Source of the DNA: an uncultured Lentimicrobiaceae bacterium
GTDB taxonomy: Bacteria; Bacteroidota; Bacteroidia; Bacteroidales; 4484-276
Direction of reading: 5' to 3'
DNA: 46,129 nucleotides
NCBI GenBank assembly: GCA_964612515.1
Contig: CAZTCX010000006.1
Span: 1-46,129, forward strand
The notes beneath the pieces are model-generated. The model saw only the letters and a list, made by a program, of their open reading frames with translations, had not been told where the DNA came from and ran no database searches. How positions within the stretch are numbered: position 1 is the first letter of the stretch; each line of letters starts with the position of its first letter. The translations under genes were made by a program, and so were the position numbers. This document shows positions 1-46,129 of this stretch, in pieces.

Positions 1-1026
1 TTGGTAAAGATAAAGGTGGTCCCATCCGTCGCGGCGGCTCTGCCAGATAAACTTTTGTGCATCACCGGGCAAGAAATAAAGGTTATGCTGCGGCTCCACA
101 TACCGTTCGTTTTCTTCGGTGAAGAGCGTCAGCATTTGCTGCCCGGTGGCGGCATCGTATTGGTTCATGGCAAGATGATTCTGGTCGCGGTTGAGAATGC
201 CCACATAGATGCTTTTACCATCGGGCGCCCAGGTGACGGAGGTGAGGTATTGATTTTCTGATCCGGCAGTGTTCAGGTAGGTAATTTCGTTGAGTCCCGT
301 ATTAAAAATCCCAAGTTTTACCTTTTGGCTTTTTGCGCCGGCTCGCGGATAGCAAAGTGGGCTGGCGGTGGCCATAGGAGTGTATAAATCGACCAATGGA
401 TAGCGCGCTACTTCCGACTGATCGATGCGGTAAAAAGCCAGACGGCTGCCATCGGGCGACCAGAACGAACCCTGATCGATGCCGAACTCGTTGCGCGACG
501 GCACATGACCGTACAAGATATCGTCGTCGCCTTTGGCTATCACCGTTTCATTTCCGGCAACGGCCACCAACAAATCGCTTCCCATGGTGTAAGCAGCATT
601 TAAAGTTTCATTGCTAATTTGCAAATTGTCGGCTTCCTCGGGATAGTTGTTGACGTCCTGTAGGGTGCTGTCAGCGAAATTATAAACGTAAAGATGCTGC
701 TTCTCGCGAAAATAAAACCGGGTGTCGTCGAGCCAGGTAATGCCGGGAAAACGCCGTAGAGATTTTCCACCTGCCTTTTCCACGCCCTCATTCAGCTTCT
801 CAAGCCGCAAAAGTGTATCGGCTGTAGCCGGATCATTGCTTTGTTTCTGGATCAGTGAATTCTTTTCGAGATAGGTAAAAGCCTGCGTAGCTCCGCGCCA
901 CTGAAGGTTGCTGATGGACTTGGGATAGATGTCCCGATTCATGTAGTCGGCGTAGTCGAAAAGCTTGTCTTGTGCTTGTGTAGCAAAGAAGCTGAAAAGC
1001 ATCAGCCCGAGAATGATCTTCTTCAT
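1..1026 (-). CDS. S9B-family serine peptidase, dipeptidyl-peptidase IV-like N-terminal propeller region (partial; 3' end runs off the window)
   Basis: Not in the ORF track because it has no stop inside the window. I translated the minus strand from ATG 1026..1024 and the frame stays open to nt 1 (342 codons). The N-terminus MKKIILGLMLFSFFATQAQ is a signal peptide. The motif FWSPDGSRLAFYRIDQSEV...YPRAGAKSQKVKL...VTWAPDGKSIYVGILNRDQN is typical of the DPPIV N-terminal domain. Confidence 0.8.
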   Translation of the reverse strand, partial: MKKIILGLMLFSFFATQAQDKLFDYADYMNRDIYPKSISNLQWRGATQAFTYLEKNSLIQKQSNDPATADTLLRLEKLNEGVEKAGGKSLRRFPGITWLDDTRFYFREKQHLYVYNFADSTLQDVNNYPEEADNLQISNETLNAAYTMGSDLLVAVAGNETVIAKGDDDILYGHVPSRNEFGIDQGSFWSPDGSRLAFYRIDQSEVARYPLVDLYTPMATASPLCYPRAGAKSQKVKLGIFNTGLNEITYLNTAGSENQYLTSVTWAPDGKSIYVGILNRDQNHLAMNQYDAATGQQMLTLFTEENERYVEPQHNLYFLPGDAQKFIWQSRRDGWDHLYLYQ

Positions 1027-1224
1027 TTGTTTTTTTTATTAATAAAAATAGAACGAGTTGTCAAAATAGCGGGCAAATTTAGAGATTTTGAGGACAGGAG
1101 GCAAGAGGATATTTTTGTTAGGCGCAAAGCGAAATCTTCTCATGAAAAATATTGACCTATTAAATACAACATGTCGTTATTGTCAGCTTAATGTGAAAAC
1201 CTTATCGGACAGAGCATGTTATAG

Positions 1225-1252
1225 TTTGGGTAAAAATAAAAACCTAATTTTG
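1225..1252 (+). promoter_or_regulatory. Candidate Bacteroidota sigma-A promoter (TTTG-N16-TAATTTTG) for the toxin-antitoxin pair
   Basis: TAATTTTG at 1245-1252 matches the TAnnTTTG -7 box and lies 22 nt before ATG 1274. TTTG at 1225-1228 is a possible -33 element, but the 16-nt spacer is short. Confidence 0.3.
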
Positions 1253-1273
1253 TTCTTTTAGAAAAAGTAAAAG

Positions 1274-1510
1274 ATGAATTCAGACACACAAATTTTAAGC
1301 GGGTATTGGGAATTATTAAATAATCTGAATCCCAGGATTAAGCTCAAATTGATTGAGAAACTATCTCAATCAGTTAGTAGAGATATTATTTCAAATGAAG
1401 ATCGCTTTGAAGAATCTTTTGGGGCATGGATTGATAGTCGTGATTCGGAAAAGGTGATAAAAGAAATCAGGGATAGCAGGATTTTTAATCGTCAAATTGA
1501 ATCGCTTTGA
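1274..1510 (+). CDS. Small antitoxin-like protein paired with a PIN toxin (VapB-like by position)
   Basis: The 78-aa ORF has a stop (TGA 1508-1510) overlapping the TTG start (1507-1509) of the downstream PIN gene. The C-terminal FGAWIDSRDSEKVIKEIRDSR tail resembles antitoxins found with PIN toxins in Bacteroidota. I recognised no clear DNA-binding fold by eye. Confidence 0.6.
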   Translation: MNSDTQILSGYWELLNNLNPRIKLKLIEKLSQSVSRDIISNEDRFEESFGAWIDSRDSEKVIKEIRDSRIFNRQIESL

Positions 1511-1911
1511 AAAAATATTTATTTGACACAAACATTTGTATCTATTACATTCAAGGTAAATTTTCGTTGAATGAAAAGTTCCGGGAGGTTACCAAGGAAA
1601 ATAGATTCATCTCTGAAATTACATTGGCTGAATTGAAATTTGGAGTTGAAAACAGTCAGTCTAAAAAGAAAAATCAAGAAACGCTTGATAACTTTTTAAC
1701 CGGAATTCAAATTCTTCCAATTATTAATTCTCTTGATATTTATGCTGAAGAAAAGGCCAGATTAAGAAAACAAGGTAACACGATTGATGATTTTGATTTG
1801 TTGATAGGAGCTTCTGCAGTTGCAAATGATATGGTTCTGGTGACGAATAACGAAGCGCATTTTCAGCGGATTACTAAAATTATGATTGAAAATTGGGCCA
1901 AAACCCAGTAA
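1507..1911 (+). CDS. vapC: Type II toxin, PIN-domain ribonuclease VapC
   Basis: 134 aa. The acidic PIN signature is present: LFDTN (Asp7), ITLAELKFG (Glu), DDFDLLIGASA (Asp) and VTNN near the C-terminus. It is translationally coupled (TTGA overlap) to the upstream small ORF. Confidence 0.85.
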   Translation: MKKYLFDTNICIYYIQGKFSLNEKFREVTKENRFISEITLAELKFGVENSQSKKKNQETLDNFLTGIQILPIINSLDIYAEEKARLRKQGNTIDDFDLLIGASAVANDMVLVTNNEAHFQRITKIMIENWAKTQ

Positions 1912-2058
1912 GTTGGTGAATCTTGCCCCGGCAAAAAAAGTCGGAATTTCTGATATCCGTAAATAGAAGAAACCAAATTTAGTGTCCCTATTTTTTCTGT
2001 TTTAACAACTTTATCTCATAGAATACCGGCGAACCTCGAACCGTCAAAAAAACAAATC

Positions 2059-3333
2059 ATGATGACTTACGCCGAAACCCTCGATTATTTGTTTGCCCGG
2101 CTGCCCATGTACCAACGTATTGGCGGCGCAGCCTACAAAGCCGACCTAATTAATACACTTGCGCTTTGCCAAAACCTGGGCAATCCAGAACGGCAATTTG
2201 CAGCGGTGCATGTTGCCGGCACCAACGGCAAAGGCTCTGTGAGCAACCTTGTGGCCAGCGTGTTGCAGGAAGCTGGCTTCAAGACAGGACTTTATACTTC
2301 GCCACACTACAAGGATTTCAGAGAGCGCATCAAAATTGATGGCAGGGAAATTCCCGAAGAAAAGGTCGTAGCCTTCATCGATCGCTACCGGCCGATGCTC
2401 GAAGAGATAGAACTTTCATTTTTTGAAATGACCGTCGGTATGGCATTCCGATACTTTGCTGACGAAAAGGTGGACATTGCAGTGGTGGAAGTGGGCATGG
2501 GCGGCCGCCTCGATTCTACCAACATCATCACGCCTTTGGTATCGGTGATCACCAACATTGGTTTGGATCATACACAATTTCTTGGCGATACGCTTGCTAA
2601 AATTGCTGTCGAAAAGGCGGGCATCATCAAGCCCCGGGTTCCGGTGGTAATTGGTGAAACGCAACCGGAAACAAAAGCGGTTTTTGAAAGCATTGCTCAC
2701 GAACATTTTAGTCCTATCACTTTTGCCGATCAAAATTGGCAGATAGATCCAACTGACTTTCAGCAAGTCGAAATTCAATTTCAACACCAGTCATTTCTTA
2801 CCACCCAATTGCCACTGCAAGGAAGTTATCAATATAAAAACCTGCGCACCGCACTCGAAGCCATTCGTAAGCTTGAAAACACGCGCTTTCAAGTTTCTAA
2901 AGAAACCCTGGCTGCAGGCATCGCAAATGTGGTTGCCAATACCGGCATCCGCGGCCGGTGGCAGAAGCTTTCCACGCAGCCACTCACCATCGCCGACAGC
3001 GGCCACAATGCACATGGTTTGCAAATGGTTATTGATAATATTAATGCAACGCCCTACCGCGAGCTTCACATGGTTATTGGCGTGGTGAATGATAAAAATC
3101 TGGATGCCATGATGAAGCTGCTGCCCAAAGACGCCCATTATTATTTCTGCAAAGCAAACATCCCGCGTGCATTGCCTGCAGAGGAGCTGGCGGAGGTGGC
3201 GGCAAAGTGGCAACTTCAAGGATCGGCATATTCCACCGTTGCCGCTGCATGGCAGGCCGCCCGGCAACAGGCGCATCCTGACGATCTGATCTTTATTGGC
3301 GGAAGCACTTTTGTAGTGGCGGAGGTGGTGTAG
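2059..3333 (+). CDS. folC: Bifunctional folylpolyglutamate synthase / dihydrofolate synthase
   Basis: 424 aa. It has the Mur-ligase P-loop HVAGTNGKGS, VVEVGMGGRLDSTN and ITNIGLDHTQFLGDT motifs, and a FolC-like length. Confidence 0.9.
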   Translation: MMTYAETLDYLFARLPMYQRIGGAAYKADLINTLALCQNLGNPERQFAAVHVAGTNGKGSVSNLVASVLQEAGFKTGLYTSPHYKDFRERIKIDGREIPEEKVVAFIDRYRPMLEEIELSFFEMTVGMAFRYFADEKVDIAVVEVGMGGRLDSTNIITPLVSVITNIGLDHTQFLGDTLAKIAVEKAGIIKPRVPVVIGETQPETKAVFESIAHEHFSPITFADQNWQIDPTDFQQVEIQFQHQSFLTTQLPLQGSYQYKNLRTALEAIRKLENTRFQVSKETLAAGIANVVANTGIRGRWQKLSTQPLTIADSGHNAHGLQMVIDNINATPYRELHMVIGVVNDKNLDAMMKLLPKDAHYYFCKANIPRALPAEELAEVAAKWQLQGSAYSTVAAAWQAARQQAHPDDLIFIGGSTFVVAEVV

Positions 3334-3403
3334 CTTTATTTTCAATTCCGGATTTTATAGTAGGTCGTTTATCCGGTTTTGAAATTGAATTACAATTCTT
3401 CAT

Positions 3404-3433
3404 AAAAAAACCCGGAGCATGCCCCGGGTTTTT
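3404..3433. terminator. Bidirectional rho-independent terminator between convergent folC and the giant gene
   Basis: AAAAAAA-CCCGG-agcatgcc-CCGGG-TTTTT: a 5-bp GC stem (3411-3415 / 3424-3428) extended by A/T pairing. There is a U-tract on both strands. Confidence 0.65.
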
Positions 3434-3451
3434 ATCAGAATCAGAAAAGAG

Positions 3452-6400
3452 TTATTTTACAATCAACTTGCGATGAATTACCTGCGAATCGTTGTAGATA
3501 CGCATGTGAATAACCCCGGTAGCAAAAGATGATAAATCAATAGCAACGCGATTCTCACCATCCTCGGCCAAACGGCAGGAAATGGTTTGCAGCACCTGTC
3601 CGTTGACATTCCGAAGCTCAATTTGCATATCGCTTTTTACACCCGAAACATATACCATTCCTGAAGTAGGATTTGGATAAACAGAAATCAGTGAAGTATC
3701 ATCAGGTGTCGGAATTGCCGTTGTTGATGTTTTAGTAATGACCGACACGCCTCCCGAAACAAATTGTCCGTTATGGCAGGCAAATGTCTGATCGAACGCA
3801 ACTTCCAACGTGAATTGCTCGCCGGTTGCCGGACGAATTACTTCAAAACGGATGGCTTCATTTTCGGCAAATCCATCCGTTGCGTCAGTGAGTACATCAT
3901 TGCCAAAAAGAACGATCACATTTCCGAAATCATTTATCTGATGTGCTCCGGCACAAATTCCGGAGGTGGTAAACGCGCCAAGGATGTCGCCAGGCTGAAG
4001 TATGGCAGCCAGATCGTCGTGGATTGCAATGCTGTGCGAGGCTGGTGAATAATGAATCTCGTTCCAGGGGGTATCATATTTGGGTTGTAGCGGCGCTGCT
4101 CCGGCTGACGATTTCAATCCGTCGCATTCGGCAAAGGTGAGGCTAAAAGGTTGGGCTGCTCTGATCTCGTAAGCACGACCCGGCTGCAATTCACCAATGG
4201 TATTGATACTTAAGGCCGGCCAATAAACGCCTGTTCCGGCGATCTCTTTTACTATCTGAACTTTTGTATCATAACCAGCAAGCAAAGTAGCAATATTCAC
4301 GGGACAACTGCTGATTACCGGAAGGTAATTCCAGCCAGATACCATTTGTACCTTACGGTTGCTATTGTTGTCGCCCACTAATTTAAAGGCTACGCTGGTA
4401 GAAAATTTTACGGTATAGCCGGTTTGTGCGTCCCACAAATTCAAAGTTTTCACGTTGTGCTCCGGATAAAACATTTCGCTATAGTTACGTGCTATGACGA
4501 AATCATCCAGATAAGGATCAAAAATAGCTTCGATGTTTGGGTCACCCGGATTAATCCAGGACGATAATCCACTCCATCCGGCAGGGATCATTACTATCTG
4601 CTGATCATAAACTTGCAGATACATCACGTTACTGGTCGCGGAACCACAGTCATTAAAAACTTCAAAATAGTAATATCCTTCGTCCTCGTAGGTAGCTTGC
4701 GCAATAAGCAGCTCCGGCATATTTGCACCTGCTATCATTCCGTCAGGACCATACCATTGGCAACCTGTAGCATTCTCAACTTCCATATTTAATACGATGC
4801 TTTCGCCAATGACCACATAAGTATCGGTAAGATTGGACACGAAAGCAGGCAATGGATCAATGGTGAGCATAAAGCTGCTACTAATAGAATTTGTGCATGG
4901 CGCCAGGGCAAAAGCTGTAAGCGTAAGTTCTGCCTGACCATTTGCTGCATCGGCCATACCAGGAGAATAGATGGTAAGAATAGAGGAAGCGTTTGTAAAA
5001 GTGCCATCTCCACTGGTAGTCCAAAGAATGTTTGAATAATCTTCGGCGGAAGCCAACGTGGTTTCAACTATCCCACCCTCGCAAACGGTTTTATCCGCAC
5101 CAGCTTCTACCAGGGGCATCACGGGTTTTGTAATCGTAAGGCTGTCGATAGCTGAGGCAAAGTCGTCGAAAGCAATGGCGTGAAGGTACAGCGTAATTTC
5201 ATCGGCTCCACGGTCGGCGGGGCCTAATTTATATTTACCAACACCAGCATTTGGATGATCGAAAGTACCGTCGCCGCCGGTGGTCCATTGCAAAGCCTTG
5301 TATCCGCTCGCTGAACCTGCCAATGCGACAATACTGTCGTTTCCACAAATAAAGATGTTTGCACCAGCATTTGCCTGAGCATCATCACCTTCTTGCGTGA
5401 GCTTAAGCGCTATCTCATCTGCAGCATCCATAACGCATGGGTTGATCGACATAACAGCCATCGCCAAATGAATGGTGTCCTGATAAACATCGAAGGGCGA
5501 CGCGATATAAGAAGCGTTTACGGAAGTAGGATTTTCGAACATACCCATACCATTGGTGGTGTACCACTGCACCAGCGAAGCATTTTCAGCCCAGGCGTCA
5601 GCGATATGATATGGTTCTCCAAAAGGAACAATATTATCACCACCCGCATAAACCACTGCATTTTGTAGAATAGTAACCTTCACACAATCGTTGGCATCCT
5701 GACAAGGAGGAGTTGCAATGGCTTGCACACACAGAGTTACCGTTCCGACAACATCGTCGATAATTCCCGGGAAATAGGTAGGATGCAACAACGTGGCATC
5801 ATCAAAGGTTCCATCACCTGTGGTGCTCCACAGAATAGCTTCAGCAAAGTTTATCATAGCATTTTCCAGCATAATACTCTCGCCTGTACAAATTGTCAAA
5901 TCTGCTCCTGCGTTGGCTTCGGCATCGATACAATCATTTCTCTCTATCGTCAGCGTCAGTTCACAAGTTGCTGAAATCGTACATGGATTTTCTGGTTTAG
6001 CTTCCAACTTGAGTACAACGTTACCTTGTCCCACATCAGAATTACTCGGAGTATAAATGGTGTTGAGCTCATTTGCATTAATAAAAACACCTGTTCCGGA
6101 GGTGTGCCAGATAACCTCGCTGTGGTGTTCGGCAGTTGCATCCAGCAACTGATAGCTTTCTCCCTGCTCAATGATTGCATCTGAACCCGCATAAGCGAAA
6201 GGAAGAGGAACAATTGTTAAAGTTAGGCATTCAGAAACCGCCTCACAATTGGCTTTGCCAAAAGCTGTGAGGCAAAGCTCGGTACCGCCATTGCTTACAT
6301 CGGCAGTGCCCGGGAAATATTTAGTTACCAAAGCACTGGCATTGGCAAACGTACCATCGCCATCCGTACTCCATAGCACAGATAGCTGGTTAGTGGCTTG

Positions 6401-9400
6401 CCCCTGCAATGAAACCTGATTATCAGCGCAGCTCAGAATATCACCACCCGGATAAACGGTGGGCGATTTCATGATGGTTAATTTCATGCAATCGTTAGTT
6501 GTAACACACGGTGACTGGCCATTGGCTTGCAGGCAAAGATTGACATAACCGTTCAGCGCATCATTAGAGCCAGGTGTGTAGGTGGTAATAGCTGCCGTTG
6601 GGTCAGCAAAAGTACCATCTCCGTTGGTGGTCCATTGTATGGAGATGGTATTTTGTACTGATCCATTCAAAATATAAGGAGTAGTTTGACAGGTGGTTGC
6701 GTCAACACCGGCATTGGCTACAGGGACAGGAACGAGTGAAACTGCGACTGCATCAGTCACGAAGCCGCATCCATTAGAACCAGTAGCTTTGATAGTTAGC
6801 TGAACGAAACCATTATTTTTATCAACCTGGCTTGGGAAATAAGTGGGATTCAAAATCTGTGGATTGCTGAAGCTTCCTGTCCCGCTGGTATTCCAAAATA
6901 CCGATGAGTGACCAGTGGCAGTTGCCTGAAGTGGCACATTTTGGTTGGCACAGACTGTTACATCATTTCCGGCAAAAGCCGTAGGTCCCGGCTGGAAAGT
7001 AAGGATTAGGCAATCACTCACTGGTTCACAAATGCCGCCGCCGCTTTGGGCTGTAAGGCATAGTTTCGCGCCCAGATTGGCATTGTCTGTTGCGCCGGGA
7101 TAATAGGTTGTGGTGTGCGCAGATGGATTGGCAAAAGTGCCGTCGCCATCAGATGACCAAAGTACAGAGCTGGCATTGGCGGATGCACCCGAAATAGTTG
7201 CATATTGATTCACGCAAAGTGTCTGATCTTCTCCCGCATCTGCTGTTGGGGGAGTTTGAAGTGTAATGACCAAGCAATCCTGCGACTGACCACAACCATT
7301 TTCTGCAAAAGCATTTAGACAAATTTTTGCAGATCCTTCCGCGATATCGTTGTTGCCCGGCGTGTAGATGCTGACGAGTGCTGTAGTGGTGCTGAAAGTT
7401 CCGTCACCAGTGGTCGTCCATTGCAGCGATTCAAATTTGCTGGCTTGTGCCGATAATGCAACATTAGCTGTGTTGCAAATAGTAACATCGTTTCCGGCGG
7501 CTACTTCAGGCAAACTGATAATCGTGAGCTGCATACATGCCATGGTATTTTCACAAGCGAAACGGCCGGTAGCTGTAATGCACAAATCAGCTCCACCTGC
7601 TGCCACATCATTGGCACCGGGATAATATACCGATGAAAGCGCTTGTGGTGTTGCAAAAGTTCCATCTCCCGTTGTGCTCCAAAACACCGATTGATAATGT
7701 GCGGCTACAGCTACGACTGTTATGGTCTGACCCGGGCAGATAGCAACATTTTCCAGTGCAGCTATTTCAGGATTGGGTTGCAATGTAATTTTCAACCCGT
7801 CACTGATTTGCGTACAGGGTGAAATCCCCTGGGCCGTAATGGTGAGGTTGGCATAACCCATCATTTTGTCCTGACTTCCCGGGAAATAAGTTGCATTTGC
7901 TAAAGAAGCATTATTAAAGGTTCCGTCGCCGGCAGTAGTCCAGGCAAGGCTGCTGTATTTAGTTCCTGTGGCAATCAATTGTGCAAAGTTGCTTTCGCAG
8001 ATGGTAAAATCAGCTCCTGCATTTATTACCGGCGCCGGTTGAATCGTTAATAACATCGCGTCGAAAGCATTGTCACAAACACCATTGGCGAAAGCTTTAA
8101 GCGAAAGCACAACGCTTCCCTGGCTTTTGTCATTTGCGCCCGGAGTATAGATAGCATTAGGCAAAGTCGCGTTATTGAACGATCCATCACCCGCAGTGCT
8201 CCACAATACGCCATTATTGTTGGAAGCTGTACCTGATAATTGATACGTCTGGTTTTGACAGATTACCGCATCAGCACCAGCATTGGCAATCGGACTCTTT
8301 TGAATCTCAATTTCGATACACGATAAAGCATCAGCACAAGCTGCCGCAGAAATAGCTTTGAGACATAAAGTTACAAAACCATTTTGCAGATCAGCGGCTC
8401 CGGGTGTGTACATTGCGTTAAGCGCCGAAGGATTGTTGAAAACGCCGTCGCCACTGGTGCTCCAAACAACGCTGGCGAAGTTGGTGGCTATGGCCGATAA
8501 CTGCACCTGTTCGCCGGCACATATCTGCTGGTCGTTGCCGGCGTTGGCAGTAGGCACAGGTAAAATATTTATGATCATTTCACTGATGGCGTCACCACAA
8601 TTCCCTGACGAAAATGCCGTGAGACTGATCTTAGCCTTACCAAGAGCGATATCTCCGGCTCCCGGCAAATAGGTAGTGTTGAGAGCAGCAGCATTTGTAA
8701 AGGCACCGTCGCCTTTGGTTGTCCAAAGCAAGCTTTCATAATCGGCTGCCTGCCCGACAAGGGTGGCAGTTCCCGTTTCGCAAATGATCATATCATTTCC
8801 TGCATTGGCGTAAGCCGATGGAATTAGCGTAAGCACAAAAGAACTTGCGTCCGAAGTACATCCCGCCAATGGATTTGCGACAAGCTGCAGTTCTACAGTT
8901 TCGGCTACAATATCGGCAGCTCCGGGATAATAAATTGTGTTGAGGAAGGCTGCATCTTCAAAAGTGCCGTCGCCTGAAGTTATCCATTGCAGGCTTTGAT
9001 AATCGGCTGCAAATGCTTCAAACAGCATGTATTCCTCATTGCCACAGATAGTAGCATCCTCACCGGCATAAACGATGGGCTGGGCATTGAAAGTGACGCA
9101 CAGAGTATCATACACCGCTTCACACGGGCTGTTGGTTGCCGACAGAATCAAATCGACACGTCCACCGATTTTTTCATAAAAACTAAAGACATACCGCGTC
9201 ACAAGCTGATTTGGTGAAGTAAAAAATCCTTCTCCGGTAGTGATCCATAAAATATTTCCTCCGTTCACAGCACTTCCAACAAGATCAATGTAATCTTCAG
9301 TAACACACAAGGTGACGTTCTCGCCGGCATCAATCACTGGCGAATTGCCAAAAATGATCTCGAGGCAATCTGTTGCGTTATTGCAATTTCCACCAGCAAA

Positions 9401-12400
9401 AGCTGTGAGACAAAGCTGGACAGTGCCTGCAGTCCGATCAGAAGTGCCGGGGAAGTAGCTTGTATTAATATTTGATACTGCACCAAAAGTACCGTCGCCG
9501 CTGGTATTCCACAAAACTCCGGTTTGATTTTGAGCGGTTGCGGTAAGCACTATTCCGCCGCTGTAGCAAACGGTAAGATCAGCACCTGCATCAGCAATGG
9601 CATCTTGGCAATCGGGCGTAATGGTTAGTTGCTTCTGATCGCTGGCTGCAACGGTACATGGATTAAGCGGCGCTGCCTGAAGCGTGAGAACGACTTGCTG
9701 CTGTTGCTCGTCAGGTACCGACGGCGTGTAGGTGGTGTTCAATTGATTTGCATTACCAAAAATACCACTGCCATTGGTAATCCACTGCACTGCCGTGTGG
9801 TATTGTGCGGTGGCGTCATTAATCTGAAATTGCTTTCCGGTAATCGCGACTGCATCCTGGCCGGCATTGGCTATCGGATTCTTTTGTATGCTGATGGAGA
9901 TGCAACTTGTGCTTTCCGGGCAACCCATCAATCCTTGTGCAGTAAGGCAAAGCCCGACATTACCATTAAGTTTATCGGCTGCTCCGGGAGTATATTTCGC
10001 GTTAAGCGCTGAAGTATTATTAAAACTTCCATCGCCATTGGTACTCCACGTGAGGCTGGCATAATTGGCGGCTGTAGCCGAAAGCTGTACCTGTTTGCCT
10101 GCGCAAATCTGTTGGTTATTGCCGGCGTTGACGGTGGGCATTGGTATGATATTAATTTGCAATTCACTCGTTGCATCACCACAATTTCCTGATGAAAATG
10201 CGGTGAGACTCACTTTCACGTAACCCAGCGTACGGTCAGCGGTTCCGGGGAAATAGGTTGTGTTGAGAACAGTAGCATTTGCAAAAGTTCCGTTTCCAGT
10301 GGTTTCCCAAAGCAAGCTTTCATAATTTGCAGCCTGCCCGGCAAGAAGTGCATTTTCAGTTGCACACAGGGTCAAATTATTTCCAGCATTGGCGTAAGCT
10401 GACGGAATAAGCGTAAGGGTGAAATTGCTTTGTGCCTGCTGGCATCCCGATAGCCCGGCAGCCGAAAGGGTTAAGGTTACCATGCCTGCCGTCGCATCAT
10501 TGCTACCCGCATAATAGGTTGCGTGAAGCATCGAGGCATTGTCAAAAGTACCATCACCATTGGTTGACCATAAGAGAGCTGAATAATACGTAGCGGTAGC
10601 ATTGGTATTAATGAAGGGATCGCTGGCGCAAATGGTAGCATTGCTGCCGGCAAAAACCACTGCAGCTTTATTGATGGTAACGGTAAGCGTGTCGCTTACG
10701 GTTCCACAGGTGGCATTGGTAGCTTTAAAAACCAACTTTACTTCACCCAGTTGTTTATCCAGGCCACTAAAGAAGTATTTGGGGGTTTGACTTGTGGTTG
10801 GAGAAAAATAACCCGTTCCCAGGGTCACCCACTGAAACGACTGATAGTTCTGTGCCTGTCCGTTTAGCTGAACAAAAGAGTTGGTTGTACATGCAGAAAT
10901 ATCTGCTCCGGCATCAACAATTGGCGGGGTCCCAAAAGTAATCGTAAGACAATCGGTAGCATCATTGCAATCTCCGCTGGCAAAAGCAGTAAGACAAAGC
11001 TGAACATTGCCATTTACTATGTCAGCCGCGCCGGGTAAATAAGTGGTATTAATATTTGTTGCTGAAGCAAAAGTGCCGTCACCATTTGTAGTCCACAAAA
11101 CTCCGGTTTGATTCTGTGCTGTTGCGCTTAGCGCAATGGAACCGCCGGAGCAAAAAGTAATGTCAGAACCTGCATTAACAATAGCATCCTGGCAATTGGG
11201 TGTAATGGTCAATTGCTTCTGATCGCTGGCTGCAACTGTACACGGATTGAAGGGTGCTGCCTGCAGTGTAAGAATGACCTGCTGTTGTTGCTCGTCAAGT
11301 ACTGATGGCGTGTAGGTGGTATTTAATTGATTGGCATTACCAAAAATACCACTGCCATTGGTCAGCCATTGCACTGCCGACTGGTATTGTGCGGTGGCAT
11401 CATCAATCAGATATTGCTGGCCGGTAACAGCCATTGCATCCTGGCCGGCATCGGCCGTTGGATTGTAGCGTATCTCTAGCGTGGTGCAACTGATATTTTC
11501 GGGACAGCCCATCAATCCTTGCGCGGTAAGACATAACTCGACGCTGCCGTAAAGCAGATCGGTTGTTCCGGGAGTGTATTTAGCTTGCAACAGTGTTGCA
11601 TTATCAAAAGTACCGTCGCCTTCAGAAGTCCAATGCACGCTGGCATAATTTGCGGCTGTGCCCTGAAGCACATAAGAATTACCGGCACACACGGCGGCAT
11701 TGTTTCCGGCGTTCACTTGTGGAACCGGAACAAAAGTTACTTTAATGCAATCGCTCGCCGGCAGACATTCTCCATAGCCTTGAGCATTCAAACACAAAGT
11801 TACGCTGGGAGCAGAGGCATCGCCAGATCCCGGATAATAAATAGGCTGCGGTGTGTCGCCATCGGTAAATACGCCATCACCAGAAGTAGTCCAGGTGAGG
11901 GATGCATAATTGCTTGCCGTGCCAAAAAGCGGCAGACCAACAGTGCTGCAAACGGTCATGTCGTTTCCAGCCCACACTTCAGGCATGTCGTCAAAATAAA
12001 GTACAATCTGATCACTGGCTGAAGTGCACGTTTCATAAGCTGCTACTGACATGGTCAGGGTTACTGATCCATTGTCGAGATCCTGCTCTGAAGGATAATA
12101 CTGGGGACGGCTTATGTAATTATAGTCGAAAGTTCCGCTACCATTGCTTGTCCACAGGACACTGCTGAAGTTTTTGGCCACTGCTTCTGCAAGGAGTACC
12201 GAAGAAGTTTCAAGTTCCTTACACAGATGCATATCAGCTCCTGCAAATGCCGTAGCATCGATACAATCTCCCACAAAATTTATAGCTACCATATCTTCAT
12301 CAGCAATCTGGCATGGGGTGATAGGGGAAACAGCTATGAAAATAAAAATCTGCCCCTGCATAATGTCCATTGGCGATGCGTAGTAGGTTGGATGCAAAAT

Positions 12401-15400
12401 ACTTTCGCTGTCGAACATACCCATTCCGTTGGAAGTGTACCATTGTATGGTTTCGAAATTCTCAGCATACGATTGTGTCAGGTGATAGCCTTCGCTGATG
12501 GGCACAGTATTATCCGATCCTGCAAATGCCAGCGGTGGCTTTTGGAATGTCAGCGTAATGTAATCGCTAATGCTCTGGCCATCGTTGCCAAAGGCTTTCA
12601 GGCAAAGCGTTGCCTGGCCGTTGTAAATCTCACCAGAACAGGGAGTATAAATAGGATTAAGTATTGAAGCATTACTAAAGGTTCCGTTTCCACTGGTGCT
12701 CCATTGCAATGTGGCGTAGTTGATGGCCTGAGCAGCCAATTGTATATTTTGACCTGAACAAACCACAGCATCTTCTCCCGCATCTACCATAAGATCCAGA
12801 ATGTTGATGGTCAACAGCATCGCATCACTTACAGGCAATGTGCATGGATTTTTGGGCAAAGCGTTAAGCGTAAGCGTCACCGGTTGGTTCTGATAATCTG
12901 CTTGCGACGGAGTATAAATCGTCACTGCCTGCAGTGGGTTAGTAAAAGTTCCGCTTCCCGAAGTGCTCCATTCTATCCAGGAATAATGCTGGGCATTGGC
13001 CAAAAGGGTCTTATAGCTGCTGCCCTGATCGATGGTGGCATCGTTGCCGGCAAATACCACGGGGTTCTTTTCTATGGTGAGCAGCAGACAACTGGAAGCG
13101 TTTCCGCAACCCGACAATCCCTGCGCATTCAGGCAAATTTCGACACTTCCCGCGGCAATATCCTGACTTCCGGGATGGTATTGCGCATTAGCGCCCTGTC
13201 CATTTGTAAAAGTACCATCGCCATTTGTGATCCAAAGCAGTGAGCTATAGTGTGCAGCAATTCCCGTAAGCAGAAGCGAACCACCTTGACAAATGGCAGC
13301 ATCCGCTCCCGCAAATACTGTAGGAAGTGCTATGATATTAATGTCGGTGCAATCAGTTGCATTGCCGCAGGGCGTCGTGCCTTTAGCCGTCAGGCAAAGA
13401 GTGACAATTCCTGCAGCTATGTCAGCAGTGCCGGGTGTGTATTTCGCGTTAAGCGCAAAAGGATTATTAAAAACGCCGTCGCCACTGGTGTTCCAAATTA
13501 TGCCGGTATGATGGGTGGCTGTAGCCGAAAGCTGTACCTGACTGCCTTCACAAATCTGCTGGTTGTTGCCGGCGTTGGCAGTGGGCATTTTTATGATATT
13601 AATTTGCAATTCACTTGTTGCGTCGCCGCAATTCCCTGATGAGAATGCCGTAAGGCTAACTTCTACATAGCCTAAAGCACGGTCAGCTGCTCCCGGAAAA
13701 TAGGTGGTACTGAGGTTGGCAGCGTTGGCAAAAGTACCATCGCCAATAGTTTCCCACAATAAACTTTCGTAATTAGAAGCCTGACCCGCAAGAGCTGCGG
13801 TCTGCGTAGCACAAATGGTCATGTCATTTCCTGCATTGGCGATAGCAGACGGAATAAGCGTAAGCATGAAACTGTTTTGTGCCTGCTGGCATCCCGACAG
13901 TCCGACGGCAGAAAGCGTCAAAGTTACCGTGCCTGTTGTTTTATCATTTGTACCAGCATAATAAGTTGCGTGAAGCAATGAGGCATTATTAAAAGTCCCA
14001 TCGCCGGTGGTTGACCAGAGGAGCGCCGTATAATTCGTAGCGGAAGCATTGGCGATGGTAAACGGCTGGCTGGCGCAGACGGAAGCATTGCCACCAGCAT
14101 ATACTGTTGGAGGAGTATTGATGGTTACGGTGAGCGTATCGCTCACGGTTCCGCAAGTGGCATTGGTAGCTTTGAAGACTATCTTTACCTGGCCCAATTG
14201 TTTATCTAGGCCGCTAAAGAAATATTTGGGAGTAAGACTTGTGGGCGGAGAAAAATAACCTGTTCCCAGCGTCACCCACTGGAAAGACGTATGATTTTGC
14301 GGCTGACCAATTAAATTTACAAAAGAGCCTCCACAGACTGTAATATCGGATCCGGCATTTGCGATGGGCGCTTTGCCAAAAGTAACATTGAGGCAATCGG
14401 TGGCGTCGTTGCATTCTCCATTTGCGAAAGCGGTAAGGCAAAGCTGAACATTGCCAGTTGCAATATCGGCGGTACCGGGATAATAAGTGGCGTTAATATT
14501 TGTGGCATCATTAAAGGTGCCATTGCCTGAGGTTGTCCAAAGCACAGAAGTTTGGTTTTGGGCTGTTCCGCCAAGGGTTACGTTGGATGTTTCGCAAACT
14601 GTCCGGTCAGATCCAGCATTGGCCACAGCGTCTTCGCAACCATTTACGAAAGTGATTACCATCTCATCCTGAATGTTGCCAACGCAAGGATTTTGTGCAT
14701 TAGCAATCAGCTTTAGCGTCACCACCTTATTTTGATAATCCGCTTGTCCGGGTGTGTAAATAGTCGATAATGCCGAAGGGTTAGCAAAAGTGCCGTCGCC
14801 GGAAGTACTCCACAGCAACGATGAATAATTATTGGCCTGAGCCGCATTTGTATTATAAAGATCTCCGATGATGAGTGTTAAATCATTCCCTGCGTAGATA
14901 TTGGGCATCGGTTGCAGATGCAAAGTCATGCAATCATTGACGATGGGACAGCTCTGGATGCCGTCGGCGCTAAGGCACAACTGCACCGTTCCGGCGGTTT
15001 TATCGGCTATGCCCGGAAAATATTGGGTCTGCCGTTGGTTGGGATTGGCAAAACTTCCATCTCCTGAGGTTGTCCATTGCAGCGTTTCGGCATTGGTGAC
15101 TACTCCGTTTGTATTAAATGATTGATTAACACAGATCGTTGCATCAACTCCTGCATTCACCGTTGCCGGTGTGAGAAGGACGATTTTGATCTGATCAGTA
15201 GCATCATCGCAAACGCCGTTGGCTTTCGCCAGAAGATTTAATAATACAAAACCATTTTGGGCGTCGCCGGCTCCGGGGGTATAGGTGGGGCGCAACAGGC
15301 CGCTATTGCTGAAGGTGCCGTCGCCTTGCGTGCTCCAAAGCAGTGATGCGTAATTCTGTGCTGTTGCCGACGACAAAGCGACAGGTGTGCCTGGATTGAA

Positions 15401-18400
15401 ACAGATTTGCTGATCGGCTCCGGCATAGGCAGTAGCATTTTCACATCCGGAGGTAATGGTAAGATTCATTTCGTCGAAAGACGCCGTAACACAAGGATTG
15501 ATGGGTAATGCTGTTAGTTTCAGAACCACAACTTGAGTGTTATAATCGGCTTCCAGCGGTGTGTAGGTTGCCGTGAGGGAGTTTGCATTTTGAATAGTTC
15601 CGGCGCCATTGGGCGTAGTCCAAAATATGCTACTGGCGTTTGTTGCCGATGCACCATTAATCGTAAAACTACTTCCGAGTGCCACTTGCCCATTGTTACC
15701 TGCATTTACCACAGGGTTTCTGGTAATGGAAACCGTGAGGGAGCCAGATGCGTTGCTACAGGTATTTCCTGAAATAGCTGTGAGTTGAAGCACAACCTGA
15801 CCATTGGCAATGTCGAGGTTGCCCGGTGTGTAGGTAGTTGATAATGCTGATGCGTTGGCAAAAGTGCCATTCCCGTTCGTACTCCAGATAACAGATTGTG
15901 CATTGGTAGCGGTTCCGCTAAGTTGTACATTTTGCTGTTCACAGACGGTTATATTACTGCCGGCATTAACAACCGGCGAAGTCGATAAAGTGACCAGTCT
16001 GCTATCCTCAGCGGTGGTCTGGCAGGGCGACTTAGGTAAAGCTCTCAGCGTAAGCGTAACACCTCCGGCTGCCACATCCTGATTGGATGGATTGTAAGTT
16101 GTACTGCGGGCGTTTTTATTTGCAAAAGTACCGTTACCGCTTGTTTCCCACACTGTAGAATTATAGTTGGATGCAGTGCCGCTTATCGCAATGGGCTGTC
16201 GTTCGCAGGAAGCAATATCGTTACCTGCGTTACTCACCGGATTTTTAAATATTGTAACCACGAGTTGATCAGCAGCAGAAACTGTACAGGGCTGCTGGGC
16301 GCCTGCTGTTAAAGTTAGTGTAACGGTTCCCAGTTGTATGTCGTTGTTTCCGGGATTATAGCTGGTTGCTAATTGTTGCGCATTTGAAAAACTCCCATCT
16401 CCCGATGTCGTCCAAAGGACGCCGCTGTTGTACTGCACACTTCCACTAACTGATACTTGTGTCCCCTGACAGGCTGTGACGTCATTTCCTGCATTTGCAA
16501 GTGGTGCGTGCTTTATCTGTATAGTCTTGTTCATGACGGCATTTCCTGAGCAAGGTGAAACAGAAGATGCTGTGAGGGTAAGCTTCACGCTACCATTGGC
16601 TATGTCCTGCGAACCCGGTGTATATTGCGGGTTTAGAATCGAAGGATTACTAAATGCTCCGTCGCCGGTGGAAGTCCATAATAATGAGCCATAGTTTGAA
16701 GCTGATGCTGATAAACTGATGGGTTGCGTTTGGCAAACCGATGCAGGTGCAGTAATCTGATTAACTACAGCCGGCTTGAGGATAGTCACAATTTTTTGAT
16801 CAGCATTTCCATTTACGAAAGGGGGCTGACCAAAGGGTGTTAGTGAAAGGAATACTTGTCCGGCGGTCACATCAGCAGCCGAGGGCGTATATTGTGTGGA
16901 TAGCTGAGTTGCATTAGCAAATGTACCGCTGCCGGAAGTGGACCAAAGCACAGAAACATAGTTTGTAGCACTGCCCTGCAATGTAACCTTGGTGGCACCA
17001 CAAATAGTAACGTCGGGACCAGCGTTGGCAACTGCTCCTTCTACAAAACTAACCAACAGGCCATCCTCAGCGGGTGTGGTACAAGGAGCCAATGGATTTG
17101 CCTTCAGAGTGAGAAACACCGATTTATTATTTAAATCACCTGCTCCAGGAGAATAGCTGGTTACAGCCTGCTGCGCATTGGCAAATGTGCCGTCGCCTGC
17201 AGTCGACCATAGGAGTGAAGAATAGGATGATGCAGTGCCATTAAGTGGAACTATTGCGGTATTTAGGGTTGCGAAATCCTCTCCGGCATTTACTACCGGA
17301 TCGGGATTAACCCAAAGATCCATTCTGTCAAATTTGACTCCTACACAAGGTTCAATAGAAGTCACGTAAATGGTAAGTCGTGGTTTACCATTGATTTTGT
17401 CGTTAGGCCCGGGGGTGTAAGTAGTTACCAGTTGGGTATCGTCCACAAAGGTACCATCTCCACTGGTGTACCACTTCACCGTACTTTGATAAGAAGCAGT
17501 AGCACAGGTGGTAAAAGTTTCATTAGCGCAAATGGTAGCATCATCACCGGCATAACATATTGCAGGTTTATTGATCTGGAGGAATGTTTCTTTTACTATC
17601 GAAGCATCGCAAGGTGGCTGGCCATAACCTGTAAGTGTAAGCTTCACCGTGGAGTGAGAATTAGCGTAAGTACCCGGAGTGTAGGTGGTAACAAGTGATG
17701 TAGGATTACTAAAAGTTCCATTGCCAGCCGTTTGCCACAACAATCCCGACACATTACTGGCAGTCGCTTCAATATCAACGGGCACGCCCTGACAGGTAAA
17801 AAGATCCTGAGGAACTACAACAATAGGAGAGGGGAAAAGTGTTATTTCCATCTGGTCGGTAGCCTGGGCGGTACACGGTGCCATAGGCTGGCACGCAATG
17901 CTAAGAATAACTCCATTGTTATTAAAATCGCCATTGCCGAAATAGTAAATTGTATTGGCCGTATTACTATTTTCGAAAGTGCCATCGCCGGATGTTGACC
18001 AAAAGACATTAGAAACATTCTGAACTACCGGCGAAAGCAAGATTTGATTAATACCGCAAGTTGCAATATCCTCCCCAATGTTTACAAAAGCAGATTTACT
18101 TACGCAGATGCCAATAAAACTGGTGGCGGTAGCAGTACCCAAGGTAGCCTTTACTTTAAAAATTTTATCTTCAGTTACAGAAACTGATGGATTTTTAAGA
18201 GAAGAGGTAAATCCCGGGGGGATGGATGTCCAGTTGTAGGTTATGTTTCCTGACCCGGTAATAATTTCCGCATTCAGAGAGGCAGTGCCCTGATCACAAA
18301 ACAACTCCTGATTAGCCGCGGCCCGAACGATTACATCCTCAAAGCAGTTCATCTTGATGAGTTTAATCAGGTTCAACGGATACCATTTGTTACTCATCGT

Positions 18401-18931
18401 GTATTCAGGGCTGAGTTGTATCTCGTCCACATCAAATTCGGCCATCATGTCAAAAGAAAATAGTTTGTAATGAATGGTTTCGCCATAGGCAAAGCCTTCT
18501 TTGATCGGTGTGTCCGGGTCGTCGCCAAACAGCGAGAAAACGATACCCGCAGTATCAGGCCAGTAAATGGCACCAGCACACTGATATTGTCCCTGGGAGT
18601 TCAGGAAAAATCCGCCGATTGCATCGTTTTGCTTCAGCGGCATTCCGTTGATCTTAGGGCGGGCCTCTTTGGCCACAATTACCCCGGTAATATTACCGGT
18701 ATTCACTGGCAAGTCCCACCCCGGAGGATAAGTAAAAGAACTTTTGGAATTAGAATTTTCCAATAACGAATCAAGAATTTTCTTCCCATTTAAAATCATT
18801 TCAGGATTTTCCTGACTTACCCCATCGGGCAACTGAGAATAAATTTGAGCGTTAAGTGTGTTTGTAGTGCATAGTGTTAGCGTCAGGGCATAGACCGCCA
18901 CCCTGATAATCCAGTTGTAACATAAACTCAT
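3452..18931 (-). CDS. Giant (5,159 aa) secreted repeat protein, T9SS type-A cargo; putative fibrillar surface adhesin built from ~50 copies of an unassigned ~87-aa module
   Basis: A single uninterrupted 15,480-nt ORF. It has an N-terminal signal peptide and ~50 tandem modules sharing AGxDxxxC...W-x-T-x-G-D-G-T-F...Y-x-P-G-x-x-D...G-x-V-x-L-x-L-T-A...C. The C-terminus carries YPNPTSGMVYV...IHMRIYNDSQVIHRKLIVK, typical of a T9SS sorting domain. Confidence 0.9.
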   Translation of the reverse strand: MSLCYNWIIRVAVYALTLTLCTTNTLNAQIYSQLPDGVSQENPEMILNGKKILDSLLENSNSKSSFTYPPGWDLPVNTGNITGVIVAKEARPKINGMPLKQNDAIGGFFLNSQGQYQCAGAIYWPDTAGIVFSLFGDDPDTPIKEGFAYGETIHYKLFSFDMMAEFDVDEIQLSPEYTMSNKWYPLNLIKLIKMNCFEDVIVRAAANQELFCDQGTASLNAEIITGSGNITYNWTSIPPGFTSSLKNPSVSVTEDKIFKVKATLGTATATSFIGICVSKSAFVNIGEDIATCGINQILLSPVVQNVSNVFWSTSGDGTFENSNTANTIYYFGNGDFNNNGVILSIACQPMAPCTAQATDQMEITLFPSPIVVVPQDLFTCQGVPVDIEATASNVSGLLWQTAGNGTFSNPTSLVTTYTPGTYANSHSTVKLTLTGYGQPPCDASIVKETFLQINKPAICYAGDDATICANETFTTCATASYQSTVKWYTSGDGTFVDDTQLVTTYTPGPNDKINGKPRLTIYVTSIEPCVGVKFDRMDLWVNPDPVVNAGEDFATLNTAIVPLNGTASSYSSLLWSTAGDGTFANAQQAVTSYSPGAGDLNNKSVFLTLKANPLAPCTTPAEDGLLVSFVEGAVANAGPDVTICGATKVTLQGSATNYVSVLWSTSGSGTFANATQLSTQYTPSAADVTAGQVFLSLTPFGQPPFVNGNADQKIVTILKPAVVNQITAPASVCQTQPISLSASASNYGSLLWTSTGDGAFSNPSILNPQYTPGSQDIANGSVKLTLTASSVSPCSGNAVMNKTIQIKHAPLANAGNDVTACQGTQVSVSGSVQYNSGVLWTTSGDGSFSNAQQLATSYNPGNNDIQLGTVTLTLTAGAQQPCTVSAADQLVVTIFKNPVSNAGNDIASCERQPIAISGTASNYNSTVWETSGNGTFANKNARSTTYNPSNQDVAAGGVTLTLRALPKSPCQTTAEDSRLVTLSTSPVVNAGSNITVCEQQNVQLSGTATNAQSVIWSTNGNGTFANASALSTTYTPGNLDIANGQVVLQLTAISGNTCSNASGSLTVSITRNPVVNAGNNGQVALGSSFTINGASATNASSIFWTTPNGAGTIQNANSLTATYTPLEADYNTQVVVLKLTALPINPCVTASFDEMNLTITSGCENATAYAGADQQICFNPGTPVALSSATAQNYASLLWSTQGDGTFSNSGLLRPTYTPGAGDAQNGFVLLNLLAKANGVCDDATDQIKIVLLTPATVNAGVDATICVNQSFNTNGVVTNAETLQWTTSGDGSFANPNQRQTQYFPGIADKTAGTVQLCLSADGIQSCPIVNDCMTLHLQPMPNIYAGNDLTLIIGDLYNTNAAQANNYSSLLWSTSGDGTFANPSALSTIYTPGQADYQNKVVTLKLIANAQNPCVGNIQDEMVITFVNGCEDAVANAGSDRTVCETSNVTLGGTAQNQTSVLWTTSGNGTFNDATNINATYYPGTADIATGNVQLCLTAFANGECNDATDCLNVTFGKAPIANAGSDITVCGGSFVNLIGQPQNHTSFQWVTLGTGYFSPPTSLTPKYFFSGLDKQLGQVKIVFKATNATCGTVSDTLTVTINTPPTVYAGGNASVCASQPFTIANASATNYTALLWSTTGDGTFNNASLLHATYYAGTNDKTTGTVTLTLSAVGLSGCQQAQNSFMLTLIPSAIANAGNDMTICATQTAALAGQASNYESLLWETIGDGTFANAANLSTTYFPGAADRALGYVEVSLTAFSSGNCGDATSELQINIIKMPTANAGNNQQICEGSQVQLSATATHHTGIIWNTSGDGVFNNPFALNAKYTPGTADIAAGIVTLCLTAKGTTPCGNATDCTDINIIALPTVFAGADAAICQGGSLLLTGIAAHYSSLLWITNGDGTFTNGQGANAQYHPGSQDIAAGSVEICLNAQGLSGCGNASSCLLLTIEKNPVVFAGNDATIDQGSSYKTLLANAQHYSWIEWSTSGSGTFTNPLQAVTIYTPSQADYQNQPVTLTLNALPKNPCTLPVSDAMLLTINILDLMVDAGEDAVVCSGQNIQLAAQAINYATLQWSTSGNGTFSNASILNPIYTPCSGEIYNGQATLCLKAFGNDGQSISDYITLTFQKPPLAFAGSDNTVPISEGYHLTQSYAENFETIQWYTSNGMGMFDSESILHPTYYASPMDIMQGQIFIFIAVSPITPCQIADEDMVAINFVGDCIDATAFAGADMHLCKELETSSVLLAEAVAKNFSSVLWTSNGSGTFDYNYISRPQYYPSEQDLDNGSVTLTMSVAAYETCTSASDQIVLYFDDMPEVWAGNDMTVCSTVGLPLFGTASNYASLTWTTSGDGVFTDGDTPQPIYYPGSGDASAPSVTLCLNAQGYGECLPASDCIKVTFVPVPQVNAGNNAAVCAGNSYVLQGTAANYASVHWTSEGDGTFDNATLLQAKYTPGTTDLLYGSVELCLTAQGLMGCPENISCTTLEIRYNPTADAGQDAMAVTGQQYLIDDATAQYQSAVQWLTNGSGIFGNANQLNTTYTPSVLDEQQQQVILTLQAAPFNPCTVAASDQKQLTITPNCQDAIVNAGSDITFCSGGSIALSATAQNQTGVLWTTNGDGTFASATNINTTYLPGAADIVNGNVQLCLTAFASGDCNDATDCLTITFGTPPIVDAGADISACTTNSFVQLNGQAQNYQSFQWVTLGTGYFSPTTSQTPKYFFSGLDKQLGEVKLVFKATNATCGTVSDTLTVTINKAAVVFAGSNATICASDPFINTNATATYYSALLWSTNGDGTFDNASMLHATYYAGSNDATAGMVTLTLSAAGLSGCQQAQSNFTLTLIPSAYANAGNNLTLCATENALLAGQAANYESLLWETTGNGTFANATVLNTTYFPGTADRTLGYVKVSLTAFSSGNCGDATSELQINIIPMPTVNAGNNQQICAGKQVQLSATAANYASLTWSTNGDGSFNNTSALNAKYTPGAADKLNGNVGLCLTAQGLMGCPESTSCISISIQKNPIANAGQDAVAITGKQFQINDATAQYHTAVQWITNGSGIFGNANQLNTTYTPSVPDEQQQQVVLTLQAAPLNPCTVAASDQKQLTITPDCQDAIADAGADLTVCYSGGIVLTATAQNQTGVLWNTSGDGTFGAVSNINTSYFPGTSDRTAGTVQLCLTAFAGGNCNNATDCLEIIFGNSPVIDAGENVTLCVTEDYIDLVGSAVNGGNILWITTGEGFFTSPNQLVTRYVFSFYEKIGGRVDLILSATNSPCEAVYDTLCVTFNAQPIVYAGEDATICGNEEYMLFEAFAADYQSLQWITSGDGTFEDAAFLNTIYYPGAADIVAETVELQLVANPLAGCTSDASSFVLTLIPSAYANAGNDMIICETGTATLVGQAADYESLLWTTKGDGAFTNAAALNTTYLPGAGDIALGKAKISLTAFSSGNCGDAISEMIINILPVPTANAGNDQQICAGEQVQLSAIATNFASVVWSTSGDGVFNNPSALNAMYTPGAADLQNGFVTLCLKAISAAACADALSCIEIEIQKSPIANAGADAVICQNQTYQLSGTASNNNGVLWSTAGDGSFNNATLPNAIYTPGANDKSQGSVVLSLKAFANGVCDNAFDAMLLTIQPAPVINAGADFTICESNFAQLIATGTKYSSLAWTTAGDGTFNNASLANATYFPGSQDKMMGYANLTITAQGISPCTQISDGLKITLQPNPEIAALENVAICPGQTITVVAVAAHYQSVFWSTTGDGTFATPQALSSVYYPGANDVAAGGADLCITATGRFACENTMACMQLTIISLPEVAAGNDVTICNTANVALSAQASKFESLQWTTTGDGTFSTTTALVSIYTPGNNDIAEGSAKICLNAFAENGCGQSQDCLVITLQTPPTADAGEDQTLCVNQYATISGASANASSVLWSSDGDGTFANPSAHTTTYYPGATDNANLGAKLCLTAQSGGGICEPVSDCLILTFQPGPTAFAGNDVTVCANQNVPLQATATGHSSVFWNTSGTGSFSNPQILNPTYFPSQVDKNNGFVQLTIKATGSNGCGFVTDAVAVSLVPVPVANAGVDATTCQTTPYILNGSVQNTISIQWTTNGDGTFADPTAAITTYTPGSNDALNGYVNLCLQANGQSPCVTTNDCMKLTIMKSPTVYPGGDILSCADNQVSLQGQATNQLSVLWSTDGDGTFANASALVTKYFPGTADVSNGGTELCLTAFGKANCEAVSECLTLTIVPLPFAYAGSDAIIEQGESYQLLDATAEHHSEVIWHTSGTGVFINANELNTIYTPSNSDVGQGNVVLKLEAKPENPCTISATCELTLTIERNDCIDAEANAGADLTICTGESIMLENAMINFAEAILWSTTGDGTFDDATLLHPTYFPGIIDDVVGTVTLCVQAIATPPCQDANDCVKVTILQNAVVYAGGDNIVPFGEPYHIADAWAENASLVQWYTTNGMGMFENPTSVNASYIASPFDVYQDTIHLAMAVMSINPCVMDAADEIALKLTQEGDDAQANAGANIFICGNDSIVALAGSASGYKALQWTTGGDGTFDHPNAGVGKYKLGPADRGADEITLYLHAIAFDDFASAIDSLTITKPVMPLVEAGADKTVCEGGIVETTLASAEDYSNILWTTSGDGTFTNASSILTIYSPGMADAANGQAELTLTAFALAPCTNSISSSFMLTIDPLPAFVSNLTDTYVVIGESIVLNMEVENATGCQWYGPDGMIAGANMPELLIAQATYEDEGYYYFEVFNDCGSATSNVMYLQVYDQQIVMIPAGWSGLSSWINPGDPNIEAIFDPYLDDFVIARNYSEMFYPEHNVKTLNLWDAQTGYTVKFSTSVAFKLVGDNNSNRKVQMVSGWNYLPVISSCPVNIATLLAGYDTKVQIVKEIAGTGVYWPALSINTIGELQPGRAYEIRAAQPFSLTFAECDGLKSSAGAAPLQPKYDTPWNEIHYSPASHSIAIHDDLAAILQPGDILGAFTTSGICAGAHQINDFGNVIVLFGNDVLTDATDGFAENEAIRFEVIRPATGEQFTLEVAFDQTFACHNGQFVSGGVSVITKTSTTAIPTPDDTSLISVYPNPTSGMVYVSGVKSDMQIELRNVNGQVLQTISCRLAEDGENRVAIDLSSFATGVIHMRIYNDSQVIHRKLIVK
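3455..3691 (-). other. T9SS type-A C-terminal sorting domain (CTD)
   Basis: LISVYPNPTSGMVYVSG...IELRNVNGQVLQT...LSSFATGVIHMRIYNDSQVIHRKLIVK has the conserved YPNP motif and the terminal beta-strand pattern of Por secretion-tail domains. Confidence 0.85.
3791..4075 (-). other. C-terminal copy of the head-type domain (aa ~4953-5047)
   Basis: See the N-terminal domain entry. The shared motifs are xD-I/L-G-x-F, CAGA, LFG(D/N)D and (E/D)GFA-x-x-E-x-I-x-(F/Y). Confidence 0.6.
4607..4834 (-). other. Immunoglobulin (I-set-like) domain following the repeat array
   Basis: NLTDTYVVIGESIVLNMEVENATGCQWYGPDG...ATYEDEGYYYFEVFNDCGSATSNVMYLQV shows the Ig pattern C...W...Y.DxG.Y.C. Confidence 0.6.
8288..9598 (-). 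repeat. Super-repeat copy 3: 5 modules (a-b-c-d-e), more diverged, aa 3112-3548
   Basis: The module order is the same, at a 1,584-nt offset from copy 2. Modules a, d and e are clearly alignable (for example SLTAFSSGNCGDA[T/I]SE), while b and c are more diverged. Confidence 0.75.
9599..11182 (-). repeat. Super-repeat copy 2: 6 modules (a-b-c-d-e/l chimera-m), aa 2584-3111
   Basis: Exactly 528 aa / 1,584 nt. Module b matches copy 1 at 54 of 58 residues from SFQWVTLGTGYFSP to TLTVTIN. Module 5 mixes e-type and l-type segments. Confidence 0.8.
11183..14626 (-). repeat. Super-repeat copy 1: 13 modules (a-b-c-d-e-f-g-h-i-j-k-l-m), aa 1436-2583
   Basis: Modules a-e and l-m recur in the same order in copy 2. 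The offset between matching positions is 3,447 nt, measured from conserved antisense-ORF strings at 14118/10671 and 13431/9984. Confidence 0.8.
18092..18334 (-). other. Divergent first PKD/Ig-like module (aa ~200-280)
   Basis: FCDQGTASLNAEIITGSGNITYNWTSIPPGF...KATLGTATATSFIGICV keeps the C...L.A...Y.W pattern of PKD-like modules but lacks the GDGTF core. Confidence 0.4.
18407..18736 (-). other. N-terminal non-repeat head domain (aa ~66-175), homologous to a C-terminal domain of the same protein
   Basis: It contains NDAIGGFF...YQCAGA...IVFSLFGDDPDTPIKEGFAYGETIHYKLF. Compare GDILGAFT...GICAGA...VIVLFGNDVLTDATDGFAENEAIRFEVI at aa ~4953-5047. Confidence 0.6.
18848..18931 (-). other. Signal peptide of the giant protein
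   Basis: MSLCYNWIIRVAVYALTLTLCTTNTLNA|Q has a hydrophobic core followed by a small-residue cleavage-like site. Confidence 0.6.
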
Positions 18932-18968
18932 GATTTCCCCTTTCTTTAGCCATTGTCAAATTATGTTA

Positions 18969-18993
18969 CCGGCAGAATCCCCATTACTGCCGG
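18969..18993 (-). other. GC-rich hairpin 38-62 nt upstream of the giant ORF start
   Basis: CCGGCAG-aatccccatta-CTGCCGG is a perfect 7-bp stem. No U-tract follows on either strand, so it is not a classical terminator. Confidence 0.3.
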
Positions 18994-19415
18994 CTAATCC
19001 TGACAAATCTGTTGTTAGAAAATAATTTGATTTTTGTGGTTAGCAAAAAACTTTCTTTGTTAAAATAATAAGTTGGTTAAAATGTTGGGCGGCTAAGATA
19101 ATAAACTGGAAGTACTATACAAGGGTCGGATACTGTATTTGTTAATAAAGTATAAAGAAATGCAGACTACTACAATGTGTATCAACACTTTAAATTTCTA
19201 GTTTAGAACATTTATAAATAGAAAGTACCATTGAAAAGGTGTTGAATATTGATTTTTTGGCGCTTAGCAATTAGCAAGCCAACAAGAGGTATTTCCCTTT
19301 TTCATACTGTAATTTAGAATTACTACTAATAAGCGGGCGGAAGAAAAGTAAGGAGCCATAACTCACTTTTGGCAGGGTCGAATGGTTTAAACCAAAATTT
19401 TTAAGAGTGAAATTT

Positions 19416-20834
19416 TCACAAATCCACAACCAATTGCTCCTGCTCCGAGCGTGCAATGATGACCGCGCCGCAGGTATCGCTCCACACATTTACAGTTGTC
19501 CTGAACATGTCCAAAATCCGATCGACAGCCAGAATAAGACCCACTCCTTCGAGTGGCAATCCTACAGCGGTAAGTATTACCGTCATCATCACCAGGCCCG
19601 CCATGGGGATAGCCGCCGCACCAATGGATGCAAGCAATGCAGTAGCCACAATGATGAGTTGATTAAGCAGCGACATCTCAATTCCATAGGCCTGCGCAAT
19701 AAACATGGCAGCCACACACTCATAAAGCGCCGTTCCATCCATATTAATCGTGGCTCCGAGTGGCAAAGTAAAACTGCTGATTTTGTTGGAAACGCCCGAT
19801 TTTTTCTCAACGGCCGTCATGGTGAGCGGCAGCGTAGCCCCTGATGAGGAGGTGGAAAAAGCGGTGAGCAGTGGCGTGGTCATGTTGCGCAGATGTGCAA
19901 ACGGATGCACCCGCCCGACAAAGCGCAGCAAAAGAGGCAGCGTAATTAGAGCATGAATGGTGAGTCCTGCAATAACCGTTGTCATGTAAAGACCCATGCT
20001 CGATATCAATCCTAAAAGATCGTCCTGGTCGGCTACTACTTTTGAAACAATTCCGAAGATTCCCAATGGTGTAAACAGGATGACAAACATCACAATCTTC
20101 ATCATTACTTCGAAAAAAGCATTAAAAAAATCGATGAGCACCTGGCGTGGCCTTTCGTCAATTTTCATAATGAAAAAGCCAAACAGGATCGCAAAAAAGA
20201 TAATGGCAAGCATATCGGCATCAGCTAGCGCTCTGAAAATATTGTCGGGAACGATGCCGAGGATAATATCCACAAAGCTCTTTTGTTTGTCCACGAGATC
20301 TCCGACTTCCTGTGTCAGAATGATTTCGGTTCCCACGCCCGGCCGTATCAGATTTACCAGCAGCAAACCGGTAACGATTGCCAGCAGGCTGGTGGAGAGA
20401 TAATACCCCATTGTTTTCAAGCCAAGCCGTCCGAGGTTGCTGCCACTACCAATGTTTGTAACGCCTGAAATTAGCGAACTAAGAATGAGTGGAATGATGA
20501 TCATGCGCAAGGCGCGCAAGAAGAGGTCGCCCATCCAGCTTACTGCTTTGATGGCAGGATTGGCATAGGAAAACCTCACCAGCAGCGGGTAGTATTTCTC
20601 GTAAGCTGCCAGCGGGAGCTGCTGTTTTGTAATCTCCGCAAGGCCATCATATGTGTAACTACTATCACTCTGAACCTCCCTTAAGGCAGCAAGCACTTCG
20701 GAAGGAACCATCCTTTTTTCGAGTTTATCATTTACCTTTTCGTCCAAAACATAGCGTGTTGGAAAAAGCAAACCATAAATTATAGCAAGTATCAGTGCAA
20801 TGAGAATCTGCCAGTGGAGGGCAATTTTTTTCAT
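19416..20834 (-). CDS. Dicarboxylate/amino acid:cation symporter (DAACS / GltP-SstT family)
   Basis: 472 aa and polytopic, with the family signature SSSGATLP...GATINMDGTALYECVAAMFIAQ. Confidence 0.85.
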   Translation of the reverse strand: MKKIALHWQILIALILAIIYGLLFPTRYVLDEKVNDKLEKRMVPSEVLAALREVQSDSSYTYDGLAEITKQQLPLAAYEKYYPLLVRFSYANPAIKAVSWMGDLFLRALRMIIIPLILSSLISGVTNIGSGSNLGRLGLKTMGYYLSTSLLAIVTGLLLVNLIRPGVGTEIILTQEVGDLVDKQKSFVDIILGIVPDNIFRALADADMLAIIFFAILFGFFIMKIDERPRQVLIDFFNAFFEVMMKIVMFVILFTPLGIFGIVSKVVADQDDLLGLISSMGLYMTTVIAGLTIHALITLPLLLRFVGRVHPFAHLRNMTTPLLTAFSTSSSGATLPLTMTAVEKKSGVSNKISSFTLPLGATINMDGTALYECVAAMFIAQAYGIEMSLLNQLIIVATALLASIGAAAIPMAGLVMMTVILTAVGLPLEGVGLILAVDRILDMFRTTVNVWSDTCGAVIIARSEQEQLVVDL

Positions 20835-20974
20835 CAGCTATTTTTTACACATTATTGACATGTAATGAATTTGGGTGGCTAAACTACACAATTTCATTTA
20901 TTCCACCGATAGTCACTGCCATTCTTCGCCTAAAAGGCCTATTTTTGTTTTTTAATTTTTTAAATTTACAACCA

Positions 20975-22540
20975 ATGAAGATACTCAGGATGATAATGCT
21001 TCTCGTGTCCGTGCTTGCCTTGCAGCACCTGGCCGCGCAACACACCAACATAATGATTAGCAATACGAGCGTTCCGGAGGAGCCTACCATATACATCGAT
21101 CCCAACAATACCAATCGCATTATTGCCGGTGCTAATATTAATAATTTGTTCTACTCGAATGATGGTGGCTTTAGCTGGGAAGTGAAAAAGCTCTATTCGT
21201 CGGCTTATGGAGTGGCCGGCGACCCGGTGGTGATTGTGGATCAGACCGGGAATTATTATTATTTTCATCTCTCCAGCCCACCCAATGGCAGTTGGCTCGA
21301 CCGCATTGTTTGTCAAAAATCTACTGACGGCGGCGTAACGTGGAATCAAGGTTCTTACATGGGTTTGAATGGTGACAAAGACCAGGACAAACCGTGGGTG
21401 GATATCGACAGGAACAATGGAAATATCTATGCAACCTGGACGCAGTTTGACGTCTATGGCAGCTCCAATTTACAGCACCGCAGTAATATTATGTTTTCGA
21501 AATCTATCGACAGCGGCGAAAGCTGGTCGCAGGCGATAAGGATAAATGAAGTTGATGGCAACTGCATCGACAGCGGTGAAACGGTAGAAGGTGCCGTTCC
21601 GGCTGTTGGGCCTAATGGCGAAATTTACGTTTGCTGGGCGGGCCCGCTGGGTTTGGTTTTTGACCGGTCGCTTGATCAGGGAGAAACCTGGCTCGAAAAC
21701 GACATATTTGTGAGCGACTTCCCGGGAGGATGGGATTTCAACATCCCCGGCATTTCACGCTGCAACGGGATGCCCATTACGGTGTGCGACCTGAGCGGTG
21801 GCCCGAACCATGGAACTATTTACATCAACTGGTCCGATCAACGTAATGGCACCGACGACACCGATGTGTGGCTCGTGAAATCAACCGACGGTGGCAATAC
21901 CTGGAGTGAGCGTATTCGTGTAAACGATGACCCACCAGGAAGACAGCAATTTTTTACCTGGATGACTGTAGATCAGGTTACCGGCCATCTGCATTTTGTT
22001 TTCTACGACCGACGCAACTACGACGACACCAACACCGATGTATATATGGCAACTTCCACTGATGGCGGTGAAACCATTAGTAACTTCAAAATCAGCGAGG
22101 AACCCTTTGTACCTACGTCGGGTATTTTCTTTGGCGATTACAACAATATCTCGGCTGTAAACAATGTGATTCGCCCCATCTGGACGCGTCTGCACAACGG
22201 GCAACTCAGCGTGTGGACGGCGATCATCGACACTACCCTCACCAGCATTGAAAATCATGACGAACCGGCGATACCGTTTGCACTGCACCAGAATTATCCC
22301 AATCCTTTCAGCGCCACCACTCACTTTTCGTTTAAGCTGCGAAGCCCGGCAACCGTTACTTTAAAAATTTATGATTTGTACGGACGACATATTGCATGCC
22401 TGATAGACCACGAGAGACTTGGCATTGGCATGTATCTCGAACATTTCGATGCCCGCAAATACAACCTGACGCCCGGCGTGTATTATTTCTCGCTCACCGG
22501 CGACAACGTAAACAGGGTGCGGATGATGGTGGTAGAATAG
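20975..22540 (+). CDS. BNR/Asp-box repeat (sialidase-like beta-propeller) protein with T9SS type-A CTD
   Basis: Six SxDxGxTW-type Asp-boxes are present: SNDGGFSW, STDGGVTW, SIDSGESW, SLDQGETW, STDGGNTW, STDGGETI. The signal peptide MKILRMIMLLVSVLALQHLAAQ begins at ATG 20975, so the track's longer start at 20855 is unlikely. The C-terminus NYPNPFSATTHFSF...GVYYFSL...VRMMVVE is a sorting domain. TATTTTTG (20940-20947) is a -7 box 28 nt upstream. Confidence 0.8.
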   Translation: MKILRMIMLLVSVLALQHLAAQHTNIMISNTSVPEEPTIYIDPNNTNRIIAGANINNLFYSNDGGFSWEVKKLYSSAYGVAGDPVVIVDQTGNYYYFHLSSPPNGSWLDRIVCQKSTDGGVTWNQGSYMGLNGDKDQDKPWVDIDRNNGNIYATWTQFDVYGSSNLQHRSNIMFSKSIDSGESWSQAIRINEVDGNCIDSGETVEGAVPAVGPNGEIYVCWAGPLGLVFDRSLDQGETWLENDIFVSDFPGGWDFNIPGISRCNGMPITVCDLSGGPNHGTIYINWSDQRNGTDDTDVWLVKSTDGGNTWSERIRVNDDPPGRQQFFTWMTVDQVTGHLHFVFYDRRNYDDTNTDVYMATSTDGGETISNFKISEEPFVPTSGIFFGDYNNISAVNNVIRPIWTRLHNGQLSVWTAIIDTTLTSIENHDEPAIPFALHQNYPNPFSATTHFSFKLRSPATVTLKIYDLYGRHIACLIDHERLGIGMYLEHFDARKYNLTPGVYYFSLTGDNVNRVRMMVVE

Positions 22541-22541
22541 G

Positions 22542-22561
22542 AATCCTTTTTAGTAAGGATT
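22542..22561 (+). terminator. Weak candidate terminator after the BNR gene
   Basis: AATCCTT-tttagt-AAGGATT is followed by TTCTTT. The stem is only 7 bp and AT-rich. Confidence 0.35.
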
Positions 22562-22633
22562 TTCTTTACCGGACAACAATGAATCCGAATATTAAAACGT
22601 GCACCCATCCCTTAAAATCCTGTTTTATAGCCG

Positions 22634-22663
22634 TTTGATATTTTGATAATTATACTAATTTTG
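22634..22663 (+). promoter_or_regulatory. Candidate promoter TTTG-N18-TAATTTTG upstream of the first TetR gene
   Basis: It matches the Bacteroidota -33 TTTG / -7 TAnnTTTG architecture and lies 38 nt before ATG 22702. Confidence 0.4.
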
Positions 22664-22701
22664 CCCCCTGTCGAAGCTAAAATTCTAACGAACCAAAATT
22701 G

Positions 22702-23325
22702 ATGGATTCACAATTCAAAAGCATTTTGTCCAATCTCCGTCTGCTTGCCATTCGCGAAGGAATGGCAAATCTTACGCTTGAAAGTATCTGCGAAAGACTT
22801 GATATTTCGCCTGAAATTCTTGCAAAATATGTAAAGAACGAACGTGATCTGGTGACCAAGGTGCTTGAATTTGAGCGGAGCCGTTTCATGGATATTTTTG
22901 AAGAATACGATTTTGAAGGGATGAATGCCATCGACATCCTGATGATCGTGAGCCGCGAAATTGCTGTGCGTTATTATGATGTAACGCCCACCATCAGCGT
23001 AATGCTCAAAGAAAGATTCCCAAAAATCTATCAGACGCACTTCCAAAAACGCAGCGATTTCATTTTTAAAAAAATACAAATCAATCTGCAAAAAGGCATC
23101 AGCCAGGGCATGTATCGCGACGACCTGAGCATAGAGCTGATTTCGCGCCTCTACATGAGCCGAATAATCGATATTCATAACGAAGAGATTTTTCCATCCG
23201 ACCAATTTTCCTTCGAAACGATTTACGAAGTCTTGTTTGAAAATTTCGTTCACAGTATCGCCACTCCCGAAGGTTTGCGCTATTTCGACCAGAAGCGCAA
23301 CAAGAAATCGCAATCAGCTAATTAG
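22702..23325 (+). CDS. TetR/AcrR-family transcriptional regulator (paralog 1)
   Basis: The N-terminal HTH-like segment is LTLESICERLDISPEILAKYVKNERDLV. The C-terminal half aligns with the next TetR: YPEIYKEH/FPKIYQTH, GIRQGIYR/ISQGMYR, FENHIRGIANAEGIAYFEQRK/FENFVHSIATPEGLRYFDQKR. ATG 22702 is preferred over TTG 22699. Confidence 0.7.
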   Translation: MDSQFKSILSNLRLLAIREGMANLTLESICERLDISPEILAKYVKNERDLVTKVLEFERSRFMDIFEEYDFEGMNAIDILMIVSREIAVRYYDVTPTISVMLKERFPKIYQTHFQKRSDFIFKKIQINLQKGISQGMYRDDLSIELISRLYMSRIIDIHNEEIFPSDQFSFETIYEVLFENFVHSIATPEGLRYFDQKRNKKSQSAN

Positions 23326-23535
23326 CACCATCCTTTTGGCCAAATCACGAACACCAATCCATAGATTCCTGTTTTAAAAATTCCAAAGCTTTAGCTAATC
23401 TGAGCATTTTAAATTTATGCTGTGAGATTTTTCTTTCACAATGGCTGCTTGTGAGAATTCTTAAAATCCTTCCGATTTATTTTTTTAAGACCTAATAAAA
23501 CAATTGTCGCTTTTGCTGGTTTATAATCGCCTTGA

Positions 23536-23560
23536 AAAACGTTTTACACTCAAAACGTTT
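23536..23560. promoter_or_regulatory. Two AAACGTTT-core palindromes, candidate TetR operator
   Basis: AAAACGTTTT (23536-23545, a perfect 10-bp palindrome) and AAAACGTTT (23552-23560) have centres 16 bp apart. They lie 27-51 bp upstream of the second TetR start. Confidence 0.45.
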
Positions 23561-23586
23561 CCATTGGGTTTATAAATTAGAAATTG

Positions 23587-24228
23587 ATGGCAACACATCT
23601 TCCGGACGACAAGCGCGGGCAAATCATAAGCGGCAGCATCGAACTGTTCAGGCAATTCGGCATACGCAGTATTTCGATGGACGACATTGCCCGGCAATTG
23701 GGTATTTCAAAGAAAACTTTGTATCAATATGTCGATAGCAAAACCGAGCTATTGCGGGAATCTTTTGCCCGGATGAACAACGACTTTTCGGAGGACGTCG
23801 TGGAGCTGCGCAGCAAAAACCTAAATGCCATCGACGAGTTGCTCGAGATGAGCCGCCGCGTAAACGAAGAGATTTCACAGTTTAGCATTTCCAATATTTA
23901 CGACCTTCAGAAATATTATCCTGAAATTTACAAAGAGCATCTGAACCAGAAAAAACAAGGAGCTTACGAATTTATCTGTGAAAACCTTCGTAATGGCATT
24001 CGGCAAGGCATTTACCGCAGCGAGCAGGATGTGGAACTTATCGCAGGATTTTACATACAGAAAATACAAAGCATGCACGACCCGGATTTTAAGGACAGCA
24101 CCGGCAAATCGTGCGATGAGATTTTTGCAGCCGTATTCGAGAATCACATCCGCGGCATCGCCAATGCTGAGGGCATCGCTTATTTTGAACAACGCAAACA
24201 ACATTACAATCCAACCGAAAAAATATGA
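23587..24228 (+). CDS. TetR/AcrR-family transcriptional regulator (paralog 2), first gene of the efflux operon
   Basis: It has the canonical TetR HTH IELFRQFGIRSISMDDIARQLGISKKTLYQYVDSKTELL. Its stop overlaps the tolC-like start (ATGA at 24225-24228). Confidence 0.85.
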   Translation: MATHLPDDKRGQIISGSIELFRQFGIRSISMDDIARQLGISKKTLYQYVDSKTELLRESFARMNNDFSEDVVELRSKNLNAIDELLEMSRRVNEEISQFSISNIYDLQKYYPEIYKEHLNQKKQGAYEFICENLRNGIRQGIYRSEQDVELIAGFYIQKIQSMHDPDFKDSTGKSCDEIFAAVFENHIRGIANAEGIAYFEQRKQHYNPTEKI

Positions 24229-25583
24229 ATAATAAAATGATAATCCTGTGGCTTGTGTTCGCAGCATTTTTGCCGCGGGCAATGGCGCAGCAGCCGCCTG
24301 AAGATACAGTGTTGTACTTTTCGCTGGACTCGGCGCGGGCTTTTGCCAGGGAGCACAATTACGACGTAATCAATGCGCTGAAAAGTATTGAGATTGCGCA
24401 CAAGCAGGTGAATGAAGTCCGCGGTATGGGATTGCCACAGGTGAGTGCAACGGTAGGCTATAACGACTTTATCAATATTCCTACGCAGCTTATCCCCGCT
24501 GAATTTTTCGGCGAGCCGGCCGGAACTTTTATCCCGATTAAGTTTGGAACGAAATACAATGTGTCTGCCGGAGCCACAGCTTCGATGTTGCTTTTTAGCG
24601 GCGAATACATCGTTGGCCTTCAGGCCTCCCGCACTTTTGTAGACATGTCGCAAAAGCAATACGACAAGGCCATTATCGAGCTCGATCAAAATGTGGCGCA
24701 GTCGTATTATCTGGTGCTCATTGCGGAGCGCAACCAGGCCATCATCGACTCCACGTTGCTTTCACTTTTGGAGATACAGAAAACCAATGAAGCACTTTAT
24801 CAAAATGGTTTTATCGAAGATACCGATTTGGATCAGGTGGATTTGCTCATCAGCGACCTGCGCGCCACGCTGCTCAATATCCAGAATAATCTGAAAGTAA
24901 GCCGCAACCTGCTCAAGTTTCAGATGGGTCTGAAACTCAACAACGAGATAGTCCTTACCGATGATCTGAATGTGTTGCTTGACAGGGTGGATCAGCAGGT
25001 GCTGCTGCAACAGCCGTTCGACTACCACCGATACATCGATTTCCGTTTGCTCGAAACCCAGCAGGAGCTGGCCAATCTTGATATGAAACGCTACAAATCG
25101 CAGTATCTGCCGCGGGTCTCCGCGTTTTTCAATTTTCAGGAAAACGGCTATCGGCAGGAATGGAACTTCTTTGACTCCGACGGCGATTGGTTTAAAACCA
25201 CAATCTGGGGCTTGCAACTCGATATTCCCATCTTCGAGAGTGGTAGCCGTTCGGCGCGGGTGAGCCAGGCGAAAATTAAAATTGATCAACTAAATGTAAC
25301 GCAGCAAAAACTCGAAAGCGGGCTTACCATTCAAGTTGAAACAGTCCGCAACAATTTCCTGAATGCCTGGAAAGTATATCAAAACAGGAAAGAGACCCGG
25401 GAGCTTGCGCTAAAAATCTATCGCAAAACCCAAACGAAACAGCGCGAAGGTGTCTCATCATCCCTTGAGCTTCAGCAGAATTACAACCAATATCTTAACA
25501 ACGAACGCGACTATGTGATGGCCGTGATGGAGCTGCTCAACAGCCAACTCGAATTACAGAAACTACTCACCGTGACGCCGTAA
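24225..25583 (+). CDS. TolC-family outer-membrane efflux protein
   Basis: 452 aa with a signal peptide (IILWLVFAAFLPRAMAQ). It has two-fold repeat architecture with the coiled-coil-rich composition typical of OEP/TolC, and sits in operon context with MFP and RND genes. Confidence 0.8.
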   Translation: MNNKMIILWLVFAAFLPRAMAQQPPEDTVLYFSLDSARAFAREHNYDVINALKSIEIAHKQVNEVRGMGLPQVSATVGYNDFINIPTQLIPAEFFGEPAGTFIPIKFGTKYNVSAGATASMLLFSGEYIVGLQASRTFVDMSQKQYDKAIIELDQNVAQSYYLVLIAERNQAIIDSTLLSLLEIQKTNEALYQNGFIEDTDLDQVDLLISDLRATLLNIQNNLKVSRNLLKFQMGLKLNNEIVLTDDLNVLLDRVDQQVLLQQPFDYHRYIDFRLLETQQELANLDMKRYKSQYLPRVSAFFNFQENGYRQEWNFFDSDGDWFKTTIWGLQLDIPIFESGSRSARVSQAKIKIDQLNVTQQKLESGLTIQVETVRNNFLNAWKVYQNRKETRELALKIYRKTQTKQREGVSSSLELQQNYNQYLNNERDYVMAVMELLNSQLELQKLLTVTP

Positions 25584-25631
25584 ATCATTCAAAGCATACT
25601 ATTTAGATATTAATAAAAGCATTTTATCAAA

Positions 25632-26801
25632 ATGAAAACAAAATCAATAACAACATTTAATATGCGTCAGGTTGCGATGATGATGGCTCTGGCTGTGCTA
25701 ATATTTGCAGCAGCATCCTGTGGTAATAAAGAGGACAAAGCGGAAAAGCTGAAAGATTTGCGAAAGCAAAAAATAGGGCTGGATCAACAAATCAATGACC
25801 TCGAAAAGCAACTGGCTGCCGAAGGGCGAAACCCTGATGAAGCGCGGAAAATTCCAGCGGTCAATGCTCAGATCATGTCGCCCGAGAAATTCGAGCATTT
25901 TATCGAAGTGCGCGGGAGCGTGGAATCCGACAACAACATATTTGTTCCGGCACAGCGTTCGGGCATTGTCACCCGGTTGCTGGTTGCCAAAGGTGACCAT
26001 GTGAAAAAAGGACAACTGATGGCCGAGCTCGACAACGAAAGCATTAGCCAGACCATCCGCGAAATAAAAAATGGATTGAGCCTGGCAACCACCCTATACG
26101 AGCGGCAGAAAAACCTTTGGGATCAGAAGATAGGCACTGAAGTGCAATATTTGCAAGCCAAAACCAGCAAAGAAGACCTGGAGATTAAACTTAAAAACGC
26201 ACAATCCGAACTCGACAAAACGCGCATTTATTCACCCATCAACGGCGTGGTGGACGTGGTGATACTCAAAGAAGGTGAAGCTGCCAGTCCAAATGTAGGG
26301 GCCATCCGCGTATCGAATCTTTCCAAGCAAAAGGTAATTGCGATGATATCCGAAAGCTATCTCACCGACATTCGCACCGGAGATAGCGTAAAAGTGACCC
26401 TGCCGGTGGCCGATCTGCAACTAAAGGCTGTAGTTTCGGCAATATCGCAGGTGATCGATCCAAACAACCGCACCATCGCCATTGAGGTATTGCTGCCCGA
26501 CGATAACCGCATCAATCCGAACATGTTGGCCGTGCTTAGGCTAAATGATTACACCAATCCCAACGCGCTGGTAGTCCCGATAAATGCGGTGCAACAAGCC
26601 GAGAACAAAAACTATGTGTTCGTTGCCACGAAAAAAGATGACACCTGGGTGGCCGAATTGCGCGACGTAAAGATGGGCCGCTACAGCGAAGATGAAGTAG
26701 AAATTACCGATGGGCTAATGCCCGGTGAGGTGGTGATTACTTTTGGTTTTAATAATATCTCCGTCGGCGATCCGGTGAAGTTAGATTTCGACAACCGATA
26801 A
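25632..26801 (+). CDS. Efflux RND transporter periplasmic adaptor (MFP/HlyD family) lipoprotein
   Basis: It has the lipobox LIFAAASC, a coiled-coil hairpin region, a lipoyl-like motif (GDHVKKGQLMAELD ... IYSPINGVV) and a C-terminal beta-barrel region. Confidence 0.85.
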   Translation: MKTKSITTFNMRQVAMMMALAVLIFAAASCGNKEDKAEKLKDLRKQKIGLDQQINDLEKQLAAEGRNPDEARKIPAVNAQIMSPEKFEHFIEVRGSVESDNNIFVPAQRSGIVTRLLVAKGDHVKKGQLMAELDNESISQTIREIKNGLSLATTLYERQKNLWDQKIGTEVQYLQAKTSKEDLEIKLKNAQSELDKTRIYSPINGVVDVVILKEGEAASPNVGAIRVSNLSKQKVIAMISESYLTDIRTGDSVKVTLPVADLQLKAVVSAISQVIDPNNRTIAIEVLLPDDNRINPNMLAVLRLNDYTNPNALVVPINAVQQAENKNYVFVATKKDDTWVAELRDVKMGRYSEDEVEITDGLMPGEVVITFGFNNISVGDPVKLDFDNR

Positions 26802-26814
26802 ACGATAAGCAAGG

Positions 26815-29800
26815 ATGAAAAAAGAAAGAACGTTCAGCCTGACCAACATGGCGGTGAACAACCGCGTGACGGTTTACATTTTTATGATCATACTTATTGT
26901 CGCCGGCGTTGTGGCTTATAATATTACGCCCAAAGAGAAATTTCCCGAAGTAACTTTTCCCTATTTTTCCGTGGCCACCATCTATGCCGGCACTTCGCCC
27001 GAAGACATGGTGAACCTGGTGACGCACCACATCGAGAAAGAGCTGAAGAGCGTGAAAGGCGTCAAGAAGATCAGCAGTAACAGCATTCAGGATTTCTCGT
27101 TGATATTTATCGAATTTGAAACCAACGTGGATGAAAACCGCGCCATGCAGGATGTGAAAGATGCCGTGGACAAAGCCAAGCCCAACCTCCCGCCGGAGCT
27201 TTCGGTGGAGCCTAACCAGTTGCCGGAAGTCACCCGAATTGACCTGAGCGAAATACCCGTTCTCAACATCAGTTTGTCGGGAAACCTGGGATTGGTAAAG
27301 ATTAAAGAATATGCCGAAGACCTGCAGGATAGGATAGAAGGGCTGCAGGAGATTACACGCGTTGACATCCTGGGAGCCCTCGATCGCGAGATTCAGGTAA
27401 ACGTAGATCTTTATAAAATGCAATCGGCTGGCGTTACTTTCGATCAGATCGTCAACACCATCCGTCTGGAAAATATGACCATCACCGCCGGCATGCTCGA
27501 TGTAGGCCTGATGAAACGTAACATGCGCATCGTCGGTGAATTTAAAAACCCAAAACAGCTTCGCCAGGTTTTGATAAAAGAGGGCGTGTACCTGAGCGAC
27601 ATCGCTGATATCAACGATGGCTTCAAAGATCGCGAGAGCTATTCGCGGATGGAAGGCCAGGATGTGATAACGTTGGATGTGATAAAGAAAAGTGGTAAAA
27701 ATCTGATCATTTCCATCGACAAAATCAAAGATATTCTCAGAGATTTTAAAGCGGAAGTGCCTGCCAACCTGGAGATAAAAGCCACTGGCGACCAAAGCAC
27801 CATGACGCGCAACAACGTCAGCAACCTTTTTAATACCATCATCCTTGGTTTTTTGGTAGTAACGCTGGTACTGATGTTTTTTATGGGTGTGGACAATGCG
27901 CTATTCGTCGCGGTAGCCATCCCATTGAGTATGATTATCGCTTTCATTTTTATCCCACTCATCGGCTTTACGATGAACATGGTGGTGCTCATGGCATTTA
28001 TCCTGGTGCTGGGCATTGTGGTTGATAACTCCATCGTGGTGGTCGAAAACATTTACCGCCATTTTATGAATACGCCCAACCTGACCATCGAAGATGCCAC
28101 GCGCAAATCAGTGGCTGAGGTCGCGTTGCCTGTTTTTACGGGAACACTTACCACGGTGCTTCCATTTGTACCGCTTGCATTCTGGCCGGGAATCATTGGC
28201 AGTTTCATGCTCTATATTCCTGTCACGCTCATCATCACGCTTACGGCTTCTATGCTGGTGGCTTACATAGCGAATCCGGTATTTGCGGTTACTTTTATGC
28301 GCTATCGTGGGCAGCATGCACATCGCCGCACTATGGGCTACAAGGAAATTTATCTCATGGTGGCTACTGCAATTTTTGCTGTAATAATGTACGTTGCCGG
28401 TGTGTTTTGGGCTGGTAATCTGCTGGTGTTCATCGTCCTGATTTGGCTTTTCACCAAGTTTGTCTTGTTTTATCTTATCGAAAAATTTCAAAAGCATGTA
28501 ATCCCGGCGATAATGAATGCCTATCGGCGAACGCTCGAGTTTGTGCTGGCCGGAATAATGCCTTATGTGGTAATATCTGCAACGGTTTTGCTGCTGTTCT
28601 TTACTTTTTATTTGATGGGTGTGGCTCCTCCCAAAGTGGTGTTTTTCCCTGAGGGCGATCCCAACAATATTTATGTTTACATCACTATGCCAGCAGGCAC
28701 TGACATTGAGGTTACCAACCGTGTGACCAAACAGGTGGAGGATTCGGTTTTTTCAATCATCGGGCGAAACAATCATGACGTCGAATCGGTGATAAGCAGC
28801 GTGGCAATCAATGCCGGACAAAACGTTTTTGAACGAACCACGCAGGCACGGCTGGCCAAAATCTCGATCAATTTTGAAGAATATCAATACCGTACCGGAC
28901 AAAACACCAGCGACCTGCTCACCATACTCCGTAACCGCCTCTATGGAATTGCCGGCGCACAAATCATCGTAGACCGCGAAAGCTCAGGCCCACCCACCGG
29001 AAAACCTGTCAATCTCGAAATCCGTGGGGATTCCAAAAAACCTTTCCGCGAACTTGTAGCCGTGAGTGAGCGCACCAAAAGCATCATCGACTCGCTCAAC
29101 ATCGCTGGTATCGAAGATTTGAAATCGGATGCCGATATCGAAAAGCCGGAAGTGATTGTGGATGTCGATCGTATCAAAGCAAATCAATATGGCATCAGCA
29201 CTGCCTACATTGGTGGAACTTTACGAACAGCGCTATATGGAAGCACCGCTTCAAAATACCGCGAAGGCGAAGACGAATACCCCATCAACGTGCGCCTGCA
29301 GGAGCGTTACCGCAAAAAAATAAATGACCTGATGAACATGAGAATTCCGGTGCCGGGCGGCCCGGATGGCGTACGTGAAATTCCACTTTCGGCAATAGCT
29401 TCAATCCGGTACGAAAATTCTTTTGGCGGTATCAAACATCAGGAATATCGACCCACCATCACACTTTCGTCCAACGTGCTGGCTGGATACAATGCCAACG
29501 AGATTGTTAAACAAATTCAATCCACTTTGACCAATGTGGAGCTCCCTCACGGATACGAGTACGTTTTTACGGGCGAACAGCAAGACCAGGAGGAGTCGGC
29601 CAATTTCCTTGCACTGGCATTTCTCATCGCTGTTGCTTCCGTATTTCTTGTGCTGGTAGCGCAGTTCAACTCACTTGCCAAGCCCCTCATCATTATGTTG
29701 CAGGTAGTTTTTAGTATGATTGGAGTTTTCCTGTTTACCATCATTTTCGGCATGTCTATTTCGGTGGTAATGACGGGGATGGGGCTGATTGCTGTGATTG

Positions 29801-30177
29801 GAATTGTTGTCAAAAACGCCATCATCCTCATCGACTACACCGATTTGCTGGTTGCCGACGGCACCGATTTTAAAGAGGCTGTGATCACGGGCGGCGCGAT
29901 ACGTCTTACGCCGGTGGTGCTTACGGCTGCCTCCACAGTTTTCGGGCTGTTGCCACTGGCCATCGGTATGAACATTGATTTTGAAACGCTTTTTACCGAC
30001 CTTGATCCTAATATTTATTTTGGCGGCGACAGCGCAGCCTTCTGGAATCCTTTGGCATGGACCATCATCTTCGGACTTATCTTCGCCACTTTCCTTACCT
30101 TGGTGGTCGTTCCCGCAATGTATTATCTTGTTTTTCGCCGAAAGGCAGCAAAAGAAGTAGCTGTCGCTAAACAGTAA
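26815..30177 (+). CDS. Efflux RND transporter permease (AcrB/AcrD/AcrF superfamily)
   Basis: 1,120 aa. It has TM1 followed by a large periplasmic loop, duplicated, and the conserved LVLGIVVDNSIVVVENI and VIGIVVKNAIILID motifs in TM4 and TM10. Confidence 0.9.
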   Translation: MKKERTFSLTNMAVNNRVTVYIFMIILIVAGVVAYNITPKEKFPEVTFPYFSVATIYAGTSPEDMVNLVTHHIEKELKSVKGVKKISSNSIQDFSLIFIEFETNVDENRAMQDVKDAVDKAKPNLPPELSVEPNQLPEVTRIDLSEIPVLNISLSGNLGLVKIKEYAEDLQDRIEGLQEITRVDILGALDREIQVNVDLYKMQSAGVTFDQIVNTIRLENMTITAGMLDVGLMKRNMRIVGEFKNPKQLRQVLIKEGVYLSDIADINDGFKDRESYSRMEGQDVITLDVIKKSGKNLIISIDKIKDILRDFKAEVPANLEIKATGDQSTMTRNNVSNLFNTIILGFLVVTLVLMFFMGVDNALFVAVAIPLSMIIAFIFIPLIGFTMNMVVLMAFILVLGIVVDNSIVVVENIYRHFMNTPNLTIEDATRKSVAEVALPVFTGTLTTVLPFVPLAFWPGIIGSFMLYIPVTLIITLTASMLVAYIANPVFAVTFMRYRGQHAHRRTMGYKEIYLMVATAIFAVIMYVAGVFWAGNLLVFIVLIWLFTKFVLFYLIEKFQKHVIPAIMNAYRRTLEFVLAGIMPYVVISATVLLLFFTFYLMGVAPPKVVFFPEGDPNNIYVYITMPAGTDIEVTNRVTKQVEDSVFSIIGRNNHDVESVISSVAINAGQNVFERTTQARLAKISINFEEYQYRTGQNTSDLLTILRNRLYGIAGAQIIVDRESSGPPTGKPVNLEIRGDSKKPFRELVAVSERTKSIIDSLNIAGIEDLKSDADIEKPEVIVDVDRIKANQYGISTAYIGGTLRTALYGSTASKYREGEDEYPINVRLQERYRKKINDLMNMRIPVPGGPDGVREIPLSAIASIRYENSFGGIKHQEYRPTITLSSNVLAGYNANEIVKQIQSTLTNVELPHGYEYVFTGEQQDQEESANFLALAFLIAVASVFLVLVAQFNSLAKPLIIMLQVVFSMIGVFLFTIIFGMSISVVMTGMGLIAVIGIVVKNAIILIDYTDLLVADGTDFKEAVITGGAIRLTPVVLTAASTVFGLLPLAIGMNIDFETLFTDLDPNIYFGGDSAAFWNPLAWTIIFGLIFATFLTLVVVPAMYYLVFRRKAAKEVAVAKQ

Positions 30178-30230
30178 AGAACTGTGGATTATATTTGCAG
30201 CTAATGCAAAAAACGAAAGTGATGATAATT

Positions 30231-30941
30231 ATGAAAAAATCCGCTGGAACCGCAGCTATCTTTACATTGCTACTCCTGTTTGGCTGGGGATGCAACAACC
30301 ATCTGGACACGCCCGATGATATTACGCCCGTTACGCACCTCGATTCAGTTGGCTACATCATTGGCTACGACTATGGAAAAGGCATTCGCGATCAACAAAT
30401 CGATGCCAATCCACTCATGATTTACAAGGGCTTGTACGATGCACTGAATCATCACGACTATTATTTTAGCGACAGCACCAAAGCGCGTCTGGTAAGAAGC
30501 TTTCAGCGGGAAGTGGACTCGATGGAGCAAATACGCTTTCGCAAAATGGTGGCTCAGAACAAAGAAGCCGGAAGTGTTTTTATGGAAAAGAATAAGAAGG
30601 CAGAAGGTGTGAAAGTTTTACCGAGCGGTTTGCAATATAAAATTCTGAAACCGGGAGTTGGCAAACAATATCCGGCGCTCACCGACAGCGTCACCATTCA
30701 TTACCGCGCCATGTACACCGACCGAACTACCTTTGATATGTCCTACGAAACCGGGCCAATAAGCATTCGCATAAATCATCTGGTGAAGGGGCTTCAGGAA
30801 GGAATCCAATTGATGCACCCGGGAGCAATCTTCGAATTTTACATTCCGTCACAACTGGGCTATGGCGATCAAAACTATCTGGATATGATCCCCGGCGGAA
30901 GCACCATCATTTACAACGTCGAACTCATCATAATTCATTAA
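30231..30941 (+). CDS. FKBP-type peptidyl-prolyl cis-trans isomerase (FkpA/Mip-like lipoprotein)
   Basis: The FKBP core is VLPSGLQYKILKPGVGKQYPALTDSVTIHYRAMYTDRTTFD...LVKGLQEGIQLMHPGAIFEFYIPSQLGYGD. ATG 30231 gives MKKSAGTAAIFTLLLLFGWGC (lipobox). The track start at 30195 is a TTG. Confidence 0.85.
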   Translation: MKKSAGTAAIFTLLLLFGWGCNNHLDTPDDITPVTHLDSVGYIIGYDYGKGIRDQQIDANPLMIYKGLYDALNHHDYYFSDSTKARLVRSFQREVDSMEQIRFRKMVAQNKEAGSVFMEKNKKAEGVKVLPSGLQYKILKPGVGKQYPALTDSVTIHYRAMYTDRTTFDMSYETGPISIRINHLVKGLQEGIQLMHPGAIFEFYIPSQLGYGDQNYLDMIPGGSTIIYNVELIIIH

Positions 30942-30951
30942 TAAAAAAATT

Positions 30952-31404
30952 ATGCGGGCGGTAATACAACGGGTACAGCAAGCCAGCGTTAGCATTGGCG
31001 GTAACGTCTATTCTAAAATCAACATAGGGATTCTCATCTTGTTGGGAATCGAAGAGGCCGACACCGATGAGGACATCAAATGGCTGAGTGGGAAAATTAC
31101 GCGGCTTCGTATTTTTGATGACGCCGATGGAGTGATGAATAAATCCGTTATCGAAGCCAATGGAGAAGTGCTGGTGGTAAGCCAGTTTACGTTGCATGCT
31201 TCCACCAAAAAAGGAAACCGCCCCAGCTACATCAAGGCTGCACGACCCGAAACAGCTATCCCGCTTTATGAAAAGTTTGTTTCCCAAATCAGCCATGATA
31301 CCGGAAAAGCCGCTGCCACTGGCGAATTTGGCGCCAACATGCAAATAGCCTTAGTAAATGACGGGCCTGTAACGCTCATCATCGATACCAAAAACCGGGA
31401 TTAA
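30952..31404 (+). CDS. dtd: D-aminoacyl-tRNA deacylase
   Basis: 150 aa, with MRAVIQRV...ILLGIEEADTDED...LVVSQFTL...GNRPSY...GEFGANMQIALVNDGPVT. This is a near-consensus Dtd sequence. Confidence 0.9.
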   Translation: MRAVIQRVQQASVSIGGNVYSKINIGILILLGIEEADTDEDIKWLSGKITRLRIFDDADGVMNKSVIEANGEVLVVSQFTLHASTKKGNRPSYIKAARPETAIPLYEKFVSQISHDTGKAAATGEFGANMQIALVNDGPVTLIIDTKNRD

Positions 31405-31811
31405 TCCTGGAAGTTGAAAACATATTCTTTGGCCATATCCGGGTGTAAACTCTGAAATACCGGACAGGTATTGGCCGCCAGCCTGATAATCTTCTTTTCC
31501 TTTTCGGAATATTTCACCTTTGGGAAATTAAAAACCACCGTTACTGCGCTTACTCTTCGTGGGTTGGCAGCCATAATTTTGGTTACATCAATGGTGGTTC
31601 CATCGATGTTGAAGCCGTGCTCGCGGGCAGCAATGCCCATGATGGTAACCGCACAGGCGCCCATGGAGGTAGCCAATAAATCGGTAGGCGAAAAGGCCTC
31701 ACCACGGCCCTGGTTATCGGGAGGCGCGTCGGTAATAAACTGCTGACCCGATAGCTGATGGGTGACTTGTGTACGCAGTCCGCCCAGGTATTCGATGCTG
31801 GATGTTTTCAA
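31401..31811 (-). CDS. OsmC-family protein (peroxiredoxin-like)
   Basis: 136 aa, with G.GEAFSPTDLLATSMGACAVTIM and ...LAANTCPV motifs carrying the two conserved OsmC/Ohr cysteines. Confidence 0.75.
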   Translation of the reverse strand: MKTSSIEYLGGLRTQVTHQLSGQQFITDAPPDNQGRGEAFSPTDLLATSMGACAVTIMGIAAREHGFNIDGTTIDVTKIMAANPRRVSAVTVVFNFPKVKYSEKEKKIIRLAANTCPVFQSLHPDMAKEYVFNFQD

Positions 31812-31840
31812 TACTTTGTACGTTACATTGTGATTTCAAT

Positions 31841-31872
31841 AAACAAAAAAACCCCGCCGGGGAGGCGGGGAC
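31841..31872 (-). terminator. Rho-independent terminator downstream of the small Cys-rich gene
   Basis: CCCCGCC-gggga-GGCGGGG forms the stem (31852-31858 / 31864-31870). Read on the minus strand, it is followed by TTTTTTTGTTT. Confidence 0.7.
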
Positions 31873-31916
31873 AAAAAAATGAAATGAAAAAATTATCTCT
31901 CTCTTTCTCTAACAAA

Positions 31917-32288
31917 TTACTTTTCACCTTTATCTTTACTGCAGGATGCTTTGCTTTCTTCGCAGCTATTAGTGGCGCTTTTGTCGGGGCAACTTGCCTT
32001 ACTTTCGTCGCAGCACTTGGTAGCGCTTTTCTCCGGGCATTTTTCCTTGCAACTGGTATCTTTACAATTTTCTTTTACACTCTGGGCATTCTTTGCGTTC
32101 TTGTCTTTTTTCTTGTCGTCTTTTTTCTTGTCATCGTTGAAGGTAAACGGTGAGGCAGAATGATTATTGTTATCTGCCTGAACGATTAAGTCAGTAACGT
32201 TGGCAGTAGCCTGATTTACTTTGGATAAAGTAACAACACCGGCTGAGATGAACAAGGCAAGAGCGATTATCAATAGTACTTTCTTCAT
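31917..32288 (-). CDS. Small secreted Cys/Lys/Asp-rich protein with two 16-aa tandem repeats (function unknown)
   Basis: 123 aa. It has the signal/anchor MKKVLLIIALALFISAGVV, a charged tract DDKKKDDKKKDKNAKN, and 8 Cys in the last 50 aa. The terminator lies downstream on this strand. The opposite-strand ORF (31758-32153) looks like a poly-Phe/Leu shadow of Lys/Glu codons. Confidence 0.6.
   Translation of the reverse strand: MKKVLLIIALALFISAGVVTLSKVNQATANVTDLIVQADNNNHSASPFTFNDDKKKDDKKKDKNAKNAQSVKENCKDTSCKEKCPEKSATKCCDESKASCPDKSATNSCEESKASCSKDKGEK
31941..32036 (-). repeat. Two tandem 48-nt / 16-aa repeats inside the small Cys-rich gene
   Basis: PEKSATKCCDESKASC (aa 85-100) and PDKSATNSCEESKASC (aa 101-116). 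Confidence 0.8.
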
Positions 32289-32367
32289 GTTGTTTGCGTT
32301 TTTATTTATTAAAGATTTTGACTGAAATAATTATGCTGCAAACATACAGTCGCAATGAGCGCCCAGT

Positions 32368-32405
32368 TGTTAACAGGTTGTTAAATCCTGTTAAGGTTTT
32401 GTTAA
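32368..32405 (+). promoter_or_regulatory. Four helically phased TGTTAA direct repeats, candidate OmpR/PhoB-type response-regulator binding site
   Basis: TGTTAA occurs at 32368, 32379, 32389 and 32400, a spacing of 11/10/11 bp. The repeats sit in the 155-bp divergent intergenic region, immediately upstream of the candidate -33 element of the kinase operon. Confidence 0.5.
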
Positions 32406-32407
32406 TG

Positions 32408-32439
32408 TTTGAAAATTGAGCCGCAGAGCAGTAGTTTTG
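32408..32439 (+). promoter_or_regulatory. Candidate promoter TTTG-N20-TAGTTTTG for the histidine kinase / response regulator operon
   Basis: TTTG is at 32408-32411 and TAGTTTTG at 32432-32439, with optimal 20-nt spacing. The -7 box ends 4 nt before ATG 32444, implying a leaderless or very short-leader mRNA. Confidence 0.45.
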
Positions 32440-32443
32440 AACC

Positions 32444-33742
32444 ATGCAAAAAAGACTTTCCTACGTCATCATCATCATTACCGCCATTGCCCTTACTGGG
32501 ATCATCATCACGCAGATCTTTTGGGTTGCCAATGCACTGAAAACCAAAGATAATCAGTTGCAGGAAAATGTAGGGCTGGGAATGAAACGGGTGGTAAATC
32601 AGCTCATGTCGTTGCAAAATGATACGGCGCTGGCTTCGCGCTATATGAGTTCACGCACATCCAGCAGTTTCCACTCTCAGTTCATCCGGTCGCTTGATCC
32701 AGACCTCATCACGCAGCTTATTACCAACGAATTTCAAAGTCTGGAAATACTTCGTACGTATGATTACGGCATCTACGAAGAAGAAGACCATAGCTTTATT
32801 ATCATCAGCAATGAGGAGCTGAAAGAACAGCTCATCAATTCGTCCCATCAGGAGCCTATTTCCTGTATTTTTCAAACCGAGCATTTCTACCTTGCAGTCT
32901 ATTTTCCGCACGAGCAGCTTAATATTTTTAATGAGATGCTACTTTACATCCTGCTTTCGGTACTCTTCATGTTTATTGTTATCGGCGGCTTCTGGTATGT
33001 AACGCGGTCACTACTGCTTCATAAAAGACTTGCAGAAATCAGGACTGATTACGTAAACAATATGACGCACGAACTGAAGACACCCATTGCTACTATCTCC
33101 ATCGCCAGTGAAATGCTACTCAAGCCGGAAGTACAAGCCAGAACTGAAAAGATTGACCATTATGCTAAAATCATTTATAACGAAAACCAACGATTGAGAA
33201 ATCAGGCAGACCAGGTGCTTCAGGTGGCTGTCCTGGAACGTGGCGAATTCAAAATCAATCTTGAAGAAGTAGATGTACACCACGTGATAGAGCAGCTTGC
33301 CGACAGTATGCGTGTTACCATTAAAAGTAGAAACGGCGTGATCAAAACCCGCCTCAATGCTGCCGACCACACCATACAGGCCGATAAAAACCACTTCACC
33401 AATGTGTTGAGTAATCTGATCGAAAACGCCAATAAATATTCACCAGATGCCCCTCATATTGTCATTTCGACACACAGCACCCGCAAAGGAATTTTCATAT
33501 CGTGCGAAGACAAAGGCATTGGCATCGCCGAAACATATTATAAATACATCTTCAAAAAATTTCATCGGATTTCTACAGGTGATGTGCACGATGTCAAAGG
33601 CTTTGGTATTGGATTGTTTTACGTGAAAACCATTGTAGAAGCGCACGCCGGAAACATTCAGGTGAAAAGTAAACCTGGAGAGGGAAGTAATTTTATTGTT
33701 TTTTGGCCTTTTCATGCAACGTCAGATATCGCGCTCGAATAG
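32444..33742 (+). CDS. Sensor histidine kinase (two TM segments, periplasmic ~130-aa sensor, HisKA + HATPase_c)
   Basis: It has the H-box NMTHELKTPIATISIASEML, N-box NLIENANKYS, G1 DKGIGI and G2 GFGIGL. The TM segments are at aa ~7-28 and ~165-186. Confidence 0.9.
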   Translation: MQKRLSYVIIIITAIALTGIIITQIFWVANALKTKDNQLQENVGLGMKRVVNQLMSLQNDTALASRYMSSRTSSSFHSQFIRSLDPDLITQLITNEFQSLEILRTYDYGIYEEEDHSFIIISNEELKEQLINSSHQEPISCIFQTEHFYLAVYFPHEQLNIFNEMLLYILLSVLFMFIVIGGFWYVTRSLLLHKRLAEIRTDYVNNMTHELKTPIATISIASEMLLKPEVQARTEKIDHYAKIIYNENQRLRNQADQVLQVAVLERGEFKINLEEVDVHHVIEQLADSMRVTIKSRNGVIKTRLNAADHTIQADKNHFTNVLSNLIENANKYSPDAPHIVISTHSTRKGIFISCEDKGIGIAETYYKYIFKKFHRISTGDVHDVKGFGIGLFYVKTIVEAHAGNIQVKSKPGEGSNFIVFWPFHATSDIALE

Positions 33743-33818
33743 CAGGGATCTGCAAGGCTTCCGGATAAAAGTGTTAAAACAATGTTATATTTGCGAGGCC
33801 AAACTGATAAAGCACCCT

Positions 33819-34541
33819 ATGCTGGAAAACAAAGACATATCCATTCTTCTTGCTGAAGATGATCCCAATCTTAGCCTTGTCTTAAAAGACTACCTCGAGA
33901 TGTTGGGATATCACATTACACTTTGTAGGGACGGCTTTGAGGCTTTATCTTTATTTAAAACTACCCATTTCGACTTATGTATTTTTGATGTGATGATGCC
34001 ACGCAAAGATGGTTTTACGCTGGCACGGGAAATCCGCGACACCAACGATGCGATTCCTATCATCTTTCTTACGGCTAAGTCGCTTAAGGAAGATCGCGTG
34101 AAAGGCTTTAAAGCCGGCTGCGACGACTATATCACCAAACCATTCAGCACCGAGGAACTGAGCCTTCGCATTAGCGCAATTCTCAAACGATGTATGATAA
34201 TGAGCATTACCGGTGAAAATATTGCCGGAAGTATTTACAAAATCGGCACCAGTGAATTTGATGCTATAAACATGGTTTTGCGTGGTGAAGACTTTGAGAA
34301 AAAGCTCACGCGCAAAGAAACATCTCTTTTAAAATTGCTGGTGGAACATCGCGATCAGTTGCTCACGCGCGACAAAGCCATGAAAAAAATCTGGGGTGGC
34401 AACGATTATTTCATCGGGCGCAGCATGGATGTATTTATTGCCAAACTTCGCAGCTACCTCAAAGTGGATCCCAACATTAACATCGTAAACGTACACGGCA
34501 CGGGTTTCAGATTCCAGGTAAACCCGAAGAATGAGGAATAA
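33819..34541 (+). CDS. OmpR/PhoB-family response regulator (REC + winged helix)
   Basis: ATG 33819 gives MLENKDISILLAEDDPNLS. The phospho-acceptor context is DLCIFDVMMP, with LTAK also present. The C-terminal wHTH is LTRKETSLLKLL...GRSMDVFIAKLR...VHGTGFRF. The track's longer ORF from 33696 overlaps the kinase and is unlikely. Confidence 0.9.
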   Translation: MLENKDISILLAEDDPNLSLVLKDYLEMLGYHITLCRDGFEALSLFKTTHFDLCIFDVMMPRKDGFTLAREIRDTNDAIPIIFLTAKSLKEDRVKGFKAGCDDYITKPFSTEELSLRISAILKRCMIMSITGENIAGSIYKIGTSEFDAINMVLRGEDFEKKLTRKETSLLKLLVEHRDQLLTRDKAMKKIWGGNDYFIGRSMDVFIAKLRSYLKVDPNINIVNVHGTGFRFQVNPKNEE

Positions 34542-34553
34542 CGTCCAGGAGCG

Positions 34554-35129
34554 TTATTTAAGATTTTCGGTGGTTGTGATTTGAAGGTGTTCCATTTGCT
34601 TGCCTGCAAAAATCAATTTCCCGGCACTTTTAAAACCTAATTTCAAATAGAGCTTTTTAGCTGAAGGATTTTCTTCATCAACAAGCAAACCCAGCGTTTT
34701 ACCCTGGACGTGCACATATTCATGTATCAGAAATCGCAACAGCTCACTTCCAATCCCTGCGCCCCGAAGCTTAGGTTGCACCGCTATCGTGTCGATGTAA
34801 TATTCACCGCTGCCGGTTTCATCTTCAACCACTATATTTTTATTAAAATTTTCACGGATGTAGTCAATCACCGGCTGGCGCAATGTTGCTAATCTGGCGC
34901 CATCGTACAAAACGATAGCAGCCACAATCTCGTTATCAATTTCTGCTACAAAGTCATTTTGCCAGGAATATTGATTATCCTCTTTTTTAATAAAATGAAT
35001 TAAAAACCTTTTTGCTTTTTCATAATCCTTTTCGCCAATGAGTTTGTAGGCAATGTCGCCCATGGCCATCAATATAAATGGGGCAATATTGTCGGCATCA
35101 TTGGGCGTTGCTTTTCGGATGATCATCAT
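34554..35129 (-). CDS. GNAT-family N-acetyltransferase
   Basis: 191 aa. The acetyl-CoA binding motif is IAVQPKLRGAGIGSELLRFL, and the C-terminus KLYLKLGFK is typical of GNAT. Confidence 0.8.
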   Translation of the reverse strand: MMIIRKATPNDADNIAPFILMAMGDIAYKLIGEKDYEKAKRFLIHFIKKEDNQYSWQNDFVAEIDNEIVAAIVLYDGARLATLRQPVIDYIRENFNKNIVVEDETGSGEYYIDTIAVQPKLRGAGIGSELLRFLIHEYVHVQGKTLGLLVDEENPSAKKLYLKLGFKSAGKLIFAGKQMEHLQITTTENLK

Positions 35130-35226
35130 AATTGCCAGCTAATTGAATTGGATAAAAATGTAAAGAATACCATTTTACTTGCGTAAAATTCCACGATGCA
35201 AGTCCCGTGGTGTAAACCATCAAGAA

Positions 35227-35592
35227 TTATTTCGAGTTTTCGGCAAAAGTCAATGTGTCAAAATAGATGCGTAACGATTGTAACTTGCCATTTTTAACCG
35301 TCCAGAGTTCGGCTACATTACCATTCATCTCTTTTCCGTTAGGAAATTTTAGATCATAATTTCCGATAACGCAAGCCTTGTCGTCCTGAATGATCATTTC
35401 TTCAACCCGCATTTTTGTAAATACCTGCGAGAAACGTTTGATGGCTTCGATGTAACCTTGCTTGCCAATAATCGGTTCCGGCCTGGTCATGGTTCCGCCT
35501 ATGTATTCAAAATCTTCGGCAATTACACTTTCCCAATTAGCTTTTTCTGCAAAACCTCTGTAGTAAAAGTCAAGGATCTCTTTAGTTGTCAT
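35227..35592 (-). CDS. NTF2/SnoaL-like fold protein
   Basis: ~121 aa from ATG 35592 (the track start 35616 is a TTG). The pattern MTTKEILDFYYRGFAEKANWESVIAEDFEY...VAELWTVKNGKLQSLRIYFD is typical of SnoaL-like small proteins. Confidence 0.55.
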   Translation of the reverse strand: MTTKEILDFYYRGFAEKANWESVIAEDFEYIGGTMTRPEPIIGKQGYIEAIKRFSQVFTKMRVEEMIIQDDKACVIGNYDLKFPNGKEMNGNVAELWTVKNGKLQSLRIYFDTLTFAENSK

Positions 35593-35628
35593 GGTTTTGA
35601 AATTTTTAATTATCAATTAATTTCATAA

Positions 35629-35976
35629 TTATTCATACATCAGTTGCTCCTTCTGCCGCATCTCCGTTAGGTGCATCTCCAGCAGCTCCTTCAGGTCCTG
35701 TTTTATCTCAGCCGGCGTAGCCAGACCGTCCACCTTTAGTTCATCGAGAACGGCATACTCAAAACTTTCCGCGCCGAGGCTGTCCCAATCTTTTTGCAAT
35801 TGCTTGTTTGAATGCATTCCGGCATTCAGTTTAAATTTATCTGAATTGAAAGCCCTGTCCAGATCGGAGCTGATCCCGAGATACATCCGGTTATCGCGCA
35901 GATTTACGATCTGAAAAATACCCTGCCGGAATTTCATGGATTTGTATTCCTGTTTTATTTCTTTTTTCGTTTTCAT
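35629..35976 (-). CDS. Small GIY-YIG-like domain protein
   Basis: 115 aa. QGIFQIVNLRDNRMYLGISSDL...R....F.L..G.H.N..LQKDW...G...F.Y resembles the short stand-alone GIY-YIG family. The assignment is by motif memory only. Confidence 0.5.
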   Translation of the reverse strand: MKTKKEIKQEYKSMKFRQGIFQIVNLRDNRMYLGISSDLDRAFNSDKFKLNAGMHSNKQLQKDWDSLGAESFEYAVLDELKVDGLATPAEIKQDLKELLEMHLTEMRQKEQLMYE

Positions 35977-36009
35977 CGAAATATTTCTTTTTTATTTTCA
36001 AAAACAGAA

Positions 36010-36579
36010 TCACACCCTCAACCAGCCACGGAAACCCCTGGCAGCATAATACGATTCGGCACCATTGTGATACATAAAGACCTTTCCGTAACGCCGGTCA
36101 CAAAACAAGGCGCCGCCAAGCGCTCTGATCTCCGCAGGCGTTTTCACCCAACTCGATGTTTTGGTATCAAAATCTCCAAGCTGCTGCAACTCCCGGTATT
36201 GTTCTTCCGATAAAAGCTCGATGCTCATGGCAGCAGCCATATCCTGTGCATTATTTTCCGGTCTGTTCGCCTTCCTCGATTCCAGCCCTTCACGATCGTA
36301 ACAAACACTCCTGCGGTCGTTTGGGCTTTCTGCCGAGCAATCGTAAAAAACATATTCGCCTGTCTTTTTATCAAAACCAACCACATCAGGCTCGCCTCCG
36401 GTTCTTTCCATTTCGTTGAGCGACCACAATTTTCGCGGGTTATCCTCCAGCTTTGCCTGTACTTTTGCCCATTCCAGACCATCATGGCGCTTCATGTTTT
36501 GCTCAAAGCGCGACTTCAATGTTCGGAGCAGTTCTTCTCTTTGCTCTAGCGACAATTCGGATTTATTACTCTTTGTCAT
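36010..36579 (-). CDS. DUF4256-family protein
   Basis: LEWAKVQAKLEDNPRKLWSLNEMERTGGEPDVVG...YDCSAESP..RRSVCYDREGLESRK...TSSWVKTP..IR.LGGALFCDRRYG.VF.YHNGAESYYAARGFRG.LRV matches my recollection of DUF4256. The start is probably ATG 36579 (MTKSNK), with an alternative upstream start at 36654. Confidence 0.75.
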   Translation of the reverse strand: MTKSNKSELSLEQREELLRTLKSRFEQNMKRHDGLEWAKVQAKLEDNPRKLWSLNEMERTGGEPDVVGFDKKTGEYVFYDCSAESPNDRRSVCYDREGLESRKANRPENNAQDMAAAMSIELLSEEQYRELQQLGDFDTKTSSWVKTPAEIRALGGALFCDRRYGKVFMYHNGAESYYAARGFRGWLRV

Positions 36580-36794
36580 GACAATCTGTTGTTTCGAAAA
36601 ATTTTCAATAAACGATTCGAGCCGCGAATCAATTATTCTCACTCCATTTTTCATCTGAATGAAATCCTATTAAAACGATAATAAACCCGGGGATTCAATC
36701 TGGCTTAAATTGATAAATAACAAGGAGTTATTGATAAATTGAAATTTTGAATGGAGACAATGAAAATTAGTTTGGGCTAATAGGATGAGATCCC

Positions 36795-38357
36795 TTACTC
36801 TCCATCAGGATCGTCGTTTTCGTCATCGAACGATTCAGTAAAAGCTGGTTTGATGACAACGCCATCGTATTTGCGTTCGATGCCGTTTTGGTAGGTAATT
36901 ATTAGCAATAGGGTGCCATCGGAATTGTATTTTTTCCAGTCGCCCTGCTTCATTCCCGACACGTAGTTTATCTCATCTTTTACCTGGCCGTTGTCCCAAT
37001 AATAAATATGTTTGCCGTGGGGATTGTCGTCGATGAATTCGCCAATGAAGAGCAGATTGCCGTCGGTGTCAAAGTATTTCCAAACGCCATTTCTCCGGCC
37101 ATAGCTGTAGCTGCCTTCTTCGCGGCTGTCGCCATAAGTGTATGTCCATGGGCCTTCTTCCAAACCCTCCATGTATTCGCCCTCGGTAACGATGCTGCCA
37201 TCTTCATAATATTCGGTAAACAGGCCATCGGGCAGGCCATGCAGAAAATTCTCTTCGCGCAGCAGCGACCCCGAAGGATAATACCACGTCCAGAGACCTT
37301 CCGGCGTTCCTTTGTTATTGTATTTGCCGGTTTGTTCCAGCTTTCCGTTTGGGTGGTAATAATTCCAACTTCCCGTTTTCAGTCCGTCGGTATAGCTGCC
37401 CTCTGCGCGCTTGGAGCCATCGACATAAAACTCTTCCCAAGCACCGTTGCGCACGCCGTTGTTTAGCGTGATGCCGCGCCCGGTCATAACGCCATTATCG
37501 TAAAAAGCGCCAGCCACCAGATTTCCTTCTTTGTCGTATTCCCTACGCACGCCTTGTGGTACGCCGTTTTTGTAAGTTTGCACAAGAGCCACCTGTCCGT
37601 TTGGATAATAATTTTTTTCCACCTCCAGGCGGGCCAGCTCGGCCACGTTTTCCTGCTGCACGCCATTTACCCATTTGCTGGTTTCGAGTAGCTTGCCATT
37701 TTTATCATAGTTTTTAAAATAGCCATCTTTCTCGTCGTTGGTATAGCGGCCTTCCATGCGCACCAAACCGTTGTCGTGAAAAAACTTCCACGCTCCCTGC
37801 TTGCGTCCTTCAGAATCAGTGCGGTTGATGCGTTCGCGCGACACGATGTAGCCTTTCTTGTAGGTGGTGAGTGTGATCACCCTCCCGTCGTCGGCGTACT
37901 CTTTGGCGAGTCCTTCTTCGCGGCCGTCAACAAAAGGGATAGTTTTAGCAATGGTGCTGTCAGCATAATAATAAGTGGTGAGACCTTGCCGGATGTCATT
38001 TTCAAAATTCTCGGATACTATCTCCTGGTCGCGCCAGGTAATGCGCGGGCCGCTTTTGATGCCTGCGCTATAATTCACCAGAAGGATAATCTTGCCGGTT
38101 TCATCATAAAATTTCCATGGGCCATCCAAAACAAAATTCTTGCGGTCGCCTTCCGATTTTAAAATACCGTTCTCATGGTATGTTTTCCAATAGCCTTCGG
38201 GCTTTCCATCCACCATCGTGCCTTCGCTGGCGATGTTTCCATTTTCATAATAAAAAACCTTGTAATTTTCTGGCCGGGTGGTGTCTTGCTGCGCCACAAG
38301 CACGGTAGAGTAGGAGAGGAATAAAACTAAGAAGAATAGTATGATTTTCTTGGTCAT
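36795..38357 (-). CDS. Secreted MORN-repeat-variant protein (YwqK-family annotation class)
   Basis: About 20 repeats of the Y-x-NG-x-(x)-x-x-G-x-x-x-x-G-x-x-x-G-x-W-x-x-Y type run throughout. The signal peptide MTKKIILFFLVLFLSYSTVLVAQ begins at ATG 38357; the track start at 38489 adds an unlikely hydrophobic extension. Confidence 0.75.
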   Translation of the reverse strand: MTKKIILFFLVLFLSYSTVLVAQQDTTRPENYKVFYYENGNIASEGTMVDGKPEGYWKTYHENGILKSEGDRKNFVLDGPWKFYDETGKIILLVNYSAGIKSGPRITWRDQEIVSENFENDIRQGLTTYYYADSTIAKTIPFVDGREEGLAKEYADDGRVITLTTYKKGYIVSRERINRTDSEGRKQGAWKFFHDNGLVRMEGRYTNDEKDGYFKNYDKNGKLLETSKWVNGVQQENVAELARLEVEKNYYPNGQVALVQTYKNGVPQGVRREYDKEGNLVAGAFYDNGVMTGRGITLNNGVRNGAWEEFYVDGSKRAEGSYTDGLKTGSWNYYHPNGKLEQTGKYNNKGTPEGLWTWYYPSGSLLREENFLHGLPDGLFTEYYEDGSIVTEGEYMEGLEEGPWTYTYGDSREEGSYSYGRRNGVWKYFDTDGNLLFIGEFIDDNPHGKHIYYWDNGQVKDEINYVSGMKQGDWKKYNSDGTLLLIITYQNGIERKYDGVVIKPAFTESFDDENDDPDGE

Positions 38358-38559
38358 GATCTGAATTACAGCCTTTGTAAGACAACTTTTTAACGCCAGG
38401 CGTATTGCAATAGTATTTATAAAAAAGAGGCTAAAAGTAGTAAAAATCAGAAGGAGTAAATTGGAGGTTAGAAGATAGAAGTTGAACACAATTCAGCCGC
38501 AACCCCTTGTTGTCAGGCATCTGCCAGCGGTTGCGAAATGGTTTGATACAATGCTATTT

Positions 38560-38799
38560 CTACTTGCGCCAGATGTAGAGTTCCTGCTGCATGGCTGCTA
38601 TGTTGGCTTCGATGCCAATTTCGACTACTTCACCACGCCCGTCCCACGCCTGTCCCTGCCGGGTGTATTCAGCTTGCAGCATCGCCTCCAGGCTGTCGAT
38701 GGTGAATTTTTTGTCGGTGTTGCGCAGGTTTTTAATATATTTCAATGTGCTTTCAAAGGCTTTGCTGTAAGCCGCTTCTCTCCACTCGTCAATTTCCAT
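38560..38799 (-). CDS. Hypothetical small protein (79 aa)
   Basis: It has balanced, helix-like composition (MEIDEWREAAYSKAFESTLKYIKNLR...). The overlapping plus-strand ORF 38482-38814 has a less protein-like composition. I recognised no family. Confidence 0.45.
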   Translation of the reverse strand: MEIDEWREAAYSKAFESTLKYIKNLRNTDKKFTIDSLEAMLQAEYTRQGQAWDGRGEVVEIGIEANIAAMQQELYIWRK

Positions 38800-38863
38800 T
38801 TGTACTTTTATTAATGATGGTTTTGTTTTTAAAAAAGATCAACGAAAGTTTTAAAAATTTTAT

Positions 38864-39316
38864 TTATCGCTCTATTTTTAATTTTTTGAAAAATGACTTG
38901 TACTGCCACTTTCGTGGATAAAAAGCAAGAAATAGCAGCGGCCAGGTTAGCAGATCCGCAACCTTATTACTGGTACTAAAACGGATGTCGTCAATAATTA
39001 GGGTTTTGTGCTCATCAATTTTTACCAGGCCATGCTGATGCTTCCATGTGCGCAAGCCAAAAGGCAGCCGGATTCCTTCGTCGATAAAATGAAATGAGCT
39101 GGCGGAATGTACCGATTCGGTGATTCGGCTAATCCAGAGTGACCGCCACGGCACGTGAAACTGAATGTGCACCTCATCGCCCGGCAAAGAGCCATCGTAA
39201 CGCGCGAGTGAAGCTACAAACGATGGTGGCAAAAGTGCTTCAAACCATTCCTTGTCGAAATTTTTCTGCACCTGCTCAAAAGGCGTGGCTACAATAGACC
39301 TGATCAATAATCGCAT
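38864..39316 (-). CDS. SRPBCC-superfamily (START/polyketide-cyclase-like, COG4276-type) protein
   Basis: MRLLIRSIVATPFEQVQKNF...FHFIDEGIRLPFGLRTWKHQHGL...TLIIDDIRF fits the F.D....PF..W.H.H pattern. The start is uncertain: ATG 39316 is preferred, with alternatives at 39346 and 39367. Confidence 0.5.
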   Translation of the reverse strand: MRLLIRSIVATPFEQVQKNFDKEWFEALLPPSFVASLARYDGSLPGDEVHIQFHVPWRSLWISRITESVHSASSFHFIDEGIRLPFGLRTWKHQHGLVKIDEHKTLIIDDIRFSTSNKVADLLTWPLLFLAFYPRKWQYKSFFKKLKIER

Positions 39317-39440
39317 CTTCCATAATTTGGCAAGAAACGGCGACATCTTGGCTTTGTTCAAAAACATTTTTTAACAAAATAACGTTCTGCTCTCTGTCAT
39401 CCAAGCAGGCTTCTGTGTGTTACTTAGAAAACAAAAAAAT

Positions 39441-40235
39441 ATGCGCATCAAAACCTATCAAATTCTGAATATCGTCGGCCTGATTGCAGTGCTGATTGTA
39501 AATTACCTGGCCAATGCCCTTCCTATTGCAGGCCACAATACCGGCGAACTCTCGGACTCTTATCCCAGCCTCTTCACCCCGGCAGGCATCACTTTTTCCA
39601 TCTGGGGCGTCATTTATCTGCTGCTGATAATTTTCACCGTCTATCAGGCCAAAGGACTTTTTAAAGAAAGCAACATCCCGCAAAACCGCTACCTCTACCG
39701 CATCGACGTCTGGTTTTTCGTCACCTCCGTGCTCAACGTTTCCTGGATTTTTGCCTGGCATTATCAGGTGGTTTGGCTCTCGATGGTGCTGATGCTCTTG
39801 TTTTTGTTTTCACTCATTTTTATCTATCTCCGGCTGGGTATTGGCCACCGTGTGGTGAGCCGCAGCGAAAAGTACTTGGTGCACATGCCTTTCAGCGTTT
39901 ATCTTAGCTGGATTAGCGTGGCCACCATTGCCAATGCTTCAACGCTGCTCATTCGTTACAACTGGAACGGCTGGGGAATTAGACCGGAAATGTGGTCGGT
40001 AATAATGATTCTAATAGCCATTTTGCTTACGCTGATAGTTTTGTTTTCGCGTAAAGATTTCTTTTATGGTCTTGTTATTATTTGGGCGTTGGCCGGAATC
40101 ATATACAAGCACACCGAAATAGCCGAAACTTACTACGGTTCCATCGTCTGGACAGCAGGAATTGGGATACTCATTATTCTGGTGGTGGCTATTTTTCAGG
40201 CGGTAAAGAAATTCAACCGAAAGCTGGTGGCGTAA
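39441..40235 (+). CDS. Polytopic membrane protein, TspO/MBR-related
   Basis: About 7 hydrophobic segments and a Trp-rich sequence. The N-terminal motif is VNYLANALPIAGHNTGELSDSYPSLFTPAGITFSIWGVIYLLL. ATG 39441 is preferred over GTG 39417. Confidence 0.45.
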   Translation: MRIKTYQILNIVGLIAVLIVNYLANALPIAGHNTGELSDSYPSLFTPAGITFSIWGVIYLLLIIFTVYQAKGLFKESNIPQNRYLYRIDVWFFVTSVLNVSWIFAWHYQVVWLSMVLMLLFLFSLIFIYLRLGIGHRVVSRSEKYLVHMPFSVYLSWISVATIANASTLLIRYNWNGWGIRPEMWSVIMILIAILLTLIVLFSRKDFFYGLVIIWALAGIIYKHTEIAETYYGSIVWTAGIGILIILVVAIFQAVKKFNRKLVA

Positions 40236-40319
40236 GTATTACTCCGTATTTCCAGCTTTGCTGTCAGAGGCAGTTGTAAAGTAATCCTTAACAACTGAAA
40301 TTCCTTGTAATCCTACATT

Positions 40320-40360
40320 AAAAAAATAGCTATGAAAAAGATAGTCTTTAACATAGCTAT
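40320..40360 (-). terminator. Candidate terminator of the sdhCAB operon
   Basis: On the minus strand, ATAGCTATG-(17 nt)-CATAGCTAT is followed by TTTTTTT (plus-strand A-run 40320-40326). The stem is 9 bp and AT-rich, and the loop is long. Confidence 0.45.
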
Positions 40361-40399
40361 AATAAATTATCACCTATTAATAAAGGAGCGAGGAAGAAC

Positions 40400-41170
40400 T
40401 TACTTTACGTTCTCCAGATTCATCTTTTGTGCACCGAGCTTGGCGCCGATAAATTCGCGGTTCATGCGTGCAATATTTACAAGGGTGATTTCTTTTGGGC
40501 ACTCAGCTTCGCAGGCACCCGTGTTGGTGCAGCTTCCAAAGCCTTCCTTGTCCATTTGTCTCACCATTTTCTGTACACGACGTTTAGCTTCAATCTGTCC
40601 TTGCGGCAGCAGTGCAAGTTGCGATATTTTGGCAGAGACAAAAAGTACGGCTGAAGCATTTTTGCAAGCGGCCACGCAGGCGCCACATCCAATGCAGGCA
40701 GCAGCATCCATTGCTGCCTCGGCTTTTAGCTTGTTCACAGGGGTGTCGTTTGCATCGGGCGTACCACCGGTACTCACCGACACGTATCCACCAGCCTGTA
40801 TGATGCGGTCGAAAGCCGAGCGGTCAACCATCAAATCGCTGATGACAGGAAATGCCTTGGAGCGCCAGGGCTCTATGATTACCGTTTGCCCATCTTTAAA
40901 ATTTCGCATGTGCATCTGGCAAATGGTGATGGCCGAATCGGGGCCATGCGGTCTGCCGTTGACGTACAGGCTGCACGCTCCGCAGATGCCTTCGCGGCAG
41001 TCGCTGTCGAAATTTACAGGCACCTCACCCTTCATCACCTGCCCTTCGTTGAACTCGTCGAGCATCTCGAGAAATGAAGCGTCGGGAGAGACGTCTTTTA
41101 CTTCGTAGGTCTTAAAAGCCCCTTTGGATTTCGAATCTTTCTGTCGCCAGATTTTCAAAGTAAGATCCAT
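40400..41170 (-). CDS. sdhB: Succinate dehydrogenase / fumarate reductase iron-sulfur subunit
   Basis: 256 aa. The cluster ligands are CREGICGAC (2Fe-2S), [11 protein letters not shown] (4Fe-4S) and [12 protein letters not shown] (3Fe-4S). Confidence 0.9.
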
Positions 41171-41181
41171 AGCTGTGCGTT

Positions 41182-43125
41182 TTATTCTTTATAATTTCTT
41201 GTTTTCACTTCAATAAACTCATACTTGAGCGGTTCAATATGTTTTTCAGGGACGGCGTCAGTACCTTTCCATTCCCAGGCAAACACGTTGGTATAGTTGA
41301 GATCGTCGCGCAGGGCTTCACCTTCGGGCGTCTGATACTCCAGGCGGAAATGCCCGCCGCACGATTCGTTACGTTCTATGGCGTCGCGTGCCATCAGTTC
41401 GCCTAATTCCAGATAATCCACCAGGCGCCATGCTTTTTCGAGTTCTGCGTTTTTACCACTAATGTCACCCGGAATCTTTACGTCTTTCCAGAATTCAGCC
41501 CGCAGTTTTTGGATCATCTCGATGCCTTCCTGCAAGCCCTCTTTGGTGCGTCCCATGCCTATGTGATCCCACATGATGTGTCCCAACTTACGGTGGAATG
41601 TATCGACGGTTTGATTTCCTTTGATGGCAAGAAGTTTTTGCAACTGATCCTTAACACTTTTTTCGGCTGCATCAAAAGCAGGCTGCTTGGTGCTGATGAA
41701 AGGAACGGAGATCTGGTCAGCCAGATAATTCTGGATGGTGTAAGGCAGTACAAAATATCCATCTGACAAGCCCTGCATGAGCGCTGAGGCTCCGAGCCTG
41801 TTGGCTCCGTGATCGGAGAAGTTGGCTTCGCCGGCAGCAAAAAGTCCGGGAATGGTGGTTTGTAATTCGTAATCCACCCACAGGCCGCCCATGGTGTAAT
41901 GCACCGCGGGAAAGATCATCATGGGAGTTTCGTAAGGATTTTCATCCACAATTTTTTCGTACATCTGGAAGAGGTTGCCGTAGCGGGCTTTTATTACGTC
42001 GATGCCCAGACGTTTTATTGCATCTTCGAAGTCGAGATAAACGGCCCTGCCCGTATTGCCCACGCCAAAGCCGGCATCGCAGCGCTCCTTGGCAGCACGC
42101 GAAGCTACGTCGCGGGGCACCAGGTTGCCAAAAGCCGGATAACGGCGCTCGAGGTAATAGTCGCGGTTTTCTTCTGATATTTCAGTAGGCTTCAATGTGC
42201 CCTTCTGAATCTTTTCGGCATCCTCCTTTTTCTTAGGAACCCAGATGCGTCCGTCGTTGCGGAGGCTTTCGCTCATCAGCGTAAGCTTGCTCTGATATTC
42301 GCCATGCACAGGAATGCAGGTAGGGTGTATTTGTGTAAAAGCAGGGTTAGCAAATGCGGCGCCGCGCTTGTAGGAACGCCAGGCCGCGCTACCGTTGGAG
42401 TTCATAGCGTTGGTAGAAAGGAAAAATACGTTTCCATAGCCGCCCGTTGCCAACACCACTGCATGTGCAGCGTGGCGTTCGATCTCACCGGTTATCAAAT
42501 TTCGGGTGATGATGCCGCGGGCGCGTCCGTCAACCACTACCAGGTCGAGCATTTCCTGCCGGGTGTAAAGTTTTACGGATCCATTGTGAATCTCTTTGCT
42601 CAGCGCACCATAGGCGCCCAACAGAAGTTGTTGTCCGGTTTGTCCGCGAGCATAGAAAGTACGCGATACCAGTGCGCCGCCAAAAGAGCGGTTGTCGAGG
42701 TATCCGCTGTATTCACGGGCAAAAGGTACGCCCTGTGCCACACACTGATCGATGATGGCGTTGCTCACTTCGGCAAGGCGATATACATTGGACTCACGCG
42801 AGCGGTAGTCGCCACCTTTGATGGTATCGTAAAACAAACGGTAAACACTGTCGCCGTCGTTGGGATAATTCTTGGCAGCATTGATACCGCCCTGAGCTGC
42901 GATGCTGTGCGCCCGGCGCGGGCTGTCGAGAAGTGTGAATATCTTGACCTTGAATCCCAGCTCGCCGAAACTTGCCGCCGCTGCCGCTCCTGCCAAGCCA
43001 GTACCCACAACAATAATTTCCAGTTTGCGCTTGTTGGCCGGGTTCACTAGCTTTTGCGAATTTTTATAGTTTGCCCACTTTTGCTCTAATGGCCCTTCGG
43101 GGGATTTCGATTCTAATTTTATCAT
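41182..43125 (-). CDS. sdhA: Succinate dehydrogenase / fumarate reductase flavoprotein subunit
   Basis: 647 aa. It has the FAD-binding motif [24 protein letters not shown] with the covalent-FAD His context, HYTMGG and ESCGGHFR motifs. Confidence 0.9.
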
Positions 43126-43137
43126 AGCTATCGATAA

Positions 43138-43842
43138 TTATACTTGAATACTTTTACTAAAATAAATAACCAGTGGAATCACTGTAAATCCAATGCCTAA
43201 CAAGATGGCAATGACGTCGCTTAGTCTTTTAAGAAATGGCATGTACTTGCTGTGGTTCAGCCCGAGCGATTGAAATGCCGACTGAAAAGCATGATCAAGA
43301 TGGAATGCCAGCATCAAAAAAGCAACGATGTACCCTATTACAAACCAACCATTCTTAAACTTTAAGACTATGAGCGCTCCCAAATCGTGAATGGTATTGC
43401 CATCATAGGTCACATTGGGAACATCGCCAAGAAGCTTGGCTTTTACATAAAAGTCCATCATGTGGATCACCAGGAAGATAAGGATGACGATCCCGGTATG
43501 AATCATAAACTTGGAAAATACCGAAGTATGCGACCATCCCTCTACTTTGTACCGATGTGGGCGTGCCATCCAGTTCTGGATTTGTATTATAAATCCAAGA
43601 ATGATGTGAATCAAAAAGCCGGCAAAGAGAACCACTTCGAGTATCTGCATCACGAAAAACGTAGTCATAAAATGAGCCGCTTTGTTAAAGATTTCCCTGT
43701 CGGCGGTGGTCTCGTTTCCCGGAATCAGCAAAGTAAGATTGATACCCAGATGAATGAACAAAAACGTGATGAGAAACAGTCCCACCACAGCCATGATGGC
43801 CTTTTTTGTGAGGGTGGAGTAGTGCAATGAATAACTGCTCAT
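43138..43842 (-). CDS. sdhC: Succinate dehydrogenase / fumarate reductase cytochrome b subunit (Bacteroidota type)
   Basis: 234 aa and polytopic, with conserved His residues in the TM helices. It is the first gene of the C-A-B order seen in Bacteroides frdCAB. Confidence 0.8.
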   Translation of the reverse strand: MSSYSLHYSTLTKKAIMAVVGLFLITFLFIHLGINLTLLIPGNETTADREIFNKAAHFMTTFFVMQILEVVLFAGFLIHIILGFIIQIQNWMARPHRYKVEGWSHTSVFSKFMIHTGIVILIFLVIHMMDFYVKAKLLGDVPNVTYDGNTIHDLGALIVLKFKNGWFVIGYIVAFLMLAFHLDHAFQSAFQSLGLNHSKYMPFLKRLSDVIAILLGIGFTVIPLVIYFSKSIQV

Positions 43843-43918
43843 AGGATTATGTTTTTCGAATATTAAAGTTCTTAATTTTTTCAGCTTACTAAAAAAAGTT
43901 TCTTTTGTAAGTCACGAG

Positions 43919-43926
43919 CAAATTTA
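43919..43926 (-). promoter_or_regulatory. Candidate -7 box (TAAATTTG on the minus strand) for sdhCAB
   Basis: It matches TAnnTTTG and lies 77-84 nt upstream of the sdhC ATG. I found no matching -33 TTTG. Confidence 0.3.
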
Positions 43927-44007
43927 GAGTTAATATCATTTGTAGCGATTCTAAATACGTCTTCCGACATAATTTGTAACCTTTTTAAATAATAATCGCC
44001 TGATAAA

Positions 44008-45279
44008 ATGACCCCATTTCCCTCTTCACAATTTTTTAAAGACCATCGGGAACGGTTTATAAAATTGATAGAACCTAACAGCATAGCGGTTTTTGGCTCG
44101 CCAGTATCCGGTATTTCTACCGCCATCGATTTTTACTACCTCACCGGAATAGGTTCCCCGGGATGTTTGCTCGTGTTGGCGCCCGATCATCCGGAACCTG
44201 CCTGGCGTGAGGTACTTTTTGTTCCGGAGCTTACGCAAAAAGAGATTATTTGGGGCACCGATAAAATTTTGGCCTCTGACGCAGCATCCATTTCCGGAAT
44301 TGATGAAATACATCCGCACAAAGCGGCCGAAAGTATGCTGACCGAATATTTTGCCTGGTGCCGGCAGGTCTATTTGGATTTCCCTGAGCATCGGCCTGCT
44401 GCTATTTTTGATGGAACTCAGCAAAATTCTGTGGAATTGAAGCTAATGAAACGTTATCCGGTTCACCGTTATCTGCGTTCCGCTCCATTACTTACGAGGC
44501 TACGCATGATAAAAGATACCTCTGAGCAAAATTTTATTGCGCAAGCGATATCAATTACAGCCGCCGCTTTTGACAGGGCGTTGCGTTTTATTACTCCCGG
44601 CGTTGCCGAATATCAGGTGCAGGCAGAGATTGAACATGAGTTCCGTTACAGCGGCGTCACCAATAATGCTTTTCCAACCATTGTGGCTTCCGGGAAAAAT
44701 GCCTGCATATTGCACTATTCGCGCAACAGCGCAAAATGTGATGATGGCAGCCTTTTGTTACTTGATTTTGGAGCTCAGGCAAGCGGCTACGCGGCCGACA
44801 TTTCGCGCACCATTCCGGTAAACGGGAAATTTACTACCCGCCAACGGCAACTTTATGAGCTGGTGCTGAATGTTCAAAGAGAAATCATCGGCCGGATGAC
44901 GGTGGGAGCAACCCTGCATGAACTCAACAAATTTGCAGGACAACGGATGGAAGAAGCGCTGATAAAGGCTGGCCTGCTCGACGCTGATGAAGTAGCAAGG
45001 CAGGAGGAAAAGCAGCCACTTTACAAAAAATATTACATGCATAGCGTGGCGCATCACCTCGGGCTTGAGGTGCACGACGCATCACATAAATATGAACCTT
45101 TGGCTGAAGGCATGGTTTTAACCTGCGAGCCGGGAATGTACATCCCCGAAGAAGCCATCGGCATCCGCATTGAAGACGACATCCTCATTACCGCCAACGG
45201 GCCGGTGATTCTTTCAGCGGAAATACCTGTAAATCCCAACGACATCGAAAGAATGATGAAACAGTACCATAATTTATAA
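44008..45279 (+). CDS. pepP: Xaa-Pro aminopeptidase (M24B family)
   Basis: 423 aa with the pita-bread fold metal ligands: LLLLDFGAQASGYAADISRT, HSVAHHLGLEVHD, LTCEPGMY and IRIEDDILIT. Confidence 0.85.
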   Translation: MTPFPSSQFFKDHRERFIKLIEPNSIAVFGSPVSGISTAIDFYYLTGIGSPGCLLVLAPDHPEPAWREVLFVPELTQKEIIWGTDKILASDAASISGIDEIHPHKAAESMLTEYFAWCRQVYLDFPEHRPAAIFDGTQQNSVELKLMKRYPVHRYLRSAPLLTRLRMIKDTSEQNFIAQAISITAAAFDRALRFITPGVAEYQVQAEIEHEFRYSGVTNNAFPTIVASGKNACILHYSRNSAKCDDGSLLLLDFGAQASGYAADISRTIPVNGKFTTRQRQLYELVLNVQREIIGRMTVGATLHELNKFAGQRMEEALIKAGLLDADEVARQEEKQPLYKKYYMHSVAHHLGLEVHDASHKYEPLAEGMVLTCEPGMYIPEEAIGIRIEDDILITANGPVILSAEIPVNPNDIERMMKQYHNL

Positions 45280-45285
45280 AATGCC

Positions 45286-46101
45286 ATGAATAAAACCATA
45301 ATTTACAATCACAGAAAAATTCATTTTACCGATCAGGGGCAAGGCGATGCGGTTGTTTTACTGCATGGCTTCCTTGGTTCGCTGCACATCTGGGACTACT
45401 TTTCACGCGAACTGTCGTCACAATTCAGAGTTGTAGTCATTGATTTGCCGGGACATGGAAGCTCTGAGGTTATCGAGGAGGCAAGCATGGAAACCCTGGC
45501 CGCGTCAGTAAAAGCCGTTTTAGATTCTCTTCAAATCAGCTTGTGTCTGGTTGTAGGGCATTCGATGGGCGGATATGTGGCGCTGGAGTTTGCGCGGCAA
45601 AATCAACAAGCGCTGCGCGGGCTTTGCCTTTTCCATTCCCATGCTTCCGCTGATACCGAGGAAGCCAAGGAAAATCGCCGGCGTACCATCAACATCGTGC
45701 GCCTCAACCACGATGGGTTTGTCCGACAATTTATTCCCAATTTGTTTGCAGAATCCAATATTGAGCGTCTTTCCAACGAGATAAATCAACTTCAGAAATT
45801 CGCTGCTGAAGTTTCAGTGGATGGTATTGTTGCCGCGCTCGAAGCCATGGGCGGGCGCTCAGGGGCTATTGAGTTGTTACAAAATATTGAAGTGCCCGTG
45901 CTCTTCATTGCCGGCAAAGATGATTCGCGCATTGCGGTGCATAAAATTATGTCGCAGGCAATGCTACCCCAACATGCAGAGGTATTGATACTTTCAAACG
46001 TTGGCCACATGGGATTTGTGGAAGCGCCTGAAAAGACGTTGCCGGTACTGCGCGATTTTGCTATTCGCACTTTTAGGCGTAATGGACATTTTTTAGGCTA
46101 A
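45286..46101 (+). CDS. Alpha/beta-fold hydrolase
   Basis: 271 aa with an HGFLGS oxyanion-region motif, the nucleophile elbow GHSMGG, and a C-terminal GHMGF catalytic His context. Confidence 0.8.
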   Translation: MNKTIIYNHRKIHFTDQGQGDAVVLLHGFLGSLHIWDYFSRELSSQFRVVVIDLPGHGSSEVIEEASMETLAASVKAVLDSLQISLCLVVGHSMGGYVALEFARQNQQALRGLCLFHSHASADTEEAKENRRRTINIVRLNHDGFVRQFIPNLFAESNIERLSNEINQLQKFAAEVSVDGIVAALEAMGGRSGAIELLQNIEVPVLFIAGKDDSRIAVHKIMSQAMLPQHAEVLILSNVGHMGFVEAPEKTLPVLRDFAIRTFRRNGHFLG

Positions 46102-46129
46102 AATCTTCTGTAATGCTTGATAGTATTAG

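Follow-up and report, generated by a model that had tools for sequence, protein, structure and literature searches.

Within the window, the whole 46,129-nt stretch of DNA that was analysed, one minus-strand gene encodes a T9SS cargo protein of 5,159 amino acids (Table 1). The ORF listing gives the gene as one unbroken frame whose translation has no internal stop, with nothing comparable in the other frames; this confirms the single uninterrupted ORF of 15.5 kb claimed in the initial annotation. The neighbouring genes encode a Mur ligase, a PIN-domain protein, an SDF symporter, a BNR protein, TetR and an RND efflux system. A scan downstream of the gene for sigma-70 promoters and terminators returned nothing, Bacteroidota promoters lying outside the coverage of that scan.

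Table 1. Coordinates of the giant gene and of the features of its product, from the N terminus to the C terminus
Feature	Position (nt)	Strand	Basis or remark
Whole gene, T9SS cargo protein	3452..18931	minus	5,159 aa; ATG start; stop codon 3452-3454
Putative signal peptide, aa 1-28, MSLCYNWIIRVAVYALTLTLCTTNTLNA then Q (…TLNA/QIYS)	18848..18931	minus	Read from sequence
N-terminal head, aa 29-200, family-less	18332..18847	minus	Conserved in relatives
N-terminal Ig-like domain, aa 201-279, 'Y-x-W...P-x-G-F' type, head-stalk link	18095..18331	minus	Local phmmer
Stalk, 50 tandem Ig-like modules of 87-96 aa, aa 280-4694	4850..18094	minus	Regex, alignment and AF2
Junction of modules 4/5, linker FVEGAVA, predicted unstapled	17029..17049	minus	Donor and acceptor Cys both absent
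Modules 14-18, one copy of a segmental duplication (partner modules 27-31)	13328..14632	minus	Older or newer copy
Junction of modules 20/21, linker INILDLMV, predicted unstapled	12784..12807	minus	Cysteine covariation table
Modules 27-31, duplicate of modules 14-18	9878..11188	minus	Module identities and DNA repeats
Junction of modules 48/49, linker LTQEGDDAQA, predicted unstapled	5366..5395	minus	Cysteine covariation table
I-set-like Ig domain, aa 4695-4775	4607..4849	minus	Weak Pfam I-set match; phmmer
Cassette, first domain, aa 4776-4930, 'IPxGWSGISS...GWNYLPV...IKEIAGxGxYWP'	4142..4606	minus	AF2
Cassette, second domain, aa 4931-5083, paralogue of the N-terminal head	3683..4141	minus	BLASTP, AF2 and relatives
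Type A T9SS C-terminal sorting domain (CTD), aa 5084-5159	3455..3682	minus	PF18962, TIGR04183

Misassembly is common among tandem-repeat genes, and in GTDB MAGs 18 of the 23 module-bearing ORFs are cut off at a contig end; however, we consider it extremely unlikely that the present ORF is a chimera, a collapsed or expanded array or a decaying pseudogene. Repeats within its DNA reach at most 80% identity over 300 nt, internal stops are absent and the conserved core is retained in every one of the 50 modules. Moreover, several independent assemblies contain proteins of exactly 5,159 amino acids with 91-99.96% identity to the present one. The form with 91% identity also has exactly 50 modules; it is encoded on 20 contigs (50 kb to 1 Mb) that stem from different projects, and at the two of its loci that are shown in full the neighbouring genes are those of the window. 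An assembly artefact was rejected on this recurrence in at least 20 independent metagenome contigs and on the low identity of the DNA repeats. The array does contain traces of internal duplication: modules 14-18 and 27-31 (offset 13) share 61-80% module-to-module identity where the average is 36%, the DNA repeat families D2-D4 (70-80% identical) support the duplication, and modules 33-37 form a further related block at an offset of 6.

The C terminus of the protein carries an export signal and the N terminus a putative one. The first 28 residues appear to be a signal peptidase I substrate, with a basic n-region, a hydrophobic core and an A-x-A-like site followed by Gln. The last 76 residues match PF18962 (E 1.1e-8, 35.6 bits with a cut-off of 27, profile positions 1-75 of 75) and TIGR04183 (E 4.3e-7, 29.8 bits with a cut-off of 23, profile positions 1-72 of 72); these full-profile matches and the 50 modules bear out the earlier description of a type A T9SS cargo with a long tandem-module stalk. 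The BNR protein 2 kb away (20855-22540) also carries a CTD, which indicates that the organism has T9SS cargo, and a C1 peptidase in L001 has a CTD as well; the two lend indirect support to a T9SS in the host genome, of which the window covers 46 kb. Genes for PorP/SprF, PorE or glycosyltransferases occur nowhere in the window, in agreement with the initial annotation, which had found no accessory genes flanking the ORF. This absence is expected of a type A CTD, given that clustering with PorP/SprF is confined to type B cargo; type A cargo use PorV and PorU and do not need an adjacent PorP/SprF gene (review).

The modules of the stalk are well defined. The W-x-T-x-G-D-G-T-F core gives exactly 50 regex matches with a spacing of 87-96 aa, so that the count of 50 first reported stands and the length of 86-93 aa has to be revised. 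The alignment of all 50 modules (mean column identity 41%) yields the consensus xPxxxAGxDxTxCxxxxxxLxAxAxNxxSxxWxTxGDGTFxNxxxLxTxYxPGxxDxxxGxVxLxLxAxxxxxCxxAxDxxxxTIxx, with which the skeleton described earlier agrees; W32, G36, G38 and Y50 are invariant, and A6, G7, T34, F40, D56 and C74 are conserved in at least 90% of the modules. The AF2 model of the module (pLDDT 97.2) is an Ig-like seven-pass beta-sandwich, and the top Foldseek match to this model is 9fly_A, the base of GhpA (TM 0.76, rmsd 2.5 A, 24% identity), both of which favour the Ig-like sandwich that had been supposed.

No curated model in Pfam or NCBIfam spans the length of the module. The best Pfam match to the whole protein is PKD_4, at 31 bits and over profile positions 3-30 only; 7 of the 50 single modules match Pfam PKD, at E 0.005-1, and NCBIfam returned nothing for the modules. 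When searched against PDB sequences, the 50-module profile A1 gave no real match and four modules on their own gave none. The claim that the module falls in no named family model therefore holds, since none of the Pfam, NCBIfam and PDB sequence models matched over the full length, and a strong full-length match to PKD, Big, cadherin or SprB, set beforehand as the refuting outcome, was not obtained. What did not survive is the further claim of a novel, unplaced stalk domain. The distribution search with a module HMM that the initial annotation had proposed, run exhaustively, placed 8,338 cluster representatives in the module family; many of its members have 20-67 copies each, and the module is found on type A and type B T9SS cargo alike. 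This family size is taken from the exhaustive search; a word-indexed search with the module profile gave 7 short fragments only. Word-indexed protein searches seem to miss giant proteins, the head query having failed to recover even its own protein.

The module resembles PKD domains (PF00801/PF18911) in that both are Ig-like beta-sandwiches of ~85 aa with a W-x-x-G-D-G core followed by Y...G-x-[YV]-x-[VL]-x-L, and the first ~30-50 residues of the module match PKD_4 weakly. However, none of the PKD models matches the module significantly over its full length, and its two conserved cysteines, its A-G-x-D and its Y-x-P-[GS]-x-x-D belong to the module subfamily only. The separation is visible within a single protein of the family, P0018, in which Pfam PKD models detect 14 canonical PKD domains (E 1.6e-203) and none of the 34 co-resident modules. 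By hhalign, the module matches 34 canonical PKD repeats with a probability of 19%, whereas it matches GhpA-type repeats with a probability of 95.8% (E 7e-9), and canonical PKD matches GhpA-type repeats with a probability of 95.3%. The W-x-T-x-G-D-G-T-F of the module aligns with 'W-D-F-G-D-G' of PKD and 'W-T-G-P-N-G-F' of GhpA. These alignments suggest that the module joins the PKD-like superfamily via GhpA-type repeats, at ~95% for each step as against 19% for the direct comparison with PKD. Judged by such sequence comparisons, the module probably represents a large subfamily of PKD-like Ig domains that lacks a curated model.

GhpA, grappling hook protein A of Aureispira sp. CCB-QB1 (PDB 9flp, 9fly and others), is a T9SS substrate whose 52 Ig-like repeats form a 240 nm fibre that stays attached to the cell; disulfides join nearby Ig-like domains, for example through Cys2988-Cys3140, putative O-glycan densities extend across all Ig-like domains, and similarities to SprB have been pointed out by its authors (Lien et al., bioRxiv 10.1101/2024.01.29.577165). 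Against the PDB, GhpA was the sole protein that the broadened profile A2 retrieved at E <= 0.001; its E value was 3.2e-4 and the matches spanned whole modules. A query with the whole stalk retrieved it at E 1.3e-26 with very high compositional bias. As GhpA was matched in sequence only by the whole stalk or the broadened profile, we take the relationship to be a distant one, supported chiefly by hhalign and Foldseek, which point to the stalk modules as remote homologues of the GhpA Ig-like repeats. One protein of the family, P0075, contains GhpA-type repeats and the present module type together. In profile-match coordinates, Cys2988 and Cys3140 of GhpA lie close to column 13 in one module and column 74 in its successor.

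A new observation is that the near-invariant module cysteines covary across module boundaries. The rule that pairs Cys13 of module i, or a linker cysteine, with Cys74 of module i+1 fits all 49 junctions of the 5,159-aa protein (Fisher p 5e-5), whereas an intramodule Cys13-Cys74 rule breaks at 12 of 49 positions. Over 3,645 junctions in 150 other proteins of the family, the inter-module rule has an odds ratio of 104 (p 9e-40) and the intramodule rule one of 0.5 (p = 1). An intramodule Cys13-Cys74 disulfide was dropped on these failures and on the lack of covariation in the family. Covariation and strand-topology reasoning lead us to predict that 46 of the 49 junctions are stapled by a disulfide between Cys13 (or a linker cysteine) of one module and Cys74 of the next, and that junctions 4/5, 20/21 and 48/49 are unstapled. 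The staples would make the stalk a stiff rod, and the three unstapled junctions would allow greater flexibility. Cys212 and Cys276 of the N-terminal Ig-like domain occupy positions equivalent to Cys13 and Cys74 of the modules. About one third of the modules have a second pair, Cys65 and Cys80, which occur together in 250 of 255 family cases and may form an intramodule disulfide. We assume that oxidative folding takes place in the periplasm of the source organism, which is probably an anaerobe. With regard to glycosylation, the protein has 8 sites of the Bacteroidota O-glycosylation motif D-[ST]-[AILVMT] where 22.5 +/- 4.2 are expected, and heavy O-glycosylation as in GhpA was rejected on this depletion.

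The regions that flank the stalk required some redefinition. The head of ~250 aa described earlier is present, although it consists of a domain of ~170 aa followed by an Ig-like domain of ~80 aa. Thirteen related stalk proteins share the former as a conserved N-terminal domain (domain E 1e-10 to 7e-61), and it matched nothing in Pfam or among PDB sequences; relatives of known function were not detected. The latter is also found by local phmmer in 19 related proteins outside the cluster of the 5,159-aa protein. Beyond the modules, the Ig-like domain reported at this position was recovered at aa 4695-4775: it matches Pfam I-set weakly (E 0.096) and, by phmmer, the Ig repeats of the phage tail protein 9c2d_S (E 2.6e-11), and it is conserved in 11 related proteins outside the protein's own cluster (E 1e-40 to 6e-4). 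The unassigned sequence that follows still has no family assignment but measures ~155 rather than ~180 aa. Among relatives, the architecture of head, Ig domain, modules, Ig domain, cassette and CTD is kept with 11 to 52 modules; fibrillar surface proteins typically vary in stalk length.

The domain next to the CTD had been described as a second head-type domain. Its relationship to the head is supported by BLASTP, the head aligning with aa ~5000-5060 further along the chain (33% identity across 60 aa, E 3e-4), but that it acts as a second ligand-binding head is not obvious. The AF2 model of aa 4776-5083, which comprises the two beta domains of the cassette, is confident (pLDDT 89, pTM 0.87). 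A Foldseek search of the PDB with this whole two-domain model gave meaningless global alignments only (TM <= 0.18, rmsd ~20 A), and the cassette profile found nothing among PDB sequences or in Pfam. A genome scan, for which an alignment of 7 closer tail sequences was used, located the cassette ~75-80 aa from the C terminus in 107 ORFs at 79 loci in Bacteroidales, Lentimicrobiaceae and Marinilabiliales MAGs, and stalk modules are present in only 23 of these 107 ORFs. The 'second head' domain is thus part of a pre-CTD cassette in many unrelated cargo proteins, which is a new finding. Because the cassette is common to many other cargo of the same lineage, it is probably a generic pedestal or anchoring adaptor and not a second ligand-binding head.

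Taken together, we consider it fairly probable that the gene encodes a giant T9SS-exported cell-surface fibre with a disulfide-stapled 50-module stalk and an N-terminal candidate head. The protein would be exported by Sec to the periplasm and fold there; the T9SS would recognise the type A CTD and pass the protein over the outer membrane, where a PorV/PorU-type attachment complex would process it and, most likely, link it covalently to surface lipopolysaccharide. The passenger would then project ~0.2 micrometre from the cell, with a stalk of 52 Ig-like domains (the 50 modules and one at each end), the two-domain cassette at its base and the ~170-aa beta domain, the candidate for the binding head, at the N-terminal end farthest from the cell. 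The length of ~0.2 micrometre put forward earlier is consistent with the dimensions of the GhpA fibre.

Lipid anchoring after CTD cleavage, as the initial annotation had assumed, is the standard model. Some type A cargo are released instead, a significant subset being found in the medium (review), and the 5,159-aa protein might likewise be released after PorU cleavage of its CTD and become a component of an extracellular matrix, a biofilm or the cell coat, for which a repetitive, disulfide-rich and protease-resistant architecture would be suited. We regard this as unlikely, as the domain order is conserved, from an N-terminal head through a stalk of variable length to the cassette beside the CTD, which is the pattern expected of an anchored, projecting fibre, and the solved homologue GhpA remains on the cell.

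A surface-anchored fibre of this kind invites comparison with other large surface proteins. SprB and RemA of Flavobacterium johnsoniae are very large, repetitive T9SS-secreted adhesins, RemA also has a type A CTD (review), and the similarities between GhpA and SprB noted above point in the same direction. That the 5,159-aa protein is a gliding adhesin moved along the surface by the gliding machinery is nonetheless very unlikely: it matched neither the SprB repeat (PF13573) nor CHU_C, other SprB/RemA signatures were not detected in it, sprF, sprC/D and gld genes are missing from its surroundings, and its relatives come from MAGs of uncultured Bacteroidales and Lentimicrobiaceae. In addition, SprB has a type B CTD and an SprF partner, whereas the present protein has a type A CTD and no PorP/SprF neighbour. 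Fibrillar adhesins with Ig-like stalks, such as SiiE, have been defined operationally by a stalk, an adhesive domain and an anchor (Monzon et al. 2021, PMC8286594). The protein shares with them a head, a tandem Ig-like stalk and a cell anchor, and the stalk length varies among its relatives; stalk and anchor are represented by the 50 modules with two Ig domains and by the type A CTD. It differs from these adhesins in its T9SS route, where they use T1SS or sortase, in a stalk predicted to be stiffened by inter-domain disulfides and in the absence of a recognised adhesive domain, its head being conserved in relatives and matching no known adhesive family. As no functionally characterised relative of the head was detected, it is by its architecture alone that the protein is a putative adhesin.

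The closest comparison is that with GhpA itself. Both are giant surface proteins (5,898 aa for GhpA and 5,159 aa here) that depend on Sec and the T9SS, the export of the present protein being predicted, and both have a stalk of ~50 tandem, remotely homologous Ig-like repeats whose consecutive domains are linked by disulfides, as demonstrated in GhpA and predicted here. This near-equal scale, the corresponding disulfide pattern predicted here, the homology of the repeats and the mixed composition of P0075 would be in keeping with a true functional analogue of GhpA, that is, a rigid, hollow, multimeric hook that catches cells or flagella, for instance in predation or co-aggregation. However, GhpA has an N-terminal adhesin-like hook of ~1,400 aa in place of the ~170-aa head and one Ig domain of the present protein, and this head is unlike any solved structure. 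GhpA has a type B CTD and adjacent genes for PorP-like GhpB and PorE-like GhpC anchors, whereas the CTD here is of type A and neither gene is adjacent; T6SS and gliding genes are also absent from the window. Most GhpA repeats are of an 80-90-aa 'Y-x-W-x-G-P-N-G-F' type in contrast to the 'W-x-T-x-G-D-G-T-F' modules, and the two-domain cassette before the CTD belongs to the present protein. The GhpA stem is heptameric, hollow and putatively O-glycosylated, whereas the 5,159-aa protein is poor in O-glycosylation motifs. A grappling hook in this functional sense is therefore quite unlikely.

To our knowledge, Bacteroidota abound in giant T9SS surface proteins that are almost uncharacterised, and a structure exists only for GhpA, which was solved in 2024. 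The probable giant fibre protein described here is interesting and not unprecedented, as its stalk is distantly related to the GhpA stem; it extends a known kind of system and exposes a gap in the domain databases, and current understanding is not overturned. As it counts over 8,000 cluster representatives and lacks a curated model, the module would merit a domain family of its own; owing to the missing family model, genes that contain it are now annotated as 'hypothetical' or, loosely, as 'PKD repeat'. The present locus provides a complete, well-assembled example of this large unmodelled family, the link to GhpA supplies a structural template for the module, and the covariation of cysteines across junctions offers a testable rule for stalk stiffening and bend points. 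The cassette, common to ~100 otherwise different cargo, is a candidate for a new T9SS surface-display element. As a broader speculation, to which we give only a small chance, Lentimicrobiaceae-related uncultured Bacteroidales, which are probably anaerobic and are not known to prey on other cells, may build GhpA-like rigid, stapled and possibly multimeric appendages of ~0.2 micrometre through the type A CTD/LPS route and not through PorP/PorE, with the cassette as a lineage-wide T9SS anchoring or assembly adaptor and its N-terminal paralogue as the tip. If true, the pre-CTD cassette would be a previously unrecognised T9SS surface-anchoring or assembly adaptor, and the head paralogue of its second domain would be a new kind of binding tip.

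The giant gene is a single unbroken ORF of 5,159 codons at 3452-18931 (-), with an ATG start, as seen both in the ORF listing of the window and in its translation, and its G+C content (0.46-0.48) is the same as that of the flanking genes. Proteins of exactly 5,159 aa at 99.6-99.96% identity are recorded from several other sources, and a 91%-identical form of equal length (two gap positions) occurs on 20 contigs of 50 kb to 1 Mb; at both loci examined that carry the giant gene, its neighbours match those in the window. The DNA repeats within the gene reach at most 80% identity over 300 nt, and its short-read assembly is therefore credible. The gene is real, and an assembly artefact is extremely improbable. 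The W-x-T-x-G-D-G-T-F core, searched as a regular expression, occurs exactly 50 times at distances of 87-96 aa and defines the modules of the stalk; with the ORF intact and proteins of the same length on record elsewhere, this confirms the uninterrupted array of about 50 modules described in the initial annotation. In GTDB metagenome-assembled genomes (MAGs), 18 of the 23 module-bearing ORFs (genomic loci L003-L013, L031 and L044) run off a contig end, indicating that such genes are systematically broken up in short-read bins; the sizes and frequency of module-bearing giant genes are underestimated in genome catalogues.

Domain architecture of the 5,159-aa protein encoded by the giant gene
Feature	Protein position (aa)	Window position	Strand	Basis or remark
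Signal peptide, signal peptidase I type (…TLNA|Q)	1-28		(-)	predicted from sequence
Head domain	29-200		(-)	no Pfam or PDB match
Ig-like domain, 'Y-x-W…P-x-G-F' type	201-279		(-)	
Stalk, 50 modules	280-4694	4850-18094	(-)	core regular expression and alignment
I-set-like Ig domain	4695-4775	4607-4849	(-)	closest solved kin: phage tail Ig repeats
Beta-rich domain (cassette domain 1)	4776-4930		(-)	no Pfam or PDB match
Beta-rich domain (cassette domain 2)	4931-5083		(-)	paralogue of the N-terminal head
Type A T9SS sorting domain (CTD)	5084-5159		(-)	PF18962, E 1.1e-8; TIGR04183, E 4.3e-7

Alignment of all 50 modules reproduced the previously described sequence skeleton, with a mean column identity of 41% and an average pairwise identity of 36%; W32, G36, G38 and Y50 are invariant, and conservation is 90% or higher at A6, G7, T34, F40, D56 and C74. 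Modules 14-18 are 61-80% identical to modules 27-31, and module 26 is 84% identical to module 32, which points to internal segmental duplications with offsets of 13 and 6 modules. A recurrent 'type II' form without Cys13 (modules 4, 10, 13, 20, 22, 26, 32, 46 and 48) carries G-x-x-Y after the first strand and usually a longer, Cys-containing linker, and reappears at intervals of 2 to 14 modules; modules 22 and 48 have an unusual core in common, W-Y-T-x-N-G-M-G-M-F.

No curated model covers the module. Pfam matched the whole protein with PKD_4 alone (31 bits, profile positions 3-30 of 85) and single modules with PKD_4 in 7 of 50 cases (E >= 0.005), and its scattered Ig_7, K319L-PKD, Cadherin_5 and Big matches to single modules were all non-significant; no NCBIfam model matched the module, and the 50-module profile gave no genuine match to PDB sequences. 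These searches of Pfam, NCBIfam and PDB therefore returned no strong full-length match to an established family, and the initial annotation was correct, as a statement about databases, in placing the module outside named families. The family itself is large: when 1.84 billion cluster representatives were searched exhaustively with the module HMM, 8,338 proteins matched at E <= 1e-3, of which 5,080 reached E <= 1e-10 and 2,186 reached E <= 1e-30, and the best 150 of the 8,338 are mostly giants with 11-67 copies. The few matches named by their sources bear the label 'hypothetical protein', 'PKD repeat protein' or 'gliding motility-associated C-terminal domain-containing protein'; their sources are a Cytophagaceae bacterium and MAGs of Bacteroidota and Bacteroidales. 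By a heuristic reading, about half of the top matches have a type B '…LIR' ending; among the proteins found, P0016 joins 48 modules to a CHU_C domain, and in P0018 a run of 34 modules precedes 14 canonical PKD_4 domains (E 1.6e-203) and CHU_C. The occurrence of the module both on type A cargo and on such type B-type proteins indicates that T9SS cargo of either CTD type use it as a general stalk element. In P0018, Pfam found the canonical PKD repeats and missed the 34 co-resident modules; at the sequence level, the module is distinct from canonical PKD.

The nearest kin of the module emerged from its predicted fold. AlphaFold2, given the 50-module alignment, returned a seven-pass beta-sandwich with one short helix (pLDDT 97.2), for which the top Foldseek match in the PDB was 9fly_A, the base (residues 4151-5009) of the Aureispira grappling hook protein GhpA (TM 0.76, rmsd 2.5 A, 24% identity); next came generic Ig folds such as titin, cadherins and phi29 BIg (TM 0.5-0.67, 8-21% identity). 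A broadened module profile (A2), built from 73 diverse modules drawn from 150 proteins, had GhpA as its sole match among PDB sequences at E <= 0.001 (E 3.2e-4), with matches covering whole modules, the best at GhpA 4936-5012 and 5110-5190. The entire stalk matched GhpA in phmmer at E 1.3e-26, a value affected by heavy compositional bias, and four modules alone found nothing among PDB sequences; the relationship to GhpA is thus remote. The two repeat types meet in P0075 (4,890 aa), in which GhpA-type 'Y-x-W-x-G-P-N-G-F' repeats at aa ~310-1620, which share 35-39% identity with the GhpA neck, are followed by 34 modules, PKD domains and a type B-like '...TLMR' C-terminal signature; this protein is a natural mosaic of GhpA-type repeats and the module. 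In profile comparisons by hhalign, the module aligned with GhpA-type repeats at 95.8% probability (E 7e-9, 75 columns), these repeats with canonical PKD at 95.3% (E 2.2e-8, 71 columns), and the module with canonical PKD directly at 19% (E 0.0012, 72 columns). The W-x-T-x-G-D-G-T-F core stands opposite 'W-T-G-P-N-G-F' of GhpA and 'W-D-F-G-D-G' of PKD, and the two conserved cysteines stand opposite 'P-I-C' and 'G-C' of the GhpA-type repeats. In our reading, the module represents a subfamily of PKD-like Ig domains that is divergent within the superfamily and uncurated, with GhpA as its nearest experimentally characterized relative. The earlier description as a novel stalk domain holds in that no curated family includes it; it overstates the case for a module with 8,338 representatives and remote homology to GhpA and PKD-like repeats.

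Cys74 (99%) and Cys13 (97%) are the most conserved residues family-wide. In the 50 modules, Cys13 is absent from nine and Cys74 from three, and the Cys74-less modules 5, 21 and 49 are exactly those that follow the Cys13-less modules 4, 20 and 48, whose linkers have no cysteine; in each of the remaining six Cys13-less modules (10, 13, 22, 26, 32 and 46), the linker is longer and contains an additional cysteine (…SGCENAT, …NGCE, …GDCIDATA, …PNCQ, …PDCQ and …NDCID). A rule that pairs a donor in one module (Cys13 or the linker cysteine) with the acceptor Cys74 of the next holds at 49 of 49 junctions (Fisher p 5e-5). Across 3,645 junctions in 150 other proteins, where the acceptor was lost, the upstream donor was missing as well in 30 of 55 cases (odds ratio 104, p 9e-40), and Cys13 of the same module was missing in 1 of 55 (odds ratio 0.5, p = 1). 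A Cys13-Cys74 bond within the module, our first assumption, fails at 12 positions and was rejected, also in view of that family odds ratio of 0.5. The seven passes of the sandwich would place Cys13, at the end of A/A', on the C-terminal pole and Cys74, which precedes strand G, on the N-terminal one, a topology that would agree with pairing between modules. The covariation therefore predicts a disulfide-stapled rod, with three junctions predicted to be unstapled, at modules 4/5, 20/21 and 48/49. Pairing seems to continue into the flanking domains, where Cys196-Cys276, Cys212-Cys353 and Cys4617-Cys4762 have the right spacing. GhpA has disulfides between nearby Ig-like domains, for example Cys2988-Cys3140 (bioRxiv 10.1101/2024.01.29.577165); in A2 coordinates, Cys2988 occupies position 13 in the module that begins near 2976, and Cys3140 lies around column 74 in the one at 3075-3154, so that, within this approximate mapping, the GhpA bond obeys the same rule. 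Cys65 and Cys80, which lie on neighbouring strands (F and G), are a second pair: they occur together in 16 of 17 cases here and in 250 of 255 in the family, and the pair is present in a third of the modules of this protein versus 7% family-wide.

Conserved ends with varying stalk length are typical of fibrillar surface proteins. The order of head, Ig domain, modules, Ig domain, cassette (the two-domain unit at aa 4776-5083) and type A CTD recurs in related module proteins such as P0008 (52 modules), P0022 (29), P0140 (13) and P0154 (11). The I-set-like Ig domain resembles tandem Ig repeats of the phage tail protein 9c2d_S / 9c3a (E 2.6e-11), with the 'immunoglobulin-like domain protein' 9ncf_S as a further solved relative. 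The cassette was modelled as a compact unit (pLDDT 89, pTM 0.87) with no PDB fold, PDB sequence or Pfam match. Scanning its alignment against one genome per GTDB species gave 79 loci (L003-L081; in the window it lies at 3683-4606 (-)), up to nine per genome, nearly all from MAGs whose titles name Bacteroidales, Lentimicrobiaceae, Marinilabiliales or unclassified Bacteroidota, apart from four in a bin with the label Clostridia and three of an unclassified bacterium; the best match (73% identity) is from an anaerobic-digester Bacteroidales MAG. These loci hold 107 cassette-bearing ORFs, in which the cassette mostly sits ~75-80 aa from the C-terminus. Just 23 have stalk modules; the other 84, of 400-3,800 aa, have different passengers and often stand in tandem gene arrays, some of ~750-aa genes (for example, L018, L035 and L060). 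For this reason, we prefer to interpret the 'second head-type domain' of the initial annotation as belonging to a pre-CTD element present across the lineage. The second domain of the cassette matches the N-terminal head in BLASTP (E 3e-4) and, in relatives, in reciprocal phmmer searches; the head is a paralogue of this domain. The cassette possibly serves as a pedestal, an anchoring or an assembly adaptor, and may be an unrecognized element of T9SS surface display.

The giant gene is flanked by genes for a FolC-like Mur ligase, a PIN-domain protein preceded by a small ORF, an SDF symporter, a BNR-repeat protein that has a sorting domain too, a TetR and RND efflux operon, an FKBP isomerase, a two-component system and metabolic enzymes. 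Annotation of the window revealed no PorP/SprF, PorE or glycosyltransferase gene, in line with the accessory genes having been reported as lacking; this is expected, because type A cargo use the general PorV shuttle and PorU sortase, and it is type B cargo that cluster with a PorP/SprF gene (PMC10202324). The BNR protein (20855-22540 (+), 2 kb off on the opposite strand; 561 aa, or 521 aa as called in L001, a locus with the giant gene), with BNR/Asp-box repeats and a weak C-terminal Por_Secre_tail match, is likely a second T9SS cargo. Beside the 3' neighbour of the giant gene, a 78-aa ORF overlaps the start of the 134-aa PIN-domain ORF by 4 nt (1274-1911 (+)), a VapBC-like toxin-antitoxin layout. 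The operon at 23584-30177 (+), with a TetR regulator, an outer-membrane efflux protein, a membrane-fusion protein and an AcrB-type RND pump, also adjoins the giant gene in L001 and L002, and a 564-aa protein at 36795-38489 (-) consists almost entirely of MORN_2 repeat variants (165 bits).

Starting from the gene, domains, homology and covariation observed here, we count the protein among the giant fibrillar surface proteins of the T9SS that have a stalk of Ig repeats, and we favour, with reasonable confidence, a fibre exported by Sec and the T9SS that extends ~0.2 micrometre off the surface. Inter-module disulfides would stiffen it, and the head would sit at the distal tip, where it may mediate binding; that it acts as a gliding adhesin is very unlikely. 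Attachment would most probably be through PorU-mediated linkage to LPS, and release as a shed matrix protein is rather doubtful. Kinship with GhpA raises the further possibility of a true multimeric grappling hook, which is unlikely: the CTD is of type A and not type B, genes for the PorP-like GhpB and PorE-like GhpC are lacking, there is no 1,400-aa hook, and the Bacteroidota O-glycosylation motif D-[ST]-[AILVMT] is strongly depleted (8 sites versus 22.5 +/- 4.2 in composition-matched shuffles; six in the stalk, four of them at module column 79), whereas every Ig-like domain of GhpA shows putative O-glycan densities (bioRxiv 10.1101/2024.01.29.577165). The value of the finding lies in the database gap that the module exposes, in the link to GhpA as a template, in a testable disulfide-staple rule and in the cassette before the sorting domain.

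Follow-up and report, generated by a model that had tools for sequence, protein, structure and literature searches.

The giant gene on the reverse strand of the window (the whole stretch of 46,129 nucleotides analysed here) contains large blocks of modules that recur one after another, and the question is whether this super-repeat is an active device or the trace of past events. The original prediction proposed that ongoing intragenic recombination changes the length and composition of a surface stalk. The results described below make it probable that the region preserves the history of unequal, in-register homologous recombination among the module-coding repeats of a giant T9SS-secreted surface-fibre gene.

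The open reading frame is intact and encodes 5159 residues (Table 1). Its product is predicted to be a secreted surface-fibre protein of a Bacteroidales-like bacterium. The hydrophobic N-terminus, as read from the translation, ends in ...LNA/Q, and the last 76 residues match the sorting-domain models PF18962 (Por_Secre_tail; 36.4 bits, cut-off 27) and TIGR04183 (30.7 bits, cut-off 23). The modules were delimited with a hidden Markov model (HMM) built from the repeats of the protein itself, and an AlphaFold model of two modules (pLDDT 97.3) consists of two beta-sandwich domains. The Pfam family PKD_4 reaches 35.5 bits summed over the middle third of the protein (cut-off 27), with no single stretch passing, and 16.7 bits in a two-module piece. 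The N-terminal region of 281 residues has no match in Pfam or the PDB; its single-sequence AlphaFold model (pLDDT 31) is unusable. Only eight Bacteroidota-type O-glycosylation motifs are present in the giant protein. The neighbouring genes encode a Mur-ligase/FolC-like protein, an SDF symporter, a BNR protein and a TetR regulator with an RND efflux system. At 20855-22540 a second protein is encoded that matches the sorting domain weakly. Comparison with the ortholog of a related lineage, S, gives a dN/dS of about 0.12, so that the giant gene is under purifying selection.

Table 1. Features of the giant gene and of its super-repeat (positions in the window)
Feature	Position	Strand	Residues	Evidence or remark
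Giant open reading frame	3452..18931	(-)		probable signal peptide; N-terminal region of 281 aa; 50 modules of Ig-like type; C-terminal region carrying the T9SS sorting domain
Probable Sec signal peptide	18848..18931	(-)	1-28	...TNTLNA/QIYSQ; inferred from reading the translation
Module array, 50 tandem modules of ~87 aa	4844..18088	(-)	282-4696	50 matches to the self-built HMM
Copy 1, modules M14-M26 (a-m)	11183..14626	(-)	1436-2583	
Copy 2, modules M27-M32 (a2 b2 c2 d2 e2 m2)	9599..11182	(-)	2584-3111	528 aa
Copy 3, modules M33-M37 (a3-e3)	8291..9598	(-)	3112-3547	probably the older copy
R1, first arm (a1 C-part to e1 N-part)	13380..14571	(-)		75.6% identity with 9933-11127 in blastn (1195 nt)
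R1, second arm (a2 C-part to e2 N-part)	9933..11127	(-)		blastn, pairs with 13380-14571
R2, first arm (l1 C-part, m1, a2 N-part)	10908..11659	(-)		76.9% identity with 9324-10075 in blastn (753 nt)
R2, second arm (e2 C-part, m2, a3 N-part)	9324..10075	(-)		blastn, pairs with 10908-11659
Third copy of the conserved c-end/d/e N-part segment (copy 3)	8390..8835	(-)		blastn, 75.0% to copy 2, 73.5% to copy 1
Chimeric module e2 (M31)	9875..10135	(-)		N-part e-like, C-part l-like; junction near codon 49 (nt ~9989-9991)
Chimeric module a2 (M27)	10922..11182	(-)		N-part a3-like, C-part a1-like; changeover near codon 46 (nt ~11045-11047)
T9SS type-A C-terminal sorting domain	3455..3682	(-)		PF18962, E 6.5e-9; TIGR04183, E 2.3e-7

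The nested arrangement of 13, 6 and 5 modules is real: the HMM placed the boundaries at residues 1436, 2584, 3112 and 3548, exactly as had been counted. Self-comparison of the giant gene by blastn gave four off-diagonal HSPs with a nucleotide identity of 73-77%. The longest pairs nt 4361-5552 of the gene with 7805-8999 (75.6% over 1195 nt) at an offset of 3444 nt, which becomes 3447 nt past a one-codon gap in module b; the 3447 nt predicted between copies 1 and 2 hold from module b onwards, but not for module a. The predicted offset of 1584 nt is seen for nt 7273-8024 against 8857-9608 (76.9% over 753 nt) and for 8515-8958 against 10099-10542 (75.0%), and the fourth line, 5066-5510 against 10097-10541 (73.5%), lies at an offset of 5031 nt. 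The periods, which lie above 500 nt, and the strong divergence of the copies explain why Tandem Repeats Finder reported no repeats in the gene.

Among all 1225 pairs of modules the median amino acid identity is 36% and the 95th percentile 46%, and it is only at offsets of 6, 13 and 19 modules that several pairs with at least 50% identity occur. Across the copies, module a has 68/64/60% amino acid identity, module d 80/69/66% and module e 60-67% (l1-e2, 60%); the values for b1-b2, c1-c2 and m1-m2 are 77%, 74% and 84%. The best module pair has 85% nucleotide identity. The near-invariance claimed for module b in copies 1 and 2 corresponds to 84.8% nucleotide identity (145/171), with 53 of 57 residues identical rather than 54 of 58. 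Copy 3 is indeed more diverged in b and c, but the difference had been understated: b3 (37% at the amino acid and 47% at the nucleotide level) and c3 (45-47%, amino acids) are at background level and are assigned to b and c solely by their position and by private motifs (Y.FS, G.G[YF]F and DTL.VT.N, confined to M15/28/34, and LTLIPSA, confined to M16/29/35). At synonymous sites the pS of paralogs is 0.40-0.56, compared with a background of 0.77, which indicates common descent of the copies and not convergence. All three blocks are true paralogs of one another.

Repetitive giant genes are often misassembled, and copies 2 and 3, or one of them, might have been made or misplaced by the assembler. 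The orthologs bear on this directly. The lineage S protein also has 5159 residues and 50 modules, and its flanking genes are conserved; it is collinear with the window protein at 74% identity, with only four single-residue indels between the two at a dS of about 1.1-1.3. The S gene was joined from two contigs of one MAG by a 70-nt identical end overlap, which differs from the m2 copy at 2 positions. The contigs break within the near-identical m1/m2, which speaks for assembly difficulties, and extra collapsed units are possible there. A further lineage, B, comprises three assemblies (L003, L010 and L011), which are 99.3-99.9% identical to each other and have one common layout. For the window an artefact is hardly credible and is effectively refuted: with 15-35% of their bases different, the copies are much too unlike to confuse an assembler, the reading frame is intact, and the four other assemblies, independent and from other samples, carry the same module order through copy 2 into copy 3.

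The fifth module of copy 2 had been described as a mosaic of e and l, and this is supported by 99 informative nucleotide sites: those before codon 49 divide into 42 e-like and 13 l-like, those after it into 13 e-like and 31 l-like. The maximum chi-square of 21.7 was reached in none of 5000 permutations (p<0.0002). Lineage S has its junction in the matching position (codon 51), and lineage B has the order d2-e2-m2-a3-b3-c3-d3 with the same chimera (77% to M31); the scar therefore predates the split of all three lineages. Module e2 is a true e/l chimera, joined in register, such as unequal recombination leaves behind. Module a2 is chimeric as well, with informative sites divided 37:11 against 11:21 in the window (p=0.002) and 65:0 against 0:21 in S, and both chimeras are sharper in S than in the window. 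The change in a2 occurs at codon 46 in the window and at codon 68 in S; the original crossover points are not recoverable, because later conversion shifted the ends of the tracts. Lineage B has lost exactly two modules at a chimeric in-register junction, ...SSGNCGDA/TDEMLLTLQP... (M36 followed by M38; d3/M38), which brings its module count to 48. Each junction joins modules of the same cysteine class in register, so that the classes are kept and the chain of Ig-like domains stays intact.

The mosaic of e2 can also be read in the opposite direction. If the six-module unit with an unsplit e (the present e2) were ancestral and copy 1 had gained seven modules (the C-part of e, f-k and the N-part of l) by insertion, the same likeness of the e1 and e2 N-parts and of the l1 and e2 C-parts would be predicted, and e2 would be no deletion scar. 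The C-terminal end of e3 (...SCIEIEIQKSP) is nearer to e2 (..SCISISIQKNP) and l1 (..SCTTLEIRYNP) than to e1 (..DCTDINIIALP), as such an insertion would have it, but the last 25 codons of e3 are not significantly closer to any copy (46-66% nucleotide identity). Unequal crossing-over, moreover, inserts only material that is present elsewhere, and the gene offers no close paralog of f-k, whose best partners reach 38-51% amino acid identity. It is solely because f-k have no donor elsewhere that we consider the insertion unlikely and prefer the deletion between e and l.

Copies 1 and 2 are 76% identical in the window, 87% in S and 98% in B, and orthologs of different lineages are about 75% identical. 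Identity within a lineage above that of the orthologs indicates lineage-specific gene conversion. The pS of R1 is 0.53 [0.46-0.60] in the window, 0.27 [0.22-0.32] in S and 0.03 [0.01-0.06] in B, that of R2 is 0.47, 0.08 and 0.36, respectively, and between-lineage orthologs have 0.54-0.62. In neighbour-joining trees the S paralogs pair at 95-100% bootstrap, the window paralog clades are weak (56-70%), and a1, e1, e3, l1, b3, c3 and d3 cluster by position. Within a lineage, paralogs are closer to each other than orthologs of different lineages are; this is clear in S and B and marginal in the window. Conversion after the split is not proven in the window lineage, because the pS of its paralogs is just below that of the orthologs and the clades are weakly supported. 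Homogenisation is patchy: it is confined to R1 and R2, differs by lineage and has left most of the 50 modules untouched. In L010, copies 1 and 2 are perfectly identical over 847 nt, a tract for which a bulge-collapse assembly artefact is possible instead of conversion. The implied derivation of copy 3 from copy 2 is not supported: in the trees b3, c3 and d3 fall into deep clades of orthologs (bootstrap 90-100%), and the derivation runs from a3 to the N-part of a2.

For the gene family, the claim of intragenic recombination stands, with recent conversion in S and B and the two-module deletion in B. The R1 arms of B are 98% identical over 1.1 kb, enough for recombination to delete or duplicate 13 modules, and two B strains differ at 22 clustered sites in copy 2, where one of them matches its own copy 1. 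That such recombination is ongoing in the window organism, altering the stalk and giving phase or antigenic variation, is nevertheless very unlikely. RecA-dependent exchange requires identity over some 25 nt at least and drops steeply with divergence; the window arms are 75-77% identical (pS 0.47-0.53), and the longest identical run between the copies is 29 nt. The protein has kept the same length in the window and S despite a dS above 1, one layout is found in all three B assemblies, and there is neither a simple-sequence tract in the gene nor a convincing invertible-promoter repeat upstream of it. No close relative of the window organism came to light. The repeats of the window are now too diverged for recombination at a useful rate.

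The repeats, the chimeric junctions, their conservation and the lineage-specific homogenisation are observed, whereas we infer the succession of events, where exactly the original crossovers lay and that length was under selection. An old duplication would have given two a-b-c-d-e blocks, the present copies 1 and 3. An unequal crossover between a3 and a1 would then have duplicated the whole 13-module block, leaving a2 as an a3/a1 chimera and creating the repeat pair R2 (l-m-a). In the new copy, an in-register crossover between e and l would have removed seven modules and left the e2 chimera. The duplications and the deletion would all precede the split of the three sampled lineages. The outcome is a set of interlocked direct repeats, R1 with arms of ~1.1 kb at a distance of 3.45 kb and R2 with arms of ~0.75 kb at a distance of 1.58 kb, which gene conversion has homogenised repeatedly and independently in the sister lineages; the last exchange in the window lineage is probably about as old as the lineage split. 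Module number remained nearly constant, presumably through selection on fibre length. A more speculative extension, which we hold to be rather improbable, is that the fibre is a length-calibrated, GhpA-like multi-stranded stem in an anaerobic lineage of Bacteroidales. Recombination between R1 and R2 would constantly propose alterations by 6 or 13 modules; selection that holds the count exact (50; 48 in B) would remove them and only copy-neutral gene conversion would survive, so that the super-repeat would be the footprint of a molecular ruler and not a variation device.

GhpA, the grappling-hook protein of Aureispira sp. CCB-QB1 (PDB 9flp/9fly and others), is likewise a giant T9SS cargo, with 5,898 residues and 52 Ig-like repeats (bioRxiv 10.1101/2024.01.29.577165) compared with 5,159 residues and 50 modules in the window protein. 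It was the only sequence match of the module profile in the PDB (E 1.3e-22, as the sum of many weak stretches). Repeat by repeat the similarity is weak, with 24 bits in the best stretch. Foldseek with the two-module model gave 9fly_A as the top match (E 8e-9, 22% identity). The modules are distantly related to the GhpA stem repeats. The fibres of GhpA are straight heptamers of uniform length (bioRxiv 10.1101/2024.01.29.577165), and such uniformity would fit the conserved module number of the window gene. GhpA has an N-terminal adhesin-like hook module of ~1,400 residues, whereas the window protein has none and only 281 residues precede its first module; the PorP-like/PorE-like anchor genes ghpB/ghpC adjoin ghpA, and none lie beside the window gene.

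The 6,497-residue adhesin SprB, which serves gliding motility in Flavobacterium johnsoniae, has a sorting domain of type B, in contrast to type A (TIGR04183) in the window protein. It is also a giant repetitive T9SS-secreted cell-surface filament of Bacteroidota (in part, bioRxiv 10.1101/2024.01.29.577165). The SprB repeat PF13573 had no match in any third of the giant protein at E<=0.01, and no sprC/D/F-like genes are among the neighbours of the giant gene.

Repeat-driven surface variation is known from the alpha C/Rib proteins of group B streptococci. In CagY of Helicobacter pylori (PMC2194252), in-frame recombination between direct repeats likewise deletes or duplicates blocks with the frame intact. 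The repeats of these systems are near-identical and vary within strains or during infection, whereas those of the window are 15-35% diverged and their layout is fixed across lineages at dS >1. The super-repeats of titin and nebulin are cases of intragenic homogenisation, as are the spider aciniform silk genes, in which multi-module blocks are duplicated as a unit (PMC3933166). The likeness is that paralogous repeats are closer within a lineage than orthologs are between lineages; the window gene differs in being bacterial and in its patchy (R1 and R2), lineage-dependent homogenisation.

The super-repeat of the window is probably an old fixed scar and too diverged to serve as a switch for length or phase variation, and relatives keep it and still homogenise it. 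The attractive, though unsupported, reading of the repeat pattern as phase or antigenic variation is thereby corrected, and the locus provides a worked example of how an active repeat switch can be told from a fossil one from sequence alone, by synonymous divergence, the longest identical run and the layout of orthologs. Such evolution is nothing unusual for giant repeat proteins of this common class and reveals no new mechanism. In the class, a large one of giant surface proteins from Bacteroidota that Pfam leaves unannotated (E<=0.001 gives 19,791 representative proteins, the best-scoring 150 of which span 1,084-7,183 aa), block duplication, in-register deletion and lineage-specific gene conversion go together with a nearly fixed module number. 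The near-constant number of modules hints at selection on fibre length, an idea that the structural model of GhpA makes testable.

The protein encoded by the giant gene carries 50 head-to-tail modules (M1-M50) of 86-93 aa each, delimited with a profile derived from these repeats themselves. In translation it resembles a Sec signal peptide at its N-terminus (...TNTLNA/QIYSQ), and it ends in a T9SS sorting domain. Single modules match no Pfam family at threshold, and PKD_4 scores only when summed. A two-module AlphaFold model, for which the 49 pairs of adjacent modules were aligned, reaches very high confidence (pLDDT 97.3) and consists of two beta-sandwich Ig-like domains. This is a very common family of modules (19,791 representative proteins at E<=0.001); sizes across the best 150 of these proteins range from 1,084 to 7,183 aa.

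Features of the giant gene, its protein and its surroundings (window coordinates unless stated)
Feature	Position	Strand	Remark
Giant ORF	3452..18931	-	5159 aa
Module array	4844-18088; aa 282-4696		50 modules
Segment common to both ends, N-terminal	18461-18637; aa 99-157
Segment common to both ends, C-terminal	3839-4000; aa 4978-5031
Non-repeat C-terminal region	3455-4843; aa 4697-5159
T9SS type-A sorting domain	last 76 residues		PF18962, TIGR04183
Direct-repeat pair R1			a C-part through e N-part; arms 3.45 kb apart
Direct-repeat pair R2			l/e C-part, m, a N-part; arms 1.58 kb apart
Older layer, M10-M11	15164-15712
Older layer, M22-M23	11981-12532
Older layer, M48-M49	5114-5656
FolC-like gene	ends at 3333
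BNR/sialidase-like gene	20855-22540	+
Extra gene in lineage S	~7900-10700 of contig L001		506-aa frame

Most of the modules fall into three cysteine classes, from which a few deviate. The 2-Cys class has Cys at positions 11 and 72, the 4-Cys class at 11, 63, 72 and 78; the third class (M10, M13, M22, M26, M32 and M46) lacks Cys11 and carries a further Cys within a linker of 3-5 aa, 'C-x-D-A'. In GhpA, the grappling-hook protein of Aureispira, disulfides join neighbouring Ig domains, and by analogy they may do so in this protein.

A homolog search with the N-terminal 281 aa gave one partial match only, and an AlphaFold model of them from the single sequence was of no use (pLDDT 31). A search with the C-terminal region gave fragments and small T9SS proteins, without a full-length ortholog. 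This region is composed of an Ig-like domain and ~300 aa, followed by the sorting domain; it recurs in many small (450-740 aa) Bacteroidota T9SS proteins at 31-43% identity, and over its first ~70 residues it matches a phage tail protein at that protein's Ig-like end (9c2d_S, E 2.7e-11). A segment of ~59 aa is common to the two terminal regions (34% identity, pairwise E 3e-4; pattern D.IG.F...CAGA....G.V..LFG.D..T...GFA..E.I), and one domain may occur at both fibre ends.

The neighbours of the gene in the window are ordinary chromosomal genes: a FolC-like ligase, an SDF symporter, a BNR/T9SS protein, a TetR regulator with an RND efflux system, and FKBP. PorP/PorE-like or spr genes are not among them. 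The BNR/sialidase-like repeat protein is encoded two genes upstream of the giant gene, past the symporter and on the opposite strand, and has a weak match to a T9SS sorting domain (21 bits, below the cut-off of 27).

Within the module array the original prediction had described three nested copies: copy 1 (M14-M26, modules a to m), copy 2 (M27-M32: a2, b2, c2, d2, e2 and m2) and copy 3 (M33-M37, a3 to e3). Its residue counts are correct, the HMM boundaries lying exactly at aa 1436, 2584, 3112 and 3548. The off-diagonal lines that it foretold are present in a self-blastn of the gene at offsets of 3444/3447 nt (75.6% over 1195 nt) and 1584 nt (76.9% over 753 nt and 75.0% over 444 nt), and a further line lies at 5031 nt (73.5%). 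The offset is 3444 rather than 3447 nt because of a window-specific one-codon deletion in b1. Tandem Repeats Finder reported nothing.

Paralogous modules are 60-84% identical in protein sequence, against a median of 36% and a 95th percentile of 46% for all module pairs; several pairs reach at least 50% at module offsets 6, 13 and 19 only. Convergence would be an alternative source of this likeness. The likeness extends equally to synonymous sites (synonymous-site difference, pS, 0.40-0.56 against a background of 0.77), and the modules are therefore alike by descent. For module b the count over the quoted stretch is corrected to 53 identical residues of 57, with 84.8% identity in DNA; b3 and c3, described as more diverged, are in fact at background identity and recognisable solely by position and private motifs.

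Traces of a much older repeat layer are found at M10-M11, M22-M23 and M48-M49. M22 and M48 are unusual 'WYT.NGMGMF' modules with a linker (41% aa and 57% nt identity); M11 and M23, each directly after a linker-bearing module, share an insertion after the first Cys. M20 and M46, likewise 26 modules apart, are 46% identical.

The predicted mosaic of modules e and l in e2 (M31) is real. The ratio of e-like to l-like informative nucleotide sites is 42:13 before codon 49 and 13:31 after it, and the chi-square was reached in none of 5000 permutations. Reading 'AANYAS' in the N-half of e2 as derived from l is weakly founded, since e3 carries ATNFAS there and e1 may simply have diverged. A second junction, beyond the original prediction, lies in a2: over its first ~45 codons it most resembles a3 (78-80% nt identity, compared with 53-68% for a1), and from there to the e2 junction copy 2 most resembles copy 1. 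At every junction modules of the same cysteine class are joined in register (4-Cys with 4-Cys). The chimeric junctions bear out unequal recombination as the origin of the structure, and the structure is therefore one of two interlocked direct-repeat pairs, R1 and R2. The simplest history would have three steps. An old duplication of the a-e block would have given copies 1 and 3; an unequal crossover of a3 with a1 would then have duplicated 13 modules; finally, an in-register crossover of e with l would have removed seven modules from the new copy.

Orthologs were searched for by a scan of one genome per species. That of lineage S was found in a MAG labelled 'Clostridia bacterium INTA.CYC.150', split over two contigs (L001 and L002) that overlap at their ends, inside m1, by 70 nt without a mismatch. 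The overlap differs from the m2 copy at two positions; the join is therefore specific. The joined ORF has 50 modules and 5159 aa, exactly the length in the window (lineage W), and the two proteins are collinear and 74% identical, with four indels, all of a single residue. The flanking genes are the same, the BNR/sialidase-like gene included. Between its giant and FolC-like genes S has an extra gene with a T9SS-type tail, which has no counterpart in the window. The two contigs contain cargo genes of the T9SS and share synteny with contigs of Bacteroidales; the MAG was probably mislabelled or misbinned.

Three contigs make up lineage B: L003, from a Bacteroidales MAG, and L010 and L011, from metagenomes. 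They are mutually 99.3-99.9% identical; L010, of 82.6 kb, holds nearly the whole gene. B contains copy 1, copy 2 with the chimeric e2 (77% to M31) and a3-d3, and lacks exactly M37 and M38 (174 aa). Its deletion junction is also chimeric (...SSGNCGDA/TDEMLLTLQP..., M36 then M38). This is the only change in module number among the three lineages, which are about equidistant (pS 0.54-0.62, dS ~1.1-1.3). Being common to W, S and B, the super-repeat and its scars are older than the lineage split. A separate origin of copy 2 in each lineage is ruled out, as W and S have the e2 junction at the same codon, and the e2 orthologs group by position (W-S 78%, W-B 77%). Two observations exclude misassembly: the copies are diverged, and four independent assemblies share the layout.

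Comparison of the lineages indicates that the paralogous copies are not mere passive old duplicates. The pS between the arms of R1 is 0.53 [95% interval 0.46-0.60] in W, 0.27 [0.22-0.32] in S and 0.03 [0.01-0.06] in B, and that of R2 is 0.47, 0.08 and 0.36, respectively; orthologs of different lineages differ by 0.54-0.62. Nucleotide identity of copies 1 and 2 is 75.6% in W, 87.4% in S and 97.8% in B. In trees the S paralogs pair with 95-100% bootstrap, and a1, e1, e3, l1, b3, c3 and d3 cluster by position across lineages. The S junctions are razor-sharp (a2, 65:0 then 0:21; e2, a switch at codon 51). These patterns are those of lineage-specific gene conversion, limited to R1 and R2. Two B strains differ in copy 2 at 22 clustered sites, where copy 2 of L010 equals its own copy 1; in an 847-nt tract of L010 the two copies are perfectly identical, owing either to a very recent conversion or to assembler collapse. 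L010 and L011 are otherwise ~99.9% identical, except for gene nt 6063-6339 of L010 (modules 20-21), with 28 differing sites in ~280 nt. No paralogous module matches this variant, and neither does W or S; it either was imported locally from a diverged strain or marks a hypervariable patch.

Recombination had been proposed to be ongoing and to serve phase or antigenic variation through changes in stalk length. Exchange between copies has continued in the gene family. In the window itself the copies are 23-25% diverged from one another, and identical runs in the entire gene reach 29 nt at most. Such sequences are a very poor substrate for RecA-dependent recombination. Phase or antigenic variation through length is unsupported for this gene, W and S having exactly the same number of residues. 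A check for an invertible promoter upstream of the gene found weak inverted repeats only (19 nt, 74% complementarity; 12 nt, 92%). No simple-sequence tract was found at the gene, and no intrinsic-terminator-like site downstream of it.

The closest known system, by repeat sequence and fold, is GhpA (bioRxiv 10.1101/2024.01.29.577165). This T9SS cargo of 5,898 aa contains 52 Ig-like repeats and assembles into a heptameric fibre of uniform length. The base of GhpA is the best PDB structural match of the two-module model, and the module profile, run against all PDB sequences, finds GhpA only (E 1.3e-22, many weak stretches). In contrast to GhpA, the giant protein lacks the hook module and its gene lacks ghpB/C-type neighbours. 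It also has no repeats of the gliding adhesin SprB, and its type-A sorting domain speaks against SprB membership. By analogy, the giant protein would work like other giant Ig-repeat T9SS fibres. A literature search on giant T9SS adhesins returned general reviews only. Streptococcal alpha C/Rib and the super-repeats of titin and nebulin reflect the same evolutionary process as the super-repeat of the window. This process is already well known: block duplication, in-frame deletion and intragenic homogenisation have been described for CagY (PMC2194252) and spider silk genes (PMC3933166). The point worth following is the active conversion alongside a near-fixed number of modules, which hints at selection on fibre length.
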